From: a virus
Lineage: Duplodnaviria > Caudoviricetes
IMG/VR virus record: IMGVR_UViG_3300042270_000651
Span: 30,209-94,208 of that record
Reading direction: 5' to 3' (one strand)
Length of the DNA: 64,000 nt
In this document: one piece after another, positions 1 through 64,000 of the stretch
How the letters are laid out: each line of letters opens with the position of its first letter
Numbering within the stretch: the stretch's first letter is position 1
The notes under the pieces: generated by a model
The model's input: the letters and a program-made list of their open reading frames with translations, nothing else
Database searches by the model: none
Told to the model about the DNA's origin: nothing
Position numbers and translations under genes: made by a program

Positions 1-564
1 GCTCTTGTCACCGGTCCGCGACACCTCGAACGTGGCGCCGGTCAGACCGTCGCGCTTCTCGGCCTGCTTCTGCAGCAGCTTCAGCGTCCCGCGCTTGGCC
101 ACGTACAGCTTCTTGGTGTCCTTGATCACCTCGCCCTTGTTGGGGCCGTTCTTGATCGTGTGCTCGGAGTGGTCGATGCAGGTCAGCACCCCCACCAGGG
201 TCGAGCGTTCGCCGGCCGCGCACAGCGGGCAGGGCTCGTTGTCTTCGGTGCAGACGAAGTCCTGCCACTTGCCGTCGTGGAACACCGTGTGCTGGTAGAA
301 CATCGGCACGTCGAGGAAGCCGTCCGCGTCCAGCTCGCCGTCGAGGAACGTGATCGTCTTCTCGTCGTCTTCCTTGATGTAGAAGGTCCAGAGCTTGCCC
401 TTCTCTTCCTTGGCCTGCTGGGCCTTGGCCTCCTCGTGCTGGAGCGCCTGCTTGGCTTCCTTGCCCTTCTTGAGGAAGCTCAGACCGCCGGTCTTCTTGG
501 CCGGGGCCTCCGCCTTCTCTTCGGTGGCTTTCTTCTTCGGCTTGGTAGCGAACGAAACAGCCAT
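1..564 (-). CDS. Putative ssDNA-binding protein (gp32-like, Zn-binding), truncated by the window edge
   Basis: Manual translation from ATG 564: MAVSFATKPKKK...YQHTVFHDGKWQDFVCTEDNEPCPLCAAG; H/C...CPLC Zn motif; strong SD; lies in the replication module. Confidence 0.6.
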   Translation of the reverse strand, partial: MAVSFATKPKKKATEEKAEAPAKKTGGLSFLKKGKEAKQALQHEEAKAQQAKEEKGKLWTFYIKEDDEKTITFLDGELDADGFLDVPMFYQHTVFHDGKWQDFVCTEDNEPCPLCAAGERSTLVGVLTCIDHSEHTIKNGPNKGEVIKDTKKLYVAKRGTLKLLQKQAEKRDGLTGATFEVSRTGDKS

Positions 565-679
565 ATCCTGATCCTCCTGATTGGCCTGGTCTCTCCTGGG
601 GTGCCTAGTTGTCCTGGCGGTCCCTTGGTTTCCTGGTGACCCTCTTGGTCCACCGTTATCGTCCCAAAAAGGGACGGTC

Positions 680-1672
680 CTAGTCGAGTTGAAAGCCCTC
701 CACCGGTACAAATGGGGCCAGGGCCTCGACCAGCTGGCTTACCGTGGCCTCGCCGGGGTCCTTGACGCCCTCGGGCAGTTCCGCGTGGGCGATCAGGCAG
801 TCCGCCAGGGACTCACGGTATTTCTTGCGGGCGCGCTGGCCCGCCTTGTCTCCGTCGAACAGGGTGACCTGCTCCATCACGTCCCCCATGCGCTGTATTT
901 TCTCCAGGCTCAGGCCCGCCGTCAGCGGGCTGGTCACGTTGGGGTACAGCGGGTGGACGGCGGCCAGGTCGAACACCGACTCAACGACCACCACGGGCCG
1001 GTCGAAGTCGATCCAGTGCTCACCCAACCAGACGAGCGGGTTGTTCTGCTTCTGGTAGGTATACATGCGGTACTTGAGCGGGTTCGCCGCGTCGACGGCC
1101 CGGCCGTGCAGGCCCCGCAGCCGCCCCTGGAAGTCCCGCACCGGGAAGCAGACGCGGCGCTGCGTGCTGTCCCACCGCAGGTCCAGGGCCTCGGCTGTCT
1201 CCTGGGACACATTGCGCCCCTGCAGGTAGGACCGCGCCTCGGTGACGCCCCAGGCATGGCTGAAACTCTCCAGCCACCACTCCGGGAAGACGTGCGGCCC
1301 GGCCTTGTCACCGAACAGCTCCTCCTCGACATCTGGGAAGTCCAGGTCGACGACTGCGTCCTCCTCGGCGTCTGCAATCAGTTGCAGGGCCTCGGCGAAC
1401 TCGTAGCTGTCCCCGCTCGGGTCCTTCTTGTCCCGGAACCGCATCTCGAAGACGAGGTCCGACTGGCTGCCGTGCCAGCCGCAGCTGAAGCAGTGGGTGA
1501 AGCCGTCACCCTTGCTCTCGATCTTCACGGCGAAGCTGGGGTTCTTGTCTACCCCGCTGTCGTGCCGCCAGGGGGCGAGAGGGCACTTGGCCACCACCCA
1601 ACCGTCACGGTCAACGGGCGCGGGCTTGCTACCCAGGTGCTCCAGGTACTTCTTGATGTGGGCGTCCTTCAT
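680..1672 (-). CDS. dnaG: DNA primase (Zn finger + TOPRIM)
   Basis: CPLAPWRH...HCFSCG Zn finger; RVCFPVRD; VVVVESVFD; LFDGDKAG; KDPG; start ATG 1672 overlaps the upstream stop. Confidence 0.85.
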   Translation of the reverse strand: MKDAHIKKYLEHLGSKPAPVDRDGWVVAKCPLAPWRHDSGVDKNPSFAVKIESKGDGFTHCFSCGWHGSQSDLVFEMRFRDKKDPSGDSYEFAEALQLIADAEEDAVVDLDFPDVEEELFGDKAGPHVFPEWWLESFSHAWGVTEARSYLQGRNVSQETAEALDLRWDSTQRRVCFPVRDFQGRLRGLHGRAVDAANPLKYRMYTYQKQNNPLVWLGEHWIDFDRPVVVVESVFDLAAVHPLYPNVTSPLTAGLSLEKIQRMGDVMEQVTLFDGDKAGQRARKKYRESLADCLIAHAELPEGVKDPGEATVSQLVEALAPFVPVEGFQLD

Positions 1673-2040
1673 GCCCTCTTCTCCCGCAGCTTCTTCGACC
1701 GGAACAGCACCTTCCTGGCTTTGGGTTTGGCCTGCTTGGGTGGGGGCTTGCCACCGTCCCGGCGCAGCTGGTGCACCGCGCCCACCACCCTCTGGGGGAA
1801 GTCCGACTGCTTGAGCAGACAGCTTCCGGCCGACAGGTCGCCCCGGCTGACCACCGGCTTGTGCCAGTGCTCCACCGTGTCCCAGGCGGCGTCCAGCTTG
1901 GTGCAGAGGTAGTCGAACAGGCCGTCCGACAGGATCGGGTCGTCTTCGATGTAGTAGGCCCAGGAGGCCATCAGGTACCACGGAACCAACAGGTTCGGGT
2001 TTCCCTCGACGGCCTCCCGGCAGGTCTGGTCATGCAGCAT
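1669..2040 (-). CDS. Small protein resembling the N-terminal (Ia) subdomain of NAD-dependent DNA ligase
   Basis: AYYIEDDPILSDGLFD resembles the LigA motif YYVLDDPxxSDAEYD; no KxDG adenylation motif. Confidence 0.55.
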   Translation of the reverse strand: MLHDQTCREAVEGNPNLLVPWYLMASWAYYIEDDPILSDGLFDYLCTKLDAAWDTVEHWHKPVVSRGDLSAGSCLLKQSDFPQRVVGAVHQLRRDGGKPPPKQAKPKARKVLFRSKKLREKRA

Positions 2041-2063
2041 GGGGCCCTCCTTGGCCTGCTGTC

Positions 2064-2246
2064 TCAGGACACGGGCAGCGGCGCGTGGCCGGGCTCCTCG
2101 TGGTGGAGCACCGCACCCAGGTCGCGCTTATCGACGGCCTGACCGCACGCGGTGCAGGCGTAGAAATGGTCGGCCTCGGCCGTCACCGGAGCGTCAGGCT
2201 CTCCGTAGATGCCGCTGGCGGCGTTGTCGTGCCGGGGGTCTGTCAT
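2064..2246 (-). CDS. Small hypothetical protein with CxxC...HH
   Basis: 60 aa, ACTACG...LHHEEPGH; overlaps the RNase H stop. Confidence 0.55.
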
Positions 2247-2866
2247 GCCGGCGCTCCTTGCAGGAAGGGCTTCATGCCCTTGTTGGCGAGGTGGTCGGCC
2301 AGCTCATTGCCGGCGTTCCCCGCATGACCCTTCACCCACTTGAACTTGACGAGGTGCCGGCTGGCGGCGTCGTCGAGGCGTACCCAGAGGTCCCGGTTCT
2401 TGACGGGCTGGCCGGTGGCGGTCTTCCACCCGTTGCGTTTCCAGCCGTTGATCCATCCCGAGATGCCCTTCTGCACGTACTTGCTATCGGTGAACAGCGT
2501 GACGCTGTGGGAGCCCTCCAGGCTTTCCAGCGCCGCGATCACCGCCATCAACTCCATCCGGTTGTTCGTGGTCGAGGGCTCGCCACCGCACATTTCCCGG
2601 CGCGGCAGGCCGTTCACGTCGCACACGTAGCCCCAACCGCCGGGGCCGCCAGGGTTCTTGATGCAGGCGCCATCCGTGTAGATCACGGCGCCCGGCCGGC
2701 GGGTCACTCCGTGGCTGACGGGGCCCTTGATCGTGTCCACCGTGACGGCCGGCGGCAGCAGGGGGCTGTTCGGGTTCGAGAACGCCGACGACAGGTCTTC
2801 CTGGGCCGCCTTGGCGGTGACCTGGTCCGGGGCGTCGATCTCCACGACGATGCTGTATTTGGGCAT
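2243..2866 (-). CDS. rnhA: Ribonuclease HI with N-terminal extension
   Basis: [43 protein letters not shown]. Confidence 0.95.
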
Positions 2867-3222
2867 CAGTCGTCCTCCGAGACGAGGAACTGGTAGAAGG
2901 CGTCGGCCAGGGACGTGACGTCCTGCGGCGTGCGGTTGTGCTTGCCACCCTTCATGTGGTTGACCGCCATGCCCAGCGCCGCCTCACGGGCCTCGAAGTC
3001 GCCCTCGTCCATGAACGACAGGAATTGCCGGGCCGCCTCGGTCAGCCGGGCGGGGTCCAGGGTGTAGCGGGTCTTGGCGTGGTAGTCGGTGGCGAGCTTG
3101 AGCGCCGTCTTGCGGATTTTCTCGGCCTTGGCCTGGGCCAGCCGGGCCTCCTCCTCCTCGGCGAGGCGATCCTTCAACCGCTGCTCGGCCTCGGCCTTTC
3201 CGATGTGGGTCACCTGCGTCAT
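2866..3222 (-). CDS. Hypothetical protein
   Basis: ORF with AAGGAG SD before ATG 3222. Confidence 0.7.
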
Positions 3223-3257
3223 GCAGCCCTCCTTGGCTTGCAATTGATTTCAGGGGT

Positions 3258-3397
3258 GCGGTCGGTCTGCCTTGCGGGCCGGGACTATGCCTGTGGGCCC
3301 TGCCCCACTCCCGACCGGACCCGGCCCTCCCGAGACCAATCAGGAGGCAGACTGTGGGTCGACCGCGAACCCTTCCATGAGAAGACGTCCGGTCGGG
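3258..3397 (-). ncRNA. Candidate structured RNA (pseudoknot potential) directly 3' of the tRNA
   Basis: Complementary pairs 3258-3272/3345-3366, 3276-3283/3320-3327, and a crossing 11-bp pair 3310-3320/3387-3397. Confidence 0.35.
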
Positions 3398-3400
3398 TGT

Positions 3401-3474
3401 TGGAGCGGGCGGGCGGAGTCGAACCGCCGTCTCCAGGTTGGGAACCTGGCGCTCTACCGCTGAGCTACACCCGC
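3401..3474 (-). tRNA. tRNA-Gly (anticodon CCC) with encoded CCA
   Basis: GCGGGTG-TA-GCTC AGCGGTA GAGC-G-CCAGG TTCCCAA CCTGG-AGAC-GGCGG TTCGACT CCGCC-CGCCCGC-T-CCA; complete cloverleaf, U73 discriminator. Confidence 0.95.
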
Positions 3475-3511
3475 GTAGTCGATCTGGGGATGGGGCTGCA
3501 GCCGAAGGAAC

Positions 3512-3608
3512 CCGGCACCCCGAGCCCCGTCCACTTGTCGGGCTCGCCACGGGGGGAAGCGAACCCATTCGGCCCGACCGAGGGCCGCCATCACGTCAGG
3601 GGTGCCGG
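3512..3608 (-). ncRNA. Candidate multibranch structured RNA 5' of the tRNA
   Basis: Perfect 10-bp closing stem 3512-3521/3599-3608 enclosing hairpins 3522-3545 and 3570-3587. Confidence 0.3.
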
Positions 3609-3609
3609 A

Positions 3610-4074
3610 TCAGGTGGCCTCACGCTTGGACAGCTTGATGCTCCGGTTGCCGTCGCGCGTGGTGTGCAGCACGTCGGCAGCCTCTTCGGGCGTGAGGTAC
3701 TTGTCGATGTCGGTCAGCTTCACGCTGGCCATCTTCATAAACGTGGCGTGGCCCATGTACTCGCGGACCTTGTCGATGTCGATGACGTGGCGGCTGGAGC
3801 CGCGCGGGCTCAACTCCGCGATGAACTTGTGGCCTCGCTGGATCAGCTCCTCGTCGGGCTCGCCGGCCTCGTTGAAGGCGTCGCGCAGCTTCTTCTGCTT
3901 GGCGTTCCACTGGCTGATCAGCTTCTTGGCCTTCTCGACGGCGGGCTCCATCTCGCCCAGCTGGTCGATGATCTCCGCAAGCTCCGACAGGCCCTTGTCG
4001 TGCTCTTCGACCTCGGCAGCGAACTTGGGCTGCTTCGGGGCCTCCTTGGCCTTGGTCTTGAGAACCACCGGCAT
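3610..4074 (-). CDS. Hypothetical protein
   Basis: 154 aa ORF, strong SD, own putative promoter. Confidence 0.75.
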   Translation of the reverse strand: MPVVLKTKAKEAPKQPKFAAEVEEHDKGLSELAEIIDQLGEMEPAVEKAKKLISQWNAKQKKLRDAFNEAGEPDEELIQRGHKFIAELSPRGSSRHVIDIDKVREYMGHATFMKMASVKLTDIDKYLTPEEAADVLHTTRDGNRSIKLSKREAT

Positions 4075-4107
4075 GTCTATCCTCCTTGATTTCCTATGCC
4101 TACGATC

Positions 4108-4135
4108 AGTCTGACATAGGGGCCCTGGGTGTCAA
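4108..4135 (-). promoter_or_regulatory. Sigma70-like promoter
   Basis: TTGACA-N16-CAGACT in an intergenic gap. Confidence 0.5.
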
Positions 4136-4148
4136 AGCAAATGGCGGA

Positions 4149-5408
4149 TCAGGTGATCTGCAGGTCCGCCAGATTTACGTCGGCAAGCTCCGTGAAGTCC
4201 ATCCCAGTGAAGTCCCACCGGGTCGAGAACGAGCCCACCTCTCCATTGCGACCCTTCAGGATTTCGATGCGGCGCGACTGCAGGGTCTCGACGCTCTCCT
4301 CCTCGAACAGGCCCATGACCAGGGACGACACCTGGGCGATGGCGTCGGAGTAGCCAATGTCCTCCAGACCCACCGTCTCGTTCTTCTTCTTGGCCTTTTG
4401 GGACGCCGTCTTGGCGAACTGCCACGAGCACACCACCGGCCGGTCGCCGGCCAGGCGGGTCTTGATCAGGTCGGCGTTCTCCGCCACGCGCTTGAAGCGG
4501 TCCTTCTCGGTCGGGTGCTTGAGCAGGTAGGCGCCGTCGATGTAGATGACCTCCGGCTTCAGCTGCTCGGCCAGCATCCAAATGTCCTCGACCGTGGCGG
4601 TCAGGTTGCCGTCCACCACCCAGAGCGGCACGTCCTTCTTGGATACCGCCGTCAGGGCGCCCTTCAGCTTGCCCATGGCGGTGGTGGACAGGGCGGCGTT
4701 CTTGAGCTTGGACATGGGAACGTGGGCGTTCATCGCCGCCAGGCGCTGCTGGATGGCCAGTGGGTTCATCTCCATCGAGACGAACATGCCGGGCTTCTCC
4801 TGCTCGTGCCAGGCGTGATGGCAGCCGTAGAGCATCTGAAACGTCTTGCCGGCTGCGGGTCTGCCGATCATCGACGCCACGTCGCCGGGCAGCAGGCCGC
4901 CGGTCATCTCGTCCACCGTTGGCCAGCCCATGTAGACGCCCTGGTCGTCGACGCTCCACTGCTCCTTGTAGGCCGCCAGGATCGGACCCATGGCCTCGCG
5001 GAAGTCGGACACGAGATGCGACTGCTTCTGCAGCGACAGGCCCATGACGGCCGCCTGCACGGTCTCCAGGGCCTCCTGGGGCTTCTTGTTGCCCGGCTTG
5101 AGGAACTCTCCCGCCTCCTGCATCGCCTTCTTCAGCGACAGCTCGGTGTGGCGCTCCTTCAGCAGGTCGAGGTAGTAGCCCGGCGGCTCCTCGGCCTTGG
5201 GCAGCTCGACGCCCGTATGCTTCTCGATAGTCTCCGGGTCCGGCAGGGCCTGGTACTTCTTGGCGTGCCCCATCACGAAGTCGAACAGCTCGGTCTCGTT
5301 CGACTTGAACAGGGGCGAAATGTCGCCGGCCTTGAGCAGGTGCTTGAGGTCGCCCGTGGTCACCAGGGCCGCGACGTACTTCTTTCCGAGAACTCCTCCG
5401 ACAGCCAT
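4149..5408 (-). CDS. dnaB: Replicative helicase (DnaB family)
   Basis: Walker A GRPAAGKT; FVSMEM; IYIDGAYL; SDAIAQ; ILKGRNGEVG. Confidence 0.9.
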   Translation of the reverse strand: MAVGGVLGKKYVAALVTTGDLKHLLKAGDISPLFKSNETELFDFVMGHAKKYQALPDPETIEKHTGVELPKAEEPPGYYLDLLKERHTELSLKKAMQEAGEFLKPGNKKPQEALETVQAAVMGLSLQKQSHLVSDFREAMGPILAAYKEQWSVDDQGVYMGWPTVDEMTGGLLPGDVASMIGRPAAGKTFQMLYGCHHAWHEQEKPGMFVSMEMNPLAIQQRLAAMNAHVPMSKLKNAALSTTAMGKLKGALTAVSKKDVPLWVVDGNLTATVEDIWMLAEQLKPEVIYIDGAYLLKHPTEKDRFKRVAENADLIKTRLAGDRPVVCSWQFAKTASQKAKKKNETVGLEDIGYSDAIAQVSSLVMGLFEEESVETLQSRRIEILKGRNGEVGSFSTRWDFTGMDFTELADVNLADLQIT

Positions 5409-5410
5409 GG

Positions 5411-5986
5411 TCAGCCTTTCACCGGGGTGTAGTGGGACTTGATGAACGACGCCATGGAGGCGCCGTAGTCTCGCTCCAGATCCTTCACGCTGGTCACGCC
5501 GACGACGGTCTGCAGCTCACGGTTCCGGCGGTCGATCAACAGGTCGTGCAGCAGGTTCACGCGCCACTGCGGCTGCCCGGACTCGGCGTAGAGGTTCGGG
5601 ATCAGCAGGCAGGTCAGGTGCGGCATCGCCTTGTCGGCCAGCGCGTCGATCACCTGGTTGGCGGTCATCACGCGGGCCCGGATGAAGTTGCGCACGAGCG
5701 CGCCGGCCATGGCCGCCATGCGGGTCTCCAGGTCGGGCGTGAAGGACAGGCCGATGTAGGCCCGACCCGCCTTCTCCTGGCGCCGGAACGTGCGCAGCCA
5801 CTCCACCTCGTGGTCCTCCAGCACGTCGGCGACCGGCGTCCAAATCCACCGCTTGGGGATGCCCGCGTCCAGGGCGATGCGGTCGATGTCGGCGACGAGG
5901 CGGGCGTGCACCTCGGGGTTCAGCACGCCGGTCTGGTAGGCCGGGTGGCTCGGCTTCTCGGCCGCCTTGTTGATCGTCACGGGCAT
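5411..5986 (-). CDS. DnaC/IstB-like helicase loader with degenerate ATPase motifs
   Basis: Lies between the initiator and DnaB; C-terminal LLHDLLIDRRNRELQTVV...DLERDYG resembles DnaC; no GKT/DD. Confidence 0.45.
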   Translation of the reverse strand: MPVTINKAAEKPSHPAYQTGVLNPEVHARLVADIDRIALDAGIPKRWIWTPVADVLEDHEVEWLRTFRRQEKAGRAYIGLSFTPDLETRMAAMAGALVRNFIRARVMTANQVIDALADKAMPHLTCLLIPNLYAESGQPQWRVNLLHDLLIDRRNRELQTVVGVTSVKDLERDYGASMASFIKSHYTPVKG

Positions 5987-5987
5987 G

Positions 5988-6908
5988 TCACCACTCCCCG
6001 ACGGTGGTCGCCTTCTTGGCGGGCGTGCTGGCGGGCTTGGACGGGCCCTCGGCGGCCCAGCCTTCGTCGGGCGTGAAATTGATTGCAGTCTGTAGGTTGC
6101 TCACCAGGAACGACAGGTCCGGCTTGCTGGGCGACCACTTGGTCTTGCCGGTGTCCTCTTTGCACTGCTCGACGAACTGATGCCAGTGCGTGACGGCTCG
6201 CACCATGGTCTTGGCGGCGGTGCCGGGCGGGCACGCCTTGATGATCTGCTTGATCTGGCCGCGCGCCTTCTGGGTCAGGTTTGGCACGAACTCCCCGGTC
6301 ACGTCGGCGACGGCTTCCTTCCAGGACAGCTCCATGGCCGTGACCTTGTCCTCCAGCTTCGGGGTCTTCTTCGGGGTCTTGGCCACGTCGGCCACCGAGT
6401 ACCCACCTTTCTGCTTCATCTTCGATCCTCCTTGATCGGTCTTCGACCCCCCAGCGCCGACCGAGGCGCTAGGTGTGTCTGTAGTCTCTGTATTTGTAGT
6501 CTCTGTATATAGGGTGGTGTCTCCCGACCCCACCTGGGTGGTGTCGAACGACGCCACCCAGGTGGTGCCCCCAGACACCACGGCTTCCTTCTCACGGACC
6601 TTGTCGAGGCCGAGACGGCGCACCCCAAGATCGGTCAAACGGAGGTGGCTGACGAGGCTGGACCCCCACTTCATCTGGGCCGTTTCGACCAGGCACATGC
6701 CCCGCAGCTTGGCCAGGGCCTTCTTGTACTGGTCCAGGCTCAGGCCCGTCTCCGTGGTCCACTCCTCCCGCGTCTTGACGATCCAGAGCTTGTCACGCTT
6801 GCGCACCGTCATTCTGGGGTGCCAATACGCGATCTGGTGCAGAAGGATCGCCGTCGTGCAGTCCTTGTTCGCCACCTCGACGCAGGTGGTCAGCATCGTC
6901 TTCTTCAT
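5988..6908 (-). CDS. Replication initiator-like protein (N-terminal winged helix, internal iterons)
   Basis: AILLHQIAYW...KTREEWTTETGLS typical of phage replisome organisers; low-complexity linker carries DNA repeats. Confidence 0.65.
   Translation of the reverse strand: MKKTMLTTCVEVANKDCTTAILLHQIAYWHPRMTVRKRDKLWIVKTREEWTTETGLSLDQYKKALAKLRGMCLVETAQMKWGSSLVSHLRLTDLGVRRLGLDKVREKEAVVSGGTTWVASFDTTQVGSGDTTLYTETTNTETTDTPSASVGAGGSKTDQGGSKMKQKGGYSVADVAKTPKKTPKLEDKVTAMELSWKEAVADVTGEFVPNLTQKARGQIKQIIKACPPGTAAKTMVRAVTHWHQFVEQCKEDTGKTKWSPSKPDLSFLVSNLQTAINFTPDEGWAAEGPSKPASTPAKKATTVGEW
6480..6583. repeat. Putative replication origin: three 24-bp palindromic iterons plus an AT-rich direct repeat
   Basis: GGTGGTG(T/C)C-N4-GACNCCAC units starting at 6513, 6537 and 6561; TGTAGTCTCTGTAT at 6480 and 6495. 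Confidence 0.6.
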
Positions 6909-6930
6909 TGTTCCCCCGTTGCGACAGGAC

Positions 6931-6968
6931 GGAAAAAGGGCCTGGGCGTGAACCCAGACCCATTTCCG
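6931..6968 (-). terminator. Rho-independent terminator
   Basis: GGGTCTGGG-TTCACG-CCCAGGCCC-TTTTT. Confidence 0.65.
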
Positions 6969-6973
6969 GGCGA

Positions 6974-7678
6974 TCAGGCGTCGTTGGAGCCGTCGCCCTC
7001 ACCGACCCCCTCGGCATCCTGGTCCTCACCCTCCTCGGGCTCCTCCAGGGCCTGCAGGGACGTCTTCAGCTTCTCGAACAGCACGGCGGTGTTGACCACC
7101 TCGTTGTCCACCAGCCCCTCGACCTCGTCGGTGTGCGCCTTCTTGGCGGCGACCGCCTTTTGGAGCTTCTCCAGCTTGGAGTCGGTCACCCCGAAGGCTT
7201 CCCGCAGGTACGACGCCAGCAGGCTGGGGCGCTCGATGGCGTGGTCGCCGGCCATGTCGATCAGCTTGGTGGCCAGGCGCTCGACGTAGTCGCCGTCGTG
7301 CAGCTTCTGCAGGAGCGCCAGCAGGCCCTCCTCGTCCTTGGCCTCACCGCGCACGAACAGGCCGATGGTGGTCGAGGCGCGGTCCTCGTCGGCCCGCAGG
7401 AACTCGATGTTCGGCCACGCCTCGGTCAGGCCGTACTCCTTGTGGGCGTCCATCGACGTGACGTTGCCCTCGGACGCCTGCTCGGTGTTCTTGGGCAGCT
7501 TGGCCGACCGCAGGCGCACGTTCAGCAGCACCGTGTCCTTGGGGCCGTTGGCGTGGTCGCCGCGCACCATCGGGTAGGGCTTGACGCCCAGGCCGACGTC
7601 GCCCCGGCGGCCGATCACCACGTAGCTCTGCTTGGAGCCGGTACCGTCCATCTTGTTGAAGTTGTCCTTGAGAGACAT
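6974..7678 (-). CDS. Hypothetical protein with acidic C-terminus
   Basis: 234 aa, strong SD, upstream TTGGCC-N17-TAGCCT. Confidence 0.75.
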   Translation of the reverse strand: MSLKDNFNKMDGTGSKQSYVVIGRRGDVGLGVKPYPMVRGDHANGPKDTVLLNVRLRSAKLPKNTEQASEGNVTSMDAHKEYGLTEAWPNIEFLRADEDRASTTIGLFVRGEAKDEEGLLALLQKLHDGDYVERLATKLIDMAGDHAIERPSLLASYLREAFGVTDSKLEKLQKAVAAKKAHTDEVEGLVDNEVVNTAVLFEKLKTSLQALEEPEEGEDQDAEGVGEGDGSNDA

Positions 7679-7750
7679 ATGCTCACTCCTCCTTGAGTGT
7701 TTGGGTTTACGCCGTACAGGCTAACTAAAAAGGCGGTGTGGGCCAAATCT

Positions 7751-8965
7751 TTATTTGGCCTTCACCTCCTTGATCAGGTCGATAACGCCCTTTTTTACGG
7801 CAGCGTGCGAGACTTCGCGCCCGCCGTCTTGGCCCTCGACCGATTTCGTATTGAAGACGAGCTTCAGCTTCACCTCAAATGCATCTGCGGGCAACTCGTC
7901 CGGCTCAAAGCCGAAGCCAGCCGCGACGAACTTGGCGAACTCGGAGACCTGGTCGAGGGTCGACAGGCCGTTGAAGATCACCACGTCGTCGATGCGCCCG
8001 TCCCGGTACAGCTCGGCCGGGATGGCATTGCGGTTGTTGCAGGTCATCACGCACAGCACCCGCGACCGGCGCTCGGCCAGCCACCACAGCAGCTGCGACA
8101 GCATGGTCGTGGTCGTGCCGCTGTCGCCGCTGCCCGTCCCCTTCGAGAAAATCTTCTCGATCTCGTCGAACAGGGCGACGCAAGGCTCCTCGTGATCGAG
8201 CTGGGACAGCGCGGCGGTCATGTTCTGCTCGGACTCGCCCACGTACTTGTTGCGCATCCCACCGATGTCGACGCGGTAGAGCGGGATACCCCACTGCTGG
8301 GCGATCCACTTGGCGCCCTCGGTCTTGCCGGTGCCGGGGATGCCGCCGAACATCAGGCCGCGCGGGACCAGCCGCAGGTCCTCCTCGTGCAGGAAGAACG
8401 GGCCTTCCCGCTCGACCCACTCCAGGAGCCCCTGGGGCGGCGCGTAGTGCGTCTGGGACGTGTCCACCAGCGTGATGCCCCGCGAGCCCCGGAACGCCGT
8501 CTTGCGGCTCACCATGAGCCCTTCGGGGGTCAGGGACTTGTCCCGTGCCATGGTCAGGCGGATGAACTCCACCGAGTCCTTCATGGTGCAGCCACCCAGC
8601 GTGGGCAACAGCTTGTCCACCGTGGCCTCGTCGTCGAAGACCTCCATCAGCTGGGACTTCAGCAGGTCCTTGGGCACGGGCATCTCGCCGGCCGGGAACA
8701 GCATGTCGCTGGCGATGGGCGAGTTGGCCACCACGATGCTGCTCTCGGCCTTCACCATCAGGTCGTAGAGCTTGTCGTAGCGCAGCGGCTGCTTGCCGTC
8801 GGCGATGTAGTAGTACAGCTCGTTTGGCGCGGCATTGGTATTGCTGCCCGACCACCTGCGAGGCTTCTTGCCGGTAACGTGGTGCAAGATCAGCGGCATA
8901 TTCAGGGGGTCGGACGTGGTCACCCCGATGAGCGGGATGCCCGCCTTCACGGCGAGTTTCAGCAT
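7751..8965 (-). CDS. AAA+ ATPase
   Basis: GIPGTGKT, NKYVGESE, LFDEIEK, AELYRDGRID; start revised to ATG 8965. Confidence 0.9.
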   Translation of the reverse strand: MLKLAVKAGIPLIGVTTSDPLNMPLILHHVTGKKPRRWSGSNTNAAPNELYYYIADGKQPLRYDKLYDLMVKAESSIVVANSPIASDMLFPAGEMPVPKDLLKSQLMEVFDDEATVDKLLPTLGGCTMKDSVEFIRLTMARDKSLTPEGLMVSRKTAFRGSRGITLVDTSQTHYAPPQGLLEWVEREGPFFLHEEDLRLVPRGLMFGGIPGTGKTEGAKWIAQQWGIPLYRVDIGGMRNKYVGESEQNMTAALSQLDHEEPCVALFDEIEKIFSKGTGSGDSGTTTTMLSQLLWWLAERRSRVLCVMTCNNRNAIPAELYRDGRIDDVVIFNGLSTLDQVSEFAKFVAAGFGFEPDELPADAFEVKLKLVFNTKSVEGQDGGREVSHAAVKKGVIDLIKEVKAK

Positions 8966-9020
8966 CGCGTGTCTCCTTCGATGTGAAATTGATTGCAGGT
9001 GGGGGCAGAAGCCCCCCGCC

Positions 9021-9317
9021 TCACAGGCCCAGCTGAACCCTGCGGGCTTTCCGGGCAGCCTCAAGAGCCCGCTTCTCGGTCGGATAGCCCTGGGTGTCGA
9101 TGCGCTCCCGCTTCCACTGCTGGATGCCATCCGGGGTGGTGCCGATCAGGACCGACTTGTCAGCCAGGACGTAGAACTTACTGTCACGGCCCCGGACGAT
9201 CATGCCGAAGTCGCACGCGGCAACTCCGCCCCCGGCGGGCGGGGTGCGGTCGGTCAAACGCAGATAGCGGACGGTGCCGTTGAACACGGGCTTGGCGGTG
9301 AGGTTCAGATTGGCCAT
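9021..9317 (-). CDS. Hypothetical protein
   Basis: MANLNLTAKP...; AAGGAG SD; promoter upstream. Confidence 0.65.
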   Translation of the reverse strand: MANLNLTAKPVFNGTVRYLRLTDRTPPAGGGVAACDFGMIVRGRDSKFYVLADKSVLIGTTPDGIQQWKRERIDTQGYPTEKRALEAARKARRVQLGL

Positions 9318-9359
9318 CGGTGCCCTCCTTGGCTTTGATGGGGTTGGTTGACTCCGGTC

Positions 9360-9387
9360 AGTCTGACAGGGGAGCGATGGCAGGCAA
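9360..9387 (-). promoter_or_regulatory. Sigma70-like promoter (TTGCCT family)
   Basis: TTGCCT-N16-CAGACT; shares TGTCAGACTGA with the 4108 promoter. Confidence 0.45.
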
Positions 9388-9448
9388 GAAGAAAGCGACA
9401 GGCTGGACTCCTGCCGCTTCCACCCGGTCTGTGCAATTGCTTGCAGGC

Positions 9449-9679
9449 TTACTGGCAGGCCGCCAGTTGGTCCTTGACCACCGCCATGTCGGAGAACCAC
9501 TCGGACAGGCTCTGACACTGCGGGCCCCACTTGCCGTCAGGGGTGACGCAGACCTGGCGGACCTCCTCCTTGGCCTGGTCCGACATGGGCACCCAGGCCG
9601 GGCACACGCCGGGCGGGGCGCTACTACAGGCGGTCAAGAACGTCGTCAGGGCTACTAGGGCGATTGCGGATCGCATCAC
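9449..9679 (-). CDS. o-spanin (Rz1-like lipoprotein)
   Basis: Lipobox FLTAC; Pro/Cys-rich; overlaps the i-spanin. Confidence 0.7.
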   Translation of the reverse strand: MMRSAIALVALTTFLTACSSAPPGVCPAWVPMSDQAKEEVRQVCVTPDGKWGPQCQSLSEWFSDMAVVKDQLAACQ

Positions 9680-9821
9680 GCTGCTCCTTCAGCACTTTGG
9701 CTTTTCGTTCGGCTTCGTCCCGCTTCGCGGTGCCGCGCCCCAGGAGGTACAGGACCACGAAGGGAACGAGGGCGGCGAGACCCTTCACCACGCCGCCCAG
9801 CGCCCCCAGGGCTTCCAGCAT
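9624..9821 (-). CDS. i-spanin (Rz-like)
   Basis: N-terminal TM helix then a charged helix; in the lysis cassette. Confidence 0.6.
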   Translation of the reverse strand: MLEALGALGGVVKGLAALVPFVVLYLLGRGTAKRDEAERKAKVLKEQRDAIRNRPSSPDDVLDRL

Positions 9822-10183
9822 CAGGTCTCGACCTCGGACAGACCCATGCGGGCCTCAATCATGCGCTCCAGCTTGGCACGGCCCTCCGGAGTGCGCGGGT
9901 CCACCTTGAAATGCTTCAAGGCGCCCGGAACACTGTCAGCCACGTAATCGGCGACCTTGGCGACGAACTCGCTCTCCAGTTCGAAACTGATCTGCCCGTC
10001 CGGGCCGGTCATGCGCTTGGTGGCGTAGCCGACGCCCTTCTCGATCATGCTCTCCAGGGCCATCCGCTGCTTGTCGTCGATGTCGAGGCCCAGGCTCGAC
10101 GCCACACGCTTGATGCCCCAGCCGGCCAATAGGACCACCAGCGAAACGGCGATCTCCAAAAGCGGGGTGAAATCGACCTCCAT
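9821..10183 (-). CDS. Putative holin / membrane protein
   Basis: N-terminal TM helix; directly after the endolysin. Confidence 0.5.
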   Translation of the reverse strand: MEVDFTPLLEIAVSLVVLLAGWGIKRVASSLGLDIDDKQRMALESMIEKGVGYATKRMTGPDGQISFELESEFVAKVADYVADSVPGALKHFKVDPRTPEGRAKLERMIEARMGLSEVET

Positions 10184-10202
10184 GTCATCCTCCTTGGTTG
10201 AG

Positions 10203-10754
10203 TCAGGCGTAGGCTCGATTGAGCCAGCCGTCGATGAAGCTCTCGAACTTGGGGCGGGCGATCACCAGTCCTCGGTAATACCCCGCCGCCTCAGACCGGA
10301 AGCCGGTCATCAGGGCCTCCTCGTCGGCGTTGCGCACGGTCTTGAGCGTGATCGGGCCGATGTAACCGTCGTCGGCGATGCGGAAGCCGCAGGCCCGGCA
10401 GGCGCGCTGCAGCAGGCGGTGGGAGCGACGGTTCCCCATGTTGACGGTCAGGTCGAACACCTTGGTGGCCAGAGCCTGGTCCTCGATCTGGTCGTAGCCG
10501 TTCCGGTCCCAGAAGTGGATGCGGTAGAACTCTTCGGCCTGGTCCAGCGTCATCATCTGAATGTCGTGGACGTCCACGTCGCCGTCCTTGTCAAGATCGC
10601 CGTCCAGCCAACCGTCCCCGTCCCAGTCACCGACCCCCTTCAGGAACCGCAGCGAGATGCCGAAGTTGGTCGCGCCGCCGGGGTCGTTGGGGTGATTGAC
10701 GAACCCGCCCTCGTGCTTCAGCACCTTGAGGATCGCCTGCTCGAATTGCGCCAT
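10203..10754 (-). CDS. Endolysin, glycoside hydrolase family 108 with peptidoglycan-binding domain
   Basis: HEGGFVNHPNDPGGATNFGI; DGYIGPIT; GWLNR. Confidence 0.92.
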   Translation of the reverse strand: MAQFEQAILKVLKHEGGFVNHPNDPGGATNFGISLRFLKGVGDWDGDGWLDGDLDKDGDVDVHDIQMMTLDQAEEFYRIHFWDRNGYDQIEDQALATKVFDLTVNMGNRRSHRLLQRACRACGFRIADDGYIGPITLKTVRNADEEALMTGFRSEAAGYYRGLVIARPKFESFIDGWLNRAYA

Positions 10755-10755
10755 G

Positions 10756-11199
10756 TCAGCCTCCTACTTTCATGCGCCAGATGTAGCCGACCATGCCGAC
10801 GCAGACGGTGGCGAGGATCGACAACCCCCAACGCATCCATGTGTCGGCCTTCCGGCGTTGTTCCTGCAGGCGACTCTCTTCCGCCCGTCGGTGTTCCTGG
10901 AACTTGTCGTCTAGGAGCTTTCGTTGCTGGTCAATAGAGCCGGCCAGGGTCTTTTGGACGTCAGAGAAGCCGGTTCGCATTTCCACCCGACTCTCCTTGA
11001 GGTCGGCTCCTTGTTCAGCGACCTTGCCCTCCAGGTTCTTGTACTGAAGTGTCATCACCCGTTCGGCCTCCGCTGCGCGGGCCAAGGCTTCGGAAGCCTT
11101 GGCGGTCGCCTCATCAGCTCGCTGCAGGGCGACGGTGTCGACTGTGAATTGCGCGGCCATTTCGGCAGCACGCCTTTCCACGTCGTTCGTCTGCGCCAT
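10756..11199 (-). CDS. Coiled-coil protein with C-terminal TM (holin/XhlA-like)
   Basis: Start ATG 11199 with GGAGG SD; C-terminal WGLSILATVCVGMVGYIW; precedes the endolysin. Confidence 0.55.
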   Translation of the reverse strand: MAQTNDVERRAAEMAAQFTVDTVALQRADEATAKASEALARAAEAERVMTLQYKNLEGKVAEQGADLKESRVEMRTGFSDVQKTLAGSIDQQRKLLDDKFQEHRRAEESRLQEQRRKADTWMRWGLSILATVCVGMVGYIWRMKVGG

Positions 11200-11368
11200 C
11201 GTCAACCTCCTGTCGGCGTTGCGTCCGAGGCTCCTGCCTCTCTGTAAGAGGCGACCCCAGGGTGGGATCAGGCGCCTCCCTCCAGCGCCGTCGGACATGG
11301 TTCAAATTAGCAGTCCACTGTCGGCCCTCCCAGCGCGTCCGGGCCTGGCGGTTCAAGACTGGCCCAAC

Positions 11369-11398
11369 GAAAAGGGGCGCCCACTCGGAGCGCCCCTC
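11369..11398 (-). terminator. Rho-independent terminator at the end of the tail operon
   Basis: AGGGGCGCTC-CGAGT-GGGCGCCCCT-TTT. Confidence 0.7.
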
Positions 11399-11418
11399 TG
11401 CAATTGATTTCAGGCGCC

Positions 11419-11754
11419 TCAGTACCGCTCGGCCACCGCCACCCGCAACCCACGGCCGTCGTTCGGGTAGATGTGCAACTGGTCATCGGCGTCCTTGAAC
11501 TCGACCTGCACCGCGTACTCGCCCACCTCCGGGAACACCCCGAAGAGGTCCACCCGGCCGTTGGGCATGTCGACTGGGTCCGCCGTCAGCGTGACCGTCA
11601 CGCCGCCGCGCACGTCGATGCGACGGGCCTTGGCGGTGAACGAGTTGCAGTTGGTCAGGTCCACCGGGGCGGTGCCCGTGGTGCTGTCCAGGTTGGTCAG
11701 CTGCACGGAAATCGGGGCCGTGCTCCCCATCACCTTGTTGTGGCGTGCTCGCAT
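11419..11754 (-). CDS. Putative virion structural protein
   Basis: 111 aa, beta-rich, coupled to the upstream gene. Confidence 0.55.
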   Translation of the reverse strand: MRARHNKVMGSTAPISVQLTNLDSTTGTAPVDLTNCNSFTAKARRIDVRGGVTVTLTADPVDMPNGRVDLFGVFPEVGEYAVQVEFKDADDQLHIYPNDGRGLRVAVAERY

Positions 11755-13190
11755 CAGATCACCCTCGCTCCGACGGTTCCAGCAATTGCTCTCACGGCGA
11801 CCTGCTTGTCCTCCAGGCCCGGCCCAGGCTTGAAGCCCAGCACCTTCATGCGGCCCTTGGAGGACAGGCTGGCCTTGCCCTTGAAGATGACCACCACGTC
11901 CAGGCCGCCTTCACCAGCCGTGCCCTGCCCGCCTTCGGCGTTGAGCGAGGCTCGGCCCCGGAACAGCACGCTCGGATCGGGGGTCACCGTGGCGCGGTCG
12001 TCGACGAGGTGGATTTCCTCGACCGGGAACGCCTTCGTGGTGGACGTGACCTCCAGCTGCGCCGCGCCGCCCGCGATGATGCGGCTGAAGTGCCCCAGGG
12101 TCGCCACGCCATGCAGGGGCGTCTCGCCCAGGCGCAGGCGATCACCGACGACCAGCTCGGAGCCGGTGGAGGCCATCGACACGCTTGTGCGGTACAGCAC
12201 CTCCGCGCGCACCGTCATGGAGCTGGTCGCGTCCAGGCGGGCCGGCAGGGAGGTCAGCAGCTCCGTCTCCGACGTGCCCGCGAGCGTCACCGCGCCGCCG
12301 GCCGTCAGCTTGCCCGACACGTCCATCTGGCCGGTGGTGTCGAAGGCCGCCGTGCTGTCCAGGTTCCGCTTGGCCGTTGCCCCCAGCGTGACGTCGCCGG
12401 ACACGGCCAGGTCGCCGTAGCGGTAGCGCAGGCCGTCGGCGGCGACCGACAGCTGCCCGTCGAACCAGGCGTTGGCCAGGCGGTCGCGGTGGCCGTCGAT
12501 CTGCACGGTCGCCACGCCGTCGAGCGGCTGGGCGGTGTCCCGGCGGATGACGGTCGGGCGCAGCGTGGTGGTGGACGTGCCGTCCATGAACACCTGATTG
12601 CCCGCCACGCAGGTGATCCCGGCCTCGCCCGCCAGGGTCGCCGACCCCAGGAACATTTTGACCGGGTGGGCATCCAGCTGGGCGGTGCCAGTGAGCGTGG
12701 CCCGGCCCACGTACAGGCCGTAGGACAGCACCATTTCGGAGCCGCTGCCGTCCAGCGTGGCAGAGAACGGCTTGATGACGCCGCCCAGCGTGGTGAGCGA
12801 GGCCCCACCGCCGAGGGCCGCCACCGACCGCTGGACGCGAATGGGTGCTGCCGGGAGTGCCGCGTCACCCTGGAGAGCGACACTGGCCGAGGATACCTTC
12901 CACGGCTCCAGGGTGGTCTCGGAGGAGACGTCGAGGGATGCGGCACCCCCGGCAACCTCGTAGACACCGCGCGCACTCACCGACGCGGACCCGGCCAGCG
13001 TGGCCTTGCCCGAGGCGATGGCGTGGCTGCCGCCGGTCATGGCGGCTGCTGCGGTGCCATCCAGGGACGCCACGCCCCAGGAGACCACGCTTGCAACGAC
13101 CGCGACCGACGCTGAAGCCTTCAGGGTCGCTCCGAACTTCTCGCCGACGGACGTGAAGGTCGTTGACAGGAACGGACTACCAGTGAACAT
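11754..13190 (-). CDS. Putative fibre/structural protein with Ala/Gly/Thr-rich repeats
   Basis: 478 aa; recurring (A/G)TL(A/D/T)G motifs. Confidence 0.6.
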   Translation of the reverse strand: MFTGSPFLSTTFTSVGEKFGATLKASASVAVVASVVSWGVASLDGTAAAAMTGGSHAIASGKATLAGSASVSARGVYEVAGGAASLDVSSETTLEPWKVSSASVALQGDAALPAAPIRVQRSVAALGGGASLTTLGGVIKPFSATLDGSGSEMVLSYGLYVGRATLTGTAQLDAHPVKMFLGSATLAGEAGITCVAGNQVFMDGTSTTTLRPTVIRRDTAQPLDGVATVQIDGHRDRLANAWFDGQLSVAADGLRYRYGDLAVSGDVTLGATAKRNLDSTAAFDTTGQMDVSGKLTAGGAVTLAGTSETELLTSLPARLDATSSMTVRAEVLYRTSVSMASTGSELVVGDRLRLGETPLHGVATLGHFSRIIAGGAAQLEVTSTTKAFPVEEIHLVDDRATVTPDPSVLFRGRASLNAEGGQGTAGEGGLDVVVIFKGKASLSSKGRMKVLGFKPGPGLEDKQVAVRAIAGTVGARVI

Positions 13191-13214
13191 GGCGCTTTAC
13201 CCCTGCAATTGATT

Positions 13215-14897
13215 TCACTGTGCCTTGTCGGCGCGGGCCAGCTTCCCGATCTCGGGGAACCAGCACCAGTTGAGGTCGCTCTTGCGGAGGGTCTTCAGGA
13301 CGTCGTCGACGGTCTCGACCAGCGGCTCGCCGCCCAGGTTGAAGGACGTGTTCATCACGATGGGCACGCTGGTCTTCTTCTCGAAGGCAGCGATCACGTC
13401 GTAGTAGTGCGGGTTCTGCTCGCGCGTCAGCGTCTGCACGCGGCAGGTGCCGTCCACATGCGTGATAGCGGGGATGGCCGCGCGCCGACCCTCGTGCACG
13501 TCCACGGCCATCATCATGTACGGGCTCTCCTCCATGCCCGCCAGCTCGAACCACTCGTCCGCCTTCTCGGCCAGGACGGTGCCGGCGAACGGGCGGAACC
13601 ACTCCCGCTTCTTCACCGCGTTCACCCGGTCCTTGCCGTCGTCGGGGCGCGGGTCCGACAGGATGGAACGGTTGCCCAGCGCACGCGGCCCCGCTTCCGA
13701 CCGGCCCTGGAAGATGGTCACCAGCTCGCCGTCGGCGATCATCTGCGCGATGCCTTCGGCGTTGGCGTCCACCACCTTGTCGAAGCCCGACAGGTCGTAG
13801 GTTTCGGGGTCCTGCTCGGGGCCCAGGTACAGGCTGGTCAGCTTGCCGCCGGGCAGGCAGCCCCGGCAGCGGGCGGCGTGCAGGTTGGCCCAGGCCATGT
13901 AGGCCGCGCCCATGGCGGTGCCGCCGTCGTAGGCCAGCGGCTCGAACCACAGGTCCAGGTCCGGGAACCGCTTGGCGAACTCGTAGTTGGCCACGCAGTT
14001 CAGGCCGTAGCCGCCAGCGATCACCACCTGCTTCTTGCCGGTCATCTCGACCGCCTTCTCGATCAGCCGCATCACGGCCGCCTCGGTGACGGACTGGATG
14101 CGCGAGGCGACCTCCTTGCAGTGGTCCTCGTTGTTCGGGTCCAGCCCCTCGACGTCGAGGAAGGCGCCGGCCGGGTATGCGTTGCGGAACACGTCGCGGC
14201 TGAACCGCCCGTCCCGGTACATGCCCGACAGCTGGGACACCTTGCACAGCGCCGCGCCGTAGGGCGCCAGCCCCATGGTCTTACCCGCCTCGATGAAGTG
14301 CCACCCGCAGAACGCCGTGGCCGCCTCGTAGGCTTTCACGATGCCGACGCGGTCCTCGACGACCACGTTTTCTTCCCCGGCGGGGCCTTCCAGCCGGTTG
14401 GTGCCCAGCCGCTGCCAGGTGACCTTCATGTCGTTCAAGGACGCGCAGTCAATGATGGACTCGGTCTCGAACGCCACGGAGCCATCCGACAGCTGGTGCG
14501 CCGCGCCGGAGCCATCCACGATCACCGCCACGGCCTGATCGAAGCCGGAGTGCCGGTAGGCGCAGGCGGCGTGGGTGAGGTGGTGCATGGACGCCAGCGA
14601 GACGACCTGGAACTCCCACTCGGGGCGCAGCTTGCGGACCAGGGCCTCGAACACGCCGTCGCCGCGCCAGGGCAGCGAGCCGCTCTCCCCGCCGTGGGTG
14701 CCGACGACCGCGAGGACGTCCAGGTGGTCGACCGTGTCGATGGCCTGCATCAACGCGGCCATGGGCGCTCCGTCGCGCTTCACGCGGGACAGGCGCTCCT
14801 CCTCGACGTACAGCGTCAGCTCCCCGTCAACGACGACGGCGACGGAGCTGTTGTGGCCGGGGTTGATGCCGATGGTGACGATGCTCTTGTCTTCCAC
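13215..14897 (-). CDS. Carbamoyltransferase (NodU/CmcH/TobZ family)
   Basis: GHNSS, EEERLSRVK, HHLTHAACAY, IVDGSG, GKTMGLAPYG, GPRALGNRSIL, KKREWFRPFA, HVDGTCRVQT, NTSFNLGGEP; GTG start 14897. Confidence 0.93.
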   Translation of the reverse strand: MEDKSIVTIGINPGHNSSVAVVVDGELTLYVEEERLSRVKRDGAPMAALMQAIDTVDHLDVLAVVGTHGGESGSLPWRGDGVFEALVRKLRPEWEFQVVSLASMHHLTHAACAYRHSGFDQAVAVIVDGSGAAHQLSDGSVAFETESIIDCASLNDMKVTWQRLGTNRLEGPAGEENVVVEDRVGIVKAYEAATAFCGWHFIEAGKTMGLAPYGAALCKVSQLSGMYRDGRFSRDVFRNAYPAGAFLDVEGLDPNNEDHCKEVASRIQSVTEAAVMRLIEKAVEMTGKKQVVIAGGYGLNCVANYEFAKRFPDLDLWFEPLAYDGGTAMGAAYMAWANLHAARCRGCLPGGKLTSLYLGPEQDPETYDLSGFDKVVDANAEGIAQMIADGELVTIFQGRSEAGPRALGNRSILSDPRPDDGKDRVNAVKKREWFRPFAGTVLAEKADEWFELAGMEESPYMMMAVDVHEGRRAAIPAITHVDGTCRVQTLTREQNPHYYDVIAAFEKKTSVPIVMNTSFNLGGEPLVETVDDVLKTLRKSDLNWCWFPEIGKLARADKAQ

Positions 14898-14908
14898 GTC
14901 GGCCTCCC

Positions 14909-15934
14909 TCAACCGTGCGTCGGGCAGCAAGACTGCTGCGGCTGCTGCAGGGCCTGCATCTGGTCGGGCGACGGCGCCTTGCCCTTGGGCTGGTTGGCGC
15001 GCTTCGCAATGTCCTTCTTGATCTTGGACACCAGCCCGTCGACCTCGTTGGGCGTGAAGGCCATCGTCTTGTCGTTGATGCGGTCAGCCTCCTCGCAGCC
15101 CATCATGCAGATGCGGATGGGGGAGTACACCTTGGGCACACCCTCGCGCTCCAGCACCTGGAAGTGCTTCGGGTAGGTGATGTTCTCCTTGAACGTCGAG
15201 CCAAGGATCACCGTGCCGGGCACGCCGAACGAGTAGGCGAAGTGCTGGGCGGCGCTGTCGCAGCCGATGAAGTAATCCGCGGCCTCGATGACGGCCATCC
15301 ACTGGCGGATGTTCAGGCCGGTGGGGGCCACCACGCCGTCGGGCTGCTGGAACTGGTGCTCGCCCATGTAGATGACGGTGTTGTCCTTGGCGAGCGCCTT
15401 CACCATGCGCTGGTAGACGTCGATCTCCAGCGACCGCGAGGACGGGTCCACCACCAGGCCGTGCTGGTTCTGCGAGGACCGGCCGAACGGGTTGACCACG
15501 ATCACGCGGTCCTTCTGGCAGTAGCCCCGCGCCTGCTGCAGCACCACCTGGGCCGCCGCCTCCTCGGCCTTGGACAGGTGCAGGTTCAGCTTGGGCTCCA
15601 CCGGCCCGGCGCTGCCGCACAGCAACTGGCGGAACGCCTGGGGCAGGTTGTGCTTCTGGTTCATGTAGCCCAGCTCGCGGTACGGCTCCGGCGACAGAGT
15701 TTCGCGGTGCCGGATTTCGCGCTCGAACAGCCCCTTCGTGTCGGGGTGGAACGCGATGGCCTGAAGCTCGGGGTGCCCCAGGAAGACCTCCATGCCGCTC
15801 TCGCAGACGATGATGAGGTCGGTCGTCTTGTGCAGCTCCTCCAGAGCCGGAATGGCGCAGACCACGCGCCCGATGCCGCCATTGACGAACACCGCCACCT
15901 TGCGGCGGCTGATCTCGGTCGAAGTGCCAGTCAT
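14909..15934 (-). CDS. Glycosyltransferase, GT9 (heptosyltransferase)-like
   Basis: GGIGRVVCAIPAL; FIGCDSAAQHFAYSFGVPGTVILG. Confidence 0.8.
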   Translation of the reverse strand: MTGTSTEISRRKVAVFVNGGIGRVVCAIPALEELHKTTDLIIVCESGMEVFLGHPELQAIAFHPDTKGLFEREIRHRETLSPEPYRELGYMNQKHNLPQAFRQLLCGSAGPVEPKLNLHLSKAEEAAAQVVLQQARGYCQKDRVIVVNPFGRSSQNQHGLVVDPSSRSLEIDVYQRMVKALAKDNTVIYMGEHQFQQPDGVVAPTGLNIRQWMAVIEAADYFIGCDSAAQHFAYSFGVPGTVILGSTFKENITYPKHFQVLEREGVPKVYSPIRICMMGCEEADRINDKTMAFTPNEVDGLVSKIKKDIAKRANQPKGKAPSPDQMQALQQPQQSCCPTHG

Positions 15935-15959
15935 GTGTCGCTCCTTCAGCTGGCTCCTC

Positions 15960-15991
15960 AAAGGAAATGGGGGGCCCTTCGACCCCCCACC
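15960..15991 (-). terminator. Hairpin / possible terminator
   Basis: TGGGGGGTC-GAAG-GGCCCCCCA-TTTCCTTT. Confidence 0.4.
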
Positions 15992-16047
15992 CACTTTACA
16001 CGTCTGGTGCCCTGGGACACCTGCAACTGATTGCAGCGGTGCGATCC

Positions 16048-16266
16048 TTACACCGACGGCTCGCCGATCACCGTCACCCACTGCTTGGTCGTCTCAAGGA
16101 CATGGGCCAAGTCCCCGGTCAGGGCGGTCTCGGCGTACTCGTCCATTTCCAGGCGGGTGACGCCGGCCGCGCGCAGGGCCGCACGGACTCGACCGACAAT
16201 GTCGCGGCGTTCGTCGCAGCCGATCAGGTCCACCTCAACGGCGGGGTACTTCACAGTCTCAGCCAT
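16048..16266 (-). CDS. Hypothetical protein
   Basis: 72 aa ORF with SD. Confidence 0.65.
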   Translation of the reverse strand: MAETVKYPAVEVDLIGCDERRDIVGRVRAALRAAGVTRLEMDEYAETALTGDLAHVLETTKQWVTVIGEPSV

Positions 16267-16280
16267 GGTCTCTTCCTCCG

Positions 16281-16586
16281 TTACGGCTGGGTTTCTTCAG
16301 CATCGGGTTCCGGCTCGGGGTCCGGGGGCATCGGGTGATAGACCCCTTCATACTCGTCCCAAACCCAATGCTCGTTCGGCGGCAGGTACGTGTTGCTCAC
16401 CACGTCGTAGATGAAGCCGTCCCGGACCCACGGCGGGCACTCGAACCACTCGATGCTCGGGTGAAAGCGCCCTTCCGGGTCAGCGTGACGAACCTCGGCC
16501 ACGACGACGTCACCAACCTCGTCCTGCTCGTTGTGCCGGCAAAACATGCTGCCGGGCAGGGGGGTAGCAAGGCGATACACGGTCAT
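16281..16586 (-). CDS. Tail-fibre-associated/assembly protein
   Basis: ADPEGRFHPSIEWFECP motif; TGATG-coupled to the Cys/Gly-rich gene. Confidence 0.55.
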   Translation of the reverse strand: MTVYRLATPLPGSMFCRHNEQDEVGDVVVAEVRHADPEGRFHPSIEWFECPPWVRDGFIYDVVSNTYLPPNEHWVWDEYEGVYHPMPPDPEPEPDAEETQP

Positions 16587-18430
16587 CAGAACACCCCCTT
16601 GTAGTTCGGGTTGGGAACGTACACGGCCACCAGACCCTGGCCACCGAAGCCCTCCTGCCCCTGGGGCCCGAAGCACCCATAGGGGTTCTGCACGCGCGCA
16701 CAAACGTCCTGGGTGTAGCAGCATGGGCAGGAGGCCCCGTAGCTGGTGCAGTAGCAGTAGCCGCAGGCGGGGTCGCCGCCGCAGTAGCAATACTTCCAGT
16801 AGCAGACCACCTGGCAGACGCAGCAGGTGCCATAACTCCCGGCGCCGCCGCCACCACCAATACCACCGTTGCCACCGAAGCCGCCGCCGCTGCCGCCGCC
16901 ACCGCCAAGGAAGCCACCGTTACCGGCCGAGTAGGCCATCGACCCGGCGCCGCCGGCGCCAGGCCCCCCGCTACCAGACGCGGCCGTGACGCCGCAGCCC
17001 AGGAAGGGGCGCATCAGGTCGATGGGAGCCCCACCAGCGCCCCAGCTCTCCGTAATGTCAAACGGGATGCAGCCACAGCCGTTGACGCGCGCCAAATCGG
17101 TGGAGAACCCTCGGTCCTCAGGCTCGACGCAGGCCCGAGCAAAGGGGGCGCATTCCATGTTTTGCGGCCACCAACCACAGGTACACAGGGTCGGGTTCCA
17201 GCAGCAGTTACAGCAGCAGCACCAGTCTGTGCAGGTCTCCGTAACCGACCAGCAACAGCACATCTTGCAGTAGCACAGGTAGTTGGCATTGTTGACCGTG
17301 CAGCCTTCGCAGTACGTGAAACCCCAATAGTCTCTGGGGTCCAGGAACCGTGCAGGCGGCACACCAGCCTGATCGTCCGCCTGGAAGGTGTTATGGATCG
17401 AGAAGTTGCAACACGTAACACCGCCACAACGCTGGTACGTGTAGGCTGGGAAAGCGCAGTGGCAGACGTCGAGGCAGCACTGCTTCGCCTGGTAACAGTA
17501 CCGGCACAGGAACTCACAGCGATCAATGGTCACGCCGTTGAAGTTGAGTCGGTCGTTTCCGGCCCCCATGGCCGCCTCGCCCAGGTCTGCGACGACAGGT
17601 CGGTGAGAGGGCCCACCGCGACCGGAAACGCTCAGACGCCAGCCGTTAAAGTTATGGATGTACGCCACCGCCCGGTTCTGAGCCGGGCGACAGTGCATCC
17701 AGTAGCCCGCCATAGAGGACTCCGGCGTGCCGCCGGAGCCGCCGCCCCCCATCGCCAGGGACACGCAGGCGCAACACTGACATTGAGGATGGCAGAGGTT
17801 GCAGTAGGGCCACTGCTGGTACTGACCGTCGCCGGTTCGGAGGAACGCCGCAGGCACGCCGGGCCCGCCAATACCGGAACCGCCAGTCGCCCCGCCCAGG
17901 TATTGGCAGTGGCAGTTGTCGCAATAGCATAGGGGGTGGCCGATAGCGAACGAACCCCAGCCGTCACCCATCCAGCTTCCCGCAGAGGCGCCGCCGGGCC
18001 ACACGTAGGCCGCAGGGCAGCAGTTACACGTACCGCCGCCGCATCCGAAGTGGCAGTAACCATTACCGCCCCGCGCATTAAAGTCACCACCAGACCCGTA
18101 GCCCCCGCAATTCTGCTGGGCCCCGGTGGCGGACACCTCGCTGCCGAACGAGGACGTACACTGCGCGAAGCCGACCTCGACGTCGAACTCCTGGCCCGGC
18201 GTCACAGCGATCCACTTCTCGGCGTAGCCCCCGCCCCCACCGCTGTAGTGGCGGTAGCCGTAGAAGTAGCCGTGACCACCACCGCCCACGGTGATGACCT
18301 TGATGCAGTACGTGTCTTCCGGGACCTTGTAGCGGTGGGGGCCCGGCTTCGTGTAAATCTCGGCGTCCAGCCACTTGTCATTCGGGCCGGACCCCTTGGT
18401 CGAAAGCTGTTGGCTCGTATAACGGCCCAT
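16586..18430 (-). CDS. Glycine-rich-domain, extremely Cys-rich putative fibre protein
   Basis: VITVGGGG...SGGGGGY...VTPGQ glycine-rich domain; about 64 Cys in 614 aa by manual count. Confidence 0.75.
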   Translation of the reverse strand: MGRYTSQQLSTKGSGPNDKWLDAEIYTKPGPHRYKVPEDTYCIKVITVGGGGHGYFYGYRHYSGGGGGYAEKWIAVTPGQEFDVEVGFAQCTSSFGSEVSATGAQQNCGGYGSGGDFNARGGNGYCHFGCGGGTCNCCPAAYVWPGGASAGSWMGDGWGSFAIGHPLCYCDNCHCQYLGGATGGSGIGGPGVPAAFLRTGDGQYQQWPYCNLCHPQCQCCACVSLAMGGGGSGGTPESSMAGYWMHCRPAQNRAVAYIHNFNGWRLSVSGRGGPSHRPVVADLGEAAMGAGNDRLNFNGVTIDRCEFLCRYCYQAKQCCLDVCHCAFPAYTYQRCGGVTCCNFSIHNTFQADDQAGVPPARFLDPRDYWGFTYCEGCTVNNANYLCYCKMCCCWSVTETCTDWCCCCNCCWNPTLCTCGWWPQNMECAPFARACVEPEDRGFSTDLARVNGCGCIPFDITESWGAGGAPIDLMRPFLGCGVTAASGSGGPGAGGAGSMAYSAGNGGFLGGGGGSGGGFGGNGGIGGGGGAGSYGTCCVCQVVCYWKYCYCGGDPACGYCYCTSYGASCPCCYTQDVCARVQNPYGCFGPQGQEGFGGQGLVAVYVPNPNYKGVF

Positions 18431-18433
18431 GAC

Positions 18434-18742
18434 TTACTCCTCGTACCCGTGGACCCGCACGACGACACCGGCCACGTCGGAGCGGACTACGACGGTTTCT
18501 CCCTCGCCCAGCACAATCTGCGTGCGCTCCAGCACGTCCTTGGCCGGCAGGGTGGTGTCTTCGATGAAATCCTCGTTGGCGAGGTCGGCGACCGCGCCGT
18601 CCACGATGGCCAGCTTTACCTTGGCGCTGGCGTTCGCGGCGTTCAGCACCAGGATGCTCACGGCAGCCCCGGTGCTGGCGGTGTAGACCTCCGTATCGGT
18701 GTCAGCGGTCAGTTCCGCAACACCCAGGCGACCGAACGCCAT
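18434..18742 (-). CDS. Putative virion structural protein
   Basis: 102 aa, beta-rich, in the fibre module. Confidence 0.65.
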   Translation of the reverse strand: MAFGRLGVAELTADTDTEVYTASTGAAVSILVLNAANASAKVKLAIVDGAVADLANEDFIEDTTLPAKDVLERTQIVLGEGETVVVRSDVAGVVVRVHGYEE

Positions 18743-18745
18743 GTC

Positions 18746-19090
18746 TTACCCTCCCTGGAAATAGGCCCGACCGGGCGTCGGCACGCTGTCGGAGCCGGGG
18801 CCGCAGTAGACCTCCTTCTCCCCAGCGGTGAAGTCGATCAGGTCCCGCGTGCCGGCCGAGTTCTTCAGCACACGCACGCGGGTGATCTGATCGGGAGTGC
18901 CCGCAACGAAGACGCCTTCCCCGTACTCCCACTCCGGCGTGGCCTTGTCCTTGTTCACGATGGCGTAGCGCACGCGCTGGCCGTCGACGAACCAGTCGGA
19001 CCAGTCGTGGTACTTGTCCACCGAGACTTCCAAGGTCGCGGCCCCGGTGCCGGTGAACGTCGAAGTCTGGAGCACGCGGTCAGCGTACAT
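18746..19090 (-). CDS. Putative fibre anchor protein
   Basis: ADRVLQTSTFTGTG resembles common fibre N-termini. Confidence 0.6.
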   Translation of the reverse strand: MYADRVLQTSTFTGTGAATLEVSVDKYHDWSDWFVDGQRVRYAIVNKDKATPEWEYGEGVFVAGTPDQITRVRVLKNSAGTRDLIDFTAGEKEVYCGPGSDSVPTPGRAYFQGG

Positions 19091-19101
19091 CGTCACCTCC
19101 G

Positions 19102-19518
19102 TTAGGCCAGGGTCACGTCCAGGTCGCCGGCCGCGATCTTGAACTGGTCGCCGGTCTCGATGGTCTTGGCCGACGTCAGCTGCCCATGGAACAGCAGGTT
19201 GTCGGTGCCGGTGTTGCCGTCGTAGATGCCGACGTGCGTGATCGTGCCCCAGTCGGCCGTGGCCTCCGGGAACAGAATGTCGGCGCTGTTGGCCGTCGCA
19301 CCGTTGGAGGGGACGTCGAAGGCCGCGCTCTGGCGGGCGTAGGCGGTGGCGTTGCTGCTGCCGTCGACGTCGGGCACCTCAGTGCCGCTGTCGGCGTCAG
19401 TCGGGTCGGCGGTGAACAGCGCCACGTATACCGTGGTCGGGCTGGTCATGGCCTGGTTCCGCAGAACGTGGTTCAGCAGAGCGTTTTCGGTGTAATCGGA
19501 CAGGGCACTCATTGCCAT
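19102..19518 (-). CDS. Putative tail fibre/structural subunit
   Basis: SDYTENALLNH...YVALFTADP...FPEATADWGTITHVGIYD, a common phage structural family. Confidence 0.7.
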   Translation of the reverse strand: MAMSALSDYTENALLNHVLRNQAMTSPTTVYVALFTADPTDADSGTEVPDVDGSSNATAYARQSAAFDVPSNGATANSADILFPEATADWGTITHVGIYDGNTGTDNLLFHGQLTSAKTIETGDQFKIAAGDLDVTLA

Positions 19519-19524
19519 TCCTCC

Positions 19525-22500
19525 TTACGGTTGAGGCACTTCCTCGCAGATCAAAGTCACGAACCCGGCGTCATCGGTGTCGACCTCAACAGCCCTGGTC
19601 ATCACGCCCAGCGGCTCGTAGTGGACAAGATCGCCGCGCTCCACATCGTCGAAGCTGTAGGGAAGCGAGAAGGTGAACGTGCGCTTGAGCGGTGCATTCA
19701 ATTGCAGCCAATCCTGCAACATGGCATCCGCCGTGGCGTCGTCGGCCAGCCAGCCTCCCTGCAGCTCTGCCCGCCGTTCCTCCAGAACTTCCTCCATGGA
19801 GCGGACAGCCCAACGATCTTGGGTCGTGGGACCTCTGACCAGCACCTTAGAGAACTCCCCATTGATTGTCCTGTACCGGAGGGTCGCGTGGTTCACGACC
19901 TGCTCCAGCTTTGACCAATCAATTTTCGGCGGGTTCATAAGGTCGTCCAGGTCAATCCCTCGAACGTCTTGCGTCTCGTCGAGCTTGCGGATCAGGCGCA
20001 CCTCGTCGCCCTGCTCGAAGACATACATCACCGCCTGCTTGGCGGCCTCGTCCAGCATCTTCGACACGCTGGTCTGCTCGGCGAGGCGGCGTGCGAAGAC
20101 CCAGCCCATGGCGGTGTACCAGTCCCGCGCCCGCGCGTAGTTGAAGGGGTCCACCTTGTAGCCCTGGCGCTCGGCCAAGTCCTTCACCACGGTGGCGGGG
20201 TTGCCGTCCAGGCCCTGCACCGTCGCCGTCAGGCGGTTCACCGGCTCGCGCACCACGGGCTCGAACTCGATCAGCAGCTCCAGCCGCACGACCATCACGT
20301 CCTGGGTGCCGGCCCCGCCGTAGCGCAGGGCGGCCAGCTTGTTTGTGAAGACCGACCAGTCGGGGTCGTGCCCCAGCGGGATCGGGAACAGGTTGACCAC
20401 CGTGCGGGGGCTCTTGAACGAGAACGTCAGGTTGCCCGACCCGGCGCTGCCGTCCACGCGCGCCACCGGCTGGAAGCTCGGCACGTCGGAATACTTGTTC
20501 TGCACGTAGGGCGAGCCCGAGAAGCCACCGCCGCCGACGGAGAACTTCGGATTTACCTGAACCGAGTATTTGATCCAGGCCGCCTGCGGGGCGTTGGCCG
20601 CGCGATAGCTGGGGTAGCTGTACTCATAGCTCTCGACGGTCAGGTACTCCTGCCCGGCCGAGATCGACACGTTGAACTGCACAGCCTGATTGAAGCCGAT
20701 GACCCCATACGTCGGGTCTTGGCCATTGATCCTGAACTTGCAGGTGCCGGTGTAGGACACATCGTACCCGGCCTGCCCGAACCAGACGGTGATGACGAGG
20801 GTCTGGCTTGTGGCCCCAGCTGGGATCGGAATGCGCGAGTCCAGAGGGGCCGCCCAGCCGCTGGTGCCGCTGTAGACGGGGTACGCCGGTTGGATGGTCA
20901 CGTTCTCGTTGGCGGTGTTGGACAGGTAGCCCGCCGAGTTGCTGCTGATGCCGGACACGTTGTTGCTACGCAGCGCGGCGGTCATGCTGCTCACGGTGTC
21001 CACGCTAATCGTCTTGCTGACGGTCTGGTCACCGCCCGCGTTCTCCATGTTCAGCTCGCCCAGCTTCCGCCCGCCCCACTCCACGTCCACGGTGTCGATG
21101 GTCGCCGCCGACGTGCCGTGCTCGACCAGGAGCCACGCTTTCTTCACCCGGCCGCGTGGGGGCATGTCCGTCACCTGGCGGACCACCAGGTCGGTGTTCG
21201 ACGACTTGCGCAGGGTCGCCATGGCGCTGCTGTCGAGGTTGCCCACGGCGATGGTGCGGGTGGCGGTCGTCACGCCGACGGTCACCGACCCCGGCGGGGC
21301 TCCGTAGAGCTTCACGTCCACGCTCAACAGGTCGACGTCGTCGTCCTTGTCGAAGGTGAAGGGCGCCCCGGTCCACACGACGCCGCCGCTGTCGTAGACC
21401 CAGGCGATCTTGCCCCCGATGCGGACCTCGGCGCGGGAGTTGGGCGGCATCGTTTCGGTGACCGCGAAGTCGACCTCGTAGACGCCGCTGATGATGCGAC
21501 TCGACCCGCCCTGCTCCGTCGGACGCGGGAACTCGATGTTGTCACTCTCGGTGACGTTGGTCGGCAGGCTGGCCGCTCCCTGGGTCTCTGTGCCGGTGAC
21601 CGCGCGGATGGCGTTGGGCCCGTTCACCGCCGTCGAGGTCCCGTCCACCTCGTCGAAGTGCGCCTCCAGCACCTTGGCCGGCTCGACCTTGTCCTTGGTC
21701 GGCAGGCTGGTGAACGACACCAGGGCGTCAGTCAGGTCGAGGCTGCCGCCGAACAGCACCTGCCCGTCGCCCTTCACGGCTGAAATTGATTGCACGGCAT
21801 GGCCCGCCGCGAGGTACGTGGTCTGCCCGGCGAGGCAGGCGGCGGTGCCGGTGCGGTGGTAGCGCGTCACACTCAAGCCGGTCAGCGTGCCGTCGTCCTT
21901 GCCAGTGTAGGCGTAGCTGACGCCGTCCACCACGACGGTGCCGCTGGCGGGGAATGCGGTCGCGTCGGCCACCTTGAGTACCCGGTCGCCGGGGTCCGCC
22001 TCGTCGGCCAGGGTCGTGAAGGGCGGCTGCGCCACCGGCAGCAGGGGGCATTCCTCCACCGTGCCGTAGATCATCGGCTTGGCCTGCCCCATGGCCTCGG
22101 CGGGAGCGTCCGGCCACTCCCCGGCCTCGATCACGCCATAGTTGGGGATCGTGCGCGGCGTCACGCGCCGGGGACCCAGCACCAGGGTCAGCTTGCTGCC
22201 GACCTGGGAGGGCTCCTGCTCGAACACCCCCTCGAACAGCAGGTCCCCGTCCTCGACCCCCAGCATGCCGTCGACCACCCGCCAGACGCGGACCGTGCGG
22301 GACAGCCAGCGCAGAGGGCAGTTCGGCAGGGCCTCGCCGTTGACGATGACCTTGAGCTGGTGGGTGCTGATCGCGCCCCACTTCTCCACCGCCGGCAGCA
22401 CTTCGATGGTGCCGATGTGGCGCGGGGCGTCCGACAACAGGAGTGTCAGGTCGTCCAGCTCGGCTTCCAGCAGCAGGGTGGCGCGGCTGGCCGGGGAGTT

Positions 22501-22536
22501 CAGGTCCCGCAGCAGCGTCTCGTGCAGCGATTTCAT
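19525..22536 (-). CDS. Tail tip / hub (central fibre-like) protein
   Basis: 1003 aa, two genes after the tape measure; PMIYG motif; C-terminal VERGDLV. Confidence 0.7.
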   Translation of the reverse strand: MKSLHETLLRDLNSPASRATLLLEAELDDLTLLLSDAPRHIGTIEVLPAVEKWGAISTHQLKVIVNGEALPNCPLRWLSRTVRVWRVVDGMLGVEDGDLLFEGVFEQEPSQVGSKLTLVLGPRRVTPRTIPNYGVIEAGEWPDAPAEAMGQAKPMIYGTVEECPLLPVAQPPFTTLADEADPGDRVLKVADATAFPASGTVVVDGVSYAYTGKDDGTLTGLSVTRYHRTGTAACLAGQTTYLAAGHAVQSISAVKGDGQVLFGGSLDLTDALVSFTSLPTKDKVEPAKVLEAHFDEVDGTSTAVNGPNAIRAVTGTETQGAASLPTNVTESDNIEFPRPTEQGGSSRIISGVYEVDFAVTETMPPNSRAEVRIGGKIAWVYDSGGVVWTGAPFTFDKDDDVDLLSVDVKLYGAPPGSVTVGVTTATRTIAVGNLDSSAMATLRKSSNTDLVVRQVTDMPPRGRVKKAWLLVEHGTSAATIDTVDVEWGGRKLGELNMENAGGDQTVSKTISVDTVSSMTAALRSNNVSGISSNSAGYLSNTANENVTIQPAYPVYSGTSGWAAPLDSRIPIPAGATSQTLVITVWFGQAGYDVSYTGTCKFRINGQDPTYGVIGFNQAVQFNVSISAGQEYLTVESYEYSYPSYRAANAPQAAWIKYSVQVNPKFSVGGGGFSGSPYVQNKYSDVPSFQPVARVDGSAGSGNLTFSFKSPRTVVNLFPIPLGHDPDWSVFTNKLAALRYGGAGTQDVMVVRLELLIEFEPVVREPVNRLTATVQGLDGNPATVVKDLAERQGYKVDPFNYARARDWYTAMGWVFARRLAEQTSVSKMLDEAAKQAVMYVFEQGDEVRLIRKLDETQDVRGIDLDDLMNPPKIDWSKLEQVVNHATLRYRTINGEFSKVLVRGPTTQDRWAVRSMEEVLEERRAELQGGWLADDATADAMLQDWLQLNAPLKRTFTFSLPYSFDDVERGDLVHYEPLGVMTRAVEVDTDDAGFVTLICEEVPQP

Positions 22537-23153
22537 CGGACCTCCCGTGCCTCGATCTGGCCGGTGTAATAGTTGACGTTGTCACGGGAGAACGGGAACG
22601 GGCTCGGGGCCCGCACCAGCCGCAGGCCCACCCCCAGGTTGTCGATGCAGGCCGGGAGCCGGAAGCCGTAGGTCACCCCGTACCATTCGCGGAACAGCTT
22701 CACCTCGGCCGCCGTCAGGCCCTCCCACACCCACTTGCCGGTGCGCTCGGTGCCGTAGACCTTGGAGAACCCGGTGCCGGCCAGCGTCTTGCGGTCGTCG
22801 GCGATCACGCTCTCCTCGAACCCGAACGGGAAGCCGGGGTTGGGCACGCCGATCAGCCGCCCCAGGTAGAGCAGGCCCACCTCCCCGGCGCTGCCCGTGC
22901 GCACCCGCCATTTGGCGGCGGTGACGTCCGGCACCGGCACAATGCCCTCGCCCGACGCCGTGGCCGACCACTCCAGCGTGGCGAAGTCGTCGTTTGACGC
23001 CTCGATGTGCACCTCGTCGCAGGTCACGTCGAACACCGCCGCGCCTGACACCTCGTCGGTGAAATTGATTTCACGCGCCACAGCGCCCGCCGCCACCCGC
23101 GTCGGGATGGGGCGGTGCGTGACCTCGAAGAAATCGGAGAACAGTACCCGCAT
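22533..23153 (-). CDS. Distal-tail-like protein
   Basis: Directly follows the tape measure. Confidence 0.6.
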   Translation of the reverse strand: MRVLFSDFFEVTHRPIPTRVAAGAVAREINFTDEVSGAAVFDVTCDEVHIEASNDDFATLEWSATASGEGIVPVPDVTAAKWRVRTGSAGEVGLLYLGRLIGVPNPGFPFGFEESVIADDRKTLAGTGFSKVYGTERTGKWVWEGLTAAEVKLFREWYGVTYGFRLPACIDNLGVGLRLVRAPSPFPFSRDNVNYYTGQIEAREVR

Positions 23154-26038
23154 CAGCCGAACCTCATTGTGCTAGTGTCACGCCCCAGGGCATCCGCGTT
23201 GAGCAGGGGTTTGCCCATCAGCCCCGCCCGGTTGATCGCCTCCACGACACCCTGGACGACGCTGTCCTTGATGGCCGCCGCGTCCCCGTCGCCCGCGTTC
23301 ACGTTCACCGTAAGGCTCACGTCGCCGCCCATCTTGTGGTTGGGTACGACGGTCCCCGCCTTGGACGGGTACAGCAGCTCGGGGCCCTGCTCGCCGACCA
23401 GCAGGGGCTTGTTCGCCATGAAGTCGCCGCCCAGCGCGCGGCGGGCGTAGGCGGTGCCCTGCGTGGCACGTCTGATCTCGCGAGGGCTGTAGACCAACTC
23501 ACCCTGCGGATTACGAACAGAGGCGACCTCGCCGGTCTCCCAGTTGAAGCCGCCCACCGTGTAGCCATGGTTCAGGGCCTCGCCCTTCACCCTGTTCGAA
23601 ATCATGTTGACTTCTTCGTAGACTTTCTTGACCGCGTTGGCCGCTCTGTCAGCCCCGTCCTCGGCCCCCTGACCCAGCGAGTCCGCGATCTGCCGCCCCA
23701 CGTCCTCGGTGGCCGGAGGCAAACGACCGAACTCCCTGATAATTCTATCCGTCGCATCGCGCGCCTCTTCGACGGCTCGGCTGTTATACTCATCACGGAT
23801 TTTGGTCAGGGCCTCGTACTTCTGTTGCTGGAGCACCAGGATCATCTCTTGGTTGTCGCCCGCTGCCTTTATCAGGCCGTCATAGTGCTCGCGGGTTTTA
23901 TCCAGTTCGTACTGGAGGGCGCCCAAAAGCTCTCGTTTGCGGGCCTCAAGGGCCTCCTTGTAGACCTCCTTTGCCTCCTCCTGGTTCGCCTTCAGTTCGT
24001 CAATGGCGGCCTGGCGCTGCTCCCGCAATTTTAGTGTCTCGCGAGCCTCCTCCTGTAGCGCGGCGATGTTCTCGGCCCCGATGCTCTGCCGCGTCTCGCC
24101 AAGTTCCTTCAGGCGCTCGTCGACCATCGCCATCACCTGCTTTTCGCGGGTGAGTGCCTGGTATGCCTCAGCCCCCTTCCGCAGGGCGGCCAGCTCCAGG
24201 TTCAGCATGTCAATGCTCTTCTGTGAAGACCCGGCCTTGACCTCCTCGGCCTCCTTGGCGTCCTTCAATGCATCATTGTAGTTAAAGACTGCGCCGTTCA
24301 GCCGCTCGATAGCCTGCTTCGTCTTGGCGGCCTGAAGGTTCAATGCCACGAACTGCGCGTCCGTCAAATTCTCCGGATCAGACAATCTCTGTTGTAGTGC
24401 GGCATGTTCCTTCGTCAGGCCCTCCAGCTTCTCACGAGCTGCTTGGGCCCCCTCCTTCAACTGGTCGAACGTGGCCCCGTCCAGATTTTCGGATGCCGCA
24501 ACAAAACCGTCCACCGCCGCAGTCAAGGTGGCTGTCTCAGCCCTAGCCTCCCGCATCGTGGCGTTGGCCTGCTCCAGAGACCGCAGGAACTTCATTTCCT
24601 CCACGGCGTAATATCCGAGCACCAGTAGTCCGGCCGAAAGGGCAGCCGTCATACCGCCGGCAGTAGTCGTGAGAGCAGCCATCGCGGTCCGGACAGTCGC
24701 GGTGGTCCCGGCTACGGTGGGAAGCCGGATGTTGAGCAACCGAACGGCCCCGGCCAGGGCCCTGATACCCGTGAGCACGCCCACGCCCGTAGCACCAAAG
24801 GCCGTAAGCGCGGCTATGGCGGTCTGGACATCATCAGGCAGGGCTTGAAATTCTACCCGCAGGGCATTGAGCCCATCGGTCACCGTGGCTGCCATTTCTT
24901 TTAGGGCTGGTGCAAGTGCCCCACCCACGGTCGCCCCGAGCACCTGAGCTGCATTCGACGCTTGAGCGAGCTGTTTGGAGAGGGCCTCGTTGGCCTTCTC
25001 GTACTCTTTGTTAAGGGCCGTCTGTTCCTGGGCCTCCAGGTTGGCCAGGCCCATGACCTCCTTGAACCGTTCGAGGTTACCGATAAGCGGCAAAAAGTCG
25101 CGTATCGTTTCCTGCTGGTTCAGGCTCATCATCTTCAGGATGTCTACGAGGTTCGTCCCCTCGTCCTGGGCAAGCCGCAGCCCCTCAACAAAACGCATGA
25201 ACACGTTCATGGCGTCCTGCTCGAAGGATTGCTTCAAATCAGCCAGAGCAATCCCGGTCAATCGAGACAGCTTTTGTGCTGCCGCTCCACCCTCCTGGAT
25301 GGACAGGTTGATCTGCTGGAACACGCGGCCGATGGCCGTTGAGGCTGACTCCGACCGAGCGCCAGTTTCCACCAGGGCTGCTGCCATGCCAGAGACTGCG
25401 GTCGTCCCCAACTCGAACATCTGGGTCGTTCTGGACATCTCGAGCGCCATATTGGCGATCTCGGACTCGGTCCCCTTGATGTTGTTGCCCAATTGCACAA
25501 TCACGGAACCCAGGCGGCCGACCTCGGAGATGTCCTCCTTCATTACCCCCAGCATTCGAGACAGTGCGACAGCCGCCTCCTCACCGGCCAGGTCAGTGGC
25601 CGTACCCATCTTGGCCACGGTTTCGGTGAACGTGATGATGTCGTCGGCCCCCTGGATGCCCAGCTGACCGGCCACCGTGGCGATCTGCCCCAGTTCCTCC
25701 TTGGGCACCGCCGACGACGCGGCCATGTCCATAAACCGAGCCTTAAAGTCCTCCAGTTCCGCACCTGCCATGCCGGTGGTCTTCTCCACCGCGATCATGG
25801 CGTCTTCCACGGCCATGAACTCGCCTACCGTGGCACGCATAGCGGCGCTCCCGGCGGTGAACGCACCGAAGGCGGCTGCCGCGTCCCGCAGCGCCGCCCC
25901 CACTTCTCCGATCCGGCCGGATGCCTCTCGAGCATCCCGCCCCGTGTCACCAAGCTCTCGGCGATGGCGGTTGAGCACCTTCGTGGCCTCGTCCCGCATC
26001 GTCATAATGAAGCGGAGTTCTTCGCTCGTCACCGCCAT
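23153..26038 (-). CDS. Tail tape measure protein
   Basis: TP901-type core (AVEKTTG...ATVAGQLGI...LGNN), long helical region, C-terminal RALGG...VGEQGPEL; start ATG 26038. Confidence 0.9.
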   Translation of the reverse strand: MAVTSEELRFIMTMRDEATKVLNRHRRELGDTGRDAREASGRIGEVGAALRDAAAAFGAFTAGSAAMRATVGEFMAVEDAMIAVEKTTGMAGAELEDFKARFMDMAASSAVPKEELGQIATVAGQLGIQGADDIITFTETVAKMGTATDLAGEEAAVALSRMLGVMKEDISEVGRLGSVIVQLGNNIKGTESEIANMALEMSRTTQMFELGTTAVSGMAAALVETGARSESASTAIGRVFQQINLSIQEGGAAAQKLSRLTGIALADLKQSFEQDAMNVFMRFVEGLRLAQDEGTNLVDILKMMSLNQQETIRDFLPLIGNLERFKEVMGLANLEAQEQTALNKEYEKANEALSKQLAQASNAAQVLGATVGGALAPALKEMAATVTDGLNALRVEFQALPDDVQTAIAALTAFGATGVGVLTGIRALAGAVRLLNIRLPTVAGTTATVRTAMAALTTTAGGMTAALSAGLLVLGYYAVEEMKFLRSLEQANATMREARAETATLTAAVDGFVAASENLDGATFDQLKEGAQAAREKLEGLTKEHAALQQRLSDPENLTDAQFVALNLQAAKTKQAIERLNGAVFNYNDALKDAKEAEEVKAGSSQKSIDMLNLELAALRKGAEAYQALTREKQVMAMVDERLKELGETRQSIGAENIAALQEEARETLKLREQRQAAIDELKANQEEAKEVYKEALEARKRELLGALQYELDKTREHYDGLIKAAGDNQEMILVLQQQKYEALTKIRDEYNSRAVEEARDATDRIIREFGRLPPATEDVGRQIADSLGQGAEDGADRAANAVKKVYEEVNMISNRVKGEALNHGYTVGGFNWETGEVASVRNPQGELVYSPREIRRATQGTAYARRALGGDFMANKPLLVGEQGPELLYPSKAGTVVPNHKMGGDVSLTVNVNAGDGDAAAIKDSVVQGVVEAINRAGLMGKPLLNADALGRDTSTMRFG

Positions 26039-26045
26039 CGCACTA

Positions 26046-26426
26046 TTACCTCCTGTTTTGTCGTGCGGCTTCCTGCTCCTCCTGAGTCTTCCTGCACTCG
26101 CCCAGAGTGACTTCCACAAGCTCCAGCAGTTCCAGGCCGCGTGACGCCTGCTGGGTGATCGAACCGGGGTCCGGGAGCATCCCCTGTCGGTAGTAGCGGT
26201 GTAGCCGCATCAAGCGACCGAAGCCGTCCGGGTCGTCCTTGATAGGTCGCCTCGGGCAGGCGTAGTCCTCGATCTCGTCGATGCGCAACGGCATGACGGC
26301 GGGGCTCTCCCAGGTCCCGTCGGCCAGTTGTCGGGCATCACAGCCCCGCTCCTTGCGCTGCAACTGATTGCAGGTGGCGCACTGGCGCTCCGGGAGCAGG
26401 GCCAGTGCGACTACACCGCGTCGGAC
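26046..26426 (-). CDS. Tail assembly chaperone T segment (reached by -1 frameshift)
   Basis: The -1 frame after A-AAA-AAG is open: KVRRGVVALALLPERQCATCNQLQRKERGC... to the stop at 26046. Confidence 0.75.
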   Translation of the reverse strand, partial: VRRGVVALALLPERQCATCNQLQRKERGCDARQLADGTWESPAVMPLRIDEIEDYACPRRPIKDDPDGFGRLMRLHRYYRQGMLPDPGSITQQASRGLELLELVEVTLGECRKTQEEQEAARQNRR

Positions 26427-26836
26427 TTTTTTTCCTCGTCCCGCGTCACCCGGTTACGCTTCTGGATGGCCTCGGACAGCTCGCGGATGCGCTCCATGCC
26501 CAGGCGGTTCAGACACTCATCAGCCGCCACCTCGTAAGACCGGCCGCCAAGGTTCCGCTTCACCGTGCGGAAGTCGATGTGGTTGCCGTCCTGATCTTGG
26601 AAGTTGTCCCAGCCGCACAGGCCGAAGCGCACGCGCTCGACGTGGGACTGGTTGATCTTGATGCTGGGCGTCCCGGTCTCTCCCTCGAACGACAGGCTGT
26701 TGTCGTTGATGTGTGAGGTCACGGTGACGTCGAGGGTGCGGAGCTTGAACGTCGTCGCGTCCGGCGTCCCCTTGCCGGGGTCGTCATCGAACTGGAAGTC
26801 GAACGTTTCCGCGAGGGTGAGACCCTTCAAAGCCAT
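26411..26836 (-). CDS. Tail assembly chaperone G
   Basis: Between the tail tube and tape measure; ends in the slippery GAA AAA AAG. Confidence 0.8.
   Translation of the reverse strand: MALKGLTLAETFDFQFDDDPGKGTPDATTFKLRTLDVTVTSHINDNSLSFEGETGTPSIKINQSHVERVRFGLCGWDNFQDQDGNHIDFRTVKRNLGGRSYEVAADECLNRLGMERIRELSEAIQKRNRVTRDEEKKSDAV
26426..26432 (-). other. Programmed -1 ribosomal frameshift heptamer A AAA AAG
   Basis: Canonical slippery sequence, correctly phased at the end of chaperone G. Confidence 0.8.
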
Positions 26837-27032
26837 GCTGCCCACTCCTTTGCTGGCTGCTTGGTCCATTCAAATCGGGCGACTTGTCTGCCCAAAGCAG
26901 CTCCACCTTACAGGGGGCATGGGCCTTTGCAATTGATTGCGCGGCGCCTCGGGTCAACTTTGCCGCCACGATCTCGCCGGTCATTTCGCCGGCCGGCGTG
27001 GCCTTGAGGACGAGGTAGACCTTGACGTGCAT
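26784..27032 (-). CDS. Hypothetical protein
   Basis: MHVKVYLVLKA... with GGAGG SD; overlaps chaperone G by about 50 nt. Confidence 0.5.
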   Translation of the reverse strand: MHVKVYLVLKATPAGEMTGEIVAAKLTRGAAQSIAKAHAPCKVELLWADKSPDLNGPSSQQRSGQHGFEGSHPRGNVRLPVR

Positions 27033-27043
27033 CTTCAGCCTCC

Positions 27044-27080
27044 AAGAAAGAAGGGGGAAGGCATCGCTGCCCTCCCCCTT
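27044..27080 (-). terminator. Rho-independent terminator
   Basis: AAGGGGGAGGCA-GCGA-TGCCTTCCCCCTT-CTTTCTT. Confidence 0.65.
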
Positions 27081-27100
27081 GCTCACACGCGATCCGGGGG

Positions 27101-27661
27101 TCAGTCCCACGTCCGCCCGGACACGATGTTCTCTATAGTCGTGCGGTGCACACCGAACTTCTGGGCCAGGGCCTGCGCCCCGTATGTCTTTGATCGAGGC
27201 TTGTAATGCCCTCTGATCCAGTTTGCCTCAACCTCTGTCAACTTGGTATTCGGGTGGTCGGCCCCCTTAACCCTACGCCCGTGTCGACCCTTGTCCTCTT
27301 CGTTCTCCAGGTACGTGGCCCAGTACAGGTTATCCGGCTTATTGTTTCCAGGGTCTCCATCGCGGTGGGCCACGACGGATTTGTTTTCCGGCTTTGGACC
27401 ATGGAAAGCTTCACAGACCAGGGTGTGAAGCCCTTTCGGGGCCTGTCGTGTCCGGCGCCCGTCCTGGTCAAAATCAGAGACAGTCACCTGCGTATAGCCC
27501 GTCCTAGGGTTGACCCACCCATCCAGAACAGAGCCTCCGACTTGGCGTGTGCACTGGCCGTGCTTGTTCCGGTGCGTTATGAGGCGCTTCTTTGACCGAA
27601 CACGCCCAAGGTCGCTGACCTCGAAAAAAGGAAAAGATGGGACTGTCTTCCAGACCTCCAT
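27101..27661 (-). mobile_element. Free-standing NUMOD4-HNH homing endonuclease
   Basis: EVWKTVP...EVSDLGRVRS (NUMOD4); HTLVCEAFHG...HRDGDPGNNKPDNL (HNH); visibly lower GC. Confidence 0.88.
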
Positions 27662-27731
27662 GGCCACCTCCGTGTGTAGAAGCCCAACAGTCCCATCTTA
27701 TTTCATTTGAAGATGTTAGTCCATTTCAGCA

Positions 27732-28976
27732 CTAACAGAACACGAAGCGGACCTCGTCATTGCCTTGGCGGCGCGAGAACTTGAGGCCAGCGTCGTAGGT
27801 ACGGGTGCCGTTGCGGTCCTGGTAGGTCAGGCCGGTGTACTGCACGCCCTCGGACTTCACCCAAACGGTGTTGCCCGCCTGGGTGCCGAAGCGCATCTGG
27901 AACGGCATCACCTTGGCGTCGGCCAGCTGACCCCACCAGTCCTGGCTCGCTACCAGGGTGGCCTCGGGGTCGATGCCGCCGGTCGGCGCACGCTCGGTGA
28001 TGTTCACACCATCGTAGCCGTCGGAGCCGTTGGCGTCGGGCCGCACGTTGATCGAGTTGGCCTGGTCGAAGCTGAAGGCGTTGACCACCGCCGGGTACCC
28101 GCCAACCCGCAGACGCGCCAGCTCCACCTGGGGCGGCAGGGCCGTCTCGTACTTGGCGTTGGTGGGCATGGTCGCATCCACCGGCTTCACGAACTGGCCA
28201 GTGAACTGCCACTCGATCTTGCCGTACTGGCCCGCCTCGCCGTTCAGCGAGAACGTGCCGCGACCGCCCGGCATCTTGTGCAGGACGCCGTCCAGGTACA
28301 GGTAGAGCGTCACGCTCTCCTGGCTGTCGGACACCGGGTCGTAGCGAAGCCCGGTCGGGGACAAGCTGACGCACCATTCCTGACCCACCTCGACGTTGTT
28401 GCCACCCAGGTCCGGCGTGATCTCCAGGCCAAGCGAGCCCACGGTGATCGAGGTCGCATCGGTCAGGACAACGCCGGTCTGCTCGGTCTCGGACGGGTGG
28501 TCGGAGGTGATCTTGACCTCTGCCGTACCCGTGCCGCCGGCCGTGGTGACGGTCAGGAAGTAGCTCACCTCCTCGGTGTTGGTCAGCGTGCCGCCGGTCG
28601 TCCACGTCACGGAGCGGGCGTGCTCGCCCACCTCGGTGACGTCGCTGGACTCGGCCGCCGTAAGCGCCGTCTCGGAATACCCGCAGGCCCGAAGCAGACG
28701 CCCGATGATCGGTGCGTCCGCCAGGGCCCCGGAGTTCTGCTTGCCGTTACCGCGCAGCTCGGTGGTGAAGGTCATCCCCGCCAGCTTCCGACCGATGCTG
28801 TGCGCCTTGGGCGAAAGGTCGAACGTAGCGAAGTTGCGCTCCAGCACCGAAATGTCGGCGGTGAAGTCCGGGGACTCCACCAGCACGGCATCGGTGAGCG
28901 GGTCCGGGCTGGCATCCACGTTGTACGTGGACTCGACTTTCGCCAGCAGGAGCCCGCGCCTCGTCAGAAGGCTCAT
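27732..28976 (-). CDS. Major tail tube protein
   Basis: 414 aa, LLAKVESTY N-terminus, upstream of the chaperones. Confidence 0.75.
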   Translation of the reverse strand: MSLLTRRGLLLAKVESTYNVDASPDPLTDAVLVESPDFTADISVLERNFATFDLSPKAHSIGRKLAGMTFTTELRGNGKQNSGALADAPIIGRLLRACGYSETALTAAESSDVTEVGEHARSVTWTTGGTLTNTEEVSYFLTVTTAGGTGTAEVKITSDHPSETEQTGVVLTDATSITVGSLGLEITPDLGGNNVEVGQEWCVSLSPTGLRYDPVSDSQESVTLYLYLDGVLHKMPGGRGTFSLNGEAGQYGKIEWQFTGQFVKPVDATMPTNAKYETALPPQVELARLRVGGYPAVVNAFSFDQANSINVRPDANGSDGYDGVNITERAPTGGIDPEATLVASQDWWGQLADAKVMPFQMRFGTQAGNTVWVKSEGVQYTGLTYQDRNGTRTYDAGLKFSRRQGNDEVRFVFC

Positions 28977-28995
28977 GGGTCACCCCCTCCTTGGT

Positions 28996-29736
28996 TTAGA
29001 TGGCGACCACGGTCACCGGAACATCATTGCCGTCCACGCAAGCGTCGAGCTTGGCCGCCAGGGTAGCGACAGCGTCGGCGAACTGACCCAGGATCGCGTC
29101 GGCGTCGGCCTTGGCGACACCCGTGTCCGCGCTGCCGTCGACCGCCGTGCCGGTGGTGGCATCCAGCGCCTTGAGCGTCCAGTCGCCGGCCTGGCCCACG
29201 AGGGCCGACAGGTCGATGGTGTCCTCGCCGCAGGCGGTGGCCACGCGGTTGACGGCCAGACCCAAGGTCTTCAGCACGTCGCGGGCGTCGGCAATGTCGC
29301 CGTTGGCGTCGGCCACCGATACGCCAGCCGAGGCAACCGCCGTGCCCACCGTGCCGATAGAGGCTATGGTGCCGCTGCCGTCGGTGCCGCCCGTGTTGTC
29401 GGTCAGTTGGACCACCGGGACGATGGCGTAGATCGTGTTCACCCGGCCGGCGAGCGTGGCGAGGGCGTTGCGCACCTTGCCCCAGGCGGTGTCCCACCCG
29501 GACTTGCCCGCCATGTCGGTGTCCGACGTGGTGAACGGGGTAAGCAGGTCGACCTTGCCCAGCGTATTGCCGCCGCTGGTGCCGCCGGAGTTGTCGGTCA
29601 GCGCCGTGGTCGAAGCCAGGGCCGCCTTGGCGTTGTGCTGGGCCAGCTCACGGACGATGTGCACCAGGGTGTCGGGCCCGGCACCATAGACCTTGGACAT
29701 GGCAGAGAAGTGGTTCTTCCCGATCTTGGTAGTCAT
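28996..29736 (-). CDS. Putative structural/decoration protein
   Basis: Repeated LTDN(S/T)GGT motif; Ala/Thr-rich. Confidence 0.6.
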   Translation of the reverse strand: MTTKIGKNHFSAMSKVYGAGPDTLVHIVRELAQHNAKAALASTTALTDNSGGTSGGNTLGKVDLLTPFTTSDTDMAGKSGWDTAWGKVRNALATLAGRVNTIYAIVPVVQLTDNTGGTDGSGTIASIGTVGTAVASAGVSVADANGDIADARDVLKTLGLAVNRVATACGEDTIDLSALVGQAGDWTLKALDATTGTAVDGSADTGVAKADADAILGQFADAVATLAAKLDACVDGNDVPVTVVAI

Positions 29737-29771
29737 CGAAGCACCTCCATGTGATGACTAGGTGCGGCGGG

Positions 29772-29948
29772 TCACGCCTTGACGCGCTTGCCGCCTCCGA
29801 TGGACACGTACCGGCCACCCACACCGTAGGGAACCTCCTGGTCCTCCTTCTTCACGGTGGGGGCGCCCTCCGCCTCCAGCTTGGGCTCTTGGGCCTCAGT
29901 TTCGACAGTAGCCGTGCGGGGCCACTTTTTCGACGACGCACTTTTCAT
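29772..29948 (-). CDS. Small hypothetical protein (58 aa, not in the ORF track)
   Basis: MKSASSKKWP...YGVGGRYVSIGGGKRVKA; TAAGGAG SD. Confidence 0.6.
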   Translation of the reverse strand: MKSASSKKWPRTATVETEAQEPKLEAEGAPTVKKEDQEVPYGVGGRYVSIGGGKRVKA

Positions 29949-29960
29949 CTGGTCCGCTCC

Positions 29961-30431
29961 TTACACAGGCTTGCGGGGGTCGTTGGTTGCGTGCCGGTAG
30001 CGGACGTTCAGAAAGACCGCCCCCATCACGCTCCGATCCTCGCTGCTGTCGAGGTCGATGTCGTTGCCCACCTCGCGGCAGTCGATGGCCACCCCGCCCA
30101 GGGTGTGATCCTCGGCGAGCTTGCGCTGGACTTCCCCCAGCACCGTGTTGGCCAGGACGCTTGACCGGGGGTCTCCCCGGTTGACGGTGATCTGGAACTC
30201 GATGGTCACCCGCAGCGTCACGTCGACCACCGGGAACCGCTCGCTCTTCTGTTCCTCCCCGTCCACGACCGACGCCATGTACCGCTTGCGGTGGTCGGCC
30301 TCACCCAGGGGCCCGCGTTTCACATCGGAGAACTGAACGGTGTAAGGGTCGGCGACGGGTTCGCCCTCGACCATGGACTTGAGGGCGTCTTCGAGGGCCG
30401 TCAGGCACTTCTCACGGATCGTGTCAGCCAT
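29961..30431 (-). CDS. Tail terminator/completion protein
   Basis: TIREKCLTALEDAL...DHTLGGVA...VRYRHATNDP, gpU-like. Confidence 0.7.
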   Translation of the reverse strand: MADTIREKCLTALEDALKSMVEGEPVADPYTVQFSDVKRGPLGEADHRKRYMASVVDGEEQKSERFPVVDVTLRVTIEFQITVNRGDPRSSVLANTVLGEVQRKLAEDHTLGGVAIDCREVGNDIDLDSSEDRSVMGAVFLNVRYRHATNDPRKPV

Positions 30432-30561
30432 GGCGCTCGCTCCAACGCTTGATGGCCTGCCACAGCCGCGCCGGGATCATCACGACGGCGAAGGCGATCA
30501 TGCCGAGACAGCCCTTGGGGGTATGCCGGGTCATAGCGGGCTCCCTGAAATTGATTGCAGG

Positions 30562-31209
30562 TCAGGACATGATTTCGCGCAGCATGGCCTGCATGGCCTT
30601 GTCCACGAAGTACGACGTCCCGGTCTTGAGTGTGTCCCCCAGGCCCAGGCGGGCGGGGATGCGGACCTTTTTCTTGAGCACGTAGAGCGGGACGATGCCC
30701 GACCCGCGCTTCTGGAAGATCAGCAGATTGCCCGCCTTCGACTCCCGCACGAACGTCCGATCCCACTCCCGCGCGGACCGCTTCTTGGGGGTGCCGTCGC
30801 TGTTCAGCGCCGCCGGCAGCGGGATGGTCAGGTACTTGCCGTTCTTGGCCCGGATGGTGCCGCCGGTCTCGTGGATGCGGCCGTAGGGGACACCATTGGT
30901 CCCGATCTCGCCCTGCACGGCATCCAGAGTCTTGCCGGAGACCCGTACGCTGTCGCGGATGGCGCGGATCAGCTTGCCGCTGCGCCGAGACAGCGTGCTG
31001 CCGGTGGTGCCGCCGGGCCAGGCGTTGCCGTGTCGACGGGCCATCGCCTCGGCCACCCCGTCCAGGAACAGGCGCAGCTCCTTGGACAAGACAGGCCCGG
31101 CGCGGTCTATGCCGTCGCCGAGCGAGTCTGCAAAGGCCCGCAGGCCCTTCTCCGCGTCCTGGAACCGCCGGTTGCGGAACTCGAACTCGATCAGGAAAGG
31201 ATCGGCCAT
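30562..31209 (-). CDS. Neck/virion morphogenesis protein
   Basis: RSGKL...YGRIHETGGTIRAK...IPAR motifs. Confidence 0.75.
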   Translation of the reverse strand: MADPFLIEFEFRNRRFQDAEKGLRAFADSLGDGIDRAGPVLSKELRLFLDGVAEAMARRHGNAWPGGTTGSTLSRRSGKLIRAIRDSVRVSGKTLDAVQGEIGTNGVPYGRIHETGGTIRAKNGKYLTIPLPAALNSDGTPKKRSAREWDRTFVRESKAGNLLIFQKRGSGIVPLYVLKKKVRIPARLGLGDTLKTGTSYFVDKAMQAMLREIMS

Positions 31210-31215
31210 GTCACC

Positions 31216-31818
31216 TCACAGGGGTAGCCGGGCCCAGGGCACGTACCGAATGTGGGACTCCAGCATCGCTTCCAGGGACTGCGTCATCTGGTAGACGCTC
31301 TGGTTCACCCCCGCCTCCTTCAGGCTCGGGTTGTCGTCGAGCATGATCTTGGCGTGCAGCTTCGCCGCCTCCTGCAGCCAGGGCGGCACCTGGGCCAAGT
31401 CATAGCTTTCAGGGTCGGTGTCGTCGACGTTGAAACCCGCCGTGTAGCTGCACTGCACGAACTCCCGCAGGTAGACCCGGCGGTAGTCGCTGATGACGCC
31501 CTTGTCTGGGCGGAGGACGAAGTTAGGGGTCACCACCACTGCGTCGGCCATGTCCGGCCGAGGCGAAACCTTTACGACGACGCTCACCGGCTCCACGAAC
31601 CCGAGGGACAGCCGTAGGTCACAACTCGGCACGCCGCCCTCGTCCGACCGCTCGACGAAGAACAAGTCCGCCCAGCTCTGCTTGTCGAAAGAGGTGCGGA
31701 GGACGGACGCAAGCGCGTGCGTGGTGCCGTGCAGCGCGGCGGTGATCGCCTCGTTGATGTCCGGCATGTCGTCGAAGCCGAGGTCCGCACGAACCTCTGA
31801 CACGGATGCGAGCATCAT
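31216..31818 (-). CDS. Head-tail connector/adaptor
   Basis: LASVSEVRADL...YTAGF...VPPWLQEA. Confidence 0.7.
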   Translation of the reverse strand: MMLASVSEVRADLGFDDMPDINEAITAALHGTTHALASVLRTSFDKQSWADLFFVERSDEGGVPSCDLRLSLGFVEPVSVVVKVSPRPDMADAVVVTPNFVLRPDKGVISDYRRVYLREFVQCSYTAGFNVDDTDPESYDLAQVPPWLQEAAKLHAKIMLDDNPSLKEAGVNQSVYQMTQSLEAMLESHIRYVPWARLPL

Positions 31819-31836
31819 GGCCCGTCCTCCCTACGC

Positions 31837-32157
31837 TTAGAGTTCGACGGCGTCCTCGTCGGACTCGTCGGTCTTGGCCTTGGGGCCCTTCGTGATCTTC
31901 ACCCCGCCCTTGCGGGCCGTGGGCTTGACCTCCGCCTTGGCGGTGTCCTCGGACGTGTCGGCCTCGTCCTTGGTCTCGGACTTGGCTTCGGCTTCGCCCG
32001 CTTGGCCGGCGGTGAAATCAATTTCAAAGTGGCCGTCCAGGTTCTCCCGGAGGTAGTTGGCGACCTCGTCGGGCACGGTCACTTCCTGACCCCGGTGGAA
32101 CACGCGACCCTGGGTGTGCAGCTTGCTCGGCCGCAGCAGAACGACTTTCGCGGACAT
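31837..32157 (-). CDS. Small head-associated protein
   Basis: Directly after the major capsid gene; acidic tail. Confidence 0.6.
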   Translation of the reverse strand: MSAKVVLLRPSKLHTQGRVFHRGQEVTVPDEVANYLRENLDGHFEIDFTAGQAGEAEAKSETKDEADTSEDTAKAEVKPTARKGGVKITKGPKAKTDESDEDAVEL

Positions 32158-32185
32158 TCCGGCTCTCCTTAGCAGTCCTTCATCG

Positions 32186-32217
32186 GAAAAGGGCGGCGGG
32201 GGTAGCCCCGCCGCCCC
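32186..32217 (-). terminator. Rho-independent terminator after the major capsid gene
   Basis: GGGCGGCGGGG-CTAC-CCCCGCCGCCC-TTTT. Confidence 0.8.
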
Positions 32218-32234
32218 TTGGCGTTATCCTGGGG

Positions 32235-33221
32235 TTACGCCGCCAGCGGCTCCAGGATGTTCTGGTACTCGACCAGGGCCTCGGCCTCCTCGATCTCGAA
32301 GGCGATGCGGGCGGTCAGCACGATCTTGTAGACGCGGCGCGAAATGTCCTTGTCGTACTCCATGCTGACGTTGCGCTGGATGCCCATGACGAGGTTCAGC
32401 GGGTTCGTGAACAGGCCCTTGGTGTCCGGCATCAGGGCCGCCGAACGGACCGGCGAGCCGTAGGCGCGGGCCTCGCGGACACCCTCGGTCAGGCTGTCAC
32501 CCATACCGGTCGGGCGGTCGGCCAGCGTGTCGATGTACTCGACCTCGTTGTCCACGGAGACGTAATGGCGCATGGCCGCCCGGTTCCGCAGGTACTGGTC
32601 GGGCATCGTCTGGAGGCCCTTCTTGAAGATCGACTTGCCGATCTTCGTGTTGCTGGCGTCGACGACGTTGCCACGGTCGGCACCGATCTTCAGCCAGCCG
32701 TTGGTCATCGACAGGTAGTCCTGCTCGTCCTGATCGGCGGAGGTGAAGGTGGTGTCGCCCTTCAGGCCCAGCTCTTCCAGATCGAGAGCGGCGCGCTCGG
32801 CGATCAGGTCGATCAGGGTGTTCTTCAGCCCGCCGGACCGACCAGTGTTGGACGCCTCGTTGTTGGCCGCGCCGGCACGCTCGATGTTGTCTTCGAGCAC
32901 GTCGTAGGGCAGGTGCACCTCGGCGATCACCTCGTCGGTGCTCAGGGTGAGCTGCTCGGTGGTCGGCTTGCTGCGCTGGGACTCAGTCAGCGCGGTGCCG
33001 GACTGGGCCTTGCGCAGAATGCGGGAACCGAAGCCGATCTTGTTGATCTTGCGCTGCGGCGCGTTCATCTCGACCACGCGGCAGTCACGGATCATCGTCG
33101 GCTGAACCAGCAGCTTGCGGATGAAACGGGAGCCTTCCTCCGGCTGCAGCGCACCGCCGTTCGCCGTGAGGTCGGACAGCGCCAGGTCGGCCTTCTGAAG
33201 GAGGGACTGGTTGCTGGACAT
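32235..33221 (-). CDS. Major capsid protein
   Basis: GGALQPE...FIR...KIGFGSR...LEDNIE; size and position; followed by a terminator. Confidence 0.85.
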   Translation of the reverse strand: MSSNQSLLQKADLALSDLTANGGALQPEEGSRFIRKLLVQPTMIRDCRVVEMNAPQRKINKIGFGSRILRKAQSGTALTESQRSKPTTEQLTLSTDEVIAEVHLPYDVLEDNIERAGAANNEASNTGRSGGLKNTLIDLIAERAALDLEELGLKGDTTFTSADQDEQDYLSMTNGWLKIGADRGNVVDASNTKIGKSIFKKGLQTMPDQYLRNRAAMRHYVSVDNEVEYIDTLADRPTGMGDSLTEGVREARAYGSPVRSAALMPDTKGLFTNPLNLVMGIQRNVSMEYDKDISRRVYKIVLTARIAFEIEEAEALVEYQNILEPLAA

Positions 33222-33258
33222 GGATTTCTTACCTCACTCTGTCTGACAGGTTGCCCGG

Positions 33259-34404
33259 TTACGCCGGGCGGTTGTAGGCGGTGTCGAGCAGCGGAGGGAC
33301 ACCCTCCGACTGACCGCCACTTTGGCTCTGGCCGTCGGCCTTGTGGACCATGTCCACCGTGCCGCTCACGGCCTCCTCGGCCTTCTTGGCCTGAGCCTCG
33401 ACCGCATCGGCGCGCTTGGACAGCTCCTCGACGCGGGCGGCCAGCTTGTCGAACTGGGCGTCGACCGACTTCTGCAGGCCGGCGAGCAGAGCCTCGACCT
33501 TGTCCGTCACGTCGCCGGTATCAGCCTTCTGAGTGCCCTCGGCACCCTTTCCGGCTTCCGCCTCTTCGGACTTCTGGGCCTCGGAGCCTTCGCCTTCTTC
33601 GGACTTGGCGGTGTCTTCGGCGTCGGCACCCTTCGCATCAGCGCCCTCGTCGGACTTCTGCGTGGTCTCCTGGCTGTCGGACTTGCCCTCCTCGGAGGCC
33701 GGAGCCTTTTCGGACTTGGCGACGGCTTCGTCTTCGCCCTTCTCGACACCGGACTGGTCGCCGCCGGCCGTTGCCTGGGGCTTCTCGCCCTTGGTGACAT
33801 CGGCCTTGAACGCCGTGGTCGGGATCGCGCTGGTCAGACCCACGACGTATGCCTTGAACTCGTCCACCGCCTTGGCGATGCGGTCGCTGGCGTCGTTCGG
33901 GCTGTCGGCCTTCTGCATGATGTTCTGGACCGTGTTGTCCAGCATCGACAGGGCCATGCCCACGGACGGACGGTACGCCTCGGTGGCGAAGACCTCGGCA
34001 AAGGAGCTGGACTCCAGGTTCAGGTCGTCGAACGCCTTGGTGATGCCGGTGACGACCAGCGCCAGGTCCTCGTCGACCTTCAGCACCGTCTCGTCAACAC
34101 CCTTGGCGTCGTCCTGCTTGAACAAGTAGCCGCCCTCGACCTCTTCCATCTTCTCGACGGACAGGCCCAGCTTCGAGAGCCGGTCCTTCTGCTCCTCCAG
34201 GTCAGCACCCTTGCGCACGACGGCGGAAATCACCGACGGCGACGGGGCTTCCTGCTTGCGGAAAATCCCGCTCAGGTTAATCATGTCGCTTTCGTCCTTC
34301 TTGCAAATGCGGAACGGGATGCGGTTCGCCCCACGCTTCACGAGCGAGATGAACTGGACGTCAGCGTCGACCAGCTCCTGCGCTGTCACCTCAACCTTGG
34401 CCAT
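33259..34404 (-). CDS. Scaffold-like protein with an N-terminal protease-like segment
   Basis: N-terminal FISLVKRGAN; acidic low-complexity C-terminal half with repeated (A/E/Q)K(S/A/G)(D/E) motifs. Confidence 0.65.
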   Translation of the reverse strand: MAKVEVTAQELVDADVQFISLVKRGANRIPFRICKKDESDMINLSGIFRKQEAPSPSVISAVVRKGADLEEQKDRLSKLGLSVEKMEEVEGGYLFKQDDAKGVDETVLKVDEDLALVVTGITKAFDDLNLESSSFAEVFATEAYRPSVGMALSMLDNTVQNIMQKADSPNDASDRIAKAVDEFKAYVVGLTSAIPTTAFKADVTKGEKPQATAGGDQSGVEKGEDEAVAKSEKAPASEEGKSDSQETTQKSDEGADAKGADAEDTAKSEEGEGSEAQKSEEAEAGKGAEGTQKADTGDVTDKVEALLAGLQKSVDAQFDKLAARVEELSKRADAVEAQAKKAEEAVSGTVDMVHKADGQSQSGGQSEGVPPLLDTAYNRPA

Positions 34405-34993
34405 TCAAGAGACCCTCCACGAAGCTGAAGCGGTGGGTGTGTCCGTGTGCCGGTTCCGTGACGGTCCCCTTCACGATGACGTGGTAGTGGCCGTCTGCGG
34501 CTTCGTCGGTTCTTCCGCCCAGGAACTCCCCCTTGGGGCCGTAGTGGACGGAGAAAGTGTGTGCGTGGCTCTCGACCTGATCGGTCTCGCCCTTGAGAAC
34601 TTCCGGGATTTCCATAATCAGCGCGCCGGGCTTCTTGAAGCCCTTCCCGCCGAACGAGAAGCCATTGATCTCGCCGGACTTGACCATCGCCCACATGCCG
34701 GGGTCAGGGATATGCACCCCTGTCACCCAGCTGCCGGGGATGAACACCGGGTCGTCGTCGCGGGCGATGAAGCTCTCGACGACGTAGGCGCCACTCTCGA
34801 CCTCGTTGTGTTCGTGGTCGATCTTGTTGACGCGCCCAGCCGCCATGAACTTGTAGGCCGCCTTACGGATTTCGTCGGCAGTCATGTAGTCGCCCTGCGA
34901 GTCCGGGTAGCCCGGCGCGTAAACCTCGCCCCAGACCACCTGCATCTCGTCGTCGACTTTCTTGAGCGCGGACTTTTCCGTATTGCCGGCCAC
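34391..34993 (-). CDS. XkdF-like prohead protease
   Basis: VWGEVYAP...DSQGDYMTADEIRKAAYKFM...IDHEH...GEINGFSFGG; GTG start 34993. Confidence 0.8.
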   Translation of the reverse strand: MAGNTEKSALKKVDDEMQVVWGEVYAPGYPDSQGDYMTADEIRKAAYKFMAAGRVNKIDHEHNEVESGAYVVESFIARDDDPVFIPGSWVTGVHIPDPGMWAMVKSGEINGFSFGGKGFKKPGALIMEIPEVLKGETDQVESHAHTFSVHYGPKGEFLGGRTDEAADGHYHVIVKGTVTEPAHGHTHRFSFVEGLLNGQG

Positions 34994-35123
34994 GGTTCCT
35001 TCACCTCCATGTGAAAACCCGGCCCCGCGATTAGCAGAACCGGGTTTGACCGTAGCGATGGTCGTAGGGTGCATCAACAGGCCATGAAATTGATTGCAGC
35101 GGTGCGGTTCAAGTACGAGCCCA

Positions 35124-36206
35124 TTACACGCCGTTGTCGGACAGCATCTTCTCCGCGTCGGCCAGTGCGCCGGCCGCCACCAGGGACAGCACCGTCTCCC
35201 GCGCCTCCTGGCTCTGAAGGTCGTCCGCCCGGTCGACCAGGTCCGCCGCCAGCAGGGCCGGAGCCAGGGTGGCTTCGGTGTCCGGCTTGGGCGCCACCAC
35301 CTCGTCCATTCCGTCATCCGGTGTGGGCAGGGCCACGGGCGTGAAGCCGGGCGAAATCATGGACGCCTCCCCGACCTTGACCAGGATCGTGCGGCAGCGA
35401 GGGTGGAACGGCGGCACCAGCACCCCATACTTGGCCAGCAAGGCGTCCTCCGACAGGTGCTCCAGGTCGTGCAGGGTCTGCTTGTCCCCCCGCAGCCAGG
35501 GATGGGCCGCCGCCAGTTCATCGGGGTCCGACACCCGCAGGGCCTTGTCGATCACACCGTAGGCTTGCTGGACGTCGAACGTCTTGCGGTGCAGCCGCCG
35601 GCACGTCTGGCTGGTTCGCTGGTCAAGCGTGGCTTCGAGCTGGTAGCGCGTGACACCCTGCTGGATGGCCTCGGCCAGGAACCCAAAGCTGACCAGTCGG
35701 GAGGTCGTCAGGTTGGCCGTCAAGTCGAACATGCCGCGCCCGGTGCCCAGCACGGCAGCGTTAAGCATGTCCGCCAGGTCGAGGTCGGCCTTCTGGACCT
35801 GCCCCTCCTGGTTCTTGGCGTGCTCCCAGCGACCAAGGACCTGCTCGGCCGAGCGGCGGACCTGGGCCATGACCGCGTCGGTAGTCATGTCGCTCATCTG
35901 GTCGATGGCCAGGGCCACATGCTCCGAAGGCTCCCCCTTCGCCGTCGCCGCGTCCTTCAGCGGAACGACCCGAGAGGCCCCGAACAAGGTGCAGGACACC
36001 CCCAGTTCCTCGGCCCGGCGGCGCTGGCCCTCGGCGATGTCGTCGGCTGAAATTGATTTCACGGCGTCGTAAGCCGCCGCGATCTCGCCGTTCTCGGCCA
36101 GGGCGGTGACTTGGGCGACGATCTTGCTCGCCTTCTTGTCCCAGGCCCCCTTGTAGGCCGACGCCATGACCTCTTCGAGCGTGATGAACGTCTCTATCTT
36201 GGGCAT
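35124..36206 (-). CDS. Minor head protein (SPP1 gp7 / Mu gpF-like)
   Basis: ATLDQRTSQTCRRLH...PPFHPRCRT. Confidence 0.8.
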   Translation of the reverse strand: MPKIETFITLEEVMASAYKGAWDKKASKIVAQVTALAENGEIAAAYDAVKSISADDIAEGQRRRAEELGVSCTLFGASRVVPLKDAATAKGEPSEHVALAIDQMSDMTTDAVMAQVRRSAEQVLGRWEHAKNQEGQVQKADLDLADMLNAAVLGTGRGMFDLTANLTTSRLVSFGFLAEAIQQGVTRYQLEATLDQRTSQTCRRLHRKTFDVQQAYGVIDKALRVSDPDELAAAHPWLRGDKQTLHDLEHLSEDALLAKYGVLVPPFHPRCRTILVKVGEASMISPGFTPVALPTPDDGMDEVVAPKPDTEATLAPALLAADLVDRADDLQSQEARETVLSLVAAGALADAEKMLSDNGV

Positions 36207-37966
36207 CACTCGGCCGCCTGCTGCAGGGCCTGGTACGTGTAGACGCTCAGTTCGGCTAGACCCTCGGGGTCGTAGCCGTCGTCCAGGAACATCTCGACGG
36301 CCATCGCCTGGCGGTACCGCTCCCGCTCATCCTTCGACAGGCTCAGCACCTCCTGGGAGACGGCCACCATGCGCTCCGGGTCACGGGTCCGCATGGCGAT
36401 CATGGCCTCCTTGGCCAGGGCGTGCAGCCCCTCGGACTTGGTGACGGGTTTGGGGGCACCCATGGAGCCGCTATAGCCGCCGTTGGGGCCGCTGAAGCCG
36501 CCATCCAGGGGTGAGGGGGTGGGCGCCAGAGCATCTTCCCGCTTCCGGGACGCCATATCGTCGTCGACCTTCAACTCCAGGTTCGTCGCCTCGTTGATCG
36601 CCCCGATCAGGTCCTCGTGGTTGACCACGCCCACCTGGGTCGCGGCCTGGATGCCATGCATCTTGAGGGTGGCGTCGTGAACCTGCAGCGGCAGCGAGCG
36701 CATCCGGTAATCCGGGTAGCCCATCTCGGGCAGCAGGCGCGTCGAGATGATCTCGTCGAACTCGTCACGCTCGGGCTTGAAGACCTGGGCCTCGGCCACC
36801 GTGTAGCTGGCAAAGGCCGTGGCGAAGCTGTAGTCGGCGGCCTGGCCCACGAACATCGGCGGCAGCCGGAAGGCGCGGCGGACGCGCCTCTCGCACTTCT
36901 CGTCGTAGTTCTCGAACATGGAGTCGGACTGGCGCTCCGACCCGAACCGCTCGACCGAGACCCGCACGTTGCCGCCGGCATCGAGGCTGCCGCTGGTGGA
37001 GATCGCCTCCAACACGGCGCCGCGCATCTTGGTCTTGGCCTTACCGTTCAGGATTTTCTCCAGAGCCTTGCGGGCGTCCTCGGCGAGCGTACCGCCCTGC
37101 AGAAGCACCATGAGCGGCGGCAGGCCCCCGTTCTCGAAGAACTCCAGGTTCAACTCCTCGGCCTCGCGGGAGCCAAGCACCGACGGCAGCTGGGGCACCC
37201 AGCGCGGCACATGGTAGGGCGTGTGCGCGTCGGGGATCGCGCCGAAGACCATCAACTCCGACCCACGCTGGTGATACGGCAGGCGTTGCCCGCTCTGAGC
37301 CCACTCTCCGGTTTTCTTGTCGACGTCTCGGGACGCCCCCAGCTCCTTGAAGTACACCACGGTCTCGGTGTCGATCACCTGGGCGAAGCGGCGCTCGCGC
37401 ACCATCATGTCGACGGAGACTTCCTTGCCGCCACGCCGGATCGCCTTCTTCACCCGCACGGGTGCGTCCAGGGCCACGAGGCGCACCGTCTTGGCGTCGA
37501 CGTGGCGCAGGAAGACGATCTCGTCCTTGGGGTTGCGGATCACCTCCGCGACGCCGTAGCCAATCGCCTCCTGGTCGCGTCGAATGTTCTTGCGCTGGGT
37601 CGTGAAGCTCACGCCGGGGTACGGCTGCTCGAAGAACTCCTCCAGGGCCGTGATCCGGGCGTCGTCATCGGCGTCTTCCGTGGACCCGTCCTTTCTCTCG
37701 AAGACGTAGCCGGTGCCGTCGATGTTCGTGACCATCGCCTCGATACACGGACCCAGGGCATTGTTCTCCTGGGTCTTACGGTGCAGCACCGCCACGTTGT
37801 AGGGTGGCTGCAGGATATGGGCGGTGTCGCCCTTGGCGCTCCGATAGAACTTGCTGAATGCGTCTTCCGGCACGAAGGCGTTGCCGTGGACTGCACCCAG
37901 GGCATCGCCTTCTGCCTTATCGAACACCGTAACGGTGTGCGTCGCCTGCGACTGCTCGTCTGCCAC
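36206..37966 (-). CDS. Portal protein
   Basis: GYGVAEVIRN, FFENGGLP, AFRLPP; first gene of the head module. Confidence 0.85.
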   Translation of the reverse strand: MADEQSQATHTVTVFDKAEGDALGAVHGNAFVPEDAFSKFYRSAKGDTAHILQPPYNVAVLHRKTQENNALGPCIEAMVTNIDGTGYVFERKDGSTEDADDDARITALEEFFEQPYPGVSFTTQRKNIRRDQEAIGYGVAEVIRNPKDEIVFLRHVDAKTVRLVALDAPVRVKKAIRRGGKEVSVDMMVRERRFAQVIDTETVVYFKELGASRDVDKKTGEWAQSGQRLPYHQRGSELMVFGAIPDAHTPYHVPRWVPQLPSVLGSREAEELNLEFFENGGLPPLMVLLQGGTLAEDARKALEKILNGKAKTKMRGAVLEAISTSGSLDAGGNVRVSVERFGSERQSDSMFENYDEKCERRVRRAFRLPPMFVGQAADYSFATAFASYTVAEAQVFKPERDEFDEIISTRLLPEMGYPDYRMRSLPLQVHDATLKMHGIQAATQVGVVNHEDLIGAINEATNLELKVDDDMASRKREDALAPTPSPLDGGFSGPNGGYSGSMGAPKPVTKSEGLHALAKEAMIAMRTRDPERMVAVSQEVLSLSKDERERYRQAMAVEMFLDDGYDPEGLAELSVYTYQALQQAAE

Positions 37967-38018
37967 GGCTCGTACCTCCTTGTCTCTCCAGATGGCAGGA
38001 ACCGTAGCAGCGTGGGGG

Positions 38019-41000
38019 TCATGCAGCGACTTTGTCGAACTCCAGCTCTTTCAGTTGGGCCAAGTTCGGACCCATTTCGCCGTCGGCCGGGAAAAGCAGT
38101 TGCGGTTTCCAGCCGAACAGGTCGGTCAGCGGCAGGTTGGACATGATGTTCACCACCTGCTCGACCCACCACGCGGCGTTCTCCTCCGGCACGTAGCCGA
38201 ACACGCTGTCGTGGATCATACCCACCATTTCGACCTCGCCGCCGGGGAAGGCGTCTTCCACCATGGCGATGGCCAGCAGCATCATGTCGGACAGCGTGGA
38301 CTGGATCGGGCTGTTGATGGCCTGACGCTCGGCCCCGGACCGGGTGAAGCCGTCGCGCGAGTAGATGTGCGGCAGGTGCCGGACCCGGCCCAGGGGCGAG
38401 CGGACGTGACCATACTGCTTGGCGAACCCCTTGATGCGGTCGTGGTACTTGGGCAGCCCAGGCCAGCTGTCGTACAGGAAGGCTTCGCGCAGCTGGGTCG
38501 CCTCTTCGACGGTCAGCTTCACGCCGTAGTTGGCCCAGGCGTAGGCGACGAAGCCCTCGGGGCTCATGCCGTATAGCAGGCCGAAGTTGCCCGCCTTCCC
38601 GTTGGTCCGCAGCTTGTTGAACAGGGCCGGGTCCGCCGTCTTCAAGGCCATGAAGTCGTCCAGGCTCATGCCGGCCATGGACGAGGCGGTGATCGAGTGC
38701 AGGTCGAAGCCCTCCCGGTAGGCCGCGATCATCTTGCTCTCGGGCGCCACGCAGGCGACCACGCGCAACTCACCCTGCGAGAAGTCACAGTTATGCGAGG
38801 CGATACCTTCCGCCACGAAGGTGCGCGTCGACGTCTGGATGCTGATGACATCACCATCCTCAACCTCTTCAACAGAGACCACCGTGGCCCGACACATCTG
38901 CTTTGCAGCGCCGTGCCTCGGCAAGGCGAACCCCTCCCATGTACGTTTGTCGATCAGGCGCTCCGGGCGGGTACGCTGTAGGCAATCGAACACCTGCCAT
39001 GTGCTCAGCATACGCAGCGTCTGCAACCCCGACCCATTTTTGCTCTCGCAGAACTCGTAGCCCATCTTGGCGAAGTTTGCCTTGGCCCGCTGATGCGTCG
39101 GGCCTTCTTTTTGGCCCACGCCAAGGGACCAGCCGTCGCCATGCCGGCCGCTCATCCAACCCTCGCCTTCGAGGTACCCGGCCAACCAGCCGGCCTCGTA
39201 TGTTTCTTCCGGTTGCACGACCCGCGACACTCGGCGTAGCTGATCCCCAGGCTTCAGGCGGTACGTCGAGCGCCACGTATTGATCGAGCCTCGGTACCCG
39301 AGCCACTTGTGGTTACTGCTGCAGACAATCTCGGTCCCGTCGTCTAGGGTGACCTTCATCCGGCGCACCACCTGGCGCACCACCTTCTCGACTACAGAGG
39401 TCTGCATCTTACGGTGCTTACCGTGGCCGTGCTCATCAAAGCCGAACAGCTCGTCACCCTCTTTGACGTCCTCTGCCCTCACCCACTTCAGGTCGGCCGT
39501 CCACAGGCGTGTGTCGGGGGCAACGCACTGGAACACCACCTTGCCCGGCGGCGCCTCGTAGCACTCGCGCAGGCGCTTGGCCCAGCGGGTCTTCTTGGGC
39601 AGGGTCTGGATCGCCGGGTCCTTGGCCGACAGGCGGCCGGTCACCGTGCCCGAGTCATCGTCGTTGCCCTGGTAGCCCCCGTGGAACAGCATGTAGCTCG
39701 GGTGGAACCGGCCGTCGGGCCGCAGGTGCTTGAGGAAGCCGGTGACGAAGGTCGACAGGGTCTTCTCGGCCGCGTTCAGCTCTTCGAGTACCCCGCACAT
39801 GGCCGCCGCGTCCTCGTTGTCGGCGAACATCTGCAGGTGCGCTTTGGTGGTCGAGGGCTCCCCGGTCTTCTCCGTCGTCATCTTGGGGGTTAGGTTCAGG
39901 CCGCGTGGTCCGAAGAAGAAGTCCTTCAGGATCGCGGGCGTGAGCGGGCTCTTGCCGGCTTCGATCTGGCTGCTGATCTTCTCGTCGTGCTTGATGCGCA
40001 GGCGCCGGGGCATCAGGGCCAGGGCGTCCTTCTGCAGGCGGGCAATTTCGATGCGCAGGTCCTCGCCCAGCGTCTCGTACTTGTGGGCGTTGACCACGAC
40101 ACCCCGGCTCTCCAGCTTCTCGAACGCCCGCGCCGCCGGGTGCAGCAGCTTGACATAGAAGTTGGCCAGCTCGGGATCGTTCAGGAGCTGCGTCTTGAGA
40201 ACCTCGGAGGTTCGGTGTGTGGCGTCCACGTCGCCGCCGATGTAGGGGAGGAGGTCATCCTTCGGGATGCGCTCCATGTGGCCCTTGTCGTGCTTGGAAT
40301 TGAAGCTGTCGTCGTACCCGCCCATGTCGGTGTACGTCTTGGCGTGGCCGTTCAGGCTGTTCGAGCGGTTCTCGTCCAGCAGGCTGCCCACCAGCAGCGT
40401 GTCGAACTTGAAGTTGCTGCAGGCGATCCCCCACTTCTGCTTGATCCAGACCAGGTCGAACTTGCCGTTGGCGAGCTTGAGCTTGACCTTTGGGCTGGTC
40501 AACAGCCACCTGATCTGGTCGTGCAGCGGCGTGCCAGTGACCGCATCCTCAAACAGGGTGATGCCCTTCTGCCGGACCGTGTACACCGCCTGGGCCTCGC
40601 CGCCCGCCATGGTGAAGCCGATGCAGACGATGTGCTTGTCGGCGTACCACGGGTAGAAGCCCATGGTCTCGGTGTCGGTCGACACGTCCACGGGCTTGCC
40701 GGTCTTGGCGTGCTTGGCCTCGATCTTGGCGATCAGGTCGGAGAAGTCATCCACCCACTCGTAAGTCCCGACCAAGGGCTCCAGCGACCCCGTGGTCTGG
40801 TAGCGGTTGGCGAGCCGGACGTCCCAATCCATCTCGGCCTTCTTGTCAGGCTCGCGGTCCACCAGGCCGGGGTCGAAGGACACCATGTAGGTGCCCTTGT
40901 CGAGGCTGGTCTGGAACGGCTGGCCGCGCAGCTTGTTGACGCCCCGGTTCTTGGGCAGCACGCCCGCCTTCTTCAGGGCGTCGACCGGCTTGGTGCCACA

Positions 41001-41153
41001 GGCGACCACGATCTCGCCGGGCTTGGCCTCGACGACCTCGCCCTCCTCGTACTCTACGAACCGGTGTGCCGGCACCGGCTTGAACGACCCCAGGGTTCGA
41101 CCAATGGTCTGCCGCACGTTGGCGACCTTGGCCGCCGTCCAGAACACGAGCAT
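38019..41153 (-). CDS. polA: Family A DNA polymerase with UDG-like N-domain, 3'-5' exonuclease and intein
   Basis: DTET, NGKFD, TVTGRLS, DFSQGELR, KAGNFGLLYG, AINSPIQS, IHDS. Confidence 0.95.
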   Translation of the reverse strand: MLVFWTAAKVANVRQTIGRTLGSFKPVPAHRFVEYEEGEVVEAKPGEIVVACGTKPVDALKKAGVLPKNRGVNKLRGQPFQTSLDKGTYMVSFDPGLVDREPDKKAEMDWDVRLANRYQTTGSLEPLVGTYEWVDDFSDLIAKIEAKHAKTGKPVDVSTDTETMGFYPWYADKHIVCIGFTMAGGEAQAVYTVRQKGITLFEDAVTGTPLHDQIRWLLTSPKVKLKLANGKFDLVWIKQKWGIACSNFKFDTLLVGSLLDENRSNSLNGHAKTYTDMGGYDDSFNSKHDKGHMERIPKDDLLPYIGGDVDATHRTSEVLKTQLLNDPELANFYVKLLHPAARAFEKLESRGVVVNAHKYETLGEDLRIEIARLQKDALALMPRRLRIKHDEKISSQIEAGKSPLTPAILKDFFFGPRGLNLTPKMTTEKTGEPSTTKAHLQMFADNEDAAAMCGVLEELNAAEKTLSTFVTGFLKHLRPDGRFHPSYMLFHGGYQGNDDDSGTVTGRLSAKDPAIQTLPKKTRWAKRLRECYEAPPGKVVFQCVAPDTRLWTADLKWVRAEDVKEGDELFGFDEHGHGKHRKMQTSVVEKVVRQVVRRMKVTLDDGTEIVCSSNHKWLGYRGSINTWRSTYRLKPGDQLRRVSRVVQPEETYEAGWLAGYLEGEGWMSGRHGDGWSLGVGQKEGPTHQRAKANFAKMGYEFCESKNGSGLQTLRMLSTWQVFDCLQRTRPERLIDKRTWEGFALPRHGAAKQMCRATVVSVEEVEDGDVISIQTSTRTFVAEGIASHNCDFSQGELRVVACVAPESKMIAAYREGFDLHSITASSMAGMSLDDFMALKTADPALFNKLRTNGKAGNFGLLYGMSPEGFVAYAWANYGVKLTVEEATQLREAFLYDSWPGLPKYHDRIKGFAKQYGHVRSPLGRVRHLPHIYSRDGFTRSGAERQAINSPIQSTLSDMMLLAIAMVEDAFPGGEVEMVGMIHDSVFGYVPEENAAWWVEQVVNIMSNLPLTDLFGWKPQLLFPADGEMGPNLAQLKELEFDKVAA
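38790..39527 (-). mobile_element. Intein (246 aa) in DNA polymerase motif A
   Basis: Q|CVAPDTRL...CSSNHKW...WLAGYLEGEG...FVAEGIASHN|CDFSQ. Confidence 0.92.
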
Positions 41154-41563
41154 CACGCCTCCTGCCACTTGGTTGCCGAACCGCCGATGGTGAACTCCTT
41201 GACGAAGCCGAGGGTCAGCCCCGCCACGGCGGCCGGAATGTCGTCGTCAATGTCCAGCGCGAGCCGGGGGTCGAAGTTCTCGCCGAAGCTGGCGAAGTCG
41301 ATCAGGTGCAGAGTGACCTGGTCGCCGACGGCCTTGTAGCGCGCCAGCAGGCCCAGGTCGCCGGGGCCCTCGCACAGGACCAGAGCCTCCTTGTCCGCCA
41401 CCTTCGAGCCGACCACCTTCAGCTCTGCAATCAATTTCAGGGGCCCGAGGTCGATGGTGCGCTTGCCGCTTCCGGTGATCGCGCCCCAGGTCTCGTCGTA
41501 CCGCAGCGGGAAGTTCAGCACGTCCGCCAGCGGGTACACGCACTTCATCCGACTTTTTCCCAT
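41153..41563 (-). CDS. Hypothetical protein
   Basis: MGKSRMK...; SD hairpin; TGATG-coupled to the polymerase. Confidence 0.65.
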   Translation of the reverse strand: MGKSRMKCVYPLADVLNFPLRYDETWGAITGSGKRTIDLGPLKLIAELKVVGSKVADKEALVLCEGPGDLGLLARYKAVGDQVTLHLIDFASFGENFDPRLALDIDDDIPAAVAGLTLGFVKEFTIGGSATKWQEA

Positions 41564-41766
41564 TCCAGCGCCTCCTTGCGCTCCACGCATTCCCAAACAC
41601 CGATGTTCACCCCGAAGTACGAGGCGTCGAACACCACCTTGCGCGCCACCGGGTCCGTCTCGACCACGGTCCAGACAACAGGCTCGTCCGTCAGCTTCTT
41701 GAACAGCTTGCCCATCTCGACCACGTCGCCCGGTTCCAGCGAGCGCATCTGATCAACCGTCAGCAT
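41545..41766 (-). CDS. Hypothetical protein
   Basis: MLTVDQMRSL... 73 aa. Confidence 0.6.
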   Translation of the reverse strand: MLTVDQMRSLEPGDVVEMGKLFKKLTDEPVVWTVVETDPVARKVVFDASYFGVNIGVWECVERKEALEWEKVG

Positions 41767-41767
41767 C

Positions 41768-42502
41768 TCACTTCCCCTTGTTGGCGATCTTGGACAGGTT
41801 GGGCAGCGGCGTGTCCATATCGACGCCCAGCCCCGTGACCACGGCCCCCAGAGCCTTCTTGGCCAGCACCGGGTCGTCAATGTCCAGGTGCATGGAGGCG
41901 TAGGGCTTGTTGCCGCCCAGGTTGATGTTCGTGAAGCCGCACTCCTTCAGGTTCTCGACGTATGTCTTGAACTCCTCGCCCTCGATGCGGAGCGACAGGC
42001 GGTTGGCCCGGTAGCGGGCGGCCACCTTGAGGTCGGCGCGCGAGGCCACCAGGAAGTAGCGGCTGCCCTCCGACGTGCCGCGCACCGGCTGGTAGAGCTG
42101 CGTCGCGTCCCGCAGGGGCACCGGCTCCTCGGTCAGCATCTGGCCCTCCGGGAACACGCCCGATGCCTGGTGGTCCTGGGCGGCCGGCTTCGCCGGGATC
42201 GGCACGGCGCCGTTGGGGTCGAACTGGGGCAGGTCCAGGGACTCTTTCTGGCCCGCGTTCCACAGTGCCTTCTCGATGGTCTTTACCAGGGTGCCGTAGG
42301 TCTGCGCGTCGAGCTTCTTGGCAGCCACCACGTCGGCCTTGGGGATCGGGATGGAGCCGACCACCTCGCCGTCCTTGGAGAACCGCAGCTTGCTCGGGGT
42401 CACCACGACGGACACGCCCTTGGCGGCCAGTTGCTCCAGCGCCGTACTCAGGCCGTTGGCCTGGAAGAACTTCTTTGGACTCACTTTGAAACTCACGGCC
42501 AT
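41768..42502 (-). CDS. Hypothetical protein
   Basis: 244 aa; SD hairpin; promoter TTGCAG-N17-CAGAAT at 42541-42569. Confidence 0.75.
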   Translation of the reverse strand: MAVSFKVSPKKFFQANGLSTALEQLAAKGVSVVVTPSKLRFSKDGEVVGSIPIPKADVVAAKKLDAQTYGTLVKTIEKALWNAGQKESLDLPQFDPNGAVPIPAKPAAQDHQASGVFPEGQMLTEEPVPLRDATQLYQPVRGTSEGSRYFLVASRADLKVAARYRANRLSLRIEGEEFKTYVENLKECGFTNINLGGNKPYASMHLDIDDPVLAKKALGAVVTGLGVDMDTPLPNLSKIANKGK

Positions 42503-42579
42503 ATCGCCCTCCTTGGCTGTTGGTATTTGGCCCTGACGTCATTCTGGCAAGTGGCTGCCGGGCCTGCAAAGAATAGGCG

Positions 42580-43350
42580 TCACCAGATGTTCCGGGACGA
42601 CTTGACGGGGGTGGCCTTCTGCCCGCGCTCGCCGGGCGCCTTTCTCGGTACCGCACCACGGGGCATCGTGTCACGGCCCGACGTGTACAGCCGGTCGTAG
42701 TCGGAGCCACCCACGGTGCCCTTGGCCTCCCGGAAGCGCGAAGTTCCGAACATGGCGTCGTCCGACCAGTTGTCGAAGCTGCTCGACCCCTTACGGGTGA
42801 CGGGGGTGCCGCCCGTGATGAAACCGCCGCCGGCCTTGCTGGCCTTGATCTTCTTGATGCCGAAGTGCTTGTGCAGCCAGTCCACCTGCTTCTGGCTCTC
42901 GACCGCCTTCTCGCAGTAGTGCTTGCGCACGTAGGCCGTGGCGTCCTCGTTGCCGGTCATGGTCTTGACCAGGGCCGACAGCACCATGCCGGTGCGGCCG
43001 TGCCCGCCGATGCAGCCGACGTGCACCTTCCTGCCCTCGGCCAGCTGCGTGGACAGCCAGCCGATCAGGGCCTTGAAGTCCTCGACGTTGGACGGCACCC
43101 CCATGTCGGGGATCACGAACTTGACCTCCGTCCCCTCCCGCCAGGGGTAGTGGCGCTTGGTCATCTTCATGCCGTGGTCCAGGCCCACGTAGACGTCCGC
43201 GTCCAGCACGGCCGGCTCCAGGCAGGAGCCGCCATAGATCACATGCTCGCCGACTGTCAGGGCCGGGTGGTCGTGGAAGCAGCGGCGCCAGCCGCCCTTG
43301 GTCGTCGTACCCATGGCCTCCTTGCCTTTCATTGCAATCACTTCGCCCAC
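42580..43350 (-). CDS. Cys-dependent (CX5R) dual-specificity/PTP-like phosphatase
   Basis: IPDMGVP acid loop; VHVGCIGGHGRTG; AVESQKQ. Confidence 0.85.
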   Translation of the reverse strand: MGEVIAMKGKEAMGTTTKGGWRRCFHDHPALTVGEHVIYGGSCLEPAVLDADVYVGLDHGMKMTKRHYPWREGTEVKFVIPDMGVPSNVEDFKALIGWLSTQLAEGRKVHVGCIGGHGRTGMVLSALVKTMTGNEDATAYVRKHYCEKAVESQKQVDWLHKHFGIKKIKASKAGGGFITGGTPVTRKGSSSFDNWSDDAMFGTSRFREAKGTVGGSDYDRLYTSGRDTMPRGAVPRKAPGERGQKATPVKSSRNIW

Positions 43351-43369
43351 TGGATCATCCCTCCTTGGA

Positions 43370-44437
43370 TCAGGCGGCGCGAGCCACCTTCTTGATTTTC
43401 ACGCCCGGCATCACCTCGAAATACTGGGCCTTCACGGCCTCGGCCTGGGCCTTCTTGGCCGCGTCCTGCTGGGCCTTCAGCTCGGCGATGTGCGCGGGCT
43501 CGCCGTGCAGCTGAGCCTGCTGCTTCTTATCGGTCGGGTAGCTCTGCTGGGCCCCCAGGGCCTCGACGGCGTACCAGTCGACGTAGTCGCCGCAGCCCCA
43601 CAGAGCCTTGATCTTCTGGGCCACCCCGACCAGTTCGTGACTCCGCCAGTGCGCCAGGCTCGGGTCGTGCAGCACACCCTCCGGGACCTGCCCGGCGCGC
43701 TGCAGGTCGAGGATGCGCAACAGTATCTTACCGCCCGTCGAATAGTGGCCGAACAACATGCCCTTATTGAAGATCGGCCCGTTGTTGTGGCAGAGCGTCC
43801 AGATCGTATCCATCATCATTTCGGCGCTGTACTCGCCGTTGACGAAGTGCACGAGCGGGTCGTTGACCTGACCCCACGCCTTGCCGCCGTAGCCGCCGTT
43901 GTAGCTGCCGTTGTAGAACTGCCAGCGCAGCGCCTCGACCACCGGCCCGATGGCGACGCCCGGCGCATCGGCGTTGATGTGCTTCAGGTAGCTGTTCGCC
44001 ACGTCGGCGCTGTTGTCGCTCAACGTGCCCACCAGCTTCGCCGCCGGGCCGCCGAACTTGGCCTTCATCTCCTGGCGGTAGACCTCCTTGTTCTTGAGGT
44101 GGCGGCTCTCGCGCTGGCAGATCAGGAGCAGGTAGTAGAAGCCGCGCACCGCGCTTACCGAAGCCCGCCGGAAGTACAGGTCGACCAGCTGGTTCTCCGC
44201 CTCCGGCAGTGGCTCGTAGGGCGCCCGCGTCTGCTGAACCTTGGCGTAGGCGTGGTTGAGCAGATACATCTCCATGGCGACCCTCTCGGGGGCGACGCTG
44301 GCATCCGGGTCCTTGGCCATGAAGTCGCGGATCGCGGTGACCACGGCGGCCAGCTTGGCGTTGCGCATGTCCCTCTTGTGTAGGAACGGCCGGGACCGGT
44401 GGTACGCCAGCGTGTTCTTGGGGGCTGACAGACCCAT
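43370..44437 (-). CDS. Uncharacterised protein of the PPDK/phosphatase block
   Basis: 355 aa; GYGGKAWG and DTIWTLCHNNGPIFNKG look like conserved enzyme motifs. Confidence 0.75.
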   Translation of the reverse strand: MGLSAPKNTLAYHRSRPFLHKRDMRNAKLAAVVTAIRDFMAKDPDASVAPERVAMEMYLLNHAYAKVQQTRAPYEPLPEAENQLVDLYFRRASVSAVRGFYYLLLICQRESRHLKNKEVYRQEMKAKFGGPAAKLVGTLSDNSADVANSYLKHINADAPGVAIGPVVEALRWQFYNGSYNGGYGGKAWGQVNDPLVHFVNGEYSAEMMMDTIWTLCHNNGPIFNKGMLFGHYSTGGKILLRILDLQRAGQVPEGVLHDPSLAHWRSHELVGVAQKIKALWGCGDYVDWYAVEALGAQQSYPTDKKQQAQLHGEPAHIAELKAQQDAAKKAQAEAVKAQYFEVMPGVKIKKVARAA

Positions 44438-44545
44438 GATGCCCTCCTTGGCAGTTGATGGTTTGTCGTATCGTCAGTCTAGCAAGGGGTCCGCCCAGCC
44501 CAAAGCATAAGGCGACCCCCGGATCGTTCAGGCGTGCAATTGATT

Positions 44546-45049
44546 TCAGAGCAGGCCAAACAGGTTGCGCCAGAACAGGCCGACCTTGAACCAGAACAGG
44601 TCCCCGGCCCGGAAATCCTCGACGAAGGCTTCTTGCTCGCGGGTCTCCACGGCGCGCGGCGTGTAGGTCGCCCGCACGAACTGCACCGGATCGCCCTCTC
44701 CGCACGCCTTGGCGAGGCAGGCCAGGAACAGGCCGGTACGACCCCAGCCGCCCATGCAACCGACGTAGATGCGCCCATGCTTCATCAGGGCTTCCATCGC
44801 CTTCTTCACAGCCTCGTGGCAGGCCCGGTCGTCGGGGATCGAGAAATCGCGGATCGGCAGGTCGACGTCGCACTTCGCCCGAATTTCCTGGGCCAGCTTG
44901 ACGCCGAACAGCTCCTCGGGGCGCTTGCGGTAGGGGCCGCCCACCACGTAGACGTCCTTGCCCATCAGCTTCAAGGGCATCACGCCGTTGGCGCCGGGAG
45001 CGTTGGCCATCAGGCCGTCGACAATCTCGATCTGAGCAATCGCATGCAT
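44546..45049 (-). CDS. Second CX5R dual-specificity-like phosphatase
   Basis: IRDFSIP; IYVGCMGGWGRTG; AVETREQ. Confidence 0.85.
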   Translation of the reverse strand: MHAIAQIEIVDGLMANAPGANGVMPLKLMGKDVYVVGGPYRKRPEELFGVKLAQEIRAKCDVDLPIRDFSIPDDRACHEAVKKAMEALMKHGRIYVGCMGGWGRTGLFLACLAKACGEGDPVQFVRATYTPRAVETREQEAFVEDFRAGDLFWFKVGLFWRNLFGLL

Positions 45050-45086
45050 CTGTGCATACCCTCCTTGGTCATGCACGCGGCTCGGC

Positions 45087-45395
45087 CTATCCGAACCCGT
45101 GCTTCTTGAGAACCTTCAGCGTCTTCAGGCGCCGCTCCCGCCGCTCGGCGATGCTGGCGTCCTGTATCTTGTGCAATTCGGGGTCGAACCTCCGCACGTC
45201 CGTGACCACACCGTTCTCGATCTTCAGCACAAAGCTCTCGAACCGGCGGTTCACACGGCCCTTGCCTTCGGGATCGGTGAACGGAGCGGAGAACCGCGCC
45301 ATCTTTTTCAGGCGGTTCTCCAGGTTGCCGAACAGGCCCGCGCGGCGGGCCTGCCGTAAGGCGTCTTCGGACACCTCGAACTGCTTGTAAGCCAT
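45087..45395 (-). CDS. Hypothetical basic protein
   Basis: 102 aa, coupled to the CsrA-like gene. Confidence 0.7.
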   Translation of the reverse strand: MAYKQFEVSEDALRQARRAGLFGNLENRLKKMARFSAPFTDPEGKGRVNRRFESFVLKIENGVVTDVRRFDPELHKIQDASIAERRERRLKTLKVLKKHGFG

Positions 45396-45703
45396 CAGCG
45401 TCGGCCTCCCCGATAACGAGGCGCCTGCTGCTTCTGCTGGCGGTACTTATCGCCGCGCAGGATCAGCTTCTCCGGCGGCGCCTCGATGGACACTCGCGCC
45501 AGGACCGCCATGGGCTTGTCACCTGCAGAGACAAACACCTCGTCGGCGATCTCGGCGGCCCGCGCGTCGGTGATTTTGAACACCCGTGCGTCCGACGCAC
45601 GGGTCAGCGTGAAGTTCGTCTCGTCGATCACGCTATCGACCACGAACCGTTCCGGCCCCACGTAGAAATCCTGGCCTTCCTTGAGACTGAGCACCAAAGC
45701 CAT
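45395..45703 (-). CDS. CsrA/RsmA-like RNA-binding protein with an internal insertion
   Basis: MALVLSLKEGQDFYVG resembles CsrA MLILTRRVGETLMIG; ARVSIEAPPEKLILRGDKY resembles VRIGVNAPKEVSVHREEIY (R44 equivalent kept). Confidence 0.65.
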   Translation of the reverse strand: MALVLSLKEGQDFYVGPERFVVDSVIDETNFTLTRASDARVFKITDARAAEIADEVFVSAGDKPMAVLARVSIEAPPEKLILRGDKYRQQKQQAPRYRGGRR

Positions 45704-45723
45704 GTCCAGAGTCCTCCTTGTCG

Positions 45724-47820
45724 TCACTCGGTGCCGAGCATCGTAAACACGGCGTACTCGCCGGGCAAGGCGTTTCCGGGGGTCGGCCGGTCCTCGGGCA
45801 TCAGGGGCTTGAGCTGGGCCAGAACCTGCTGGCCGCCCAGCACCTGTTCGATGAACTCGGGCGTGACCTGCGGGGCCACCTTGGGGTCGAGCAGGTCGGC
45901 AACCGTCTCGGCCGGCTTGGCCAGTATGTAGCCTGCGTCCTTGAGCACCTTGGCCGCGTCGCCCTTGGCCCCAACCACTACCGCGTTCTTGATCGGGTTC
46001 GCGGCCAGGGTCTTGACGAGGGCGGCATTCGTGTCCTCGGTCGGCCCGAAGGCGCCGTGCAGCAGGCGGTCCTCGTCGGCCAGGAACCCGGCCGGCGGCG
46101 TCACGTCGATCACCGCACCCTCCAGCAGCTTGGCCACCGTGGCCAGGGCCACCAGGCCGGACTTGTCGTTCAGCCAGTCGGTGCAGACGATGTGCTTGGC
46201 GCCGTCGGCGAGGGCGTTCCAGTCGTAGACCGCCGGGGTCGCGCCCGACAGCTCCAGGCACCACTGCTCGACCTGCTTGACCGCCGGGTCTTCGGAGCCG
46301 TCCACGACCGGCACGTCCCCGAGCCACAGCCGGCCGCTCTCGCCGTCCAGCGTGACCTTGGTCTGGCTGGTGAGCGTGATGCCTCCGACGTCCGCCGACC
46401 CGGCGTTCACCGCCAGGCCGGGCATTCCGGTGACGCAGGGCTTGTCCATGCCGCGTGCGACCACGGCCGCGTGGCTGGTCACCCCACCGTTGGCGGTTAG
46501 GATGCCCTCGGCCTTCTCCATCCCCGCGATGTCGTCGGGGCAGGTGTCGTGGGCGATCAGCACGCAGGGCTGCGTGCAATTGACTGCATCCTCGGCCGAG
46601 AACACCGCCACGCCCTTGGCGACGCCGACGCTGGCCGGCAGGCCGGTGGCAATCGGCGGCGTGTCCCAGGCGGGGTCGATGCGCGGGCGACGCACCAGCT
46701 TGTACTGCTCCGGGGTCAGGCGGGCCAGCGCCTCGTCCTCGACGATCAGCTTCTCCTTGACCAGATCGACTGCGATGCGGAAGGCCGCCAGGGCCGACCG
46801 CTTGCCGGTGCGGCACTGGAGCATGAACAGCTCGCCATCCTGGATCGTGAACTCCAGGTCCATCATGTCCCGGTAGTGCTCCTCCAGGCGTTCGGCCACG
46901 CCCAGGAGCTGCTCGTATTGCTCGGGCCACATGGGCTTCATCTCATCCAGCTTGAGGGGCGTGCGGATGCCCGCGACCACGTCTTCGCCCTGGGCGTTGG
47001 GCAGGAACTCGGCCATGAAGTGGCTGGCGCCCGTGGCGGGGTCGCGCGTGAACATCACGCCGGTACCGCTGGCGTCGTTCTTGTTGCCGAACACCATGGC
47101 CTGTACGTTGACCGCCGTGCCCATGTCCTCGCTGATACCGTTCATCTTGCGGTAGTGCTTGGCGCGGTCGTTGTCCCAACTCTTGAACACCGCCTCGATG
47201 GCGGCGCGCAGCTGGCCGGAGGCGTGCGGGAAGTCCCCGCCCGTCTGGTCCTTGAAGGTCAACAGGTAGTCGCCGATCAGGTTGTCCAGGTCCTGGGCGT
47301 CGAGGTCGCTGTCCAGCTCCGCCCCGGCCTTGGTCTTCCACTTGGCCAGACTGTGCTCGAACAGCTTCATGGGCACGCTGTAGGCGACCGATCCCAGCAT
47401 CTGGATCAGGCGGCGGTAGCTGTCCAGCGCCGCGCGCTCGCCGATGCGCGCCTTCCAGTCCGGCAGCGTGTTCTCGTCAAGGCCCACGTTCAGGATCGTG
47501 TCCATCATGCCCGGCATCGAGAGCGGCGCCCCTGACCGGACCGAGACCAGGGGCAGGTACCCGAACTGGCTGTGCAGCCAGGTCTTCTCCTTGCTGACGT
47601 GCCACATCAGGCTGTCCATCCAGCCCTTCTTGGCAGCGGTGGACGAGAGCTTGCGGTACTCGGCGCACATCTCTGTGGTGATCGTGAAGCCGGGCGGCAC
47701 CGGGATGCCGAGACTGGCCATTTCGGCCAGATTGGCTCCCTTGCCGCCCAGCAGGGTCTTCATGGTGCCGTCCCCGTCAGACCCGTCCTTGGAGAACCGG
47801 TAGATCGGCTTCTTTTCCAT
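45724..47820 (-). CDS. Pyruvate phosphate dikinase-like protein lacking the PEP/pyruvate-binding barrel
   Basis: LLGGKGANLAEM, VSVRSGA, SMPGMMDTILN, NAQGEDVVAG, phospho-His GGVTSHAAVVARG; only 698 aa with an unrelated C-terminus. Confidence 0.9.
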   Translation of the reverse strand: MEKKPIYRFSKDGSDGDGTMKTLLGGKGANLAEMASLGIPVPPGFTITTEMCAEYRKLSSTAAKKGWMDSLMWHVSKEKTWLHSQFGYLPLVSVRSGAPLSMPGMMDTILNVGLDENTLPDWKARIGERAALDSYRRLIQMLGSVAYSVPMKLFEHSLAKWKTKAGAELDSDLDAQDLDNLIGDYLLTFKDQTGGDFPHASGQLRAAIEAVFKSWDNDRAKHYRKMNGISEDMGTAVNVQAMVFGNKNDASGTGVMFTRDPATGASHFMAEFLPNAQGEDVVAGIRTPLKLDEMKPMWPEQYEQLLGVAERLEEHYRDMMDLEFTIQDGELFMLQCRTGKRSALAAFRIAVDLVKEKLIVEDEALARLTPEQYKLVRRPRIDPAWDTPPIATGLPASVGVAKGVAVFSAEDAVNCTQPCVLIAHDTCPDDIAGMEKAEGILTANGGVTSHAAVVARGMDKPCVTGMPGLAVNAGSADVGGITLTSQTKVTLDGESGRLWLGDVPVVDGSEDPAVKQVEQWCLELSGATPAVYDWNALADGAKHIVCTDWLNDKSGLVALATVAKLLEGAVIDVTPPAGFLADEDRLLHGAFGPTEDTNAALVKTLAANPIKNAVVVGAKGDAAKVLKDAGYILAKPAETVADLLDPKVAPQVTPEFIEQVLGGQQVLAQLKPLMPEDRPTPGNALPGEYAVFTMLGTE

Positions 47821-47860
47821 TGTCTGCCCTCCTTGGCAAGTAATGGGTTGCTGTACGTTC

Positions 47861-47889
47861 AGTATCGTTCAGTGGGTCTTTGCAGGCAA
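47861..47889 (-). promoter_or_regulatory. Sigma70-like promoter (TTGCCT family)
   Basis: TTGCCT-N17-GATACT upstream of the PPDK-like gene. Confidence 0.5.
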
Positions 47890-48363
47890 AGGGTTAGTCG
47901 TCTGGGACAGGCCGCCGAAACGACCAAGAAGTCGTCCGCGCATCAGCATCCGGTCGGCCCGTGACTTGGTCTCCCGCGCGTTGTACCGCCAGGTCAGGTC
48001 CTCCTTGGCCTCCTCCAGCAGGGTCAGTCCCACCAGGACCGGCTGGCACTGCACGTCGGCCAGCAGCCCTTCGTCGGCGCACATGGTCGCCAGGTAGGAC
48101 GTGGCCAGCAGGACCTCGATGGCCGTCGCCCCGTTCAGGGTGTCGAGCAGGGCCTTGCCGGCGCTGTCCACGCTCAGGCTCAGGACCACCCGCTCGTCCG
48201 GGCTCACCCGCCCCATCGGGCGCATGGCGGCGGACCGCATCGCCTTCACCAGGTCCTCGCGCAGGTCCCAACCCGCCTTCCGCACCCCTTGCAGGGCCTT
48301 GAGCATGACGAACGCCAGCGCGGCCTCGTCGATGGCGGTGTCCAGGGTGCTCCGAGCCTCCAT
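47869..48363 (-). CDS. Hypothetical protein
   Basis: 164 aa with GAGGAGG SD. Confidence 0.6.
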   Translation of the reverse strand: MEARSTLDTAIDEAALAFVMLKALQGVRKAGWDLREDLVKAMRSAAMRPMGRVSPDERVVLSLSVDSAGKALLDTLNGATAIEVLLATSYLATMCADEGLLADVQCQPVLVGLTLLEEAKEDLTWRYNARETKSRADRMLMRGRLLGRFGGLSQTTNPLPAKTH

Positions 48364-48381
48364 GCTCTCCTCCTCGTGAAA

Positions 48382-48558
48382 TCAATTGCAGGGCGTTGCG
48401 CCCAGGTCCGTGGCCAGGTCACTCGTCCACGGCGCATCGTCGATCACCTCGACCACATGCGCCTTCACGTCATGCCGGAACCGAACGTTAGCGCGGTCGA
48501 GGTCCAGCACGAACGTGCTCTCGTTGGTGTCGGACCAGAACTTCCACCGTCGTCCCAT
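48382..48558 (-). CDS. Small hypothetical protein
   Basis: MGRRWKFWSD...; TGATG-coupled to TerL. Confidence 0.5.
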   Translation of the reverse strand: MGRRWKFWSDTNESTFVLDLDRANVRFRHDVKAHVVEVIDDAPWTSDLATDLGATPCN

Positions 48559-51386
48559 CACGCCTCCTGCGACTCCTTGTCCTCGATGCTGCGCTTGTGC
48601 ACCTGCGGGTTCCTGACCGACTCCGGGATATGCAGCATGGGCACCTTGTGTCGCACCCAAATCTCGCGGCGGCGGGTCAGGCCGTAGATCACGCCGGCCA
48701 TGGCGTCCGAGCAGTCCTTGGAGAACTTGGGCGGGTGGTCGATCTTGTTGTTCTGCGGGTCACGCTCAAGCCGCACCCACTCCTGCATGGCCTTCTCGTG
48801 GTCGGGTGCGTCGACACGGTCGTCGTAGAACGCCTGCTTGCCCATGTCGTAGGGCTGCGTGCTTGTGTCCATGGACTGCAGCCCGGTGATGAAGCCGCGC
48901 TGGGCCAGCAGCTGGATCGTGTCGGTGGACTGGTAGCTGTCGAGCGTCACCCACTTGATGTTCATACCCATCTCGCGCAGGCGGTAGAGCACCGAACGGA
49001 CCTTCTCGAACTCGATCTCGCCTTGCCGGGGCGGTGCGATCTCCAGGACCAGATCGAAGTAGATGCGGGGCAGTATTTCGACTTCCTTCTCGCCGCGCAC
49101 CAGCTGCTCGAACCCGGTGACGTGGCCGATGGCCAGGCCGCAGCTGTCGCCCGAGATGGCCAAGTCGAGGTGGGCGAAGCGGGGCTCGTCCGGGTTGATG
49201 ATCCGCTTCGGGAAAATCTGCAGCTTCGTGTCCTTGAAGTCGACCCGGTCGCGGCCGGCGATGCCTTTCGCGCGCCCGAACGACCGAACCACCGACTCGC
49301 TGTTCAGGATGAACGGGTGCAGGGCCAGGGTCGAGACGCCAGCGATGTCGCGCAAGGCCGACAGCATGTCGCGCTCGAACTCGGACCGGTACTCGTCGGG
49401 CACCTGCATGATCAAGTGGCGGTCCTCGGCGGTGACCTCCTCGTCGTCGCCCAGCAGACGCGGCTTGCGGGTGACGTCGCCGACGAACAGGTTGAACCAC
49501 TCGCCGGAGAACGTCCCCTCGGGCTTCACGTCCCAGACGCGCTTATCGTAGATGAAGATGGTCTTGTCGCGCTGGGCTTCTTCCATCTTGCGGTCGGTGA
49601 ACTCTCCGGGGTACCGCTTCGACGACACCAGACAGAGCATACCCGGCAGCTTGCCGCCCGCCATGAAGCGCGACTTACGGCGCCGGACGATGCCGTTGTA
49701 CATCTCGTTGGCCTGGTCGAAGGTCCCGCCGTCGGACGACGACTTGGACTTCTCGATCACGGCCATGAAGTTGACCTCGTCGATGACGCCGCCGAAGACG
49801 TTCTGGCCGATGGCCGCGTTCACGTCGCCCGACAGAGGCATGACGATCACGCGGTTCGGGAAGTTGAGCTGGCTGGAGATGCCCCGGTCGTAGCGGTAGA
49901 CGTTCTGGAAGTACGGCGAGCTGTCCAGCATCGACTTGAAGCGCATGAAGTCGATGCCCTTGGCCGCCTCCTTCTTCAGCGACTGGAAGATGAACACGAT
50001 CTCCGAGGACGGAGCCAACCCGAACTCCCGGTGCGGGTTCTTGAGGCAGGACAGTAGGTACAGGTGGTAGGCGATGACGATGAGCGCGGCGGTGGTCTTG
50101 CCGGTGTTGCCCGTGATCGCCACGCGCCCATTGCGACGCATGACCCAGAAGGTCTTCGGCACCGAGAAGCAATACTTGTAGCCGTCCGGCGACGGGATCG
50201 TCTCGATGGGCGTCTTGGGCACCCCTTGGAGGGACACCTCCGTGTTCGTGCTCAGGGTCAGCGTGTAGCAGGTGGCCTGCTCAGGCCGCCGGTCGACACC
50301 CACCGTGCTGCGGAGGCCAAGGACACACGCCGCGTACTGCAGGAAGTCCACCGTGGCCTTGTCGGTCGAGAAGAGCTGCCTTCGGTTGTCTGACCGGGCG
50401 TCCCACATCAAGGCTTCGGACAGGATCACGTCGCATTGCTCGCGTGACGCACCCCAGAACACACCCATGGACTTTTCGCGCAACGGAGCCTGGAAGTAGA
50501 ACCGGACACCGCCTCCAGGTCGCGGCGTCTCCGTCCACTCGGCCCCGGCCGAGGCGAGGAGCTGACGAGCCCGCACAATTTTGTCCTTGCGCTTGACAGC
50601 CACGAGGCACGCCCGGCCTGGGCGGTCCTTGTTGAAGCTGCCGTCGGCCATGGCCATGACCTGGACCCGCAGTTCGTCGTCCGACAGGTCGAGGCCGGAG
50701 CCGTCCATCTCGAACGTCGTCAGCAATTTGCCGTGGAAGCCCTTGGCGAGACGGCCGTGCTCCTTGACCAGTTCGTCTGCCACGATGACTTTCAGGGCAC
50801 CACTACGGTCCCGGTACAGGACCCGGTGCTCCGGCGAGAGGGCCTGGTCGATGCCGTACTTCGTTCGCAAGTGGTAAAACTGATTGCACTCCAGGCGCAC
50901 CCAGTCTTCCGGCTCCACGAACTCGGCCTGGCCTGTCTCGGGGTCGTACTGCGCGACCGCCCCACCATCGTAGTCGGCGATACGTCGCCATCCGGTCGGG
51001 GACAGGTACTCCGTGTCGGCGTCGACGCAGCCAATACCGCCGGTCCACACGCTCTCGACGTAGTCGCCGAAGCACAGATCGGCGATCTCGTCCATGATCT
51101 TGGGGTAGACCTCCGTGCCCATGTTGAGCATTTCGGGCGAGCGGATGAAGGTCACCACGTCGACCGGCGGGCGGTGGTACTTCACCGCCTCGGTCCCGGC
51201 AAACCGCCGCATGTACTTCAGGCCGTGGAGGCAGTGCGCGAGCACCCCCTCCAGGCCCTGGTCCTCCTCGACCGTCTTGGCGGCCTGCCACACGATGCGC
51301 CCGCTGTCCCCGAACTGCCGCAGCAGCTGGAACGCCATGCGCAGGCGCTCGGCCGTGGCCTTCTTATTGGAGATGCTGACACTCAC
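48558..51386 (-). CDS. terL: Terminase large subunit with intein
   Basis: Spliced Walker A GGIG-TGKT; GGVIDEVNF; nuclease HLDLAISGDS...VTLDSYQS...KIDHPP...KDCSDA. Confidence 0.9.
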   Translation of the reverse strand: MSVSISNKKATAERLRMAFQLLRQFGDSGRIVWQAAKTVEEDQGLEGVLAHCLHGLKYMRRFAGTEAVKYHRPPVDVVTFIRSPEMLNMGTEVYPKIMDEIADLCFGDYVESVWTGGIGCVDADTEYLSPTGWRRIADYDGGAVAQYDPETGQAEFVEPEDWVRLECNQFYHLRTKYGIDQALSPEHRVLYRDRSGALKVIVADELVKEHGRLAKGFHGKLLTTFEMDGSGLDLSDDELRVQVMAMADGSFNKDRPGRACLVAVKRKDKIVRARQLLASAGAEWTETPRPGGGVRFYFQAPLREKSMGVFWGASREQCDVILSEALMWDARSDNRRQLFSTDKATVDFLQYAACVLGLRSTVGVDRRPEQATCYTLTLSTNTEVSLQGVPKTPIETIPSPDGYKYCFSVPKTFWVMRRNGRVAITGNTGKTTAALIVIAYHLYLLSCLKNPHREFGLAPSSEIVFIFQSLKKEAAKGIDFMRFKSMLDSSPYFQNVYRYDRGISSQLNFPNRVIVMPLSGDVNAAIGQNVFGGVIDEVNFMAVIEKSKSSSDGGTFDQANEMYNGIVRRRKSRFMAGGKLPGMLCLVSSKRYPGEFTDRKMEEAQRDKTIFIYDKRVWDVKPEGTFSGEWFNLFVGDVTRKPRLLGDDEEVTAEDRHLIMQVPDEYRSEFERDMLSALRDIAGVSTLALHPFILNSESVVRSFGRAKGIAGRDRVDFKDTKLQIFPKRIINPDEPRFAHLDLAISGDSCGLAIGHVTGFEQLVRGEKEVEILPRIYFDLVLEIAPPRQGEIEFEKVRSVLYRLREMGMNIKWVTLDSYQSTDTIQLLAQRGFITGLQSMDTSTQPYDMGKQAFYDDRVDAPDHEKAMQEWVRLERDPQNNKIDHPPKFSKDCSDAMAGVIYGLTRRREIWVRHKVPMLHIPESVRNPQVHKRSIEDKESQEA
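50106..51029 (-). mobile_element. Intein (308 aa) in the TerL Walker A motif
   Basis: G|CVDADTEYL...SPEHRV...MAMADGS...RRNGRVAITGN|TGKT. Confidence 0.9.
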
Positions 51387-51936
51387 CGTCGATCACCTCC
51401 AGCAGCTTGTCGTGTTCCTCGGACCAGCTGAACTCCGTCGTGTGGCCCGCCGGGTCGGTCATGGTGCCCATGACGTGCTTGGGCGCGCGGCGCAGGATGC
51501 CGGTCTCCAGTTGCAGGGTGGCGAGCTGGCCCAGGAGGCCCTGGAACAGGCGGGCCTCCTCAGAGACCTGCTTCATCAGGAGCGGGCCCTGCTCCTCGCG
51601 GTGCAGAACCTTCTGGAAGCGCCGCTTCTGGACGATGGCCAACTCCTCCAGCTCCTCCATGACGTTCATCCGCTTGAGCAGGCCGGACGTGGTCTTGCCC
51701 ACCGCGCTCTCGACGATGGACTCGGTCATCTCCTCGCGGATGCGCTTGCGGAAGCGTTCCAGGGTCTTCTTCAGGCTGTCGGCCTTGATGTCGGTGATCT
51801 CGCCCCAGTCCTCCTGGATCAGAGCGACGAGCTTGAGCACGCTGTCGCCGCGCTGCAGGCGGTCGCGCAGTTCGGTCACGCGCTCATCGCCCAGCGCCGC
51901 AATGCGCGGCGGCACGGTTTCCTTGGGGCGAGGCAC
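51364..51936 (-). CDS. Putative terminase small subunit
   Basis: Helical 190 aa protein overlapping the TerL start. Confidence 0.55.
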   Translation of the reverse strand: MPRPKETVPPRIAALGDERVTELRDRLQRGDSVLKLVALIQEDWGEITDIKADSLKKTLERFRKRIREEMTESIVESAVGKTTSGLLKRMNVMEELEELAIVQKRRFQKVLHREEQGPLLMKQVSEEARLFQGLLGQLATLQLETGILRRAPKHVMGTMTDPAGHTTEFSWSEEHDKLLEVIDGECQHLQ

Positions 51937-51937
51937 G

Positions 51938-52861
51938 TCACACCTCCGTGGCTGTCTTGATGTTGTCCTTGGTCGGCGTCACACCCAGGCCCTTGGGCAC
52001 CTCGACCTCGGGCGTCGACGCGATGATCTTGTCCACCACGTCCTTCAGCTCGCCCTTTGCAATCAATTTCACGACCCCGCCGAGCACGTCGTCGAGGGTG
52101 CGCTGCTGCTCGATGCACATGGTCCCGACCAGCCGGCAGGCGTCCATGGTCTTCTTGTCCACCTGGACCCAGATGCTGTCTTGACCGCCGTAGTCGACCA
52201 CCATGTAACCGTAGGGCAGCGTGTCGCCGTACTTGGTGAACATCTCGTTCAGGAGCTTGGCGAGGCCGTCGATGGTCTTGATCTCGCGGGCCGCCTCCTT
52301 GAACTTCTGCTGCATCCCCTTGTCGGGCAGATGCTTGGAGGTCTGCTCGATCAGCTTCTTGAACTCGGCCTCCTCGGCGAAACCGAAGGCGTCCTGCAGC
52401 ACGTCGTCGGCGTACTTGCCCGACATTTCGCTGTAGAGGTCGAAGAACGCCTGCGGGTCCATCTTGCCCTTGATGACGTTCATGCGGACGAGCTGGAAAT
52501 TCTCGGCCTCGTCGTCGAAGCCCTCATCCATGATGACCGTGACCGGGACCATCTCGAAGCCCAGGTAGACGGCCGCGTCGAAGCGGTGGTGGCCGCCGAC
52601 GATGCGGAACTTCAGGCCGTGGGCCGAGACCGACGACTCGATTTCCGCCGGGGTCGGGTCGTCTTCCGCCACGGCGGCGAAGGTGTCGTAATCGAGCGGA
52701 CGCACGAGGATCGGGTCCGTGATGCCCGTCTGCTCCAGGTTGTCGCAGAGCAGGTCGAACTCGCGCGGTTTCATCTTGTTGGGGTTGCGCTCGTTCTTTT
52801 CCAGGGCCGTGACCGGAAGGTCGCAGCGAACGAGCGCCTGGGTCTTGTCGAGAGCCGACAT
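51938..52861 (-). CDS. ParB/Srx N-terminal-domain protein
   Basis: NERNPNKM...GITDPILVRP...RIVGGHHRFDAA. Confidence 0.85.
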   Translation of the reverse strand: MSALDKTQALVRCDLPVTALEKNERNPNKMKPREFDLLCDNLEQTGITDPILVRPLDYDTFAAVAEDDPTPAEIESSVSAHGLKFRIVGGHHRFDAAVYLGFEMVPVTVIMDEGFDDEAENFQLVRMNVIKGKMDPQAFFDLYSEMSGKYADDVLQDAFGFAEEAEFKKLIEQTSKHLPDKGMQQKFKEAAREIKTIDGLAKLLNEMFTKYGDTLPYGYMVVDYGGQDSIWVQVDKKTMDACRLVGTMCIEQQRTLDDVLGGVVKLIAKGELKDVVDKIIASTPEVEVPKGLGVTPTKDNIKTATEV

Positions 52862-53002
52862 TCCAAGCCTCCAGCGGGGTTTCTGTCCTCCATGACCAAC
52901 CCGCCCTCTCGGGGCCGCGTCTGCGGGGCTGGTGAGTGCGGAGTGTTGCAGTGCCGCTGCAGGGCGTCAATCAACGTGTCCCGAGGGACACCAAAACCTG
53001 TC

Positions 53003-54031
53003 TCACCCCTGGTCCACGGCCAGGTCTAGGACCCGCTCGTAGAACCGGGCGACGGGGTACTCCTCCTGAATGCGCGGGGCGGCGACCTCCAGCATGTACT
53101 TCCGGGTCGCGTCCCAGTCCTGGCGCAGCGCCGCCATGGTCTCGGCCAGCTCGGCCTTGGGCACGATGTAGGGGTACCAGGGCAGGAGCTGCCTAATCCA
53201 CGGAGCGTCGAGGAAAACACCGCACACGCCCGACGCCAGAAGCTCCAGGTAGTACGTGCCGAAGCTCTCCCCGCGCGAGGTCGACAGGAACATGCCGTAG
53301 GTGCGGGCGTTCTCCACGAAGGTCGCGCGGTCCTTGGGCTGCTCGAAGAAGCGGTAGACGTTCGGCCGCAGGAACTTCTCCTTGCCTCCCGGCCCCCAGA
53401 CCTTGGCCGGCACATGGAAGAAGTCGCACACCGGGTCGAACCCCTTGGCGCGAGCCCAGACCAGGTACTTCTCGGTCTCCTCCGAGTGCAGGCGCACGTC
53501 CTTCTCGGTCTGGGCGACCCGGTTGTACGGCACGATCAGCCGGTCGGGGTCGTTGTCGCCGGGCCGGAAGCAGTCCTCGATGCCGTACTTCACCAAGTGA
53601 AGTTGATTGCACAGCTTGCGCACGACGGCGGGAGCGAAGGCTTTCTTGGCGTCCCGCATGATGCCGTCGTGTGTGTGCTGCGAGGTCGAGACGTGGGCCA
53701 TCTCGATGCCCGAGACCTTGGGCTCCAGGAACAGGCTCAGGTACGCCATCTTCTTGGGCCAGCTGAACCCGTCCCAATGCCCGGCCATCACCGAAACGAT
53801 CTTGGTCGGGCGGACCCAGCGCAGGTTGTCGAAGGTCTTGAGCAGGGCGTAGAACACCTCGGGCTCCGCCAGGACGAGGACCGGCGAGCCGTTGAAGGCC
53901 GGCGCCGGGGTCGACTTCATGGTGACGTCGAAACCACGGCCCGTGGCCTCGGCCGCAACCTGGTCGGCCAAAATCTTGAGGCTGAACCCTTCCTGGGACT
54001 CGCTGATCAACACTCCAAGCGCGGAACCCAT
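53003..54031 (-). CDS. GT-B (GT4-like) glycosyltransferase
   Basis: FLSTSRGESFGTYYLELLASG (E-x7-E motif). Confidence 0.7.
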   Translation of the reverse strand: MGSALGVLISESQEGFSLKILADQVAAEATGRGFDVTMKSTPAPAFNGSPVLVLAEPEVFYALLKTFDNLRWVRPTKIVSVMAGHWDGFSWPKKMAYLSLFLEPKVSGIEMAHVSTSQHTHDGIMRDAKKAFAPAVVRKLCNQLHLVKYGIEDCFRPGDNDPDRLIVPYNRVAQTEKDVRLHSEETEKYLVWARAKGFDPVCDFFHVPAKVWGPGGKEKFLRPNVYRFFEQPKDRATFVENARTYGMFLSTSRGESFGTYYLELLASGVCGVFLDAPWIRQLLPWYPYIVPKAELAETMAALRQDWDATRKYMLEVAAPRIQEEYPVARFYERVLDLAVDQG

Positions 54032-54042
54032 GTGACCTCCTG

Positions 54043-55224
54043 TCAGTTCTTGAATACCTTCACCCTGGCCTCGTGCAAGGCGTCGAGGTGCTGGCGCAGC
54101 ATATCCACCGCCGGCACCACCCACTCGCGGGCCAGGGGCGACCAATAGCACACATTCGCCGCCCACGAGCCGTAGCGCGTCTCGTTCGTGATCTTGTGGT
54201 GCAGGCGCACGTCAAGCAGCTCCGTCTCGGCGCGGAACAGCAGCTCGACGATGGTGTCCTTGACGTCCTTGGCCTCGATGCCGTGGTCCATCAGCCACTC
54301 CCGCACCGGCTGGCACGCCTTGGCGAAGTAGGCGATGGCGCGCTTGCCCTGGTGGTTGTGCAGGTCGAACGTGTACGAGGGGTACGGCCCGATCTTGGGC
54401 AGATCCACCATCTCGTCGTTGATGGGCGTGGGCGCCCCCGTGGCGTTCATGCTCTCGATGGAGAACGGCAGGGCCAGAGCCATCGGCCCCGCCTTGTTGC
54501 GCGCCCAGGTCACCAGGGCGAGGTCGTCGTCCGACAGCCCCATGGCGGTGCACAGGCTCTGCACGTCGCCGAACGAGCCCGGCCGCTTCGGGAAGCACTC
54601 GCCCGTCCAATAGTCGGTCCCGGCCAGGTAGCGCATGGCGATCATGCGGTGGCCCACCGGCTCCCCCTTCCAGGCCGCGATCTCGAACAGCTCGTCCCTG
54701 GACAGCTTGGCGTAGGCTTCGCGCACCGGCTTCAGCTCGGGGTCGATGTCGGTCCAGACCTCCAGGTCGCAGGCCACCCGGCACTTGGCCGAATGGGCCA
54801 GTTCCTCCGTCAGCATCATGGCCAGCTCGGCGTTGCCGTGGTTCATGCGCCACTTGGTCTTGCCGCACACCCAGATCACGTCCGTCACCAGGGGCAGATT
54901 GGCTACCCCCACGTCCTCGAACGCCACGGCCGGCATCCGCCGCCACGCATAGTCCGGGTCGGCGAGGACTAGGCCGTAGACCATCTTGCGCGCCGTCTCG
55001 GCGTCGCCCCGCCGGATCGCCTTCTGCCAGGCACTGGACATGAGCCACTTGCGGCTCTTGTGGCTGACCCGCACACGGGGCTTCTCGCATTCGTAAGAAG
55101 AAAGTCTGGCCTCCAGCCGTTCTTCAACAGCGGAGGCCAGGTCCTGTCCGATCTTCAGCGCCAGTTGCTTTCCCACTTTAACGTCCTTGTCTTGGGATTT
55201 TGTTGTATCGGTATCGTGCAACAT
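54043..55224 (-). CDS. Protein resembling the MgsA/RarA C-terminal domain, without an ATPase
   Basis: SAWQKAIRRGD...WRRMPAVAFEDVG resembles MgsA SALHKSxRGSD...RRLxxxASEDIG. Confidence 0.6.
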   Translation of the reverse strand: MLHDTDTTKSQDKDVKVGKQLALKIGQDLASAVEERLEARLSSYECEKPRVRVSHKSRKWLMSSAWQKAIRRGDAETARKMVYGLVLADPDYAWRRMPAVAFEDVGVANLPLVTDVIWVCGKTKWRMNHGNAELAMMLTEELAHSAKCRVACDLEVWTDIDPELKPVREAYAKLSRDELFEIAAWKGEPVGHRMIAMRYLAGTDYWTGECFPKRPGSFGDVQSLCTAMGLSDDDLALVTWARNKAGPMALALPFSIESMNATGAPTPINDEMVDLPKIGPYPSYTFDLHNHQGKRAIAYFAKACQPVREWLMDHGIEAKDVKDTIVELLFRAETELLDVRLHHKITNETRYGSWAANVCYWSPLAREWVVPAVDMLRQHLDALHEARVKVFKN

Positions 55225-55242
55225 GGAGCCTTTACTTGCAAA

Positions 55243-56730
55243 TTATTTTACGGTCAGCTTACCGACCTCCGTGCCGTGGTCTGACCACCCGTGCTGGAAG
55301 ATCAGCGACTGCCGGTACTCGTTGAAGTTCGTCGCCATCGAGTAGGACAGCTTCACCCGGTCCTTACGGAACACGTCGTACAGGTGGTTGACTCTCTTCT
55401 CCTTCTGCATCTCGGCCAGGCCGGTGTCGAAGTCGAAGGTCGTCAGGCCCTTATCGGCGGCGTACTTGCGAATGTCGGCCACCACGCCGTTGGCGGACCC
55501 GGCCAGGCGCCCCGTCATGCGCGCCTCGTACTCCTTCAGGGCGTCCATGATCTGGTACGGGAACCACAGGCCGTTGCGACGCTCCATCTCGGGCCGGAAC
55601 CACCCCTCGAACCACTGCCGGAACTTCTCGTACATGCCGGTGTAGTCCTCGGCAAACGCCCGCGCCATGCCATACGCCTGCACCGGCCCGTTGACGATGA
55701 ACGGGTAGTCGGCGCCGAAGGTCGGCCGCACGTATGGGGCGTCCAGCACGATCAGCGGCACCCCGAACGTGACCGGCTCGATCAGGCTGAGCGGGTAGTC
55801 CTCGTCGGGGCTCATGGCCATGCAGACGTCGACTTCCTCCCGCATGAGGCGCCAGAACTCCTCGCGGGGGCAGCGCCGCACGTCGAGGTGCCCGAACCGC
55901 TCGTCCTCCTGATAGCGGTCCACCACCTTGCTGTTGCTGGTCAGCAGGAGGCGCATCCGGTCCTCGCCGCCGTGCAGGGCGTACTGCCGAAAGAAGGTGT
56001 CGAGCACGTCATCCTGCCGGTTGGTCTTGCCCGACAGGCGCTGCGTGTAGGCCATCGTGAAGGTCTTGCCACCCTCGGCCACGGTCTTGACGTAGGACTC
56101 CGGCTTGGTCTCCAGGCCGTCGAACTTGCGCGAGATCGAGGTCAGCAGCTTGCCATCCAGCTCCCGCACCCGGCTCGGGGTCAGGTAGGTCTTGGCCGTC
56201 TTCAGGATCAGGACCTTCGACGCCATGGAGAAGATCAGCGCCTTGTCGGCGGCCAGGTAGCCTGCAATTGACTGCAGGTCCCCGCTGTCAGGGTGCGGTT
56301 GGTTCACGCGGCTCTTGAACGACATGATCGGGAACTCGTCCTCGACGATCACGTACCGCGACCAATGGCGCTTCGAGCGGGTCATCCACATACGCATCGT
56401 GCCGACCTGAGTGGAGCGTGCCGTAATCAGCACGTCCCAGTCCCAGATCGACCCGTTGAAGGCGACCGCGTCCTCGACCTCCGGCGGCAGGCGGGCGTAC
56501 TCCCGCATCCTGTCGCTGTCCTGGGCTACCGGCACGTAGTGCACCCGCTCGTGCTGCAGCAGCCAGTCCTTGTCTACCTCGAACTTTGACCGTTCCGGGT
56601 CGGGCAGCAAGTAGTAGAAGACCACGTCGTCGCGGCGTTCCAGCACGTACTGCATCATGGTCTGCATCTTGAAGTGGCAGCTGCAGTAGGACGGGTCGTT
56701 GGTGGAGATCGGGTCGATCAGAACCTTCAT
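55243..56730 (-). CDS. GT-B (GT4-like) glycosyltransferase
   Basis: VCMAMSPDEDYPLSLIEPVTFGVP (E-x7-E); start ATG 56730. Confidence 0.65.
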   Translation of the reverse strand: MKVLIDPISTNDPSYCSCHFKMQTMMQYVLERRDDVVFYYLLPDPERSKFEVDKDWLLQHERVHYVPVAQDSDRMREYARLPPEVEDAVAFNGSIWDWDVLITARSTQVGTMRMWMTRSKRHWSRYVIVEDEFPIMSFKSRVNQPHPDSGDLQSIAGYLAADKALIFSMASKVLILKTAKTYLTPSRVRELDGKLLTSISRKFDGLETKPESYVKTVAEGGKTFTMAYTQRLSGKTNRQDDVLDTFFRQYALHGGEDRMRLLLTSNSKVVDRYQEDERFGHLDVRRCPREEFWRLMREEVDVCMAMSPDEDYPLSLIEPVTFGVPLIVLDAPYVRPTFGADYPFIVNGPVQAYGMARAFAEDYTGMYEKFRQWFEGWFRPEMERRNGLWFPYQIMDALKEYEARMTGRLAGSANGVVADIRKYAADKGLTTFDFDTGLAEMQKEKRVNHLYDVFRKDRVKLSYSMATNFNEYRQSLIFQHGWSDHGTEVGKLTVK

Positions 56731-57491
56731 GCGAACTCCTCCATGCTGATCGCCGTGCCGTTGTTCTCCCCTACGCCCGCCGTGGCTCCGATGGCCTCCC
56801 GGCACCACTCGACGCCGCCGCAGAACATCGCGTCCAAGGCGCTCAGGCGGATACTGGTGTCCTCGCACAGGCGGGGCAGAGCCGGCGCCTTCCAGTCCTG
56901 ACCCCAAACGCGGATGCCATGCGGAGCGAAGGCGCCCGGCGTGAAGTACGAGCGGATCGAGGTCGCGCCCTGAATGTAGTCAGTGCCGCCGACGGCCTTG
57001 GTCAGGGCGGCCAGCCAGTCCGGGGCATGATCCGGCCGCTGGGGCACCAGGTCCTTGGAGGCGATCAGCGGCACCGGGAGGTGCAGGACCGAGTGCAGCC
57101 AGCGCATGGTCACCCGGTTGACGTAGGCCAGATCAGGCTGCTTGTCCGAGATCGACCGGAGGTAGCCCATCAGGGTCGTGAACTGCTTCTCGACCTCGCG
57201 GTACCCGTCCAGCTTGCCATACCGGTCAGCGCACTTGCGCTCGAACTTGTCGGCCCAGCGCGCCAGGTCCATTACCTCGATCTCGTCTATGGGCCGGCGG
57301 TTCTTCTTGTGGCAGGTCAGGCTTTCCTTGGCGGGGCCGTCCTTCGCGGACATCAGGCACCAGGAATGCTCGGCCTGCCGGTTGTGCTGCGCCTCCTGCA
57401 TCAGGATCACCACGTCGCAACGGGCGAACCGCTCCAGCATGTAGAGCGGCGGGAAGAACAGGGGCTGCGTGCAGGTCACCCATTTCGTCAT
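56727..57491 (-). CDS. WbqC-like protein (family proposed to be glycine transferases)
   Basis: QPLFFPPLYMLERFARCDVVILMQEAQ...GGTDYIQG...LSALDAMF match the WbqC pattern. Confidence 0.75.
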   Translation of the reverse strand: MTKWVTCTQPLFFPPLYMLERFARCDVVILMQEAQHNRQAEHSWCLMSAKDGPAKESLTCHKKNRRPIDEIEVMDLARWADKFERKCADRYGKLDGYREVEKQFTTLMGYLRSISDKQPDLAYVNRVTMRWLHSVLHLPVPLIASKDLVPQRPDHAPDWLAALTKAVGGTDYIQGATSIRSYFTPGAFAPHGIRVWGQDWKAPALPRLCEDTSIRLSALDAMFCGGVEWCREAIGATAGVGENNGTAISMEEFA

Positions 57492-57493
57492 GG

Positions 57494-58063
57494 TCACACC
57501 TCGTAGACCACGGTCTTGTTCAGGGCATCGTCAGGCGACCACACAGGCCCGACCACGGGCTCGCTCTGGAACAGGCCATTCAGATCGGCGAGGTGGTAGC
57601 TATACAGGCGTCCGTCGTAGCAATCCGCGTCGAGGTAGGAGACCATGACGTGGCGCTCGCTGTGCAGGCGCAGCAGGTCCACCAGGGCCGGGGCCTCCTC
57701 GGACGCCACCGTGGCCAGGACACCCATGGCCGCCACCATATCGAAGGCCATGTTGAGCGCGTACTGCCCGAACTTGCCGTGCACGAAGGTACGGTTCGGG
57801 TAACGGCGCCGGGCCTCCTCCACGATCCACTGCGTGTAGTCGAGACCGACGTAGCTGTCCGTCAACGGCAAGCTCTCGGAGATGCACCCATAGCCGCACC
57901 CCACGTCCAGGGTGGTCTTAGGCTTGAGGCAGGCGAGGATGCCGCGTGCCACGCCAATCCGGCCCGTGTAGCGCCACTCGTCGCCGATCATCAGGCCCTT
58001 GCCGGTGCCCTTATACTTCTCATGGGCCTCGTACAGCTTTTCTGGGGTGTCATCCAAAGCCAT
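57494..58063 (-). CDS. Class I SAM-dependent methyltransferase
   Basis: TLDVGCGYG; YVGLD; FDMVAAMGVL. Confidence 0.85.
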   Translation of the reverse strand: MALDDTPEKLYEAHEKYKGTGKGLMIGDEWRYTGRIGVARGILACLKPKTTLDVGCGYGCISESLPLTDSYVGLDYTQWIVEEARRRYPNRTFVHGKFGQYALNMAFDMVAAMGVLATVASEEAPALVDLLRLHSERHVMVSYLDADCYDGRLYSYHLADLNGLFQSEPVVGPVWSPDDALNKTVVYEV

Positions 58064-58083
58064 GTGTCCTTCCTCCTTGATGG

Positions 58084-58770
58084 TCAGCGGACGACTTTCC
58101 GCATGACGTGGAACAGTTCGGCGTACTCCAGGCCGCACTCCAGCCCCCGCATCCGCGCCTGGGCGACACTGGCGTCTACGCTGAAGCAGTGCTGGCCCTC
58201 TCGCATCTGCGTCCGGTAGCAGTTCAGGGCGTCAGTCTTGGCCTTCAGGCTGGTCTCGGGCAGCTCGACGTACATGCCGCCCTTGCCCGCGTCGGCGCCC
58301 GACCCCGGCCCCCACACCGTGGCGGGGTACTCGTAAGCTGCAATCAGTTGCAGGGTGTCGTTGAAGGCCGACGGCCGGGTGGCGGCCAGGCAGGCGCGGT
58401 ACGTTATTTCGTGATCCTGATGGCTGCTGGGCAGGGGGATCAAAATTTCGGTGGGTCGGAAGTCGCGCTGCACCTTGTCCAGCTCCCCGATGATCTCAAC
58501 CAGGGGCAGGGTGTCCAGCTTCCGGTCGTGTGCCCAGAACAGGCCCTTGCAGTGCTGCACCCCGAGAACGCTCATCGAGTCGTGGCACTCGGACATGCGC
58601 TCTTCGGCGGTGACCGTGCGGCCCAGGTGGGCGAAGTGCACATCGCCGAGGGCCACGACCACGTTCATCACTTCGCCGCCGGCCTCGGTGACTCGGTGCA
58701 TGTACCCTCCGCACCCCAGCTCGGCGTCGTCGGCGTGGGGGCTGATGACTAGAACCCGCTTATTGTGCAA
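58084..58770 (-). CDS. PIG-L/LmbE family N-acetylglucosaminyl deacetylase
   Basis: VLVISPHADDAELGCGG; SHQDH; TTG start 58770. Confidence 0.9.
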   Translation of the reverse strand: MHNKRVLVISPHADDAELGCGGYMHRVTEAGGEVMNVVVALGDVHFAHLGRTVTAEERMSECHDSMSVLGVQHCKGLFWAHDRKLDTLPLVEIIGELDKVQRDFRPTEILIPLPSSHQDHEITYRACLAATRPSAFNDTLQLIAAYEYPATVWGPGSGADAGKGGMYVELPETSLKAKTDALNCYRTQMREGQHCFSVDASVAQARMRGLECGLEYAELFHVMRKVVR

Positions 58771-58885
58771 GGCATTCCCTCCGTGGACTCCTTTCCAGGA
58801 GGTCTTTCTATCACCGCAGGGTGGGGCCTTCACACACGAAGGGCCTGGCTTGCTCAAAACCAGGCCCAGAACCTCTCGTTTTCGG

Positions 58886-59089
58886 TCAGCCGTCCAACCC
58901 GTCGGGCACGTCCACCGCGACCAGGGTGTTGCCGTCCGGGTAGCTATCCAGGAAGTCATGAGCGATGCTTGGGTAGGCGCCGCGCAGCCGGCCCGAGGCG
59001 ACCATTTCGGCGTCGGGCCGATCCTCGAAAATCACCCCCTCACCGGCCGGTCCGTTGATGACGGCATACATGCGCTTCGTCTTGGTCAT
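58886..59089 (-). CDS. Hypothetical protein
   Basis: Short ORF with SD. Confidence 0.5.
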   Translation of the reverse strand: MTKTKRMYAVINGPAGEGVIFEDRPDAEMVASGRLRGAYPSIAHDFLDSYPDGNTLVAVDVPDGLDG

Positions 59090-59204
59090 GGTGTTTAATT
59101 TCCTCTGGCGTTTTTGACGGGCCATTCTGCTAGAGGGTTTCGGGCAAGTGCCTGTAAGGGCTGGCGGAATGGCGGTGTCTCGTTTCCCTATCGGGCGTGC
59201 CCGG

Positions 59205-59399
59205 TCACTTCTCGATCAGATCCTTAATTGCCGCCGCCTCGGTCGTCTTGCCTTCCGACCAAGCGCGCTCCAACTCGGCCATCGCTCGATCCAGCGTCTC
59301 GCTATCGTTTCTTGTCAGGTCAATTCCCGCCATTGCGGCCACCTGCCGCAGCGTGCCCATCTGCGCCTCGGTCAGTGTTAGGATCAGCCACTTCCGCAT
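59205..59399 (-). CDS. Small helical protein (paralogue of 59429-59596)
   Basis: LTLTEAQM...LERAW. Confidence 0.6.
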   Translation of the reverse strand: MRKWLILTLTEAQMGTLRQVAAMAGIDLTRNDSETLDRAMAELERAWSEGKTTEAAAIKDLIEK

Positions 59400-59428
59400 T
59401 GTTGTCTCCGTGTCTCAGTTGACGGGCG

Positions 59429-59596
59429 TCAGCGTTCGTCTTGCCGGTTCCATGCCCGCTCGATGCGGTCCTTCGCCACTTCCAGCGCCTGCATTTCCTC
59501 AGCCTCGTCTTCGCCGAGGTCTTCGAGGCGCATGTGCAGCGCGTGCCTCACGGCCTGCATCTGGCGCTCGGTCAGCGTCACCTTGATCGTCTTCAT
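59429..59596 (-). CDS. Small helical protein (paralogue of 59205-59399)
   Basis: VTLTERQM...IERAW. Confidence 0.6.
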   Translation of the reverse strand: MKTIKVTLTERQMQAVRHALHMRLEDLGEDEAEEMQALEVAKDRIERAWNRQDER

Positions 59597-59792
59597 GTCG
59601 TCCTCTCGGTGTTCACTCAAGGGGCGTTTAGGGGGCCACCCCTATCCCCAACTTTCAGGGTGGCCATGCGGTCCGGTCGGTGAGAGGTCGCACCGCCTGC
59701 TTCCTGGGTATCAACCATCTGGGCGAACCGCAGGGACAAGCGTGGCGCCGACCGGGTGGGGACGACCTGCGTCCTAGTACCGGGTTGGCGGC

Positions 59793-60191
59793 TCAGACCA
59801 GGCCACGGTCCTTCAGCTCCAGCAGGCACATGGCCCAGGCGGCGAAGGCGCTGCTCGCGTCAGCGCAGGCGGTCTCACCCTTGACGGTGACGCTGGCGCT
59901 GCCGCCGGCCGGGCCGCCCTCGATCTTGAAGCTGGACCCCTCGGGCAGCACGCCCTCGCCGATCTGGCCGGTGGTGTAGTGGTACGGGCGGACCCAGGGC
60001 ATGACGCCGTTGTCGATCTTCTCCCGGTCCGTGGCCTGCAGCCGGTCAAGGTGGTAGGCGACCATGGTGTCGGTGCCCAGCCCCAGCTTCTTGGTCGGCA
60101 TCCCTGACAGGCCCTCAAGGAAGGCTTGCCGCGCCGACTTCTGGCTGGGCTCCTTGCGCTTGCCCTCCTTGGTCTTGATCTTCACGGCCAT
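59793..60191 (-). CDS. Hypothetical protein
   Basis: MAVKIKTK...; coupled to the XRE gene. Confidence 0.6.
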   Translation of the reverse strand: MAVKIKTKEGKRKEPSQKSARQAFLEGLSGMPTKKLGLGTDTMVAYHLDRLQATDREKIDNGVMPWVRPYHYTTGQIGEGVLPEGSSFKIEGGPAGGSASVTVKGETACADASSAFAAWAMCLLELKDRGLV

Positions 60192-60547
60192 CAGGCGATC
60201 TCCCGCACGCTTTCGATGAACTTGATTGCAGTCTTGATCTCGCGGTCGTCCAGATTCCGAATGTCCCGCGCCATCTGGAGGGCCCGCTTGTAGACCTCCG
60301 GGCGCAGGACCATTTCCGGCTCCAGGTACATACCCTCGTAGAAGAACTGCACCGGCACCCGCAGGGCCGCGCTCACCTGGAGCAGGCGATGCACGCCCAT
60401 CTCCGTCTCGCCGGCCTCCCACTTCTGCACGGCTTGGTGGCTCACGCCGCAGGTCGCGGCCAGGTCGGCCATCCCCAAGTCCAGCTCCGTGCGGCGCATC
60501 CGCAGCTTGGAGCCGATGTGGCGGAGTAAGACTTCACGTTCGATCAT
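60191..60547 (-). CDS. XRE-family HTH regulator
   Basis: IGSKLRMRRTELDLGMADLAATCGVSHQAVQKWEAG...VPVQFFYEG. Confidence 0.85.
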   Translation of the reverse strand: MIEREVLLRHIGSKLRMRRTELDLGMADLAATCGVSHQAVQKWEAGETEMGVHRLLQVSAALRVPVQFFYEGMYLEPEMVLRPEVYKRALQMARDIRNLDDREIKTAIKFIESVREIA

Positions 60548-60587
60548 GGTGTCTGGTCCTCCTTGACATGAAATTGATTGCAGCGGG

Positions 60588-60917
60588 TCAGTCGCGCAGC
60601 TCGCGGTGCTCGACCGTGACCTCGCGGCCCGCCTCGCGCAGACGCCGGGCGGCGATCTCCACCACGGCCACCGAACGATGGCGTCCGCCGAAGCAGCAGA
60701 CCCCGACGCGACCATGGGCCTGGGCCTTCAGGATCACGGTCGAGGCGAGGTGCTCGGCCTCCGGCATCACGTAGTCCTGGACCTTGGGGTGGCGGCCGTC
60801 GAGCGGCTTCAGCTCCAGGACATGGTGCGGGTTGCGCACGCGGCGCACGTCCACGTAGGCGTCGCCGGCATCGGCCTTGCGGTGCTTCACACCGAACGAG
60901 TACAACTTGATCTGCAT
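60588..60917 (-). CDS. RapZ (YhbJ) C-terminal-domain-like protein
   Basis: YSFGVKH...DVRRVRNPH...LKPLDG...CCFGGRHRSVAVVE. Confidence 0.75.
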   Translation of the reverse strand: MQIKLYSFGVKHRKADAGDAYVDVRRVRNPHHVLELKPLDGRHPKVQDYVMPEAEHLASTVILKAQAHGRVGVCCFGGRHRSVAVVEIAARRLREAGREVTVEHRELRD

Positions 60918-60920
60918 TAT

Positions 60921-61493
60921 TCATCCCTCCTTGGATGCGGACGGGTAGATGCCCTTGGCCTTCGCCAGCCAGAGCGGCATGGTGATCTCGGCCTGGATCT
61001 GGATGAGCGACTTCTTCTCGACCTCGACCTGGGACTTGGGCAGCCAAACGGGCTGACCGTCTACGCCCGCCACCTTGTATGCCTTGGCCGTCTCGGCCTC
61101 GATGACCGTGATCAGCTTGACGTAGTCCAGATTGTCACCCTTGGCCTGGGCCTGATCCTTGTCGTAGCCCACCTGGTCGAACAGGGCCTCCAGGTCGAAG
61201 CCCACCTCTTCCAGGGTGTTCCGCCACTTGGCGATGTCGCCCCGCGTCTTGCCGTCCTCCCGGCGCAGGGCCTCGACCTGGTTCTTTGTCAGGCGGTCGT
61301 ACTTGATAACAGCGTCCCCGGCCACATCCCTGGTGAACTTCGACGCGAGATGGGCGGCTGTCAGGTACGCGGCGGCGCCCTCCACGCTGTGGACCGCGAC
61401 CCACTTGGTCCATGCGCGCATCTGCAGGACCCCGTCCCGGTTCCGGGTCTTGAAGTTTCTGGCCTTTAAAGTGTCCAGCAGGGTCTTGGTCAT
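60921..61493 (-). CDS. Hypothetical protein
   Basis: 190 aa; SD hairpin; C-terminal VWLPKSQV...MPLWLA. Confidence 0.7.
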   Translation of the reverse strand: MTKTLLDTLKARNFKTRNRDGVLQMRAWTKWVAVHSVEGAAAYLTAAHLASKFTRDVAGDAVIKYDRLTKNQVEALRREDGKTRGDIAKWRNTLEEVGFDLEALFDQVGYDKDQAQAKGDNLDYVKLITVIEAETAKAYKVAGVDGQPVWLPKSQVEVEKKSLIQIQAEITMPLWLAKAKGIYPSASKEG

Positions 61494-61531
61494 CGCGCCC
61501 TCCTTGGCGAGTGATGAGGTGGTGTACGACC

Positions 61532-61560
61532 AGCGTGCGTCAGGTGGGCCTGGCAGGCAA
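61532..61560 (-). promoter_or_regulatory. Putative promoter (TTGCCT family)
   Basis: TTGCCT-N17-CACGCT, with a 14-bp motif copy 10 bp upstream. Confidence 0.4.
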
Positions 61561-61581
61561 GGCTGTGGCGTGCAATTGATT

Positions 61582-61779
61582 TCACACCTTGGCCTGCCAC
61601 AGCTTCATCTCCCGCAGACGCCGGGCGTTCTCCCGGTAGAGTCGGGCCTGCTCCCCATTGTGTTTGGCGGCGGCCAGCTTCGCGTCGTTGAAGTGCTCGA
61701 ACACGTCCAGGCCGTCGGCCGGCAGCTGGGACTCCAGCACCGTGGTGAACGGCCCGTCCCATACGATGCGGTAGGTCAT
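61582..61779 (-). CDS. Hypothetical protein
   Basis: MTYRIVW...; translationally coupled. Confidence 0.55.
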   Translation of the reverse strand: MTYRIVWDGPFTTVLESQLPADGLDVFEHFNDAKLAAAKHNGEQARLYRENARRLREMKLWQAKV

Positions 61780-62048
61780 CACCGACTCCTCACGCGGCGC
61801 TCGTCGCGGTTCGAGGTCCCGGACCCGCTGGTCATGCCATCGAAGGCGGCGGGGATGTAGTAGGCGTTCGCCCGCCCCTGCTCCCGCGCGGCGAGGATCA
61901 TGGACCCTTCGGCCTCCCGGTGCGCCTCCGTGCCTGGGGCCGGGTAGACGAGGGCGCGGTGCGCCCTGCACCACACCCCGTCCACCGTTGGTTTACCGCA
62001 GGCATTAGCGAGGTGCGGAGCACCCTCCATGAAGCGGCACCCCTGCAT
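61779..62048 (-). CDS. GcrA C-terminal-domain-like protein
   Basis: CRFMEG...ACGKP...WCRAHRALVY resembles GcrA CRWPIG...FCG...YC..H...AY. Confidence 0.55.
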   Translation of the reverse strand: MQGCRFMEGAPHLANACGKPTVDGVWCRAHRALVYPAPGTEAHREAEGSMILAAREQGRANAYYIPAAFDGMTSGSGTSNRDERRVRSR

Positions 62049-62452
62049 CAGTGCACCGTCCACGGAATGTCATCGACCATGTCTCCGACGTCCACCAGGT
62101 CGGCGATCTTGCCGGCCTTGTCGCGGGCGATCAGCAGGACCAGCTGGGCCTGTTCCCCGTTCACGAAGGCGGTGCAGATCACCACCTCGCGGTGCCCCTC
62201 GGAGGTCGGGACGGTCTCTTGGGCGATGGAGAACCACCGCTCAGCCCCGTGCCCATCCAGCCAGCTGGTAATCATGTCCGACAGGTCTTCGGGGTCGTCG
62301 GCGTGATCCTCGTCTTCCTTGTCGATGAACAAGGTCAGCGGGCGACCCTTGTCCGGGATGGCGACGATGAACGCCTCCACCTGAGTGTCGCCCTTGGCGC
62401 ACTCGACAGCCACGGCGCACGCACGACCTAACAGTTCGCCGAGGTCATGCAT
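62048..62452 (-). CDS. Hypothetical protein
   Basis: MHDLGE...; TAATG-coupled. Confidence 0.6.
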   Translation of the reverse strand: MHDLGELLGRACAVAVECAKGDTQVEAFIVAIPDKGRPLTLFIDKEDEDHADDPEDLSDMITSWLDGHGAERWFSIAQETVPTSEGHREVVICTAFVNGEQAQLVLLIARDKAGKIADLVDVGDMVDDIPWTVH

Positions 62453-62853
62453 TACAGGAACTCCGGCAGATGGGTGCACGCTTTCTCAGCCACGTCCTCG
62501 TACCACTCGCCGGTCTCGTCCGGCACGGCCACTTCTTCGGTGGCCTTGTCCACCGCCTCACGGATCATGCGGGGCGTGAACTTGCTCTTGTCGTGTCCCA
62601 GGCCCTCGGGCATCGCGTCCAGCACCGCGTCGGTGGGCATGTACATAAGGCAGACCATGCCGGCCTCGGCCAGGGTCTCCTCGGCCATCTGGCGCTTCTC
62701 GTCGTCGCTGGTGGCCTCGACGGAAGAGATGATCTTCTCGATCACCTCAATGGCGGCCACTTCTTTCTTGTGCTGGGCCTCGTCATCCGTGGCAGGCATG
62801 ACGTTCGCCTCGGCGATGGTCAGCACCGCCTTCAAGGCTTCGAGTTCAGTCAT
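62452..62853 (-). CDS. Hypothetical acidic protein
   Basis: 133 aa; SD hairpin. Confidence 0.7.
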   Translation of the reverse strand: MTELEALKAVLTIAEANVMPATDDEAQHKKEVAAIEVIEKIISSVEATSDDEKRQMAEETLAEAGMVCLMYMPTDAVLDAMPEGLGHDKSKFTPRMIREAVDKATEEVAVPDETGEWYEDVAEKACTHLPEFL

Positions 62854-63202
62854 GGTCTACACCCTCCTTGGTGGTTTGATTGACACCCTCCATCGTGCGT
62901 GAAGGGTTCTTGGCAGGCAAAAGGTTGTTCTCCAGCCTGTTCTTGATGATCGCCGCCGCGCAATAGACCAAGGCCCCGAGAAGCTCCTTGTCCTTGGTTT
63001 CCGGCGTCATGCGCTGGGCCTCCTGCATCTTCTTTGCGGCCTGCCCCAGCAGGAAGCCCTCGCCGTACAGGTCGGCCAGCTTGAAGATCGGCTGCTCCAG
63101 GAAATCCTTGCCGCTGCCGTGGCGCTCGCGCCCCTTGCCCTTGGCCGACTGGTCGTATGCGTCGCAGAATGCCTGCCGCATCATGTCATAGCCGGTCGTC
63201 AT
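62846..63202 (-). CDS. Hypothetical phage protein
   Basis: GKGRERH...GQAAKK...ELLGALVY. Confidence 0.7.
   Translation of the reverse strand: MTTGYDMMRQAFCDAYDQSAKGKGRERHGSGKDFLEQPIFKLADLYGEGFLLGQAAKKMQEAQRMTPETKDKELLGALVYCAAAIIKNRLENNLLPAKNPSRTMEGVNQTTKEGVDHD
62892..62920 (-). promoter_or_regulatory. Putative promoter (TTGCCT family)
   Basis: TTGCCT-N17-CACGAT. Confidence 0.4.
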
Positions 63203-63567
63203 CGCGGAAGCCCTCCCAGCAGGAACGCGACCGCCTCTTTCTGGGGGTCCACCTTCACGGGGGGCTTGTCCATGGACAGGAAGGCATCAATCTCGTAGCC
63301 CATCACGGCCAGAATGTCCTCGATCACGTCGATGTCTCCTCGGGCCTGGCCATCTTCCAGGCGTCGCAGCGTTGACCGGTTGACCTTGGCGAGGCTGGCC
63401 AGCTCGCGCTGGGACAGCTCCATCTCCTCGCGGATTTCCTTAACCAGCCCACCCCAGAAGTTGTCCTCGCGCTTGCGTCGGACGCGGTCGATCACGTCCT
63501 GGCTCGGCTCATGGGCGGGCGGGGCGTTGACCTCTTCGTTCAGGTCCAGCAAAGCCTCATCCGACAA
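63199..63567 (-). CDS. XRE-family HTH regulator
   Basis: VKEIREEMELSQRELASLAKVNRSTLRRLEDG. Confidence 0.8.
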   Translation of the reverse strand: MSDEALLDLNEEVNAPPAHEPSQDVIDRVRRKREDNFWGGLVKEIREEMELSQRELASLAKVNRSTLRRLEDGQARGDIDVIEDILAVMGYEIDAFLSMDKPPVKVDPQKEAVAFLLGGLPR

Positions 63568-64000
63568 AGTAACCCTCCTGCTCCAGCATCCTGCGAATGC
63601 GGCGGGCCTGCTTCTCACCGGAGGCCCAGCGCGCATCGGTGGCGTGGTCGGCCAGCTTGTCGAGCAACCTCCTGTAACCCCGGTCGAATGCGCTGCCGGT
63701 CACGACCTCGGGCAGCCGGCCGTCGTCCTGCAGACCCCGCAGCAGCAGGGCATAGGCGATGAACACCTTGACGAGATCGTTGTTGAGCTGGGGCTGTACG
63801 ATCAGGCTGTGCAGGCGGGACGACCGCTTGCAGAGCTTGGCCACCTCCCGTGAGGAGAGGCCATCGAAGGGCGCTTCTATAGCGACCTTCAGGTCCTGGG
63901 CGATCTCTTCGCCCTCCGGGTCCGATCTGAAATTAAGTGCAACTGTGTGCATGATCGCGGCCACTACGGACCGCTCAACACGTCTCCTCGCGCTGACCAT
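63557..64000 (-). CDS. Hypothetical protein (5' end possibly outside the window)
   Basis: Frame open to the window edge. Confidence 0.55.
   Translation of the reverse strand: MVSARRRVERSVVAAIMHTVALNFRSDPEGEEIAQDLKVAIEAPFDGLSSREVAKLCKRSSRLHSLIVQPQLNNDLVKVFIAYALLLRGLQDDGRLPEVVTGSAFDRGYRRLLDKLADHATDARWASGEKQARRIRRMLEQEGYFVG

What the first reader, a model, noticed from the sequence alone, without database searches (positions are those of the whole stretch)
1373..61584. 14-bp AT-rich quasi-palindrome repeated roughly every 2 kb, including inside genes
SEEN: about 29 copies of TG(A/C)AA(T/C)TGATT(G/T)CA or close variants (coordinates in the feature list), 22 in one orientation and 7 in the other, in otherwise GC-rich DNA. 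About 17 lie inside CDSs (primase, initiator, tail tip x2, distal tail, chaperone T, minor head, PPDK, the TerL intein, ParB, both GT-Bs, PIG-L, XRE and others). They are read in different frames (LQLIA, AINFT, VQSIS, CNQLQ, EIDFT, LKLIA, AVNCT), so the constraint is on the DNA. The rest sit at gene junctions, and four overlap stop codons (13204, 44535, 48377, 61571). The largest gap is about 5.4 kb. KNOWN: mycobacteriophage stoperators are dispersed repressor sites, but they are asymmetric and mostly intergenic. The geometry here resembles LacI/CcpA operators (TGNAANCGNTTNCA) with the central CG replaced by TG. INFERENCE: near-even coverage suggests a genome-marking system rather than promoter control. 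Options are loading sites for the ParB-like protein that recruit the modification or packaging enzymes, nucleoid or protection sites, or roadblock repressor sites. The XRE gene 60191-60547 has one copy upstream and one inside.
Basis: partly seen in the sequence, partly recalled or inferred. Interest (0 to 1): 0.88.

Follow-up and report, generated by a model that had tools for sequence, protein, structure and literature searches.

The report
Evenly spaced protein-binding palindromes across phage
A 14-base palindrome-like sequence is written about every 2 kb along this prophage, even inside genes; related phages of very different bacteria carry their own versions, so it most likely marks docking sites for a phage DNA-binding protein that must cover the whole genome.

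Summary
The window holds 29 sites (21 exact, 8 with one mismatch; under 1 expected). The whole 94-kb provirus record holds 43.

All phage genes lie on the minus strand, so most sites read TGMAATCAATTKCA on the coding strand. Codon bias does not explain them: 17 lie fully inside CDSs, against a mean of 0.75 in synonymous shuffles.

Spacing is far more regular than chance. Sites at gene junctions are not regular on their own; the intragenic sites fill the gaps. This pattern recurs in five of six relatives tested.

The motif belongs to a whole phage family (RcZahn, DLP5, Vibrio SIO-2 and many uncultured relatives). Its specificity co-evolves, for example TGCAATTAATTGCA, TGCAACTAGTTGCA and TGATCTTAAGATCA. 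Some sites are rewritten in place inside orthologous genes.

Best reading: these are dispersed operators for a phage-encoded homodimer. The favoured binder is a conserved 349-aa protein with a ParB/KorB-like DNA-binding domain, encoded just outside the window. A perfect site sits in its own promoter in 15 of 19 genomes.

The function is inferred, not shown: genome-wide silencing or roadblock is favoured over genome organisation.

The parts
1373..1386 (-). Site TGCAACTGATTGCA. Centre reads TG on the coding strand (reverse orientation). Deep inside the primase-like gene (window 680-1672), read as LQLIA.
3239..3252 (+). Site in forward orientation (reads TGAAATCAATTGCA on the coding strand). Intergenic, 17 nt upstream of the start of gene 2866-3222, directly before an AAGGAGG ribosome-binding site.
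6074..6087 (+). Forward site in the 3' end of the 306-aa initiator-like gene (5988-6908), 86 nt from its stop. DLP5 has a site near the 3' end of the orthologue (72 nt from its stop).
8984..8997 (+). Forward site. Intergenic, 19 nt upstream of the AAA-ATPase gene (7751-8965), next to the ribosome-binding site.
9432..9445 (+). Forward site with 1 mismatch. Intergenic, 115 nt upstream of gene 9021-9317.
11399..11412 (+). Forward site. Intergenic, immediately followed on the coding strand by a GC-rich hairpin plus T-run (terminator-like, read by eye).
13204..13217 (+). Forward site whose TGA is the stop codon of gene 13215-14897.
16022..16035 (+). Forward site. Intergenic, 88 nt upstream of gene 14909-15934.
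19693..19706 (-). Reverse site with 1 mismatch, inside the 1003-aa tail gene (19525-22536), 168 nt from its stop.
21781..21794 (+). Forward site deep inside the 1003-aa tail gene. It fills a gap between junction sites.
23060..23073 (+). Forward site inside the 206-aa gene (22533-23153).
26359..26372 (+). Forward site. Intergenic, upstream of the tape-measure-like gene, with a ribosome-binding-site-like AAGGAG just downstream.
26928..26941 (+). Forward site with 1 mismatch. Intergenic, 92 nt upstream of gene 26411-26836.
30546..30559 (+). Forward site. Intergenic, upstream of gene 29961-30431.
32013..32026 (-). Reverse site inside the 106-aa gene (31837-32157).
35085..35098 (+). Forward site. 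Intergenic, 92 nt upstream of the capsid protease gene (34391-34993). A site upstream of this gene is present in 6 of 7 full genomes compared.
36048..36061 (+). Forward site inside the minor-head gene (35124-36206).
41426..41439 (-). Reverse site inside the 136-aa gene (41153-41563).
44535..44548 (+). Forward site overlapping the stop codon of the phosphatase gene (44546-45049).
46575..46588 (+). Forward site with 1 mismatch inside the PPDK-like kinase gene (45724-47820). It lies in the same alignment column as a DLP5 site whose centre is flipped.
48377..48390 (-). Reverse site overlapping the stop of the 58-aa gene (48382-48558), 14 nt upstream of the next start codon.
50875..50888 (+). Forward site with 1 mismatch inside the large terminase gene (48558-51386).
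52058..52071 (-). Reverse site inside the ParB_N gene, read as VKLIA. It lies in the same alignment column as the DLP5 site TGCAATCAATTGCA (VQSIA).
53598..53611 (+). Forward site with 1 mismatch inside the 342-aa gene (53003-54031).
56263..56276 (+). Forward site with 1 mismatch inside the 495-aa glycosyltransferase-like gene (55243-56730).
58339..58352 (-). Reverse site inside the PIG-L-like gene (58084-58770), read as LQLIA.
60217..60230 (+). Forward site with 1 mismatch inside the XRE gene (60191-60547), 26 nt from its stop.
60569..60582 (+). Forward site. Intergenic, 22 nt upstream of the XRE gene start, next to the ribosome-binding site.
61571..61584 (+). Forward site overlapping the stop codon of gene 61582-61779.
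63928..63951 (+). Two overlapping degenerate copies (2 mismatches each) near the right end of the record. Whether they belong to the set is uncertain.
51938..52861 (-). It is not universal among motif-bearing relatives.

Best explanation
The sites are dispersed operator-type binding sites for a phage-encoded homodimeric DNA-binding protein. Each site has two inverted 6-bp half-sites (TGCAAT or TGAAAT) around a 2-bp centre.

The most likely binder is a conserved 349-aa protein encoded at record 23890-24939, about 5.3 kb before the window. It has:
- a central ParB/KorB-like helix-turn-helix DNA-binding domain;
- an N-terminal SAP/HeH-like motif;
- a C-terminal dimerising part;
- no ParB CTPase domain.

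The protein would bind its own promoter at the one perfect site. It would also bind some 40 weaker sites placed so that no part of the unidirectionally transcribed genome is more than about 2-3 kb from one.

Sites are put at gene junctions where space allows, just upstream of ribosome-binding sites or of promoters. Where genes are long, they are written into the coding sequence.

The favoured function is genome-wide control of transcription. At promoters this would be repression of the promoter-proximal KorB type. Elsewhere it would be roadblock or silencing of the stoperator type.

Shown: the sites, their selection at the DNA level, the gap-filling spacing, and the family-wide co-evolution.
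Inferred: that a protein dimer binds them, which protein it is, and what binding does.
For: 1. Real and selected. There are 21 exact sites against 0 expected. Seventeen lie fully inside CDSs, against a mean of 0.75 in synonymous shuffles.

2. Two-fold symmetry that co-varies between phages:
- TGCAAT-TA-ATTGCA in G006-G010 and G018;
- TGCAAT-CA-ATTGCA in DLP5, G014 and G016;
- TGCAAC-TA-GTTGCA in G003;
- TGCAAC-CA-CTTGCA in G004;
- TGAWCT-YA-AGWTCA in G005;
- TGCAGA-CA-TCTGCA in L087;
- TGCAAG-TA-ATTTCA in G002.
SIO-2 (45% GC) and this phage (65% GC) share almost the same motif.

3. Sites are rewritten in place. The same alignment column of the SF2 helicase carries TGCAGTTGATTGCA here, TGCAATCAAGTGCA in DLP5 and TGATCTTGAGATCA in G005, with different amino acids. 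The same holds for the PPDK-like and ParB_N genes.

4. Coverage. All sites give CV 0.53. Junction sites alone give CV 0.99, equal to the null. With junction sites held fixed and the 15 deep sites randomised in coding DNA, 0 of 5000 simulations reach the observed regularity. The gap-filling test also passes in DLP5, RcZahn, SIO-2, G004 and G005 (P from under 0.0005 to 0.011).

5. Junction enrichment: 21 of 43 sites lie in the 15% of the phage that is intergenic (P = 1e-7). Many end 10-40 nt before a start codon.

6. The candidate binder:
- Its family is present in all 7 full genomes and in 8 of 8 relatives that are at least 90% complete.
- Among the 24 genes shared by at least five of the six relatives, I recognised no other candidate site-specific DNA-binding protein. 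This is my reading; only five other core proteins of unknown function were scanned with Pfam and none was folded.
- The AF2 model has pLDDT 79. Residues about 110-240 match the ParB DNA-binding domain bound to parS (6s6h_B: Z 8.0, rmsd 4.5, 117 aligned), Spo0J (1vz0: Z 7.2) and the KorB DNA-binding domain bound to its operator (1r71: Z 6.6).
- The homodimer model scores 0.72 against a best control of 0.00. That mark was reached by 20 of 30 solved homomers and 1 of 23 proteins solved as single chains. The runs agree in at least 55% of contacts, and partner pLDDT is at least 71.
- A class-perfect site lies 55-108 nt upstream of its start codon in 15 of 19 genomes. In at least six it ends exactly 8 bp before a -35-like hexamer (promoter elements read by eye). 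KorB's proximal operators sit 4-10 bp upstream of promoters (PMC11790492).
Against: - No binding data exist. All fold matches are middling: a Rubisco chaperone (Raf1) scores Z 9.0, above ParB, and Foldseek found nothing at E <= 0.001.
- The putative recognition helix (YRKAxY) is nearly invariant across motif classes. I found no clean covariation with specificity.
- The family occurs in every relative, so its phyletic match is no better than that of any other core gene.
- In four genomes (SIO-2, G002, G003, G005) no site lies upstream of the gene.
- The motif is also present in SIO-2, for which no lysogeny is on record (my recollection). A function limited to lysogeny is therefore unlikely.
- The strong CA-over-TG bias at junctions (25:3) is not expected for a symmetric dimer.
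- Nearly all sites here deviate by exactly one base from the perfect half-sites, which is unexplained.
- The gene lies within the recombination module, which fits other roles too.
Confidence: 0.5

Rival explanations
1. Genome organisation rather than transcription. The same kind of protein binds the sites and bridges, condenses, tethers or partitions the phage DNA. This would resemble Noc on its 14-bp NBS palindromes, or ParB/SopB on dispersed centromere sites in phage-plasmids, for replication, segregation or packaging.
For: - Regular, gap-filling spacing points to coverage of the DNA rather than of promoters.
- The fold resembles the ParB and Noc DNA-binding domains.
- There is an N-terminal SAP/HeH-like motif (Z about 5).
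- Homologues carry lysine/alanine-rich histone-H1-like linkers; one has PF07382 on record.
- DLP5 lysogenises as a phagemid (PMC5834331).
Against: - The candidate has no CTPase domain, and no ParA partner was identified.
- Many sites have fixed positions at ribosome-binding sites, and some sit exactly 8 bp from -35 elements. That suggests an interplay with gene expression.
- This phage is integrated, and SIO-2 is not known to lysogenise, so partition cannot be the common function.
Confidence: 0.2
2. The ParB_N protein next to the terminase genes (window 51938-52861) is what loads at the sites. It then spreads and recruits the neighbouring DNA-modification or packaging enzymes.
For: - It has a true ParB/sulfiredoxin N-terminal domain (PadC Z 11.9; KorB N-domain Z 9.7) with a GGHHR box at the place of ParB's GERR.
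- The Spo0J match extends to residue 216 of the model (Z 7.6).
- It is highly conserved (60% identity to the RcZahn protein).
- KorB clamps slide up to about 1.5 kb (PMC11790492), which is close to half the site spacing here.
Against: - The family profile finds no member in SIO-2 and only a 39-bit relative in G003, although both have the dispersed motif.
- No helix-turn-helix was recognised by Pfam or NCBIfam.
- The middle region of the model has low confidence (pLDDT 58-76).
Confidence: 0.1
3. Barriers against exonucleases, or recombination landmarks. A protein bound every 2 kb would limit resection from the random ends of a circularly permuted, headful-packaged genome, or would direct recombination-dependent replication. 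This would work like Chi, but from both directions.
For: - Here and in RcZahn and DLP5 the 349-aa gene lies at the end of the RecA/UvsX, resolvase, Cas4-like exonuclease and RuvC module. SIO-2 annotates the same module, and these genes are core to the family.
- Even spacing and symmetry suit a function that must work from any end.
- RcZahn is circularly permuted (PMC8601537).
Against: - There is no precedent for a palindromic, protein-mediated Chi analogue.
- It does not explain the fixed position at promoters and ribosome-binding sites.
- It is purely inferential.
Confidence: 0.08
4. The motif acts in RNA or single-stranded DNA. It would be a small hairpin, a processing site or a translation-linked element just 5' of ribosome-binding sites, like the start-associated sequences of Cluster K mycobacteriophages.
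For: - 13 of 43 sites end 10-40 nt before a start codon.
- Junction sites are nearly all in one orientation (25:3).
- The two half-sites co-vary, as a stem would.
Against: - In this phage 33 of 43 sites carry a C>A or similar change in one half. That gives A-G or C-U mismatches, which would break a stem that is only 5 bp long. G002 sites have two such mismatches.
- A third or more of the sites lie deep inside genes in both orientations, at about the 3:2 ratio expected from the usable reading frames.
- The TA-centred relatives have fully symmetric sites.
Confidence: 0.05
5. The sites are bound by a host global regulator that the phages exploit.
For: - The same TGMAAT half-site is kept in phages of Vibrio, Stenotrophomonas, Rhodobacter and this wastewater alphaproteobacterial-type host.
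- The geometry matches TGNAAN--NTTNCA, as in LacI-family operators.
Against: - Close relatives have switched to quite different half-sites (TGATCT, TGCAGA, TGCAAC), with sites rewritten in place. That is what a co-evolving phage factor predicts.
- The central CG of LacI-type operators is absent.
- No host genome was available for counting the motif.
Confidence: 0.05

Closest known systems
KorB operators (OB) of IncP plasmid RK2
   Same: - A short palindromic operator is dispersed over the whole replicon.
- Some copies lie directly upstream of -35 elements. In RK2 the distance is 4-10 bp (PMC11790492); here it is 8 bp at the promoter of the candidate's gene in several relatives.
- Other copies lie far from any promoter or inside genes.
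- The candidate binder's fold resembles the KorB and ParB DNA-binding domains.
   Different: - About 25-45 sites per 80-100 kb, against roughly a dozen in RK2 (the RK2 number is from my own knowledge).
- Regular, gap-filling spacing.
- The candidate lacks the CTPase N-domain that makes KorB a sliding clamp.
- No KorA-like partner was identified.
- The host replicon is a phage, not a plasmid.
Stoperators of Cluster A mycobacteriophages (L5 gp71, Bxb1 gp69)
   Same: - Tens of 13-14-bp sites across the genome.
- Mostly one orientation relative to transcription at gene junctions.
- A site in the regulator's own promoter region.
- Motifs that drift together with the phage lineage (PMC6550527, PMC9283540).
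   Different: - Stoperators are asymmetric and bound by a monomer; these sites are two-fold symmetric.
- A third to more than half of these sites lie deep inside genes.
- The motif is also present in SIO-2, a phage not known to be temperate.
- The protein family is different.
Noc and its NBS sites; ParB and parS
   Same: - A 14-16-bp palindrome bound by a dimer with a ParB-type DNA-binding domain.
- Noc has many sites dispersed over a chromosome and marks DNA rather than controlling single promoters. These statements rest on my own knowledge.
   Different: - Noc and ParB need the CTPase domain to spread.
- parS sites are few and clustered.
- No membrane-targeting helix and no ParA partner were seen here.
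Dispersed repressor operators of large temperate phages (P1 C1 operators; the phiC31 conserved inverted repeats)
   Same: One phage regulator has 15-20 conserved sites spread over the genome, mostly between genes. This rests on my own knowledge.
   Different: - Those sites sit at promoters or in intergenic DNA.
- To my knowledge, neither even spacing nor sites written into coding sequence has been reported for them.

Membership tests
Stoperator / immunity-repressor system (Cluster A mycobacteriophages) | Tens of copies of a 13-14-bp site dispersed over the phage genome | tested here: met
   43 sites with at most 1 mismatch in 88 kb of phage DNA
Stoperator / immunity-repressor system (Cluster A mycobacteriophages) | Asymmetric site recognised by a monomeric repressor (PMC9283540) | tested here: not met
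   The sites have two inverted half-sites. The halves co-vary across eight motif classes.
Stoperator / immunity-repressor system (Cluster A mycobacteriophages) | Predominantly one orientation relative to transcription (PMC6550527) | tested here: inconclusive
   Junction sites are 25 forward to 3 reverse, but deep intragenic sites are 8:7. TA-centred relatives have no orientation at all.
Stoperator / immunity-repressor system (Cluster A mycobacteriophages) | The binder is the prophage immunity repressor and stops elongation | not testable with these tools
   No RNA run holds this DNA and there are no binding data.
KorB-OB system of IncP plasmids | Palindromic operator dispersed over the replicon, with promoter-proximal (4-10 bp upstream) and distal copies (PMC11790492) | tested here: met
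   In at least six relatives a site ends 8 bp before a -35-like hexamer at the promoter of the 349-aa gene (promoter elements read by eye). Other sites are intragenic or far from any start codon.
KorB-OB system of IncP plasmids | The binder is a ParB-CTPase protein: N-terminal CTP-binding domain, central HTH domain and C-terminal dimerisation domain | tested here: not met
   The 349-aa candidate has no Pfam or NCBIfam ParB_N match. Its fold matches cover only the DNA-binding domain (Z 6.6-8.0). The separate ParB_N protein is missing from SIO-2.
KorB-OB system of IncP plasmids | A clamp-locking partner (KorA or TrbA) with an operator of its own | not tested
   I did not search for a second motif at promoters.
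ParB-parS / Noc-NBS | A 14-16-bp palindrome bound by a dimer through a ParB-type HTH domain | tested here: inconclusive
   The palindrome feature is met. The fold match is middling (6s6h_B: Z 8.0, rmsd 4.5, 117 aligned), and an unrelated Raf1 match scores Z 9.0. The homodimer model passes its controls (0.72 against 0.00).
   Counted on the plus strand, centres are TG (32), CA (10) and TA (1) here, which is CA on the coding strand for the majority. Relatives have CA or TA.
   Only about 30 of the 124 called proteins were scanned against profile libraries.
Start-associated sequences (Cluster K mycobacteriophages) | An asymmetric 13-bp element found only just upstream of start codons | tested here: not met
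   The sites are symmetric. Fifteen of 43 lie deep inside genes and 17 lie more than 130 nt from the next start codon.

The most novel reading that the evidence does not exclude
A widespread family of 80-180-kb siphoviruses of Alpha- and Gammaproteobacteria marks its own genome. The mark is a dense, evenly spaced array of 14-bp palindromes read by a ParB/KorB-like protein that has no CTPase domain.

The array would be a self-identity or coverage system: every stretch of phage DNA must lie within about 2-3 kb of a bound dimer. It could serve to silence the genome, to shield it from the phage's own or the host's nucleases, or to sort it from host DNA.

Its specificity is free to drift, and the whole array is rewritten in step, even inside essential genes. 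This would be a kind of genome-wide cis-code not described for phages.
Probability: 0.2. Interest if true: 0.9.

Novelty: new variant of a known kind. Interest (0 to 1): 0.76.

Why it matters
If the reading holds, a large and widespread phage family carries a genome-wide array of binding sites. The family includes cultured, tractable members: Rhodobacter phage RcZahn, Stenotrophomonas phages DLP5 and DLP3 (the latter proposed for therapy), and Vibrio phage SIO-2.

The array is strong enough as a constraint to dictate amino-acid choices inside essential genes, and it is rewritten when the specificity changes.

This offers three things:
- a clean natural system for studying how a DNA-binding protein and dozens of its sites co-evolve;
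- a possible example of long-range silencing or genome marking by a ParB-like DNA-binding domain that works without the CTP clamp;
- a practical signature (TG-N4-N2-N4-CA at about 2-kb spacing) for recognising these phages and their boundaries in metagenomes.

The papers I could read on RcZahn and DLP3 do not mention the motif.

Tried and rejected
- A megablast of the first 20 kb of the window against GenBank phages found nothing.
- A literal-sequence search of papers found only unrelated primers. The RcZahn and DLP3 papers do not mention the motif. The SIO-2 genome paper is not held, so I cannot exclude that it describes the motif. Two further keyword searches gave nothing relevant.
- Foldseek against PDB gave no match at E <= 0.001 for the 349-aa model. 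A profile search of solved structures gave only chance-level hits.
- No RNA holder was listed for this DNA, and the holders are wastewater or bioreactor metagenome contigs. I therefore did not lay reads.
- I looked for covariation between the putative recognition helix and the motif class. The helix is nearly invariant. The only lead is a tryptophan that tracks the strict TA-centre genomes, which I do not count as evidence.
- I tried to test host-genome depletion through isolates carrying the 349-aa gene. The genome-contig scan returned only MAG contigs. The one long contig (Reyranellaceae) showed no recognisable motif class within the 6.7 kb fetched.
- IHF, FNR, Fur, ArgR and Cra consensus sequences, recalled from memory, do not fit the spacing or the centre of the sites. 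I did not pursue them.
- A promoter reading (ATTGCA as a -35 element) cannot hold for the many sites that abut a ribosome-binding site 10-20 nt before a start codon.

Full report
**1. The observation**

- The pattern TGMAAYTGATTKCA occurs 21 times exactly in the window, with 0.00 expected from dinucleotide-preserving shuffles.
- Eight further sites have one mismatch.
- The window is bases 30209-94208 of a 94,208-bp IMG/VR provirus record.
- In the whole record I count 43 sites with at most one mismatch, from record position 8603 to 91779. The first 8.6 kb has none.
- G+C is about 65% throughout.

**2. Gene layout**

- I built a GC3/codon-usage gene caller in Python. It puts every gene from record 5962 to 94172 on the minus strand. 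The long plus-strand ORFs have the GC1-high, GC3-low signature of shadow frames.
- Relative to transcription, the majority orientation therefore reads TGMAATCAATTKCA.
- Twenty-one of 43 sites lie wholly in intergenic DNA, which is 15% of the phage (P = 1e-7). Five overlap a gene boundary, four of them supplying the stop codon. Two lie within 40 nt of a stop. Fifteen lie deep inside genes.
- Many junction sites end 10-40 nt before a start codon, directly before an AAGGAGG-type ribosome-binding site. Another group lies 41-130 nt upstream, which leaves room for a promoter.

**3. Codon bias does not explain it**

Seventeen sites lie fully inside called CDSs. Sixty shuffles that permute synonymous codons within each gene give a mean of 0.75 and a maximum of 3.

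**4. Spacing**

- The gaps average 1.98 kb, with a coefficient of variation (CV) of 0.53. Random placement gives about 0.97, and 0 of 5000 simulations reach the observed value.
- The 28 junction sites alone are not regular: CV 0.99, the same as junctions picked at random.
- Regularity appears only when the 15 deep intragenic sites are added. With the junction sites held fixed and the deep sites placed at random in coding DNA, 0 of 5000 simulations reach the observed CV.
- Most of the deep sites sit in long genes: the 1003-aa tail gene (two sites), the large terminase, and the PPDK-like gene.
- The same gap-filling test passes in DLP5 (P < 0.0005), RcZahn (0.0025), SIO-2 (0.0065), G004 (0.011) and G005 (0.0055). 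It fails in G003 (P = 0.41), where only 14 sites matched the pattern I used.
- Something therefore selects for coverage of the whole genome.

**5. A family-wide, co-evolving feature**

The major capsid protein finds relatives in two collections:
- IMG/VR: 149 relatives, of which the 80 best were kept as loci.
- GenBank: Rhodobacter phage RcZahn; Rhizobium phages RHph_TM16 and RHph_Y1_11; Stenotrophomonas phages DLP5, DLP3 and Summit; and the Vibrio SIO-2/VHS1 group.

Where I called genes (RcZahn, DLP5, SIO-2, G003, G004, G005), all or all but one lie on one strand.

All relatives carry a dispersed 14-bp palindrome of the form TG-N4-N2-N4-CA, but the inner bases differ:

| Motif | Where |
|---|---|
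| TGCAATTAATTGCA | many uncultured relatives |
| TGCAATCAATTGCA | DLP5 (26 of 35 sites perfect), G014, G016 |
| TGCAACTAGTTGCA | G003 |
| TGCAACCACTTGCA | G004 |
| TGATCTTAAGATCA and TGAACTTAAGTTCA | G005 |
| TGCAGACATCTGCA | L087 |
| TGCAAGTAATTTCA | the 178-kb relative G002 |

- The two halves change together, which is what a two-fold symmetric reader predicts.
- Some sites are positionally conserved across classes. One alignment column of the SF2 helicase holds TGCAGTTGATTGCA here (IAVDCK), TGCAATCAAGTGCA in DLP5 (GAIKCK) and TGATCTTGAGATCA in G005 (VDLEIK).
- The PPDK-like and ParB_N genes each share a site column between this phage and DLP5, with the centre flipped.
- A site upstream of the capsid protease gene is present in 6 of 7 genomes.
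- So sites are kept in place and rewritten when the specificity changes, at the cost of amino-acid changes.

**6. Duplex-binding dimer or hairpin?**

- In this phage 33 of 43 sites differ by exactly one base from TGCAAT..ATTGCA. The usual change is C>A at position 3 of one half.
- This would give A-G or C-U mismatches in a stem that could only be 5 bp long. G002 sites carry two such mismatches.
- Deep sites occur in both orientations at about the 3:2 ratio expected. The reverse reading contains an in-frame TGA in one of its three frames.
- I therefore favour a protein dimer on duplex DNA.

**7. Who binds?**

- It has a genuine ParB/sulfiredoxin N-domain (Pfam ParB_N; PadC Z 11.9; KorB N-domain Z 9.7).
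- A profile of its family finds nothing in SIO-2 and only a 39-bit match in G003. Both genomes have the motif.

*The XRE proteins.* Of the two, one has a BLAST homologue in RcZahn only, and the other in neither RcZahn nor DLP5.

*A better candidate.* This is a 349-aa protein at record 23890-24939, outside the window (locus L010:8890-9939, minus strand).
- Its family (phrog_17202, no Pfam family) is in all seven full genomes and in 8 of 8 relatives that are at least 90% complete.
- Among the 24 genes shared by at least five of the six relatives, I recognised no other candidate site-specific DNA-binding protein. This is my reading: only five other core proteins of unknown function were scanned with Pfam, and none was folded.
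- The AF2 model (pLDDT 79) matches the ParB DNA-binding domain on parS (Z 8.0), Spo0J (Z 7.2) and the KorB DNA-binding domain on its operator (Z 6.6) over residues about 110-240. Residues 25-73 resemble SAP/HeH motifs.
- These Z values are middling. An unrelated Raf1 domain scores Z 9.0.
- A homodimer model passes its controls: 0.72 against a best control of 0.00. That mark was reached by 20 of 30 solved homomers and 1 of 23 proteins solved as single chains. The runs agree in at least 55% of contacts and partner pLDDT is at least 71. The model supports pairing but does not show it.
- A class-perfect site lies 55-108 nt upstream of the gene in 15 of 19 genomes. Here it is the only perfect site in the phage.
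- In RcZahn, DLP5, G009, G013, G015 and G016 that site ends exactly 8 bp before a -35-like hexamer (read by eye). This falls within the 4-10 bp reported for KorB's proximal operators (PMC11790492).

*Against this candidate.*
- The putative recognition helix is almost invariant across motif classes.
- Four genomes lack the upstream site.
- The gene always closes the recombination module.

**8. Function**

- The arrangement resembles two known systems. One is KorB's operators on RK2, with promoter-proximal and distant copies. The other is the stoperators of Cluster A mycobacteriophages, with tens of sites, one orientation at junctions, a site at the regulator's promoter, and motifs that drift with the lineage (PMC6550527, PMC9283540).
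- It differs from stoperators in being symmetric and often intragenic. It differs from KorB in that the candidate lacks the CTPase clamp domain.
- I commit to genome-wide transcriptional control (repression at promoters, roadblock or silencing elsewhere) as the most likely role. Genome organisation or partition, and end protection or recombination, are the rivals.
- None of this is shown. There are no expression data for this DNA.

**9. Still unexplained**

- The near-universal single deviation per site in this phage.
- The 25:3 bias for CA on the coding strand at junctions.

**10. Verdict**

- The feature is real, strongly selected, conserved and co-evolving.
- In kind it is a variant of dispersed operator arrays.
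- I found no report of the gap-filling regular spacing, or of the in-place rewriting inside genes, in the papers I could read. The SIO-2 genome paper could not be read.

Noticed in passing
window 48558-51386 (-) and 38019-41153 (-): The large terminase (942 aa) is about 300 aa longer than its RcZahn and DLP5 orthologues. Its middle part matches PHROGs named PhoH-like and ribonucleotide reductase, as expected for an intein-type insert. [quoted passage not shown]
   Followed up: no
G002 (IMG/VR record of L083), loci L097, L099, L100: This 178-kb relative has three tandem paralogues of the 349-aa gene. Its sites are markedly asymmetric (TGCAAG-TA-ATTTCA, about 41 copies). This may mean heterodimers with two half-site specificities.
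   Followed up: partly
L092 (RcZahn 82.7-84.7 kb) and L091/L092 junction region: In RcZahn, TA-centred sites lie in the 41-130 nt range upstream of genes. Three of them are followed by a shared GGAGGTGTTTTT box and a -35-like hexamer. CA-centred sites abut ribosome-binding sites instead. The centre dinucleotide may therefore distinguish two functional classes of site.
   Followed up: partly
record 1-5961 (before the window; locus L009): The left 5.9 kb of the record has plus-strand genes and no motif copy. It is probably not part of this phage: either host DNA or another element.
   Followed up: no
G005 (L095; L111-L115): In this relative both the 349-aa homologue and the ParB_N homologue are split by in-frame stops (one TGA and one TAA in the former). 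This could be assembly error, decay or recoding.
   Followed up: no
window 60588-60917 (-): A 109-aa protein consists only of a RapZ C-terminal domain (PF22740, E = 1e-23). RcZahn annotates a RapZ-like protein too. Its role in a phage is unclear.
   Followed up: no
window 11399-11450: On the coding strand, the site at window 11399 is followed directly by a GC-rich hairpin and a T-run. This looks like an intrinsic terminator at the end of the lysis/tail block.
   Followed up: no
P0036 and other homologues of the 349-aa protein: Many homologues carry a long lysine/alanine/proline-rich, histone-H1-like linker between the N-terminal motif and the DNA-binding domain (one has PF07382 on record). This phage has an acidic linker instead.
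   Followed up: no

Follow-up and report, generated by a model that had tools for sequence, protein, structure and literature searches.

A conserved prophage operon ahead of the packaging genes encodes glycosyltransferases, a deacetylase and an amino-acid-ligase-like enzyme and may serve hypermodification of phage DNA

Gene content of the operon

The window, a stretch of 64,000 nucleotides from a temperate phage that carries an integrase gene, contains a conserved prophage operon that precedes the packaging genes and encodes two glycosyltransferases (GTs), a deacetylase, an amino-acid-ligase-like enzyme and a methyltransferase (MTase). The first-pass annotation had described seven contiguous genes upstream of terS and terL, encoding PIG-L, SAM-dependent MTase, WbqC-like, GT-B, MgsA_C-like, GT-B and ParB-N proteins, and the coordinates, families and folds obtained here agree with that description. 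All seven genes are real at their reported bounds and are located on the minus strand (positions 51938-58770), with position 58770 corresponding to the TTG start of the PIG-L gene, which is preceded by GGAGGG, and position 51938 to the final base of the parB stop codon. Intergenic gaps and overlaps did not exceed 23 nt throughout the cluster, save for 141 nt ahead of parB, and the cluster reads straight into terS followed by an intein-bearing terL. Through translational coupling the genes form part of the late packaging operon, and they lie among late genes, beside the packaging and structural modules. Pfam matches within the cluster comprised PIG-L, class I MTase, WbqC and ParB-N.

Glycosyltransferases, deacetylase and methyltransferase

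The larger GT, designated D (55243-56733, minus strand, 496 aa), was modeled with AF2 (pLDDT 91.7, pTM 0.91) as a GT-B fold of two Rossmann domains with an extra C-terminal helical domain, and the approximately 80 C-terminal residues exist as a stand-alone ORF in the related locus L005. More than 500 GT-B structures in the PDB matched this model, with glycogen synthase, MshA and BshA at the top and SenB as well as the GT of phage HY126 also represented. At the sequence level no Pfam family exceeded its cut-off, Glycos_transf_1 reaching 13.6 bits (E 0.048) under a cut-off of 26.4. The E311-x7-E319 motif is present with E319 invariant, and the 24 clusters of D homologs are all from uncultured sources or phages. 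The second GT, designated B (53003-54031, minus strand, 342 aa), is a paralog of D according to the alignment of their family profiles (hhalign, A3 against A1: 98.5%, E 1.6e-15, 240 columns). Its motif E255-SFG-x4-E263 (E-x7-E) is invariant across 34 sequences and its homologs form 35 clusters. Searches with B gave neither a Pfam Glycos_transf_1 match nor a PDB sequence match, and B is predicted to be a GT-B enzyme by its homology to D only. The GT-B family to which D and B belong is distinct and has no annotation.

The PIG-L/LmbE-family de-N-acetylase (58084-58770, minus strand, 228 aa) matched PF02585 with 67.3 bits (cut-off 28.2, E 2e-18) and its zinc/catalytic motifs are intact (PHADD at residue 11 and HQDH at residue 117). 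The PIG-L enzymes characterized to date act on GlcNAc conjugates and not on UDP-GlcNAc. The top NCBIfam model was BshB1 (TIGR04001, E 1e-16, below cut-off), and orthology with BshB1 was rejected based on a score of 61 bits versus the equivalog cut-off of 182.5 bits. Homologs were found in L002, L003, L004, L015, L017, L018, L021, DLP3 and RcZahn.

The class I SAM-dependent MTase (57494-58063, minus strand, 189 aa; Methyltransf_25/11, motif I LDVGCGYG) represents the least conserved step. Apart from this phage, homologs were seen only in phage contig L025 (27% identity, E 9e-14), two genes away from WbqC. The slot itself is variable and is occupied by a GATase in L003, an uncharacterized 191-aa protein in L004 and unrelated MTases in other relatives.

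The WbqC-family protein resembles BshC

The gene between the MTase and D (56727-57497, minus strand) encodes a WbqC-family protein of 256 aa, which matched PF08889 with 69.5 bits (cut-off 21.3, E 5e-19) over profile positions 1-214 of 218. The name of this family derives from O-antigen clusters; most of the relatives whose context was checked reside in phage contigs and not in O-antigen loci. The AF2 model (pLDDT 96.7) had a single Foldseek match in the PDB with E<0.001, namely BshC (4wbd). Alignment with VIA-align placed BshC first (Z 13.8, 231 residues, rmsd 3.6 A), about 2 Z above the next row, followed by LysRS-I (11.7), GluRS (about 8), CysRS (7.6) and MshC (7.1). The modeled WbqC protein thus shares the Rossmann/HUP core fold with BshC and the class I aminoacyl-tRNA synthetases (aaRS). 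Membership in BshC was not found at the sequence level, as Pfam at E<=10 returned WbqC alone and a profile search of PDB sequences did not retrieve BshC. The full BshC architecture of about 540 aa with a C-terminal domain was ruled out by the length of the protein. Based on the model, we propose that the WbqC protein may act as an ATP-dependent amino acid:amino-sugar ligase. To our knowledge the catalytic activity of BshC has never been reconstituted in vitro, and the transfer of function from BshC to the WbqC protein is therefore weak.

DNA-associated proteins, terminase and flanking genes

The MgsA_C-like protein, designated C (54043-55224, minus strand, 393 aa), was assigned through its family profile, which matched the RarA/MgsA structures 8g28, 2qw6 and 3pvs (E 3e-10 to 1e-5) over residues ~41-134. 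The single sequence reached PF12002 with just E 0.018, and the homolog P0026 carries this domain. No AAA+ ATPase domain was found with Pfam or NCBIfam, and the MgsA_C match begins near residue 41 of 393. Homologs are encoded in L003, L004, L013, L014, L015 and RcZahn. Directly ahead of terS, the ParB-N (ParB/Srx) gene (51938-52861, minus strand) encodes a protein that matched PF02195 with 27.7 bits (cut-off 26.3) and phrog_26387 with E 2e-81 and that has a GxxR-type motif (GHHR at residue 90). Homologs adjoining GTs in relatives of the same TerL lineage are 42-67% identical, while those in L020 and L022 are about 30-34% identical.

The following gene (51364-51936, minus strand) is presumed to encode TerS, based on its location, with parB on one side and terL on the other, and on homologs in the same slot of L002, L003, L004, L013, L014, L017, L018, L019 and DLP3; no family match was obtained with Pfam, PHROG or NCBIfam. 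TerL (48558-51386, minus strand), identified by PHROG terminase matches, contains an intein of ~320 aa in the Walker A loop, with intein-type matches over residues 114-444 and junctions reading GGIG/C...GN/TGKTT. In relatives TerL has 539-628 aa, and its alignment with the intein-bearing protein covers residues 1-120 and 423-937 of the latter.

Further genes are conserved on both sides of the operon. Upstream, a protein consisting only of the RapZ C-terminal domain (PapZ_C; 60588-60917, minus strand; PF22740, E 1e-23) is 40% identical to the 'RapZ-like' gp140 of RcZahn, which there precedes MgsA_C-like and deacetylase genes, and in a 61-kb JGI contig PapZ_C is located immediately ahead of MgsA_C-WbqC-PIG-L. 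The RapZ C-terminal domain is the GlcN6P sensor in E. coli. Downstream, a conserved companion set (42580-47820, minus strand; Pfam PPDK_N, PEP-utilizers, PTP-SAK) consists of a truncated PPDK-like dikinase (45724-47820), a DSP-type phosphatase (44546-45076), an uncharacterized 355-aa protein (43370-44437) and a second phosphatase (42580-43350). This PPDK/phosphatase set also follows terL in L004, L013 and L015, and partly in L005, L014 and L017; DLP3 encodes, in the same order, a PPDK, a pair of phosphatase-domain proteins and a hypothetical protein of 339 aa (gp140). Conserved position links the companion set to the cluster, and a role in the same pathway is a candidate only.

Recurrence in other phages

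The core of GTs, ParB and terminase is present in at least 15 independent phage loci, so the gene arrangement is not due to chance. The genes of the cluster, whose absence of co-conservation would have counted against the first-pass proposal, are indeed co-conserved. Linkage of GT, ParB and terminase occurs with three terminase types, comprising the lineage of this phage, Terminase_6N (L020, L026) and GpA (L022). Much of the co-occurrence could nevertheless reflect the shared backbone of one phage lineage. The sugar-tailoring genes are swappable, and in some relatives NDP-sugar epimerases/dehydratases and UDP-glucose dehydrogenase replace PIG-L and WbqC while the GTs are kept. GNAT genes lie near the cluster in L003, L004, RcZahn and the JGI contig, and the MTase and WbqC of L025 are found among RecA/RuvC/RNR genes.

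Homologs of D with 27-31% identity are encoded by the Stenotrophomonas phages DLP3/DLP5/Summit (Delepquintavirus), by RcZahn and by the Rhizobium phages RHph_Y1_11/TM16. The loci of Stenotrophomonas phage DLP3 and Rhodobacter phage RcZahn share PIG-L and the module order with the locus described here, but an epimerase/dehydratase and an aminotransferase, along with an unrelated MTase, stand in place of its WbqC and MTase. DLP3, a cultured relative, carries PIG-L, WcaG, WecE, an MTase, a D-like GT, ParB and TerL, and of these two loci it is the only one in which ParB, TerS and TerL homologs were seen. To date the DLP3/RcZahn cluster has been annotated as moron, LPS or Erm genes. The DNA of DLP3 resisted all 15 restriction enzymes tested, a resistance that has not been assigned to the cluster (PMC7326821).

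Candidate genes for an acceptor base

A TET/JBP (5mYOX) enzyme was searched for in the 94-kb record with PF12851, which returned nothing at E<=1, although a very divergent member is possible, and a search of the same record for a ThyA homolog with PF00303 likewise gave nothing at E<=1. The earlier statement that no enzyme supplying an acceptor base is visible holds for the window, but not for the prophage as a whole, in which divergent ThyX-like and dCTP-deaminase-like (DCD) genes, together with DUF5983, adjoin the integrase outside the window. The ThyX-like protein was rejected as a canonical ThyX because it departs from the signature RHRxxSxNExSxRY (RHR is changed to KHQ), reading KHQDGFVQNEVSRRY where 6j61 has RHRTASV-NEISGRY. 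The corresponding subfamily that is linked to the cluster in relatives reads THRVFSRNAxSxRA and differs from that of the prophage protein, whose gene is about 10 kb from the cluster even in circular form and which may simply make dTMP. In relatives, divergent ThyX-like genes are located beside B (L005/L006), 8 kb upstream (L013) or right after terL (DLP3), and a DCD gene lies between GT and ParB in L013/L016, L017, L005/L006 and the JGI contig. The acceptor may come from such divergent ThyX-like/DCD genes.

Discussion

The adjacency of ParB-N and GT genes near the terminase, a feature of 5mYOX-ParB-GT hypermodification clusters, was found here as well, and the resemblance extends to late timing and sugar-tailoring accessory genes (PMC8256090; bioRxiv 10.1101/2023.12.21.572611; PMC13229309). 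GTs, ParBs and terminases are found together with published phage DNA-hypermodification pathways, and a ParB activates a DNA dioxygenase (PMC13229309). The operon differs from these clusters in that no 5mYOX is detectable and the GTs are of a distinct GT-B family. Similarities were also apparent with the systems that produce glucosyl-5hmC in T4 and glycosyl-5hoC in RB69, DLP3 (Acinetobacter) and RL38J1, which have sugar-nucleotide gene clusters and whose DNA GTs also resemble BshA (PMC13326640). The glycan diversity reported among related phages of this type (PMC13326640) can be likened to that predicted for the present cluster. These systems make the acceptor nucleotide with a ThyA homolog, whereas here the only candidates, as judged from their sequences, would be divergent ThyX-like proteins. 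In the phage DNA-hypermodification literature searched we found no mention of PIG-L, WbqC/BshC-like or MgsA_C-like components, and no DNA sugar that had been deacetylated or aminoacylated; term searches of PMC13326640 likewise gave neither sugar deacetylation nor aminoacylation.

The closest parallel for the order of the chemistry is provided by the bacillithiol (BshA/BshB/BshC) and mycothiol (MshA/MshB/MshC/MshD) pathways, whose three enzyme classes match the cluster at the level of fold or family only. In these pathways a retaining GT4 adds GlcNAc, the sugar is deacetylated by a PIG-L/LmbE enzyme, and the amine so exposed receives an amino acid from a BshC-like or class I aaRS-like enzyme. 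GNAT neighbors are a further shared trait in some relatives. The cluster is distinguished from these pathways by its placement in a phage packaging operon, its two GTs and an acceptor that is probably a macromolecule. The first-pass annotation had proposed the addition of an N-acetylated sugar followed by deacetylation, aminoacylation and methylation. The first three steps gain support, since D falls on GT4 enzymes (BshA/MshA), PIG-L is nearest to BshB and WbqC nearest to BshC, a trio that follows the step order of bacillithiol and mycothiol synthesis; methylation fares less well as the least conserved step.

We consider it about evenly balanced that the operon is a late glycosyl-hypermodification system whose substrate is the DNA of the phage itself just before it is packaged, with DNA as the favored target. 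D and/or B would move a HexNAc, most likely GlcNAc from UDP-GlcNAc, onto the hydroxyl of a modified pyrimidine in DNA, and PIG-L would then de-N-acetylate the DNA-bound sugar to leave a free amine. To this amine the WbqC/BshC-like enzyme would ligate an amino acid with ATP, comparable to BshC and MshC on GlcN conjugates, and the MTase would methylate the product, probably at an amine. ParB-N and the MgsA_C-like protein may recruit the enzymes to DNA or tie their action to packaging, and the sugar-tailoring genes would constitute a swappable slot that yields different glycans in related phages. Gene identities, folds, operon and co-conservation were observed as described above; what serves as target, sugar, amino acid and acceptor base, and in which order the steps occur, we infer from there. 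The specific product, an aminoacyl-(N-methyl)-glucosamine on a DNA base made by GT4, PIG-L and a BshC-like enzyme in turn, with the acceptor hydroxyl provided via a neofunctionalized ThyX-family enzyme and not ThyA or TET/JBP, is put forward tentatively.

The location among late genes beside packaging and structural modules would also suit the glycosylation of virion proteins, whereby capsid, tail or packaged proteins would receive a tailored amino sugar from the GTs in the course of late assembly, an option for which the first-pass annotation had left room. Mycobacteriophage GTs glycosylate virion proteins, and swappable tailoring genes would fit the diversification of a surface glycan. We regard this as unlikely, because over three terminase types the cluster stays with ParB and terminase instead of following capsid or tail genes, because it has DCD and ThyX-like genes within or next to it, and because the MTase and WbqC genes of L025 keep company with RecA/RuvC/RNR genes. 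A soluble aminoacyl-glucosamine metabolite, that is, a bacillithiol- or mycothiol-like conjugate or signal made during infection, would draw on the very enzyme types of bacillithiol synthesis (GT4, PIG-L, BshC-like), and both the nearby GNATs, which recall MshD, and the RapZ C-terminal domain protein upstream are in line with it. For a small molecule, however, a paralogous GT pair, ParB, the MgsA_C-like protein and terminase linkage would be superfluous, and the exchange of PIG-L/WbqC for NDP-sugar enzymes with retention of the GTs suits glycan diversification on a macromolecule, which renders this explanation improbable.

We attach similarly little probability to lysogenic conversion, in which the enzymes would remodel a host surface glycan (LPS, capsule or a precursor of these) and thereby prevent superinfection or shift serotype. 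This possibility is suggested by the origin of the WbqC family name and the temperate lifestyle of the phage, but most checked WbqC relatives lie outside O-antigen loci. Examination of Pfam matches and gene order revealed no membrane protein, flippase or Gtr-type component in the operon, a moron-typical promoter or terminator was looked for and not found, the composition shows no anomaly with a GC content equal to the rest of the phage, and translational coupling ties the genes to the packaging operon. For DLP3 an LPS modification was proposed by its authors for the GT, and altered erythromycin MICs in the lysogen were put down to the MTase of the cluster (PMC7326821). The erythromycin result compares lysogen and wild type and is not gene-specific, and the DLP3 MTase is not homologous to the MTase described here.

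What is new is the structural link between the modeled WbqC protein and BshC. If the modification of DNA with an aminoacyl sugar is true, it would be a so far undescribed hypermodification with a glyco-amino acid of cationic or zwitterionic character and would provide the first biochemical role for the WbqC family.

Operon layout and gene identities

The source record is a 94-kb IMG/VR provirus with a GC content of 65%, of which the window comprises bases 30209-94208. The operon is located on the minus strand inside a run of genes that are all oriented alike, and its GC content (0.64-0.65 across 52-58 kb) is the same as that of the remaining phage. The bounds proposed in the first-pass annotation (51938-58770) proved exact, with 58770 being a TTG start after GGAGGG and 51938 the end of the ParB stop codon. 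No overlap or gap between neighbouring operon genes exceeds 23 nt other than the 141 nt ahead of parB, and no internal promoter or terminator was convincing above the level of shuffled sequence. A GC-rich hairpin (GGCCTGG-N-CCAGGCC, 58840-58866, minus strand) separates the ribosome-binding site of PIG-L from a 67-aa ORF, and the ribosome-binding region can itself pair into a small CTCC/GGAG stem. Megablast with the 12-kb region gave no match among cultured phages.

The PIG-L, class I SAM methyltransferase, WbqC and ParB_N identities assigned by the same annotation were confirmed by Pfam (E 2e-18 for PIG-L and 5e-19 for WbqC). The ParB_N score was just over the cut-off, and the protein matched phrog_26387 with an E of 2e-81. 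Catalytic motifs were intact in PIG-L (PHADD and HQDH), the methyltransferase (LDVGCGYG) and ParB (GHHR), while BshB1 was the top NCBIfam model for PIG-L with a score under the cut-off. The three operon proteins without a Pfam match were the glycosyltransferases D and B as well as protein C (393 aa), whose family profile matched the MgsA/RarA C-terminal domain (E 3e-10) and which lacks the AAA+ domain. Downstream, TerL (942 aa, 48558-51386, minus strand) was identified by PHROG terminase matches and contains an intein of about 320 aa that splits the Walker A loop (WTGGIG/CVDADTEYL ... ITGN/TGKTT). This intein is absent in the related loci L004 and L013 and in a 61-kb JGI contig, and L003 carries one in the same place with a weak LAGLIDADG signal. 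The putative TerS was assigned from its position and the homologs in the same slot.

Co-conservation of the operon in related phages

Gene neighbourhoods were consistent among the related phage loci, and the genes that the first-pass annotation had combined into one pathway are thus co-conserved. Gene orders were GNAT, PIG-L, GATase, WbqC, D, C, ParB, TerS and TerL in L003; B, B, PIG-L, a 191-aa unknown (u191), WbqC, D, C, ParB, TerS, TerL, PPDK, CsrA, PTP, u355 and PTP in L004; and DUF5983, PapZ_C, MgsA_C, WbqC, PIG-L, D, B, DCD, ParB, TerS and TerL in the JGI contig. B, WbqC, D and PIG-L were located behind TerL, not ahead of it, in L018 and L021. The tailoring slot of L013 and L014 held two NDP-sugar epimerase/dehydratases, joined in L013 by a UDP-glucose-dehydrogenase-like gene, and in L026 a T4-type terminase was preceded by DegT, an epimerase, PIG-L and WbqC. 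L020 and L022 had B, a protein of ~440 aa and ParB followed by terminases of other families (Terminase_6N, GpA). The constant core, which adjoins the terminase, is made up of GT-B enzymes and ParB, in most cases together with the MgsA_C-like protein, and frames sugar-tailoring genes that form a variable set. The methyltransferase is a member of this set, with a homolog found in L025 only, there too beside WbqC. In the cultured Stenotrophomonas phage DLP3 the locus comprises PIG-L, WcaG, WecE, a methyltransferase, a D-like glycosyltransferase, ParB, TerS, TerL and a ThyX-like gene. Homologs of the cluster-linked ThyX subfamily, u152, GNAT, GATase and u191 were found nowhere in the genome of the present prophage, and the published description of Rhodobacter phage RcZahn does not discuss the cluster genes.

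Several flanking genes were also examined. Upstream of the cluster is a stand-alone RapZ C-terminal domain protein (60588-60917, minus strand; PF22740, E 1e-23), and RcZahn and a JGI contig have one in the corresponding place. The E. coli RapZ C-terminal domain senses GlcN6P, and, speculatively, the phage protein might raise UDP-GlcNAc precursor supply. Searches for PapZ and for the Rhodanese-phosphatase superfamily gave no usable result. Behind TerL (42580-47820, minus strand) comes a truncated PPDK-like dikinase, which has ATP-grasp and phospho-His domains but lacks the PEP/pyruvate barrel. It is accompanied by two phosphatases of the DSP type and by an unknown basic protein of 355 aa, and the set is kept in L004, L013, L015 and DLP3. 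Glucan-water dikinase and SEX4 form a phosphorylation/dephosphorylation pair on starch; by analogy, these enzymes could add phosphate to a hydroxyl of DNA or of a glycan and take it off again, any tie of the set to the cluster being conjectural. The proposal that the 355-aa protein is a hidden 5mYOX or amino acid:DNA transferase was unsupported, its ESM Atlas matches being low-TM noise from a poor model.

Glycosyltransferases D and B

The AF2 model of D (496 aa, pLDDT 91.7) adopted a GT-B fold with glycogen synthase, MshA, BshA, SenB and the phage HY126 glycosyltransferase as best PDB matches, and a BFVD fold search returned unnamed or generic phage glycosyltransferases only. B (342 aa), in which the E-x7-E motif is invariant, is a paralog of D (hhalign 98.5%, E 1.6e-15); a profile search with B found nothing among PDB sequences. 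Both families are small, unannotated and almost confined to uncultured phage contigs, with homolog clusters of n=24 for D and n=35 for B among 5.8 billion proteins, and a locus search with D as the single protein gave one distant locus. Residues ~415-496 of D, a basic C-terminal stretch of ~80 residues (pI about 9), correspond in L005/L006 to a separate 152-aa ORF (L005:8981-9439) immediately 5' of a B-type glycosyltransferase, which suggests that the stretch is a separable domain with a targeting or partner role. Two tandem B-type glycosyltransferases followed by a 399-aa AAA protein also occur in a 105-kb contig of an unrelated phage (L007:10001-13214), an arrangement that echoes the glycosyltransferase/MgsA-like pairing of the present operon.

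WbqC and the bacillithiol/mycothiol pathways

The WbqC model, built on an alignment of 100 sequences gathered by exhaustive HMMER searching, reached a pLDDT of 96.7. Its single significant Foldseek match in the PDB was BshC (4wbd, E 2.6e-4), and alignment against all representative structures again placed BshC first (Z 13.8, 231/256 residues, rmsd 3.6 A), followed by class I aminoacyl-tRNA synthetase catalytic cores (LysRS-I Z 11.7, GluRS about 8, CysRS 7.6) and then MshC (Z 7.1). At half the size of BshC, WbqC shares a likeness confined to the fold, with no resemblance found at the sequence level. Kinesin light-chain TPR matches from a profile search of PDB sequences were spurious, and the literature searched contained no functional account of WbqC that would bear out the glycine-transferase proposal cited for WbqC/WbnG in the first-pass annotation.

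In these pathways GlcNAc is first attached by a GT4 enzyme (BshA/MshA), and its acetyl group is stripped by a PIG-L/LmbE enzyme (BshB/MshB); BshC and MshC then join cysteine to the amine thus freed on GlcN-malate and GlcN-inositol, respectively. To our knowledge, nobody has yet reconstituted the activity of BshC itself. Since the modelled glycosyltransferase resembles BshA/MshA-type enzymes, PIG-L is nearest to BshB1 and WbqC to BshC, the operon repeats three consecutive steps of this pathway type at the fold level. This correspondence is the strongest support for the route of the first-pass annotation, in which an added N-acetyl amino sugar is deacetylated by PIG-L, aminoacylated by the WbqC-like protein and methylated; its last step relies on a gene of the variable set. 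We infer the sugar, amino acid, methylation site, step order and acceptor alike. The operon would work like bacillithiol/mycothiol synthesis, yet its genes are not a set of orthologs of that pathway, and a soluble metabolite resembling bacillithiol is an improbable product.

Target of the proposed modification

By analogy, the operon would also work like phage glycosyl hypermodification, and we give about even chances to phage DNA being its target. Counted in favor were the dCTP-deaminase-like gene between the glycosyltransferase and ParB in L013/L016, L017, L005/L006 and the JGI contig, the location of the methyltransferase and WbqC among RecA, RuvC and RNR genes in L025, and the glycosyltransferase-ParB pair that keeps adjoining terminases from unrelated families. 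Also counted in favor was a divergent ThyX-like subfamily (signature THR.FSRN in place of RHR..S.NE), whose gene is one small ORF 5' of B in L005/L006, lies 8 kb upstream in L013 and comes right behind TerL in DLP3. The present prophage carries ThyX-like, DUF5983 and dCTP-deaminase-like (DCD) genes beside its integrase, outside the window (G000:C1:7580-9886); once the genome is circularized, they would fall about 10 kb upstream and on the same strand, provided that the right end of the record is the prophage end; DUF5983 is also near the cluster in the JGI contig and L013. Phage DNA-hypermodification pathways often include glycosyltransferases, ParBs and terminase neighbors, and one ParB acts as the activator of a phage thymine dioxygenase (PMC13229309). 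DNA arabinosyltransferases already known also resemble BshA (PMC13326640), and DLP3 DNA withstood every one of the 15 restriction enzymes tried on it, the authors leaving the modification undetermined (PMC7326821).

Counted against DNA were the lack of TET/JBP and ThyA homologs in the 94-kb record, the fact that nobody has tied the DLP3 resistance to the cluster, and the different subfamily of this phage's ThyX-like protein, which has KHQ for RHR and a ~110-residue insertion and could simply make dTMP. Linkage inside one phage lineage may also be inherited, not functional. With neither 5mYOX nor ThyA found, the operon falls outside both the 5mYOX-based and ThyA-based systems, and the DNA-hypermodification literature searched reports no deacetylase, WbqC/BshC-like ligase or MgsA_C-like protein acting on DNA. 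Among other targets, virion proteins are unlikely, and conversion of the host envelope slightly more so. The 'Erm' reading of the DLP3 cluster methyltransferase by its authors rests on lysogen versus wild-type MICs, and that enzyme is unrelated to the methyltransferase of the present operon.

The structural tie between WbqC and BshC holds irrespective of the target, and provides the widespread WbqC family with a testable proposal of function as a predicted ATP-dependent amino acid:amino-sugar ligase. If DNA is the target, the operon would represent a new chemical class of phage hypermodification, in which an amino sugar already on the polymer loses its acetyl group and subsequently gains an amino acid, as well as a new route for supplying the acceptor base. 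Such modifications set resistance to restriction enzymes and CRISPR, influence the sequencing and cloning of phage DNA, which is relevant to phages considered for therapy, among them the Stenotrophomonas Delepquintavirus phages, and their systems are a source of DNA-labelling enzymes.
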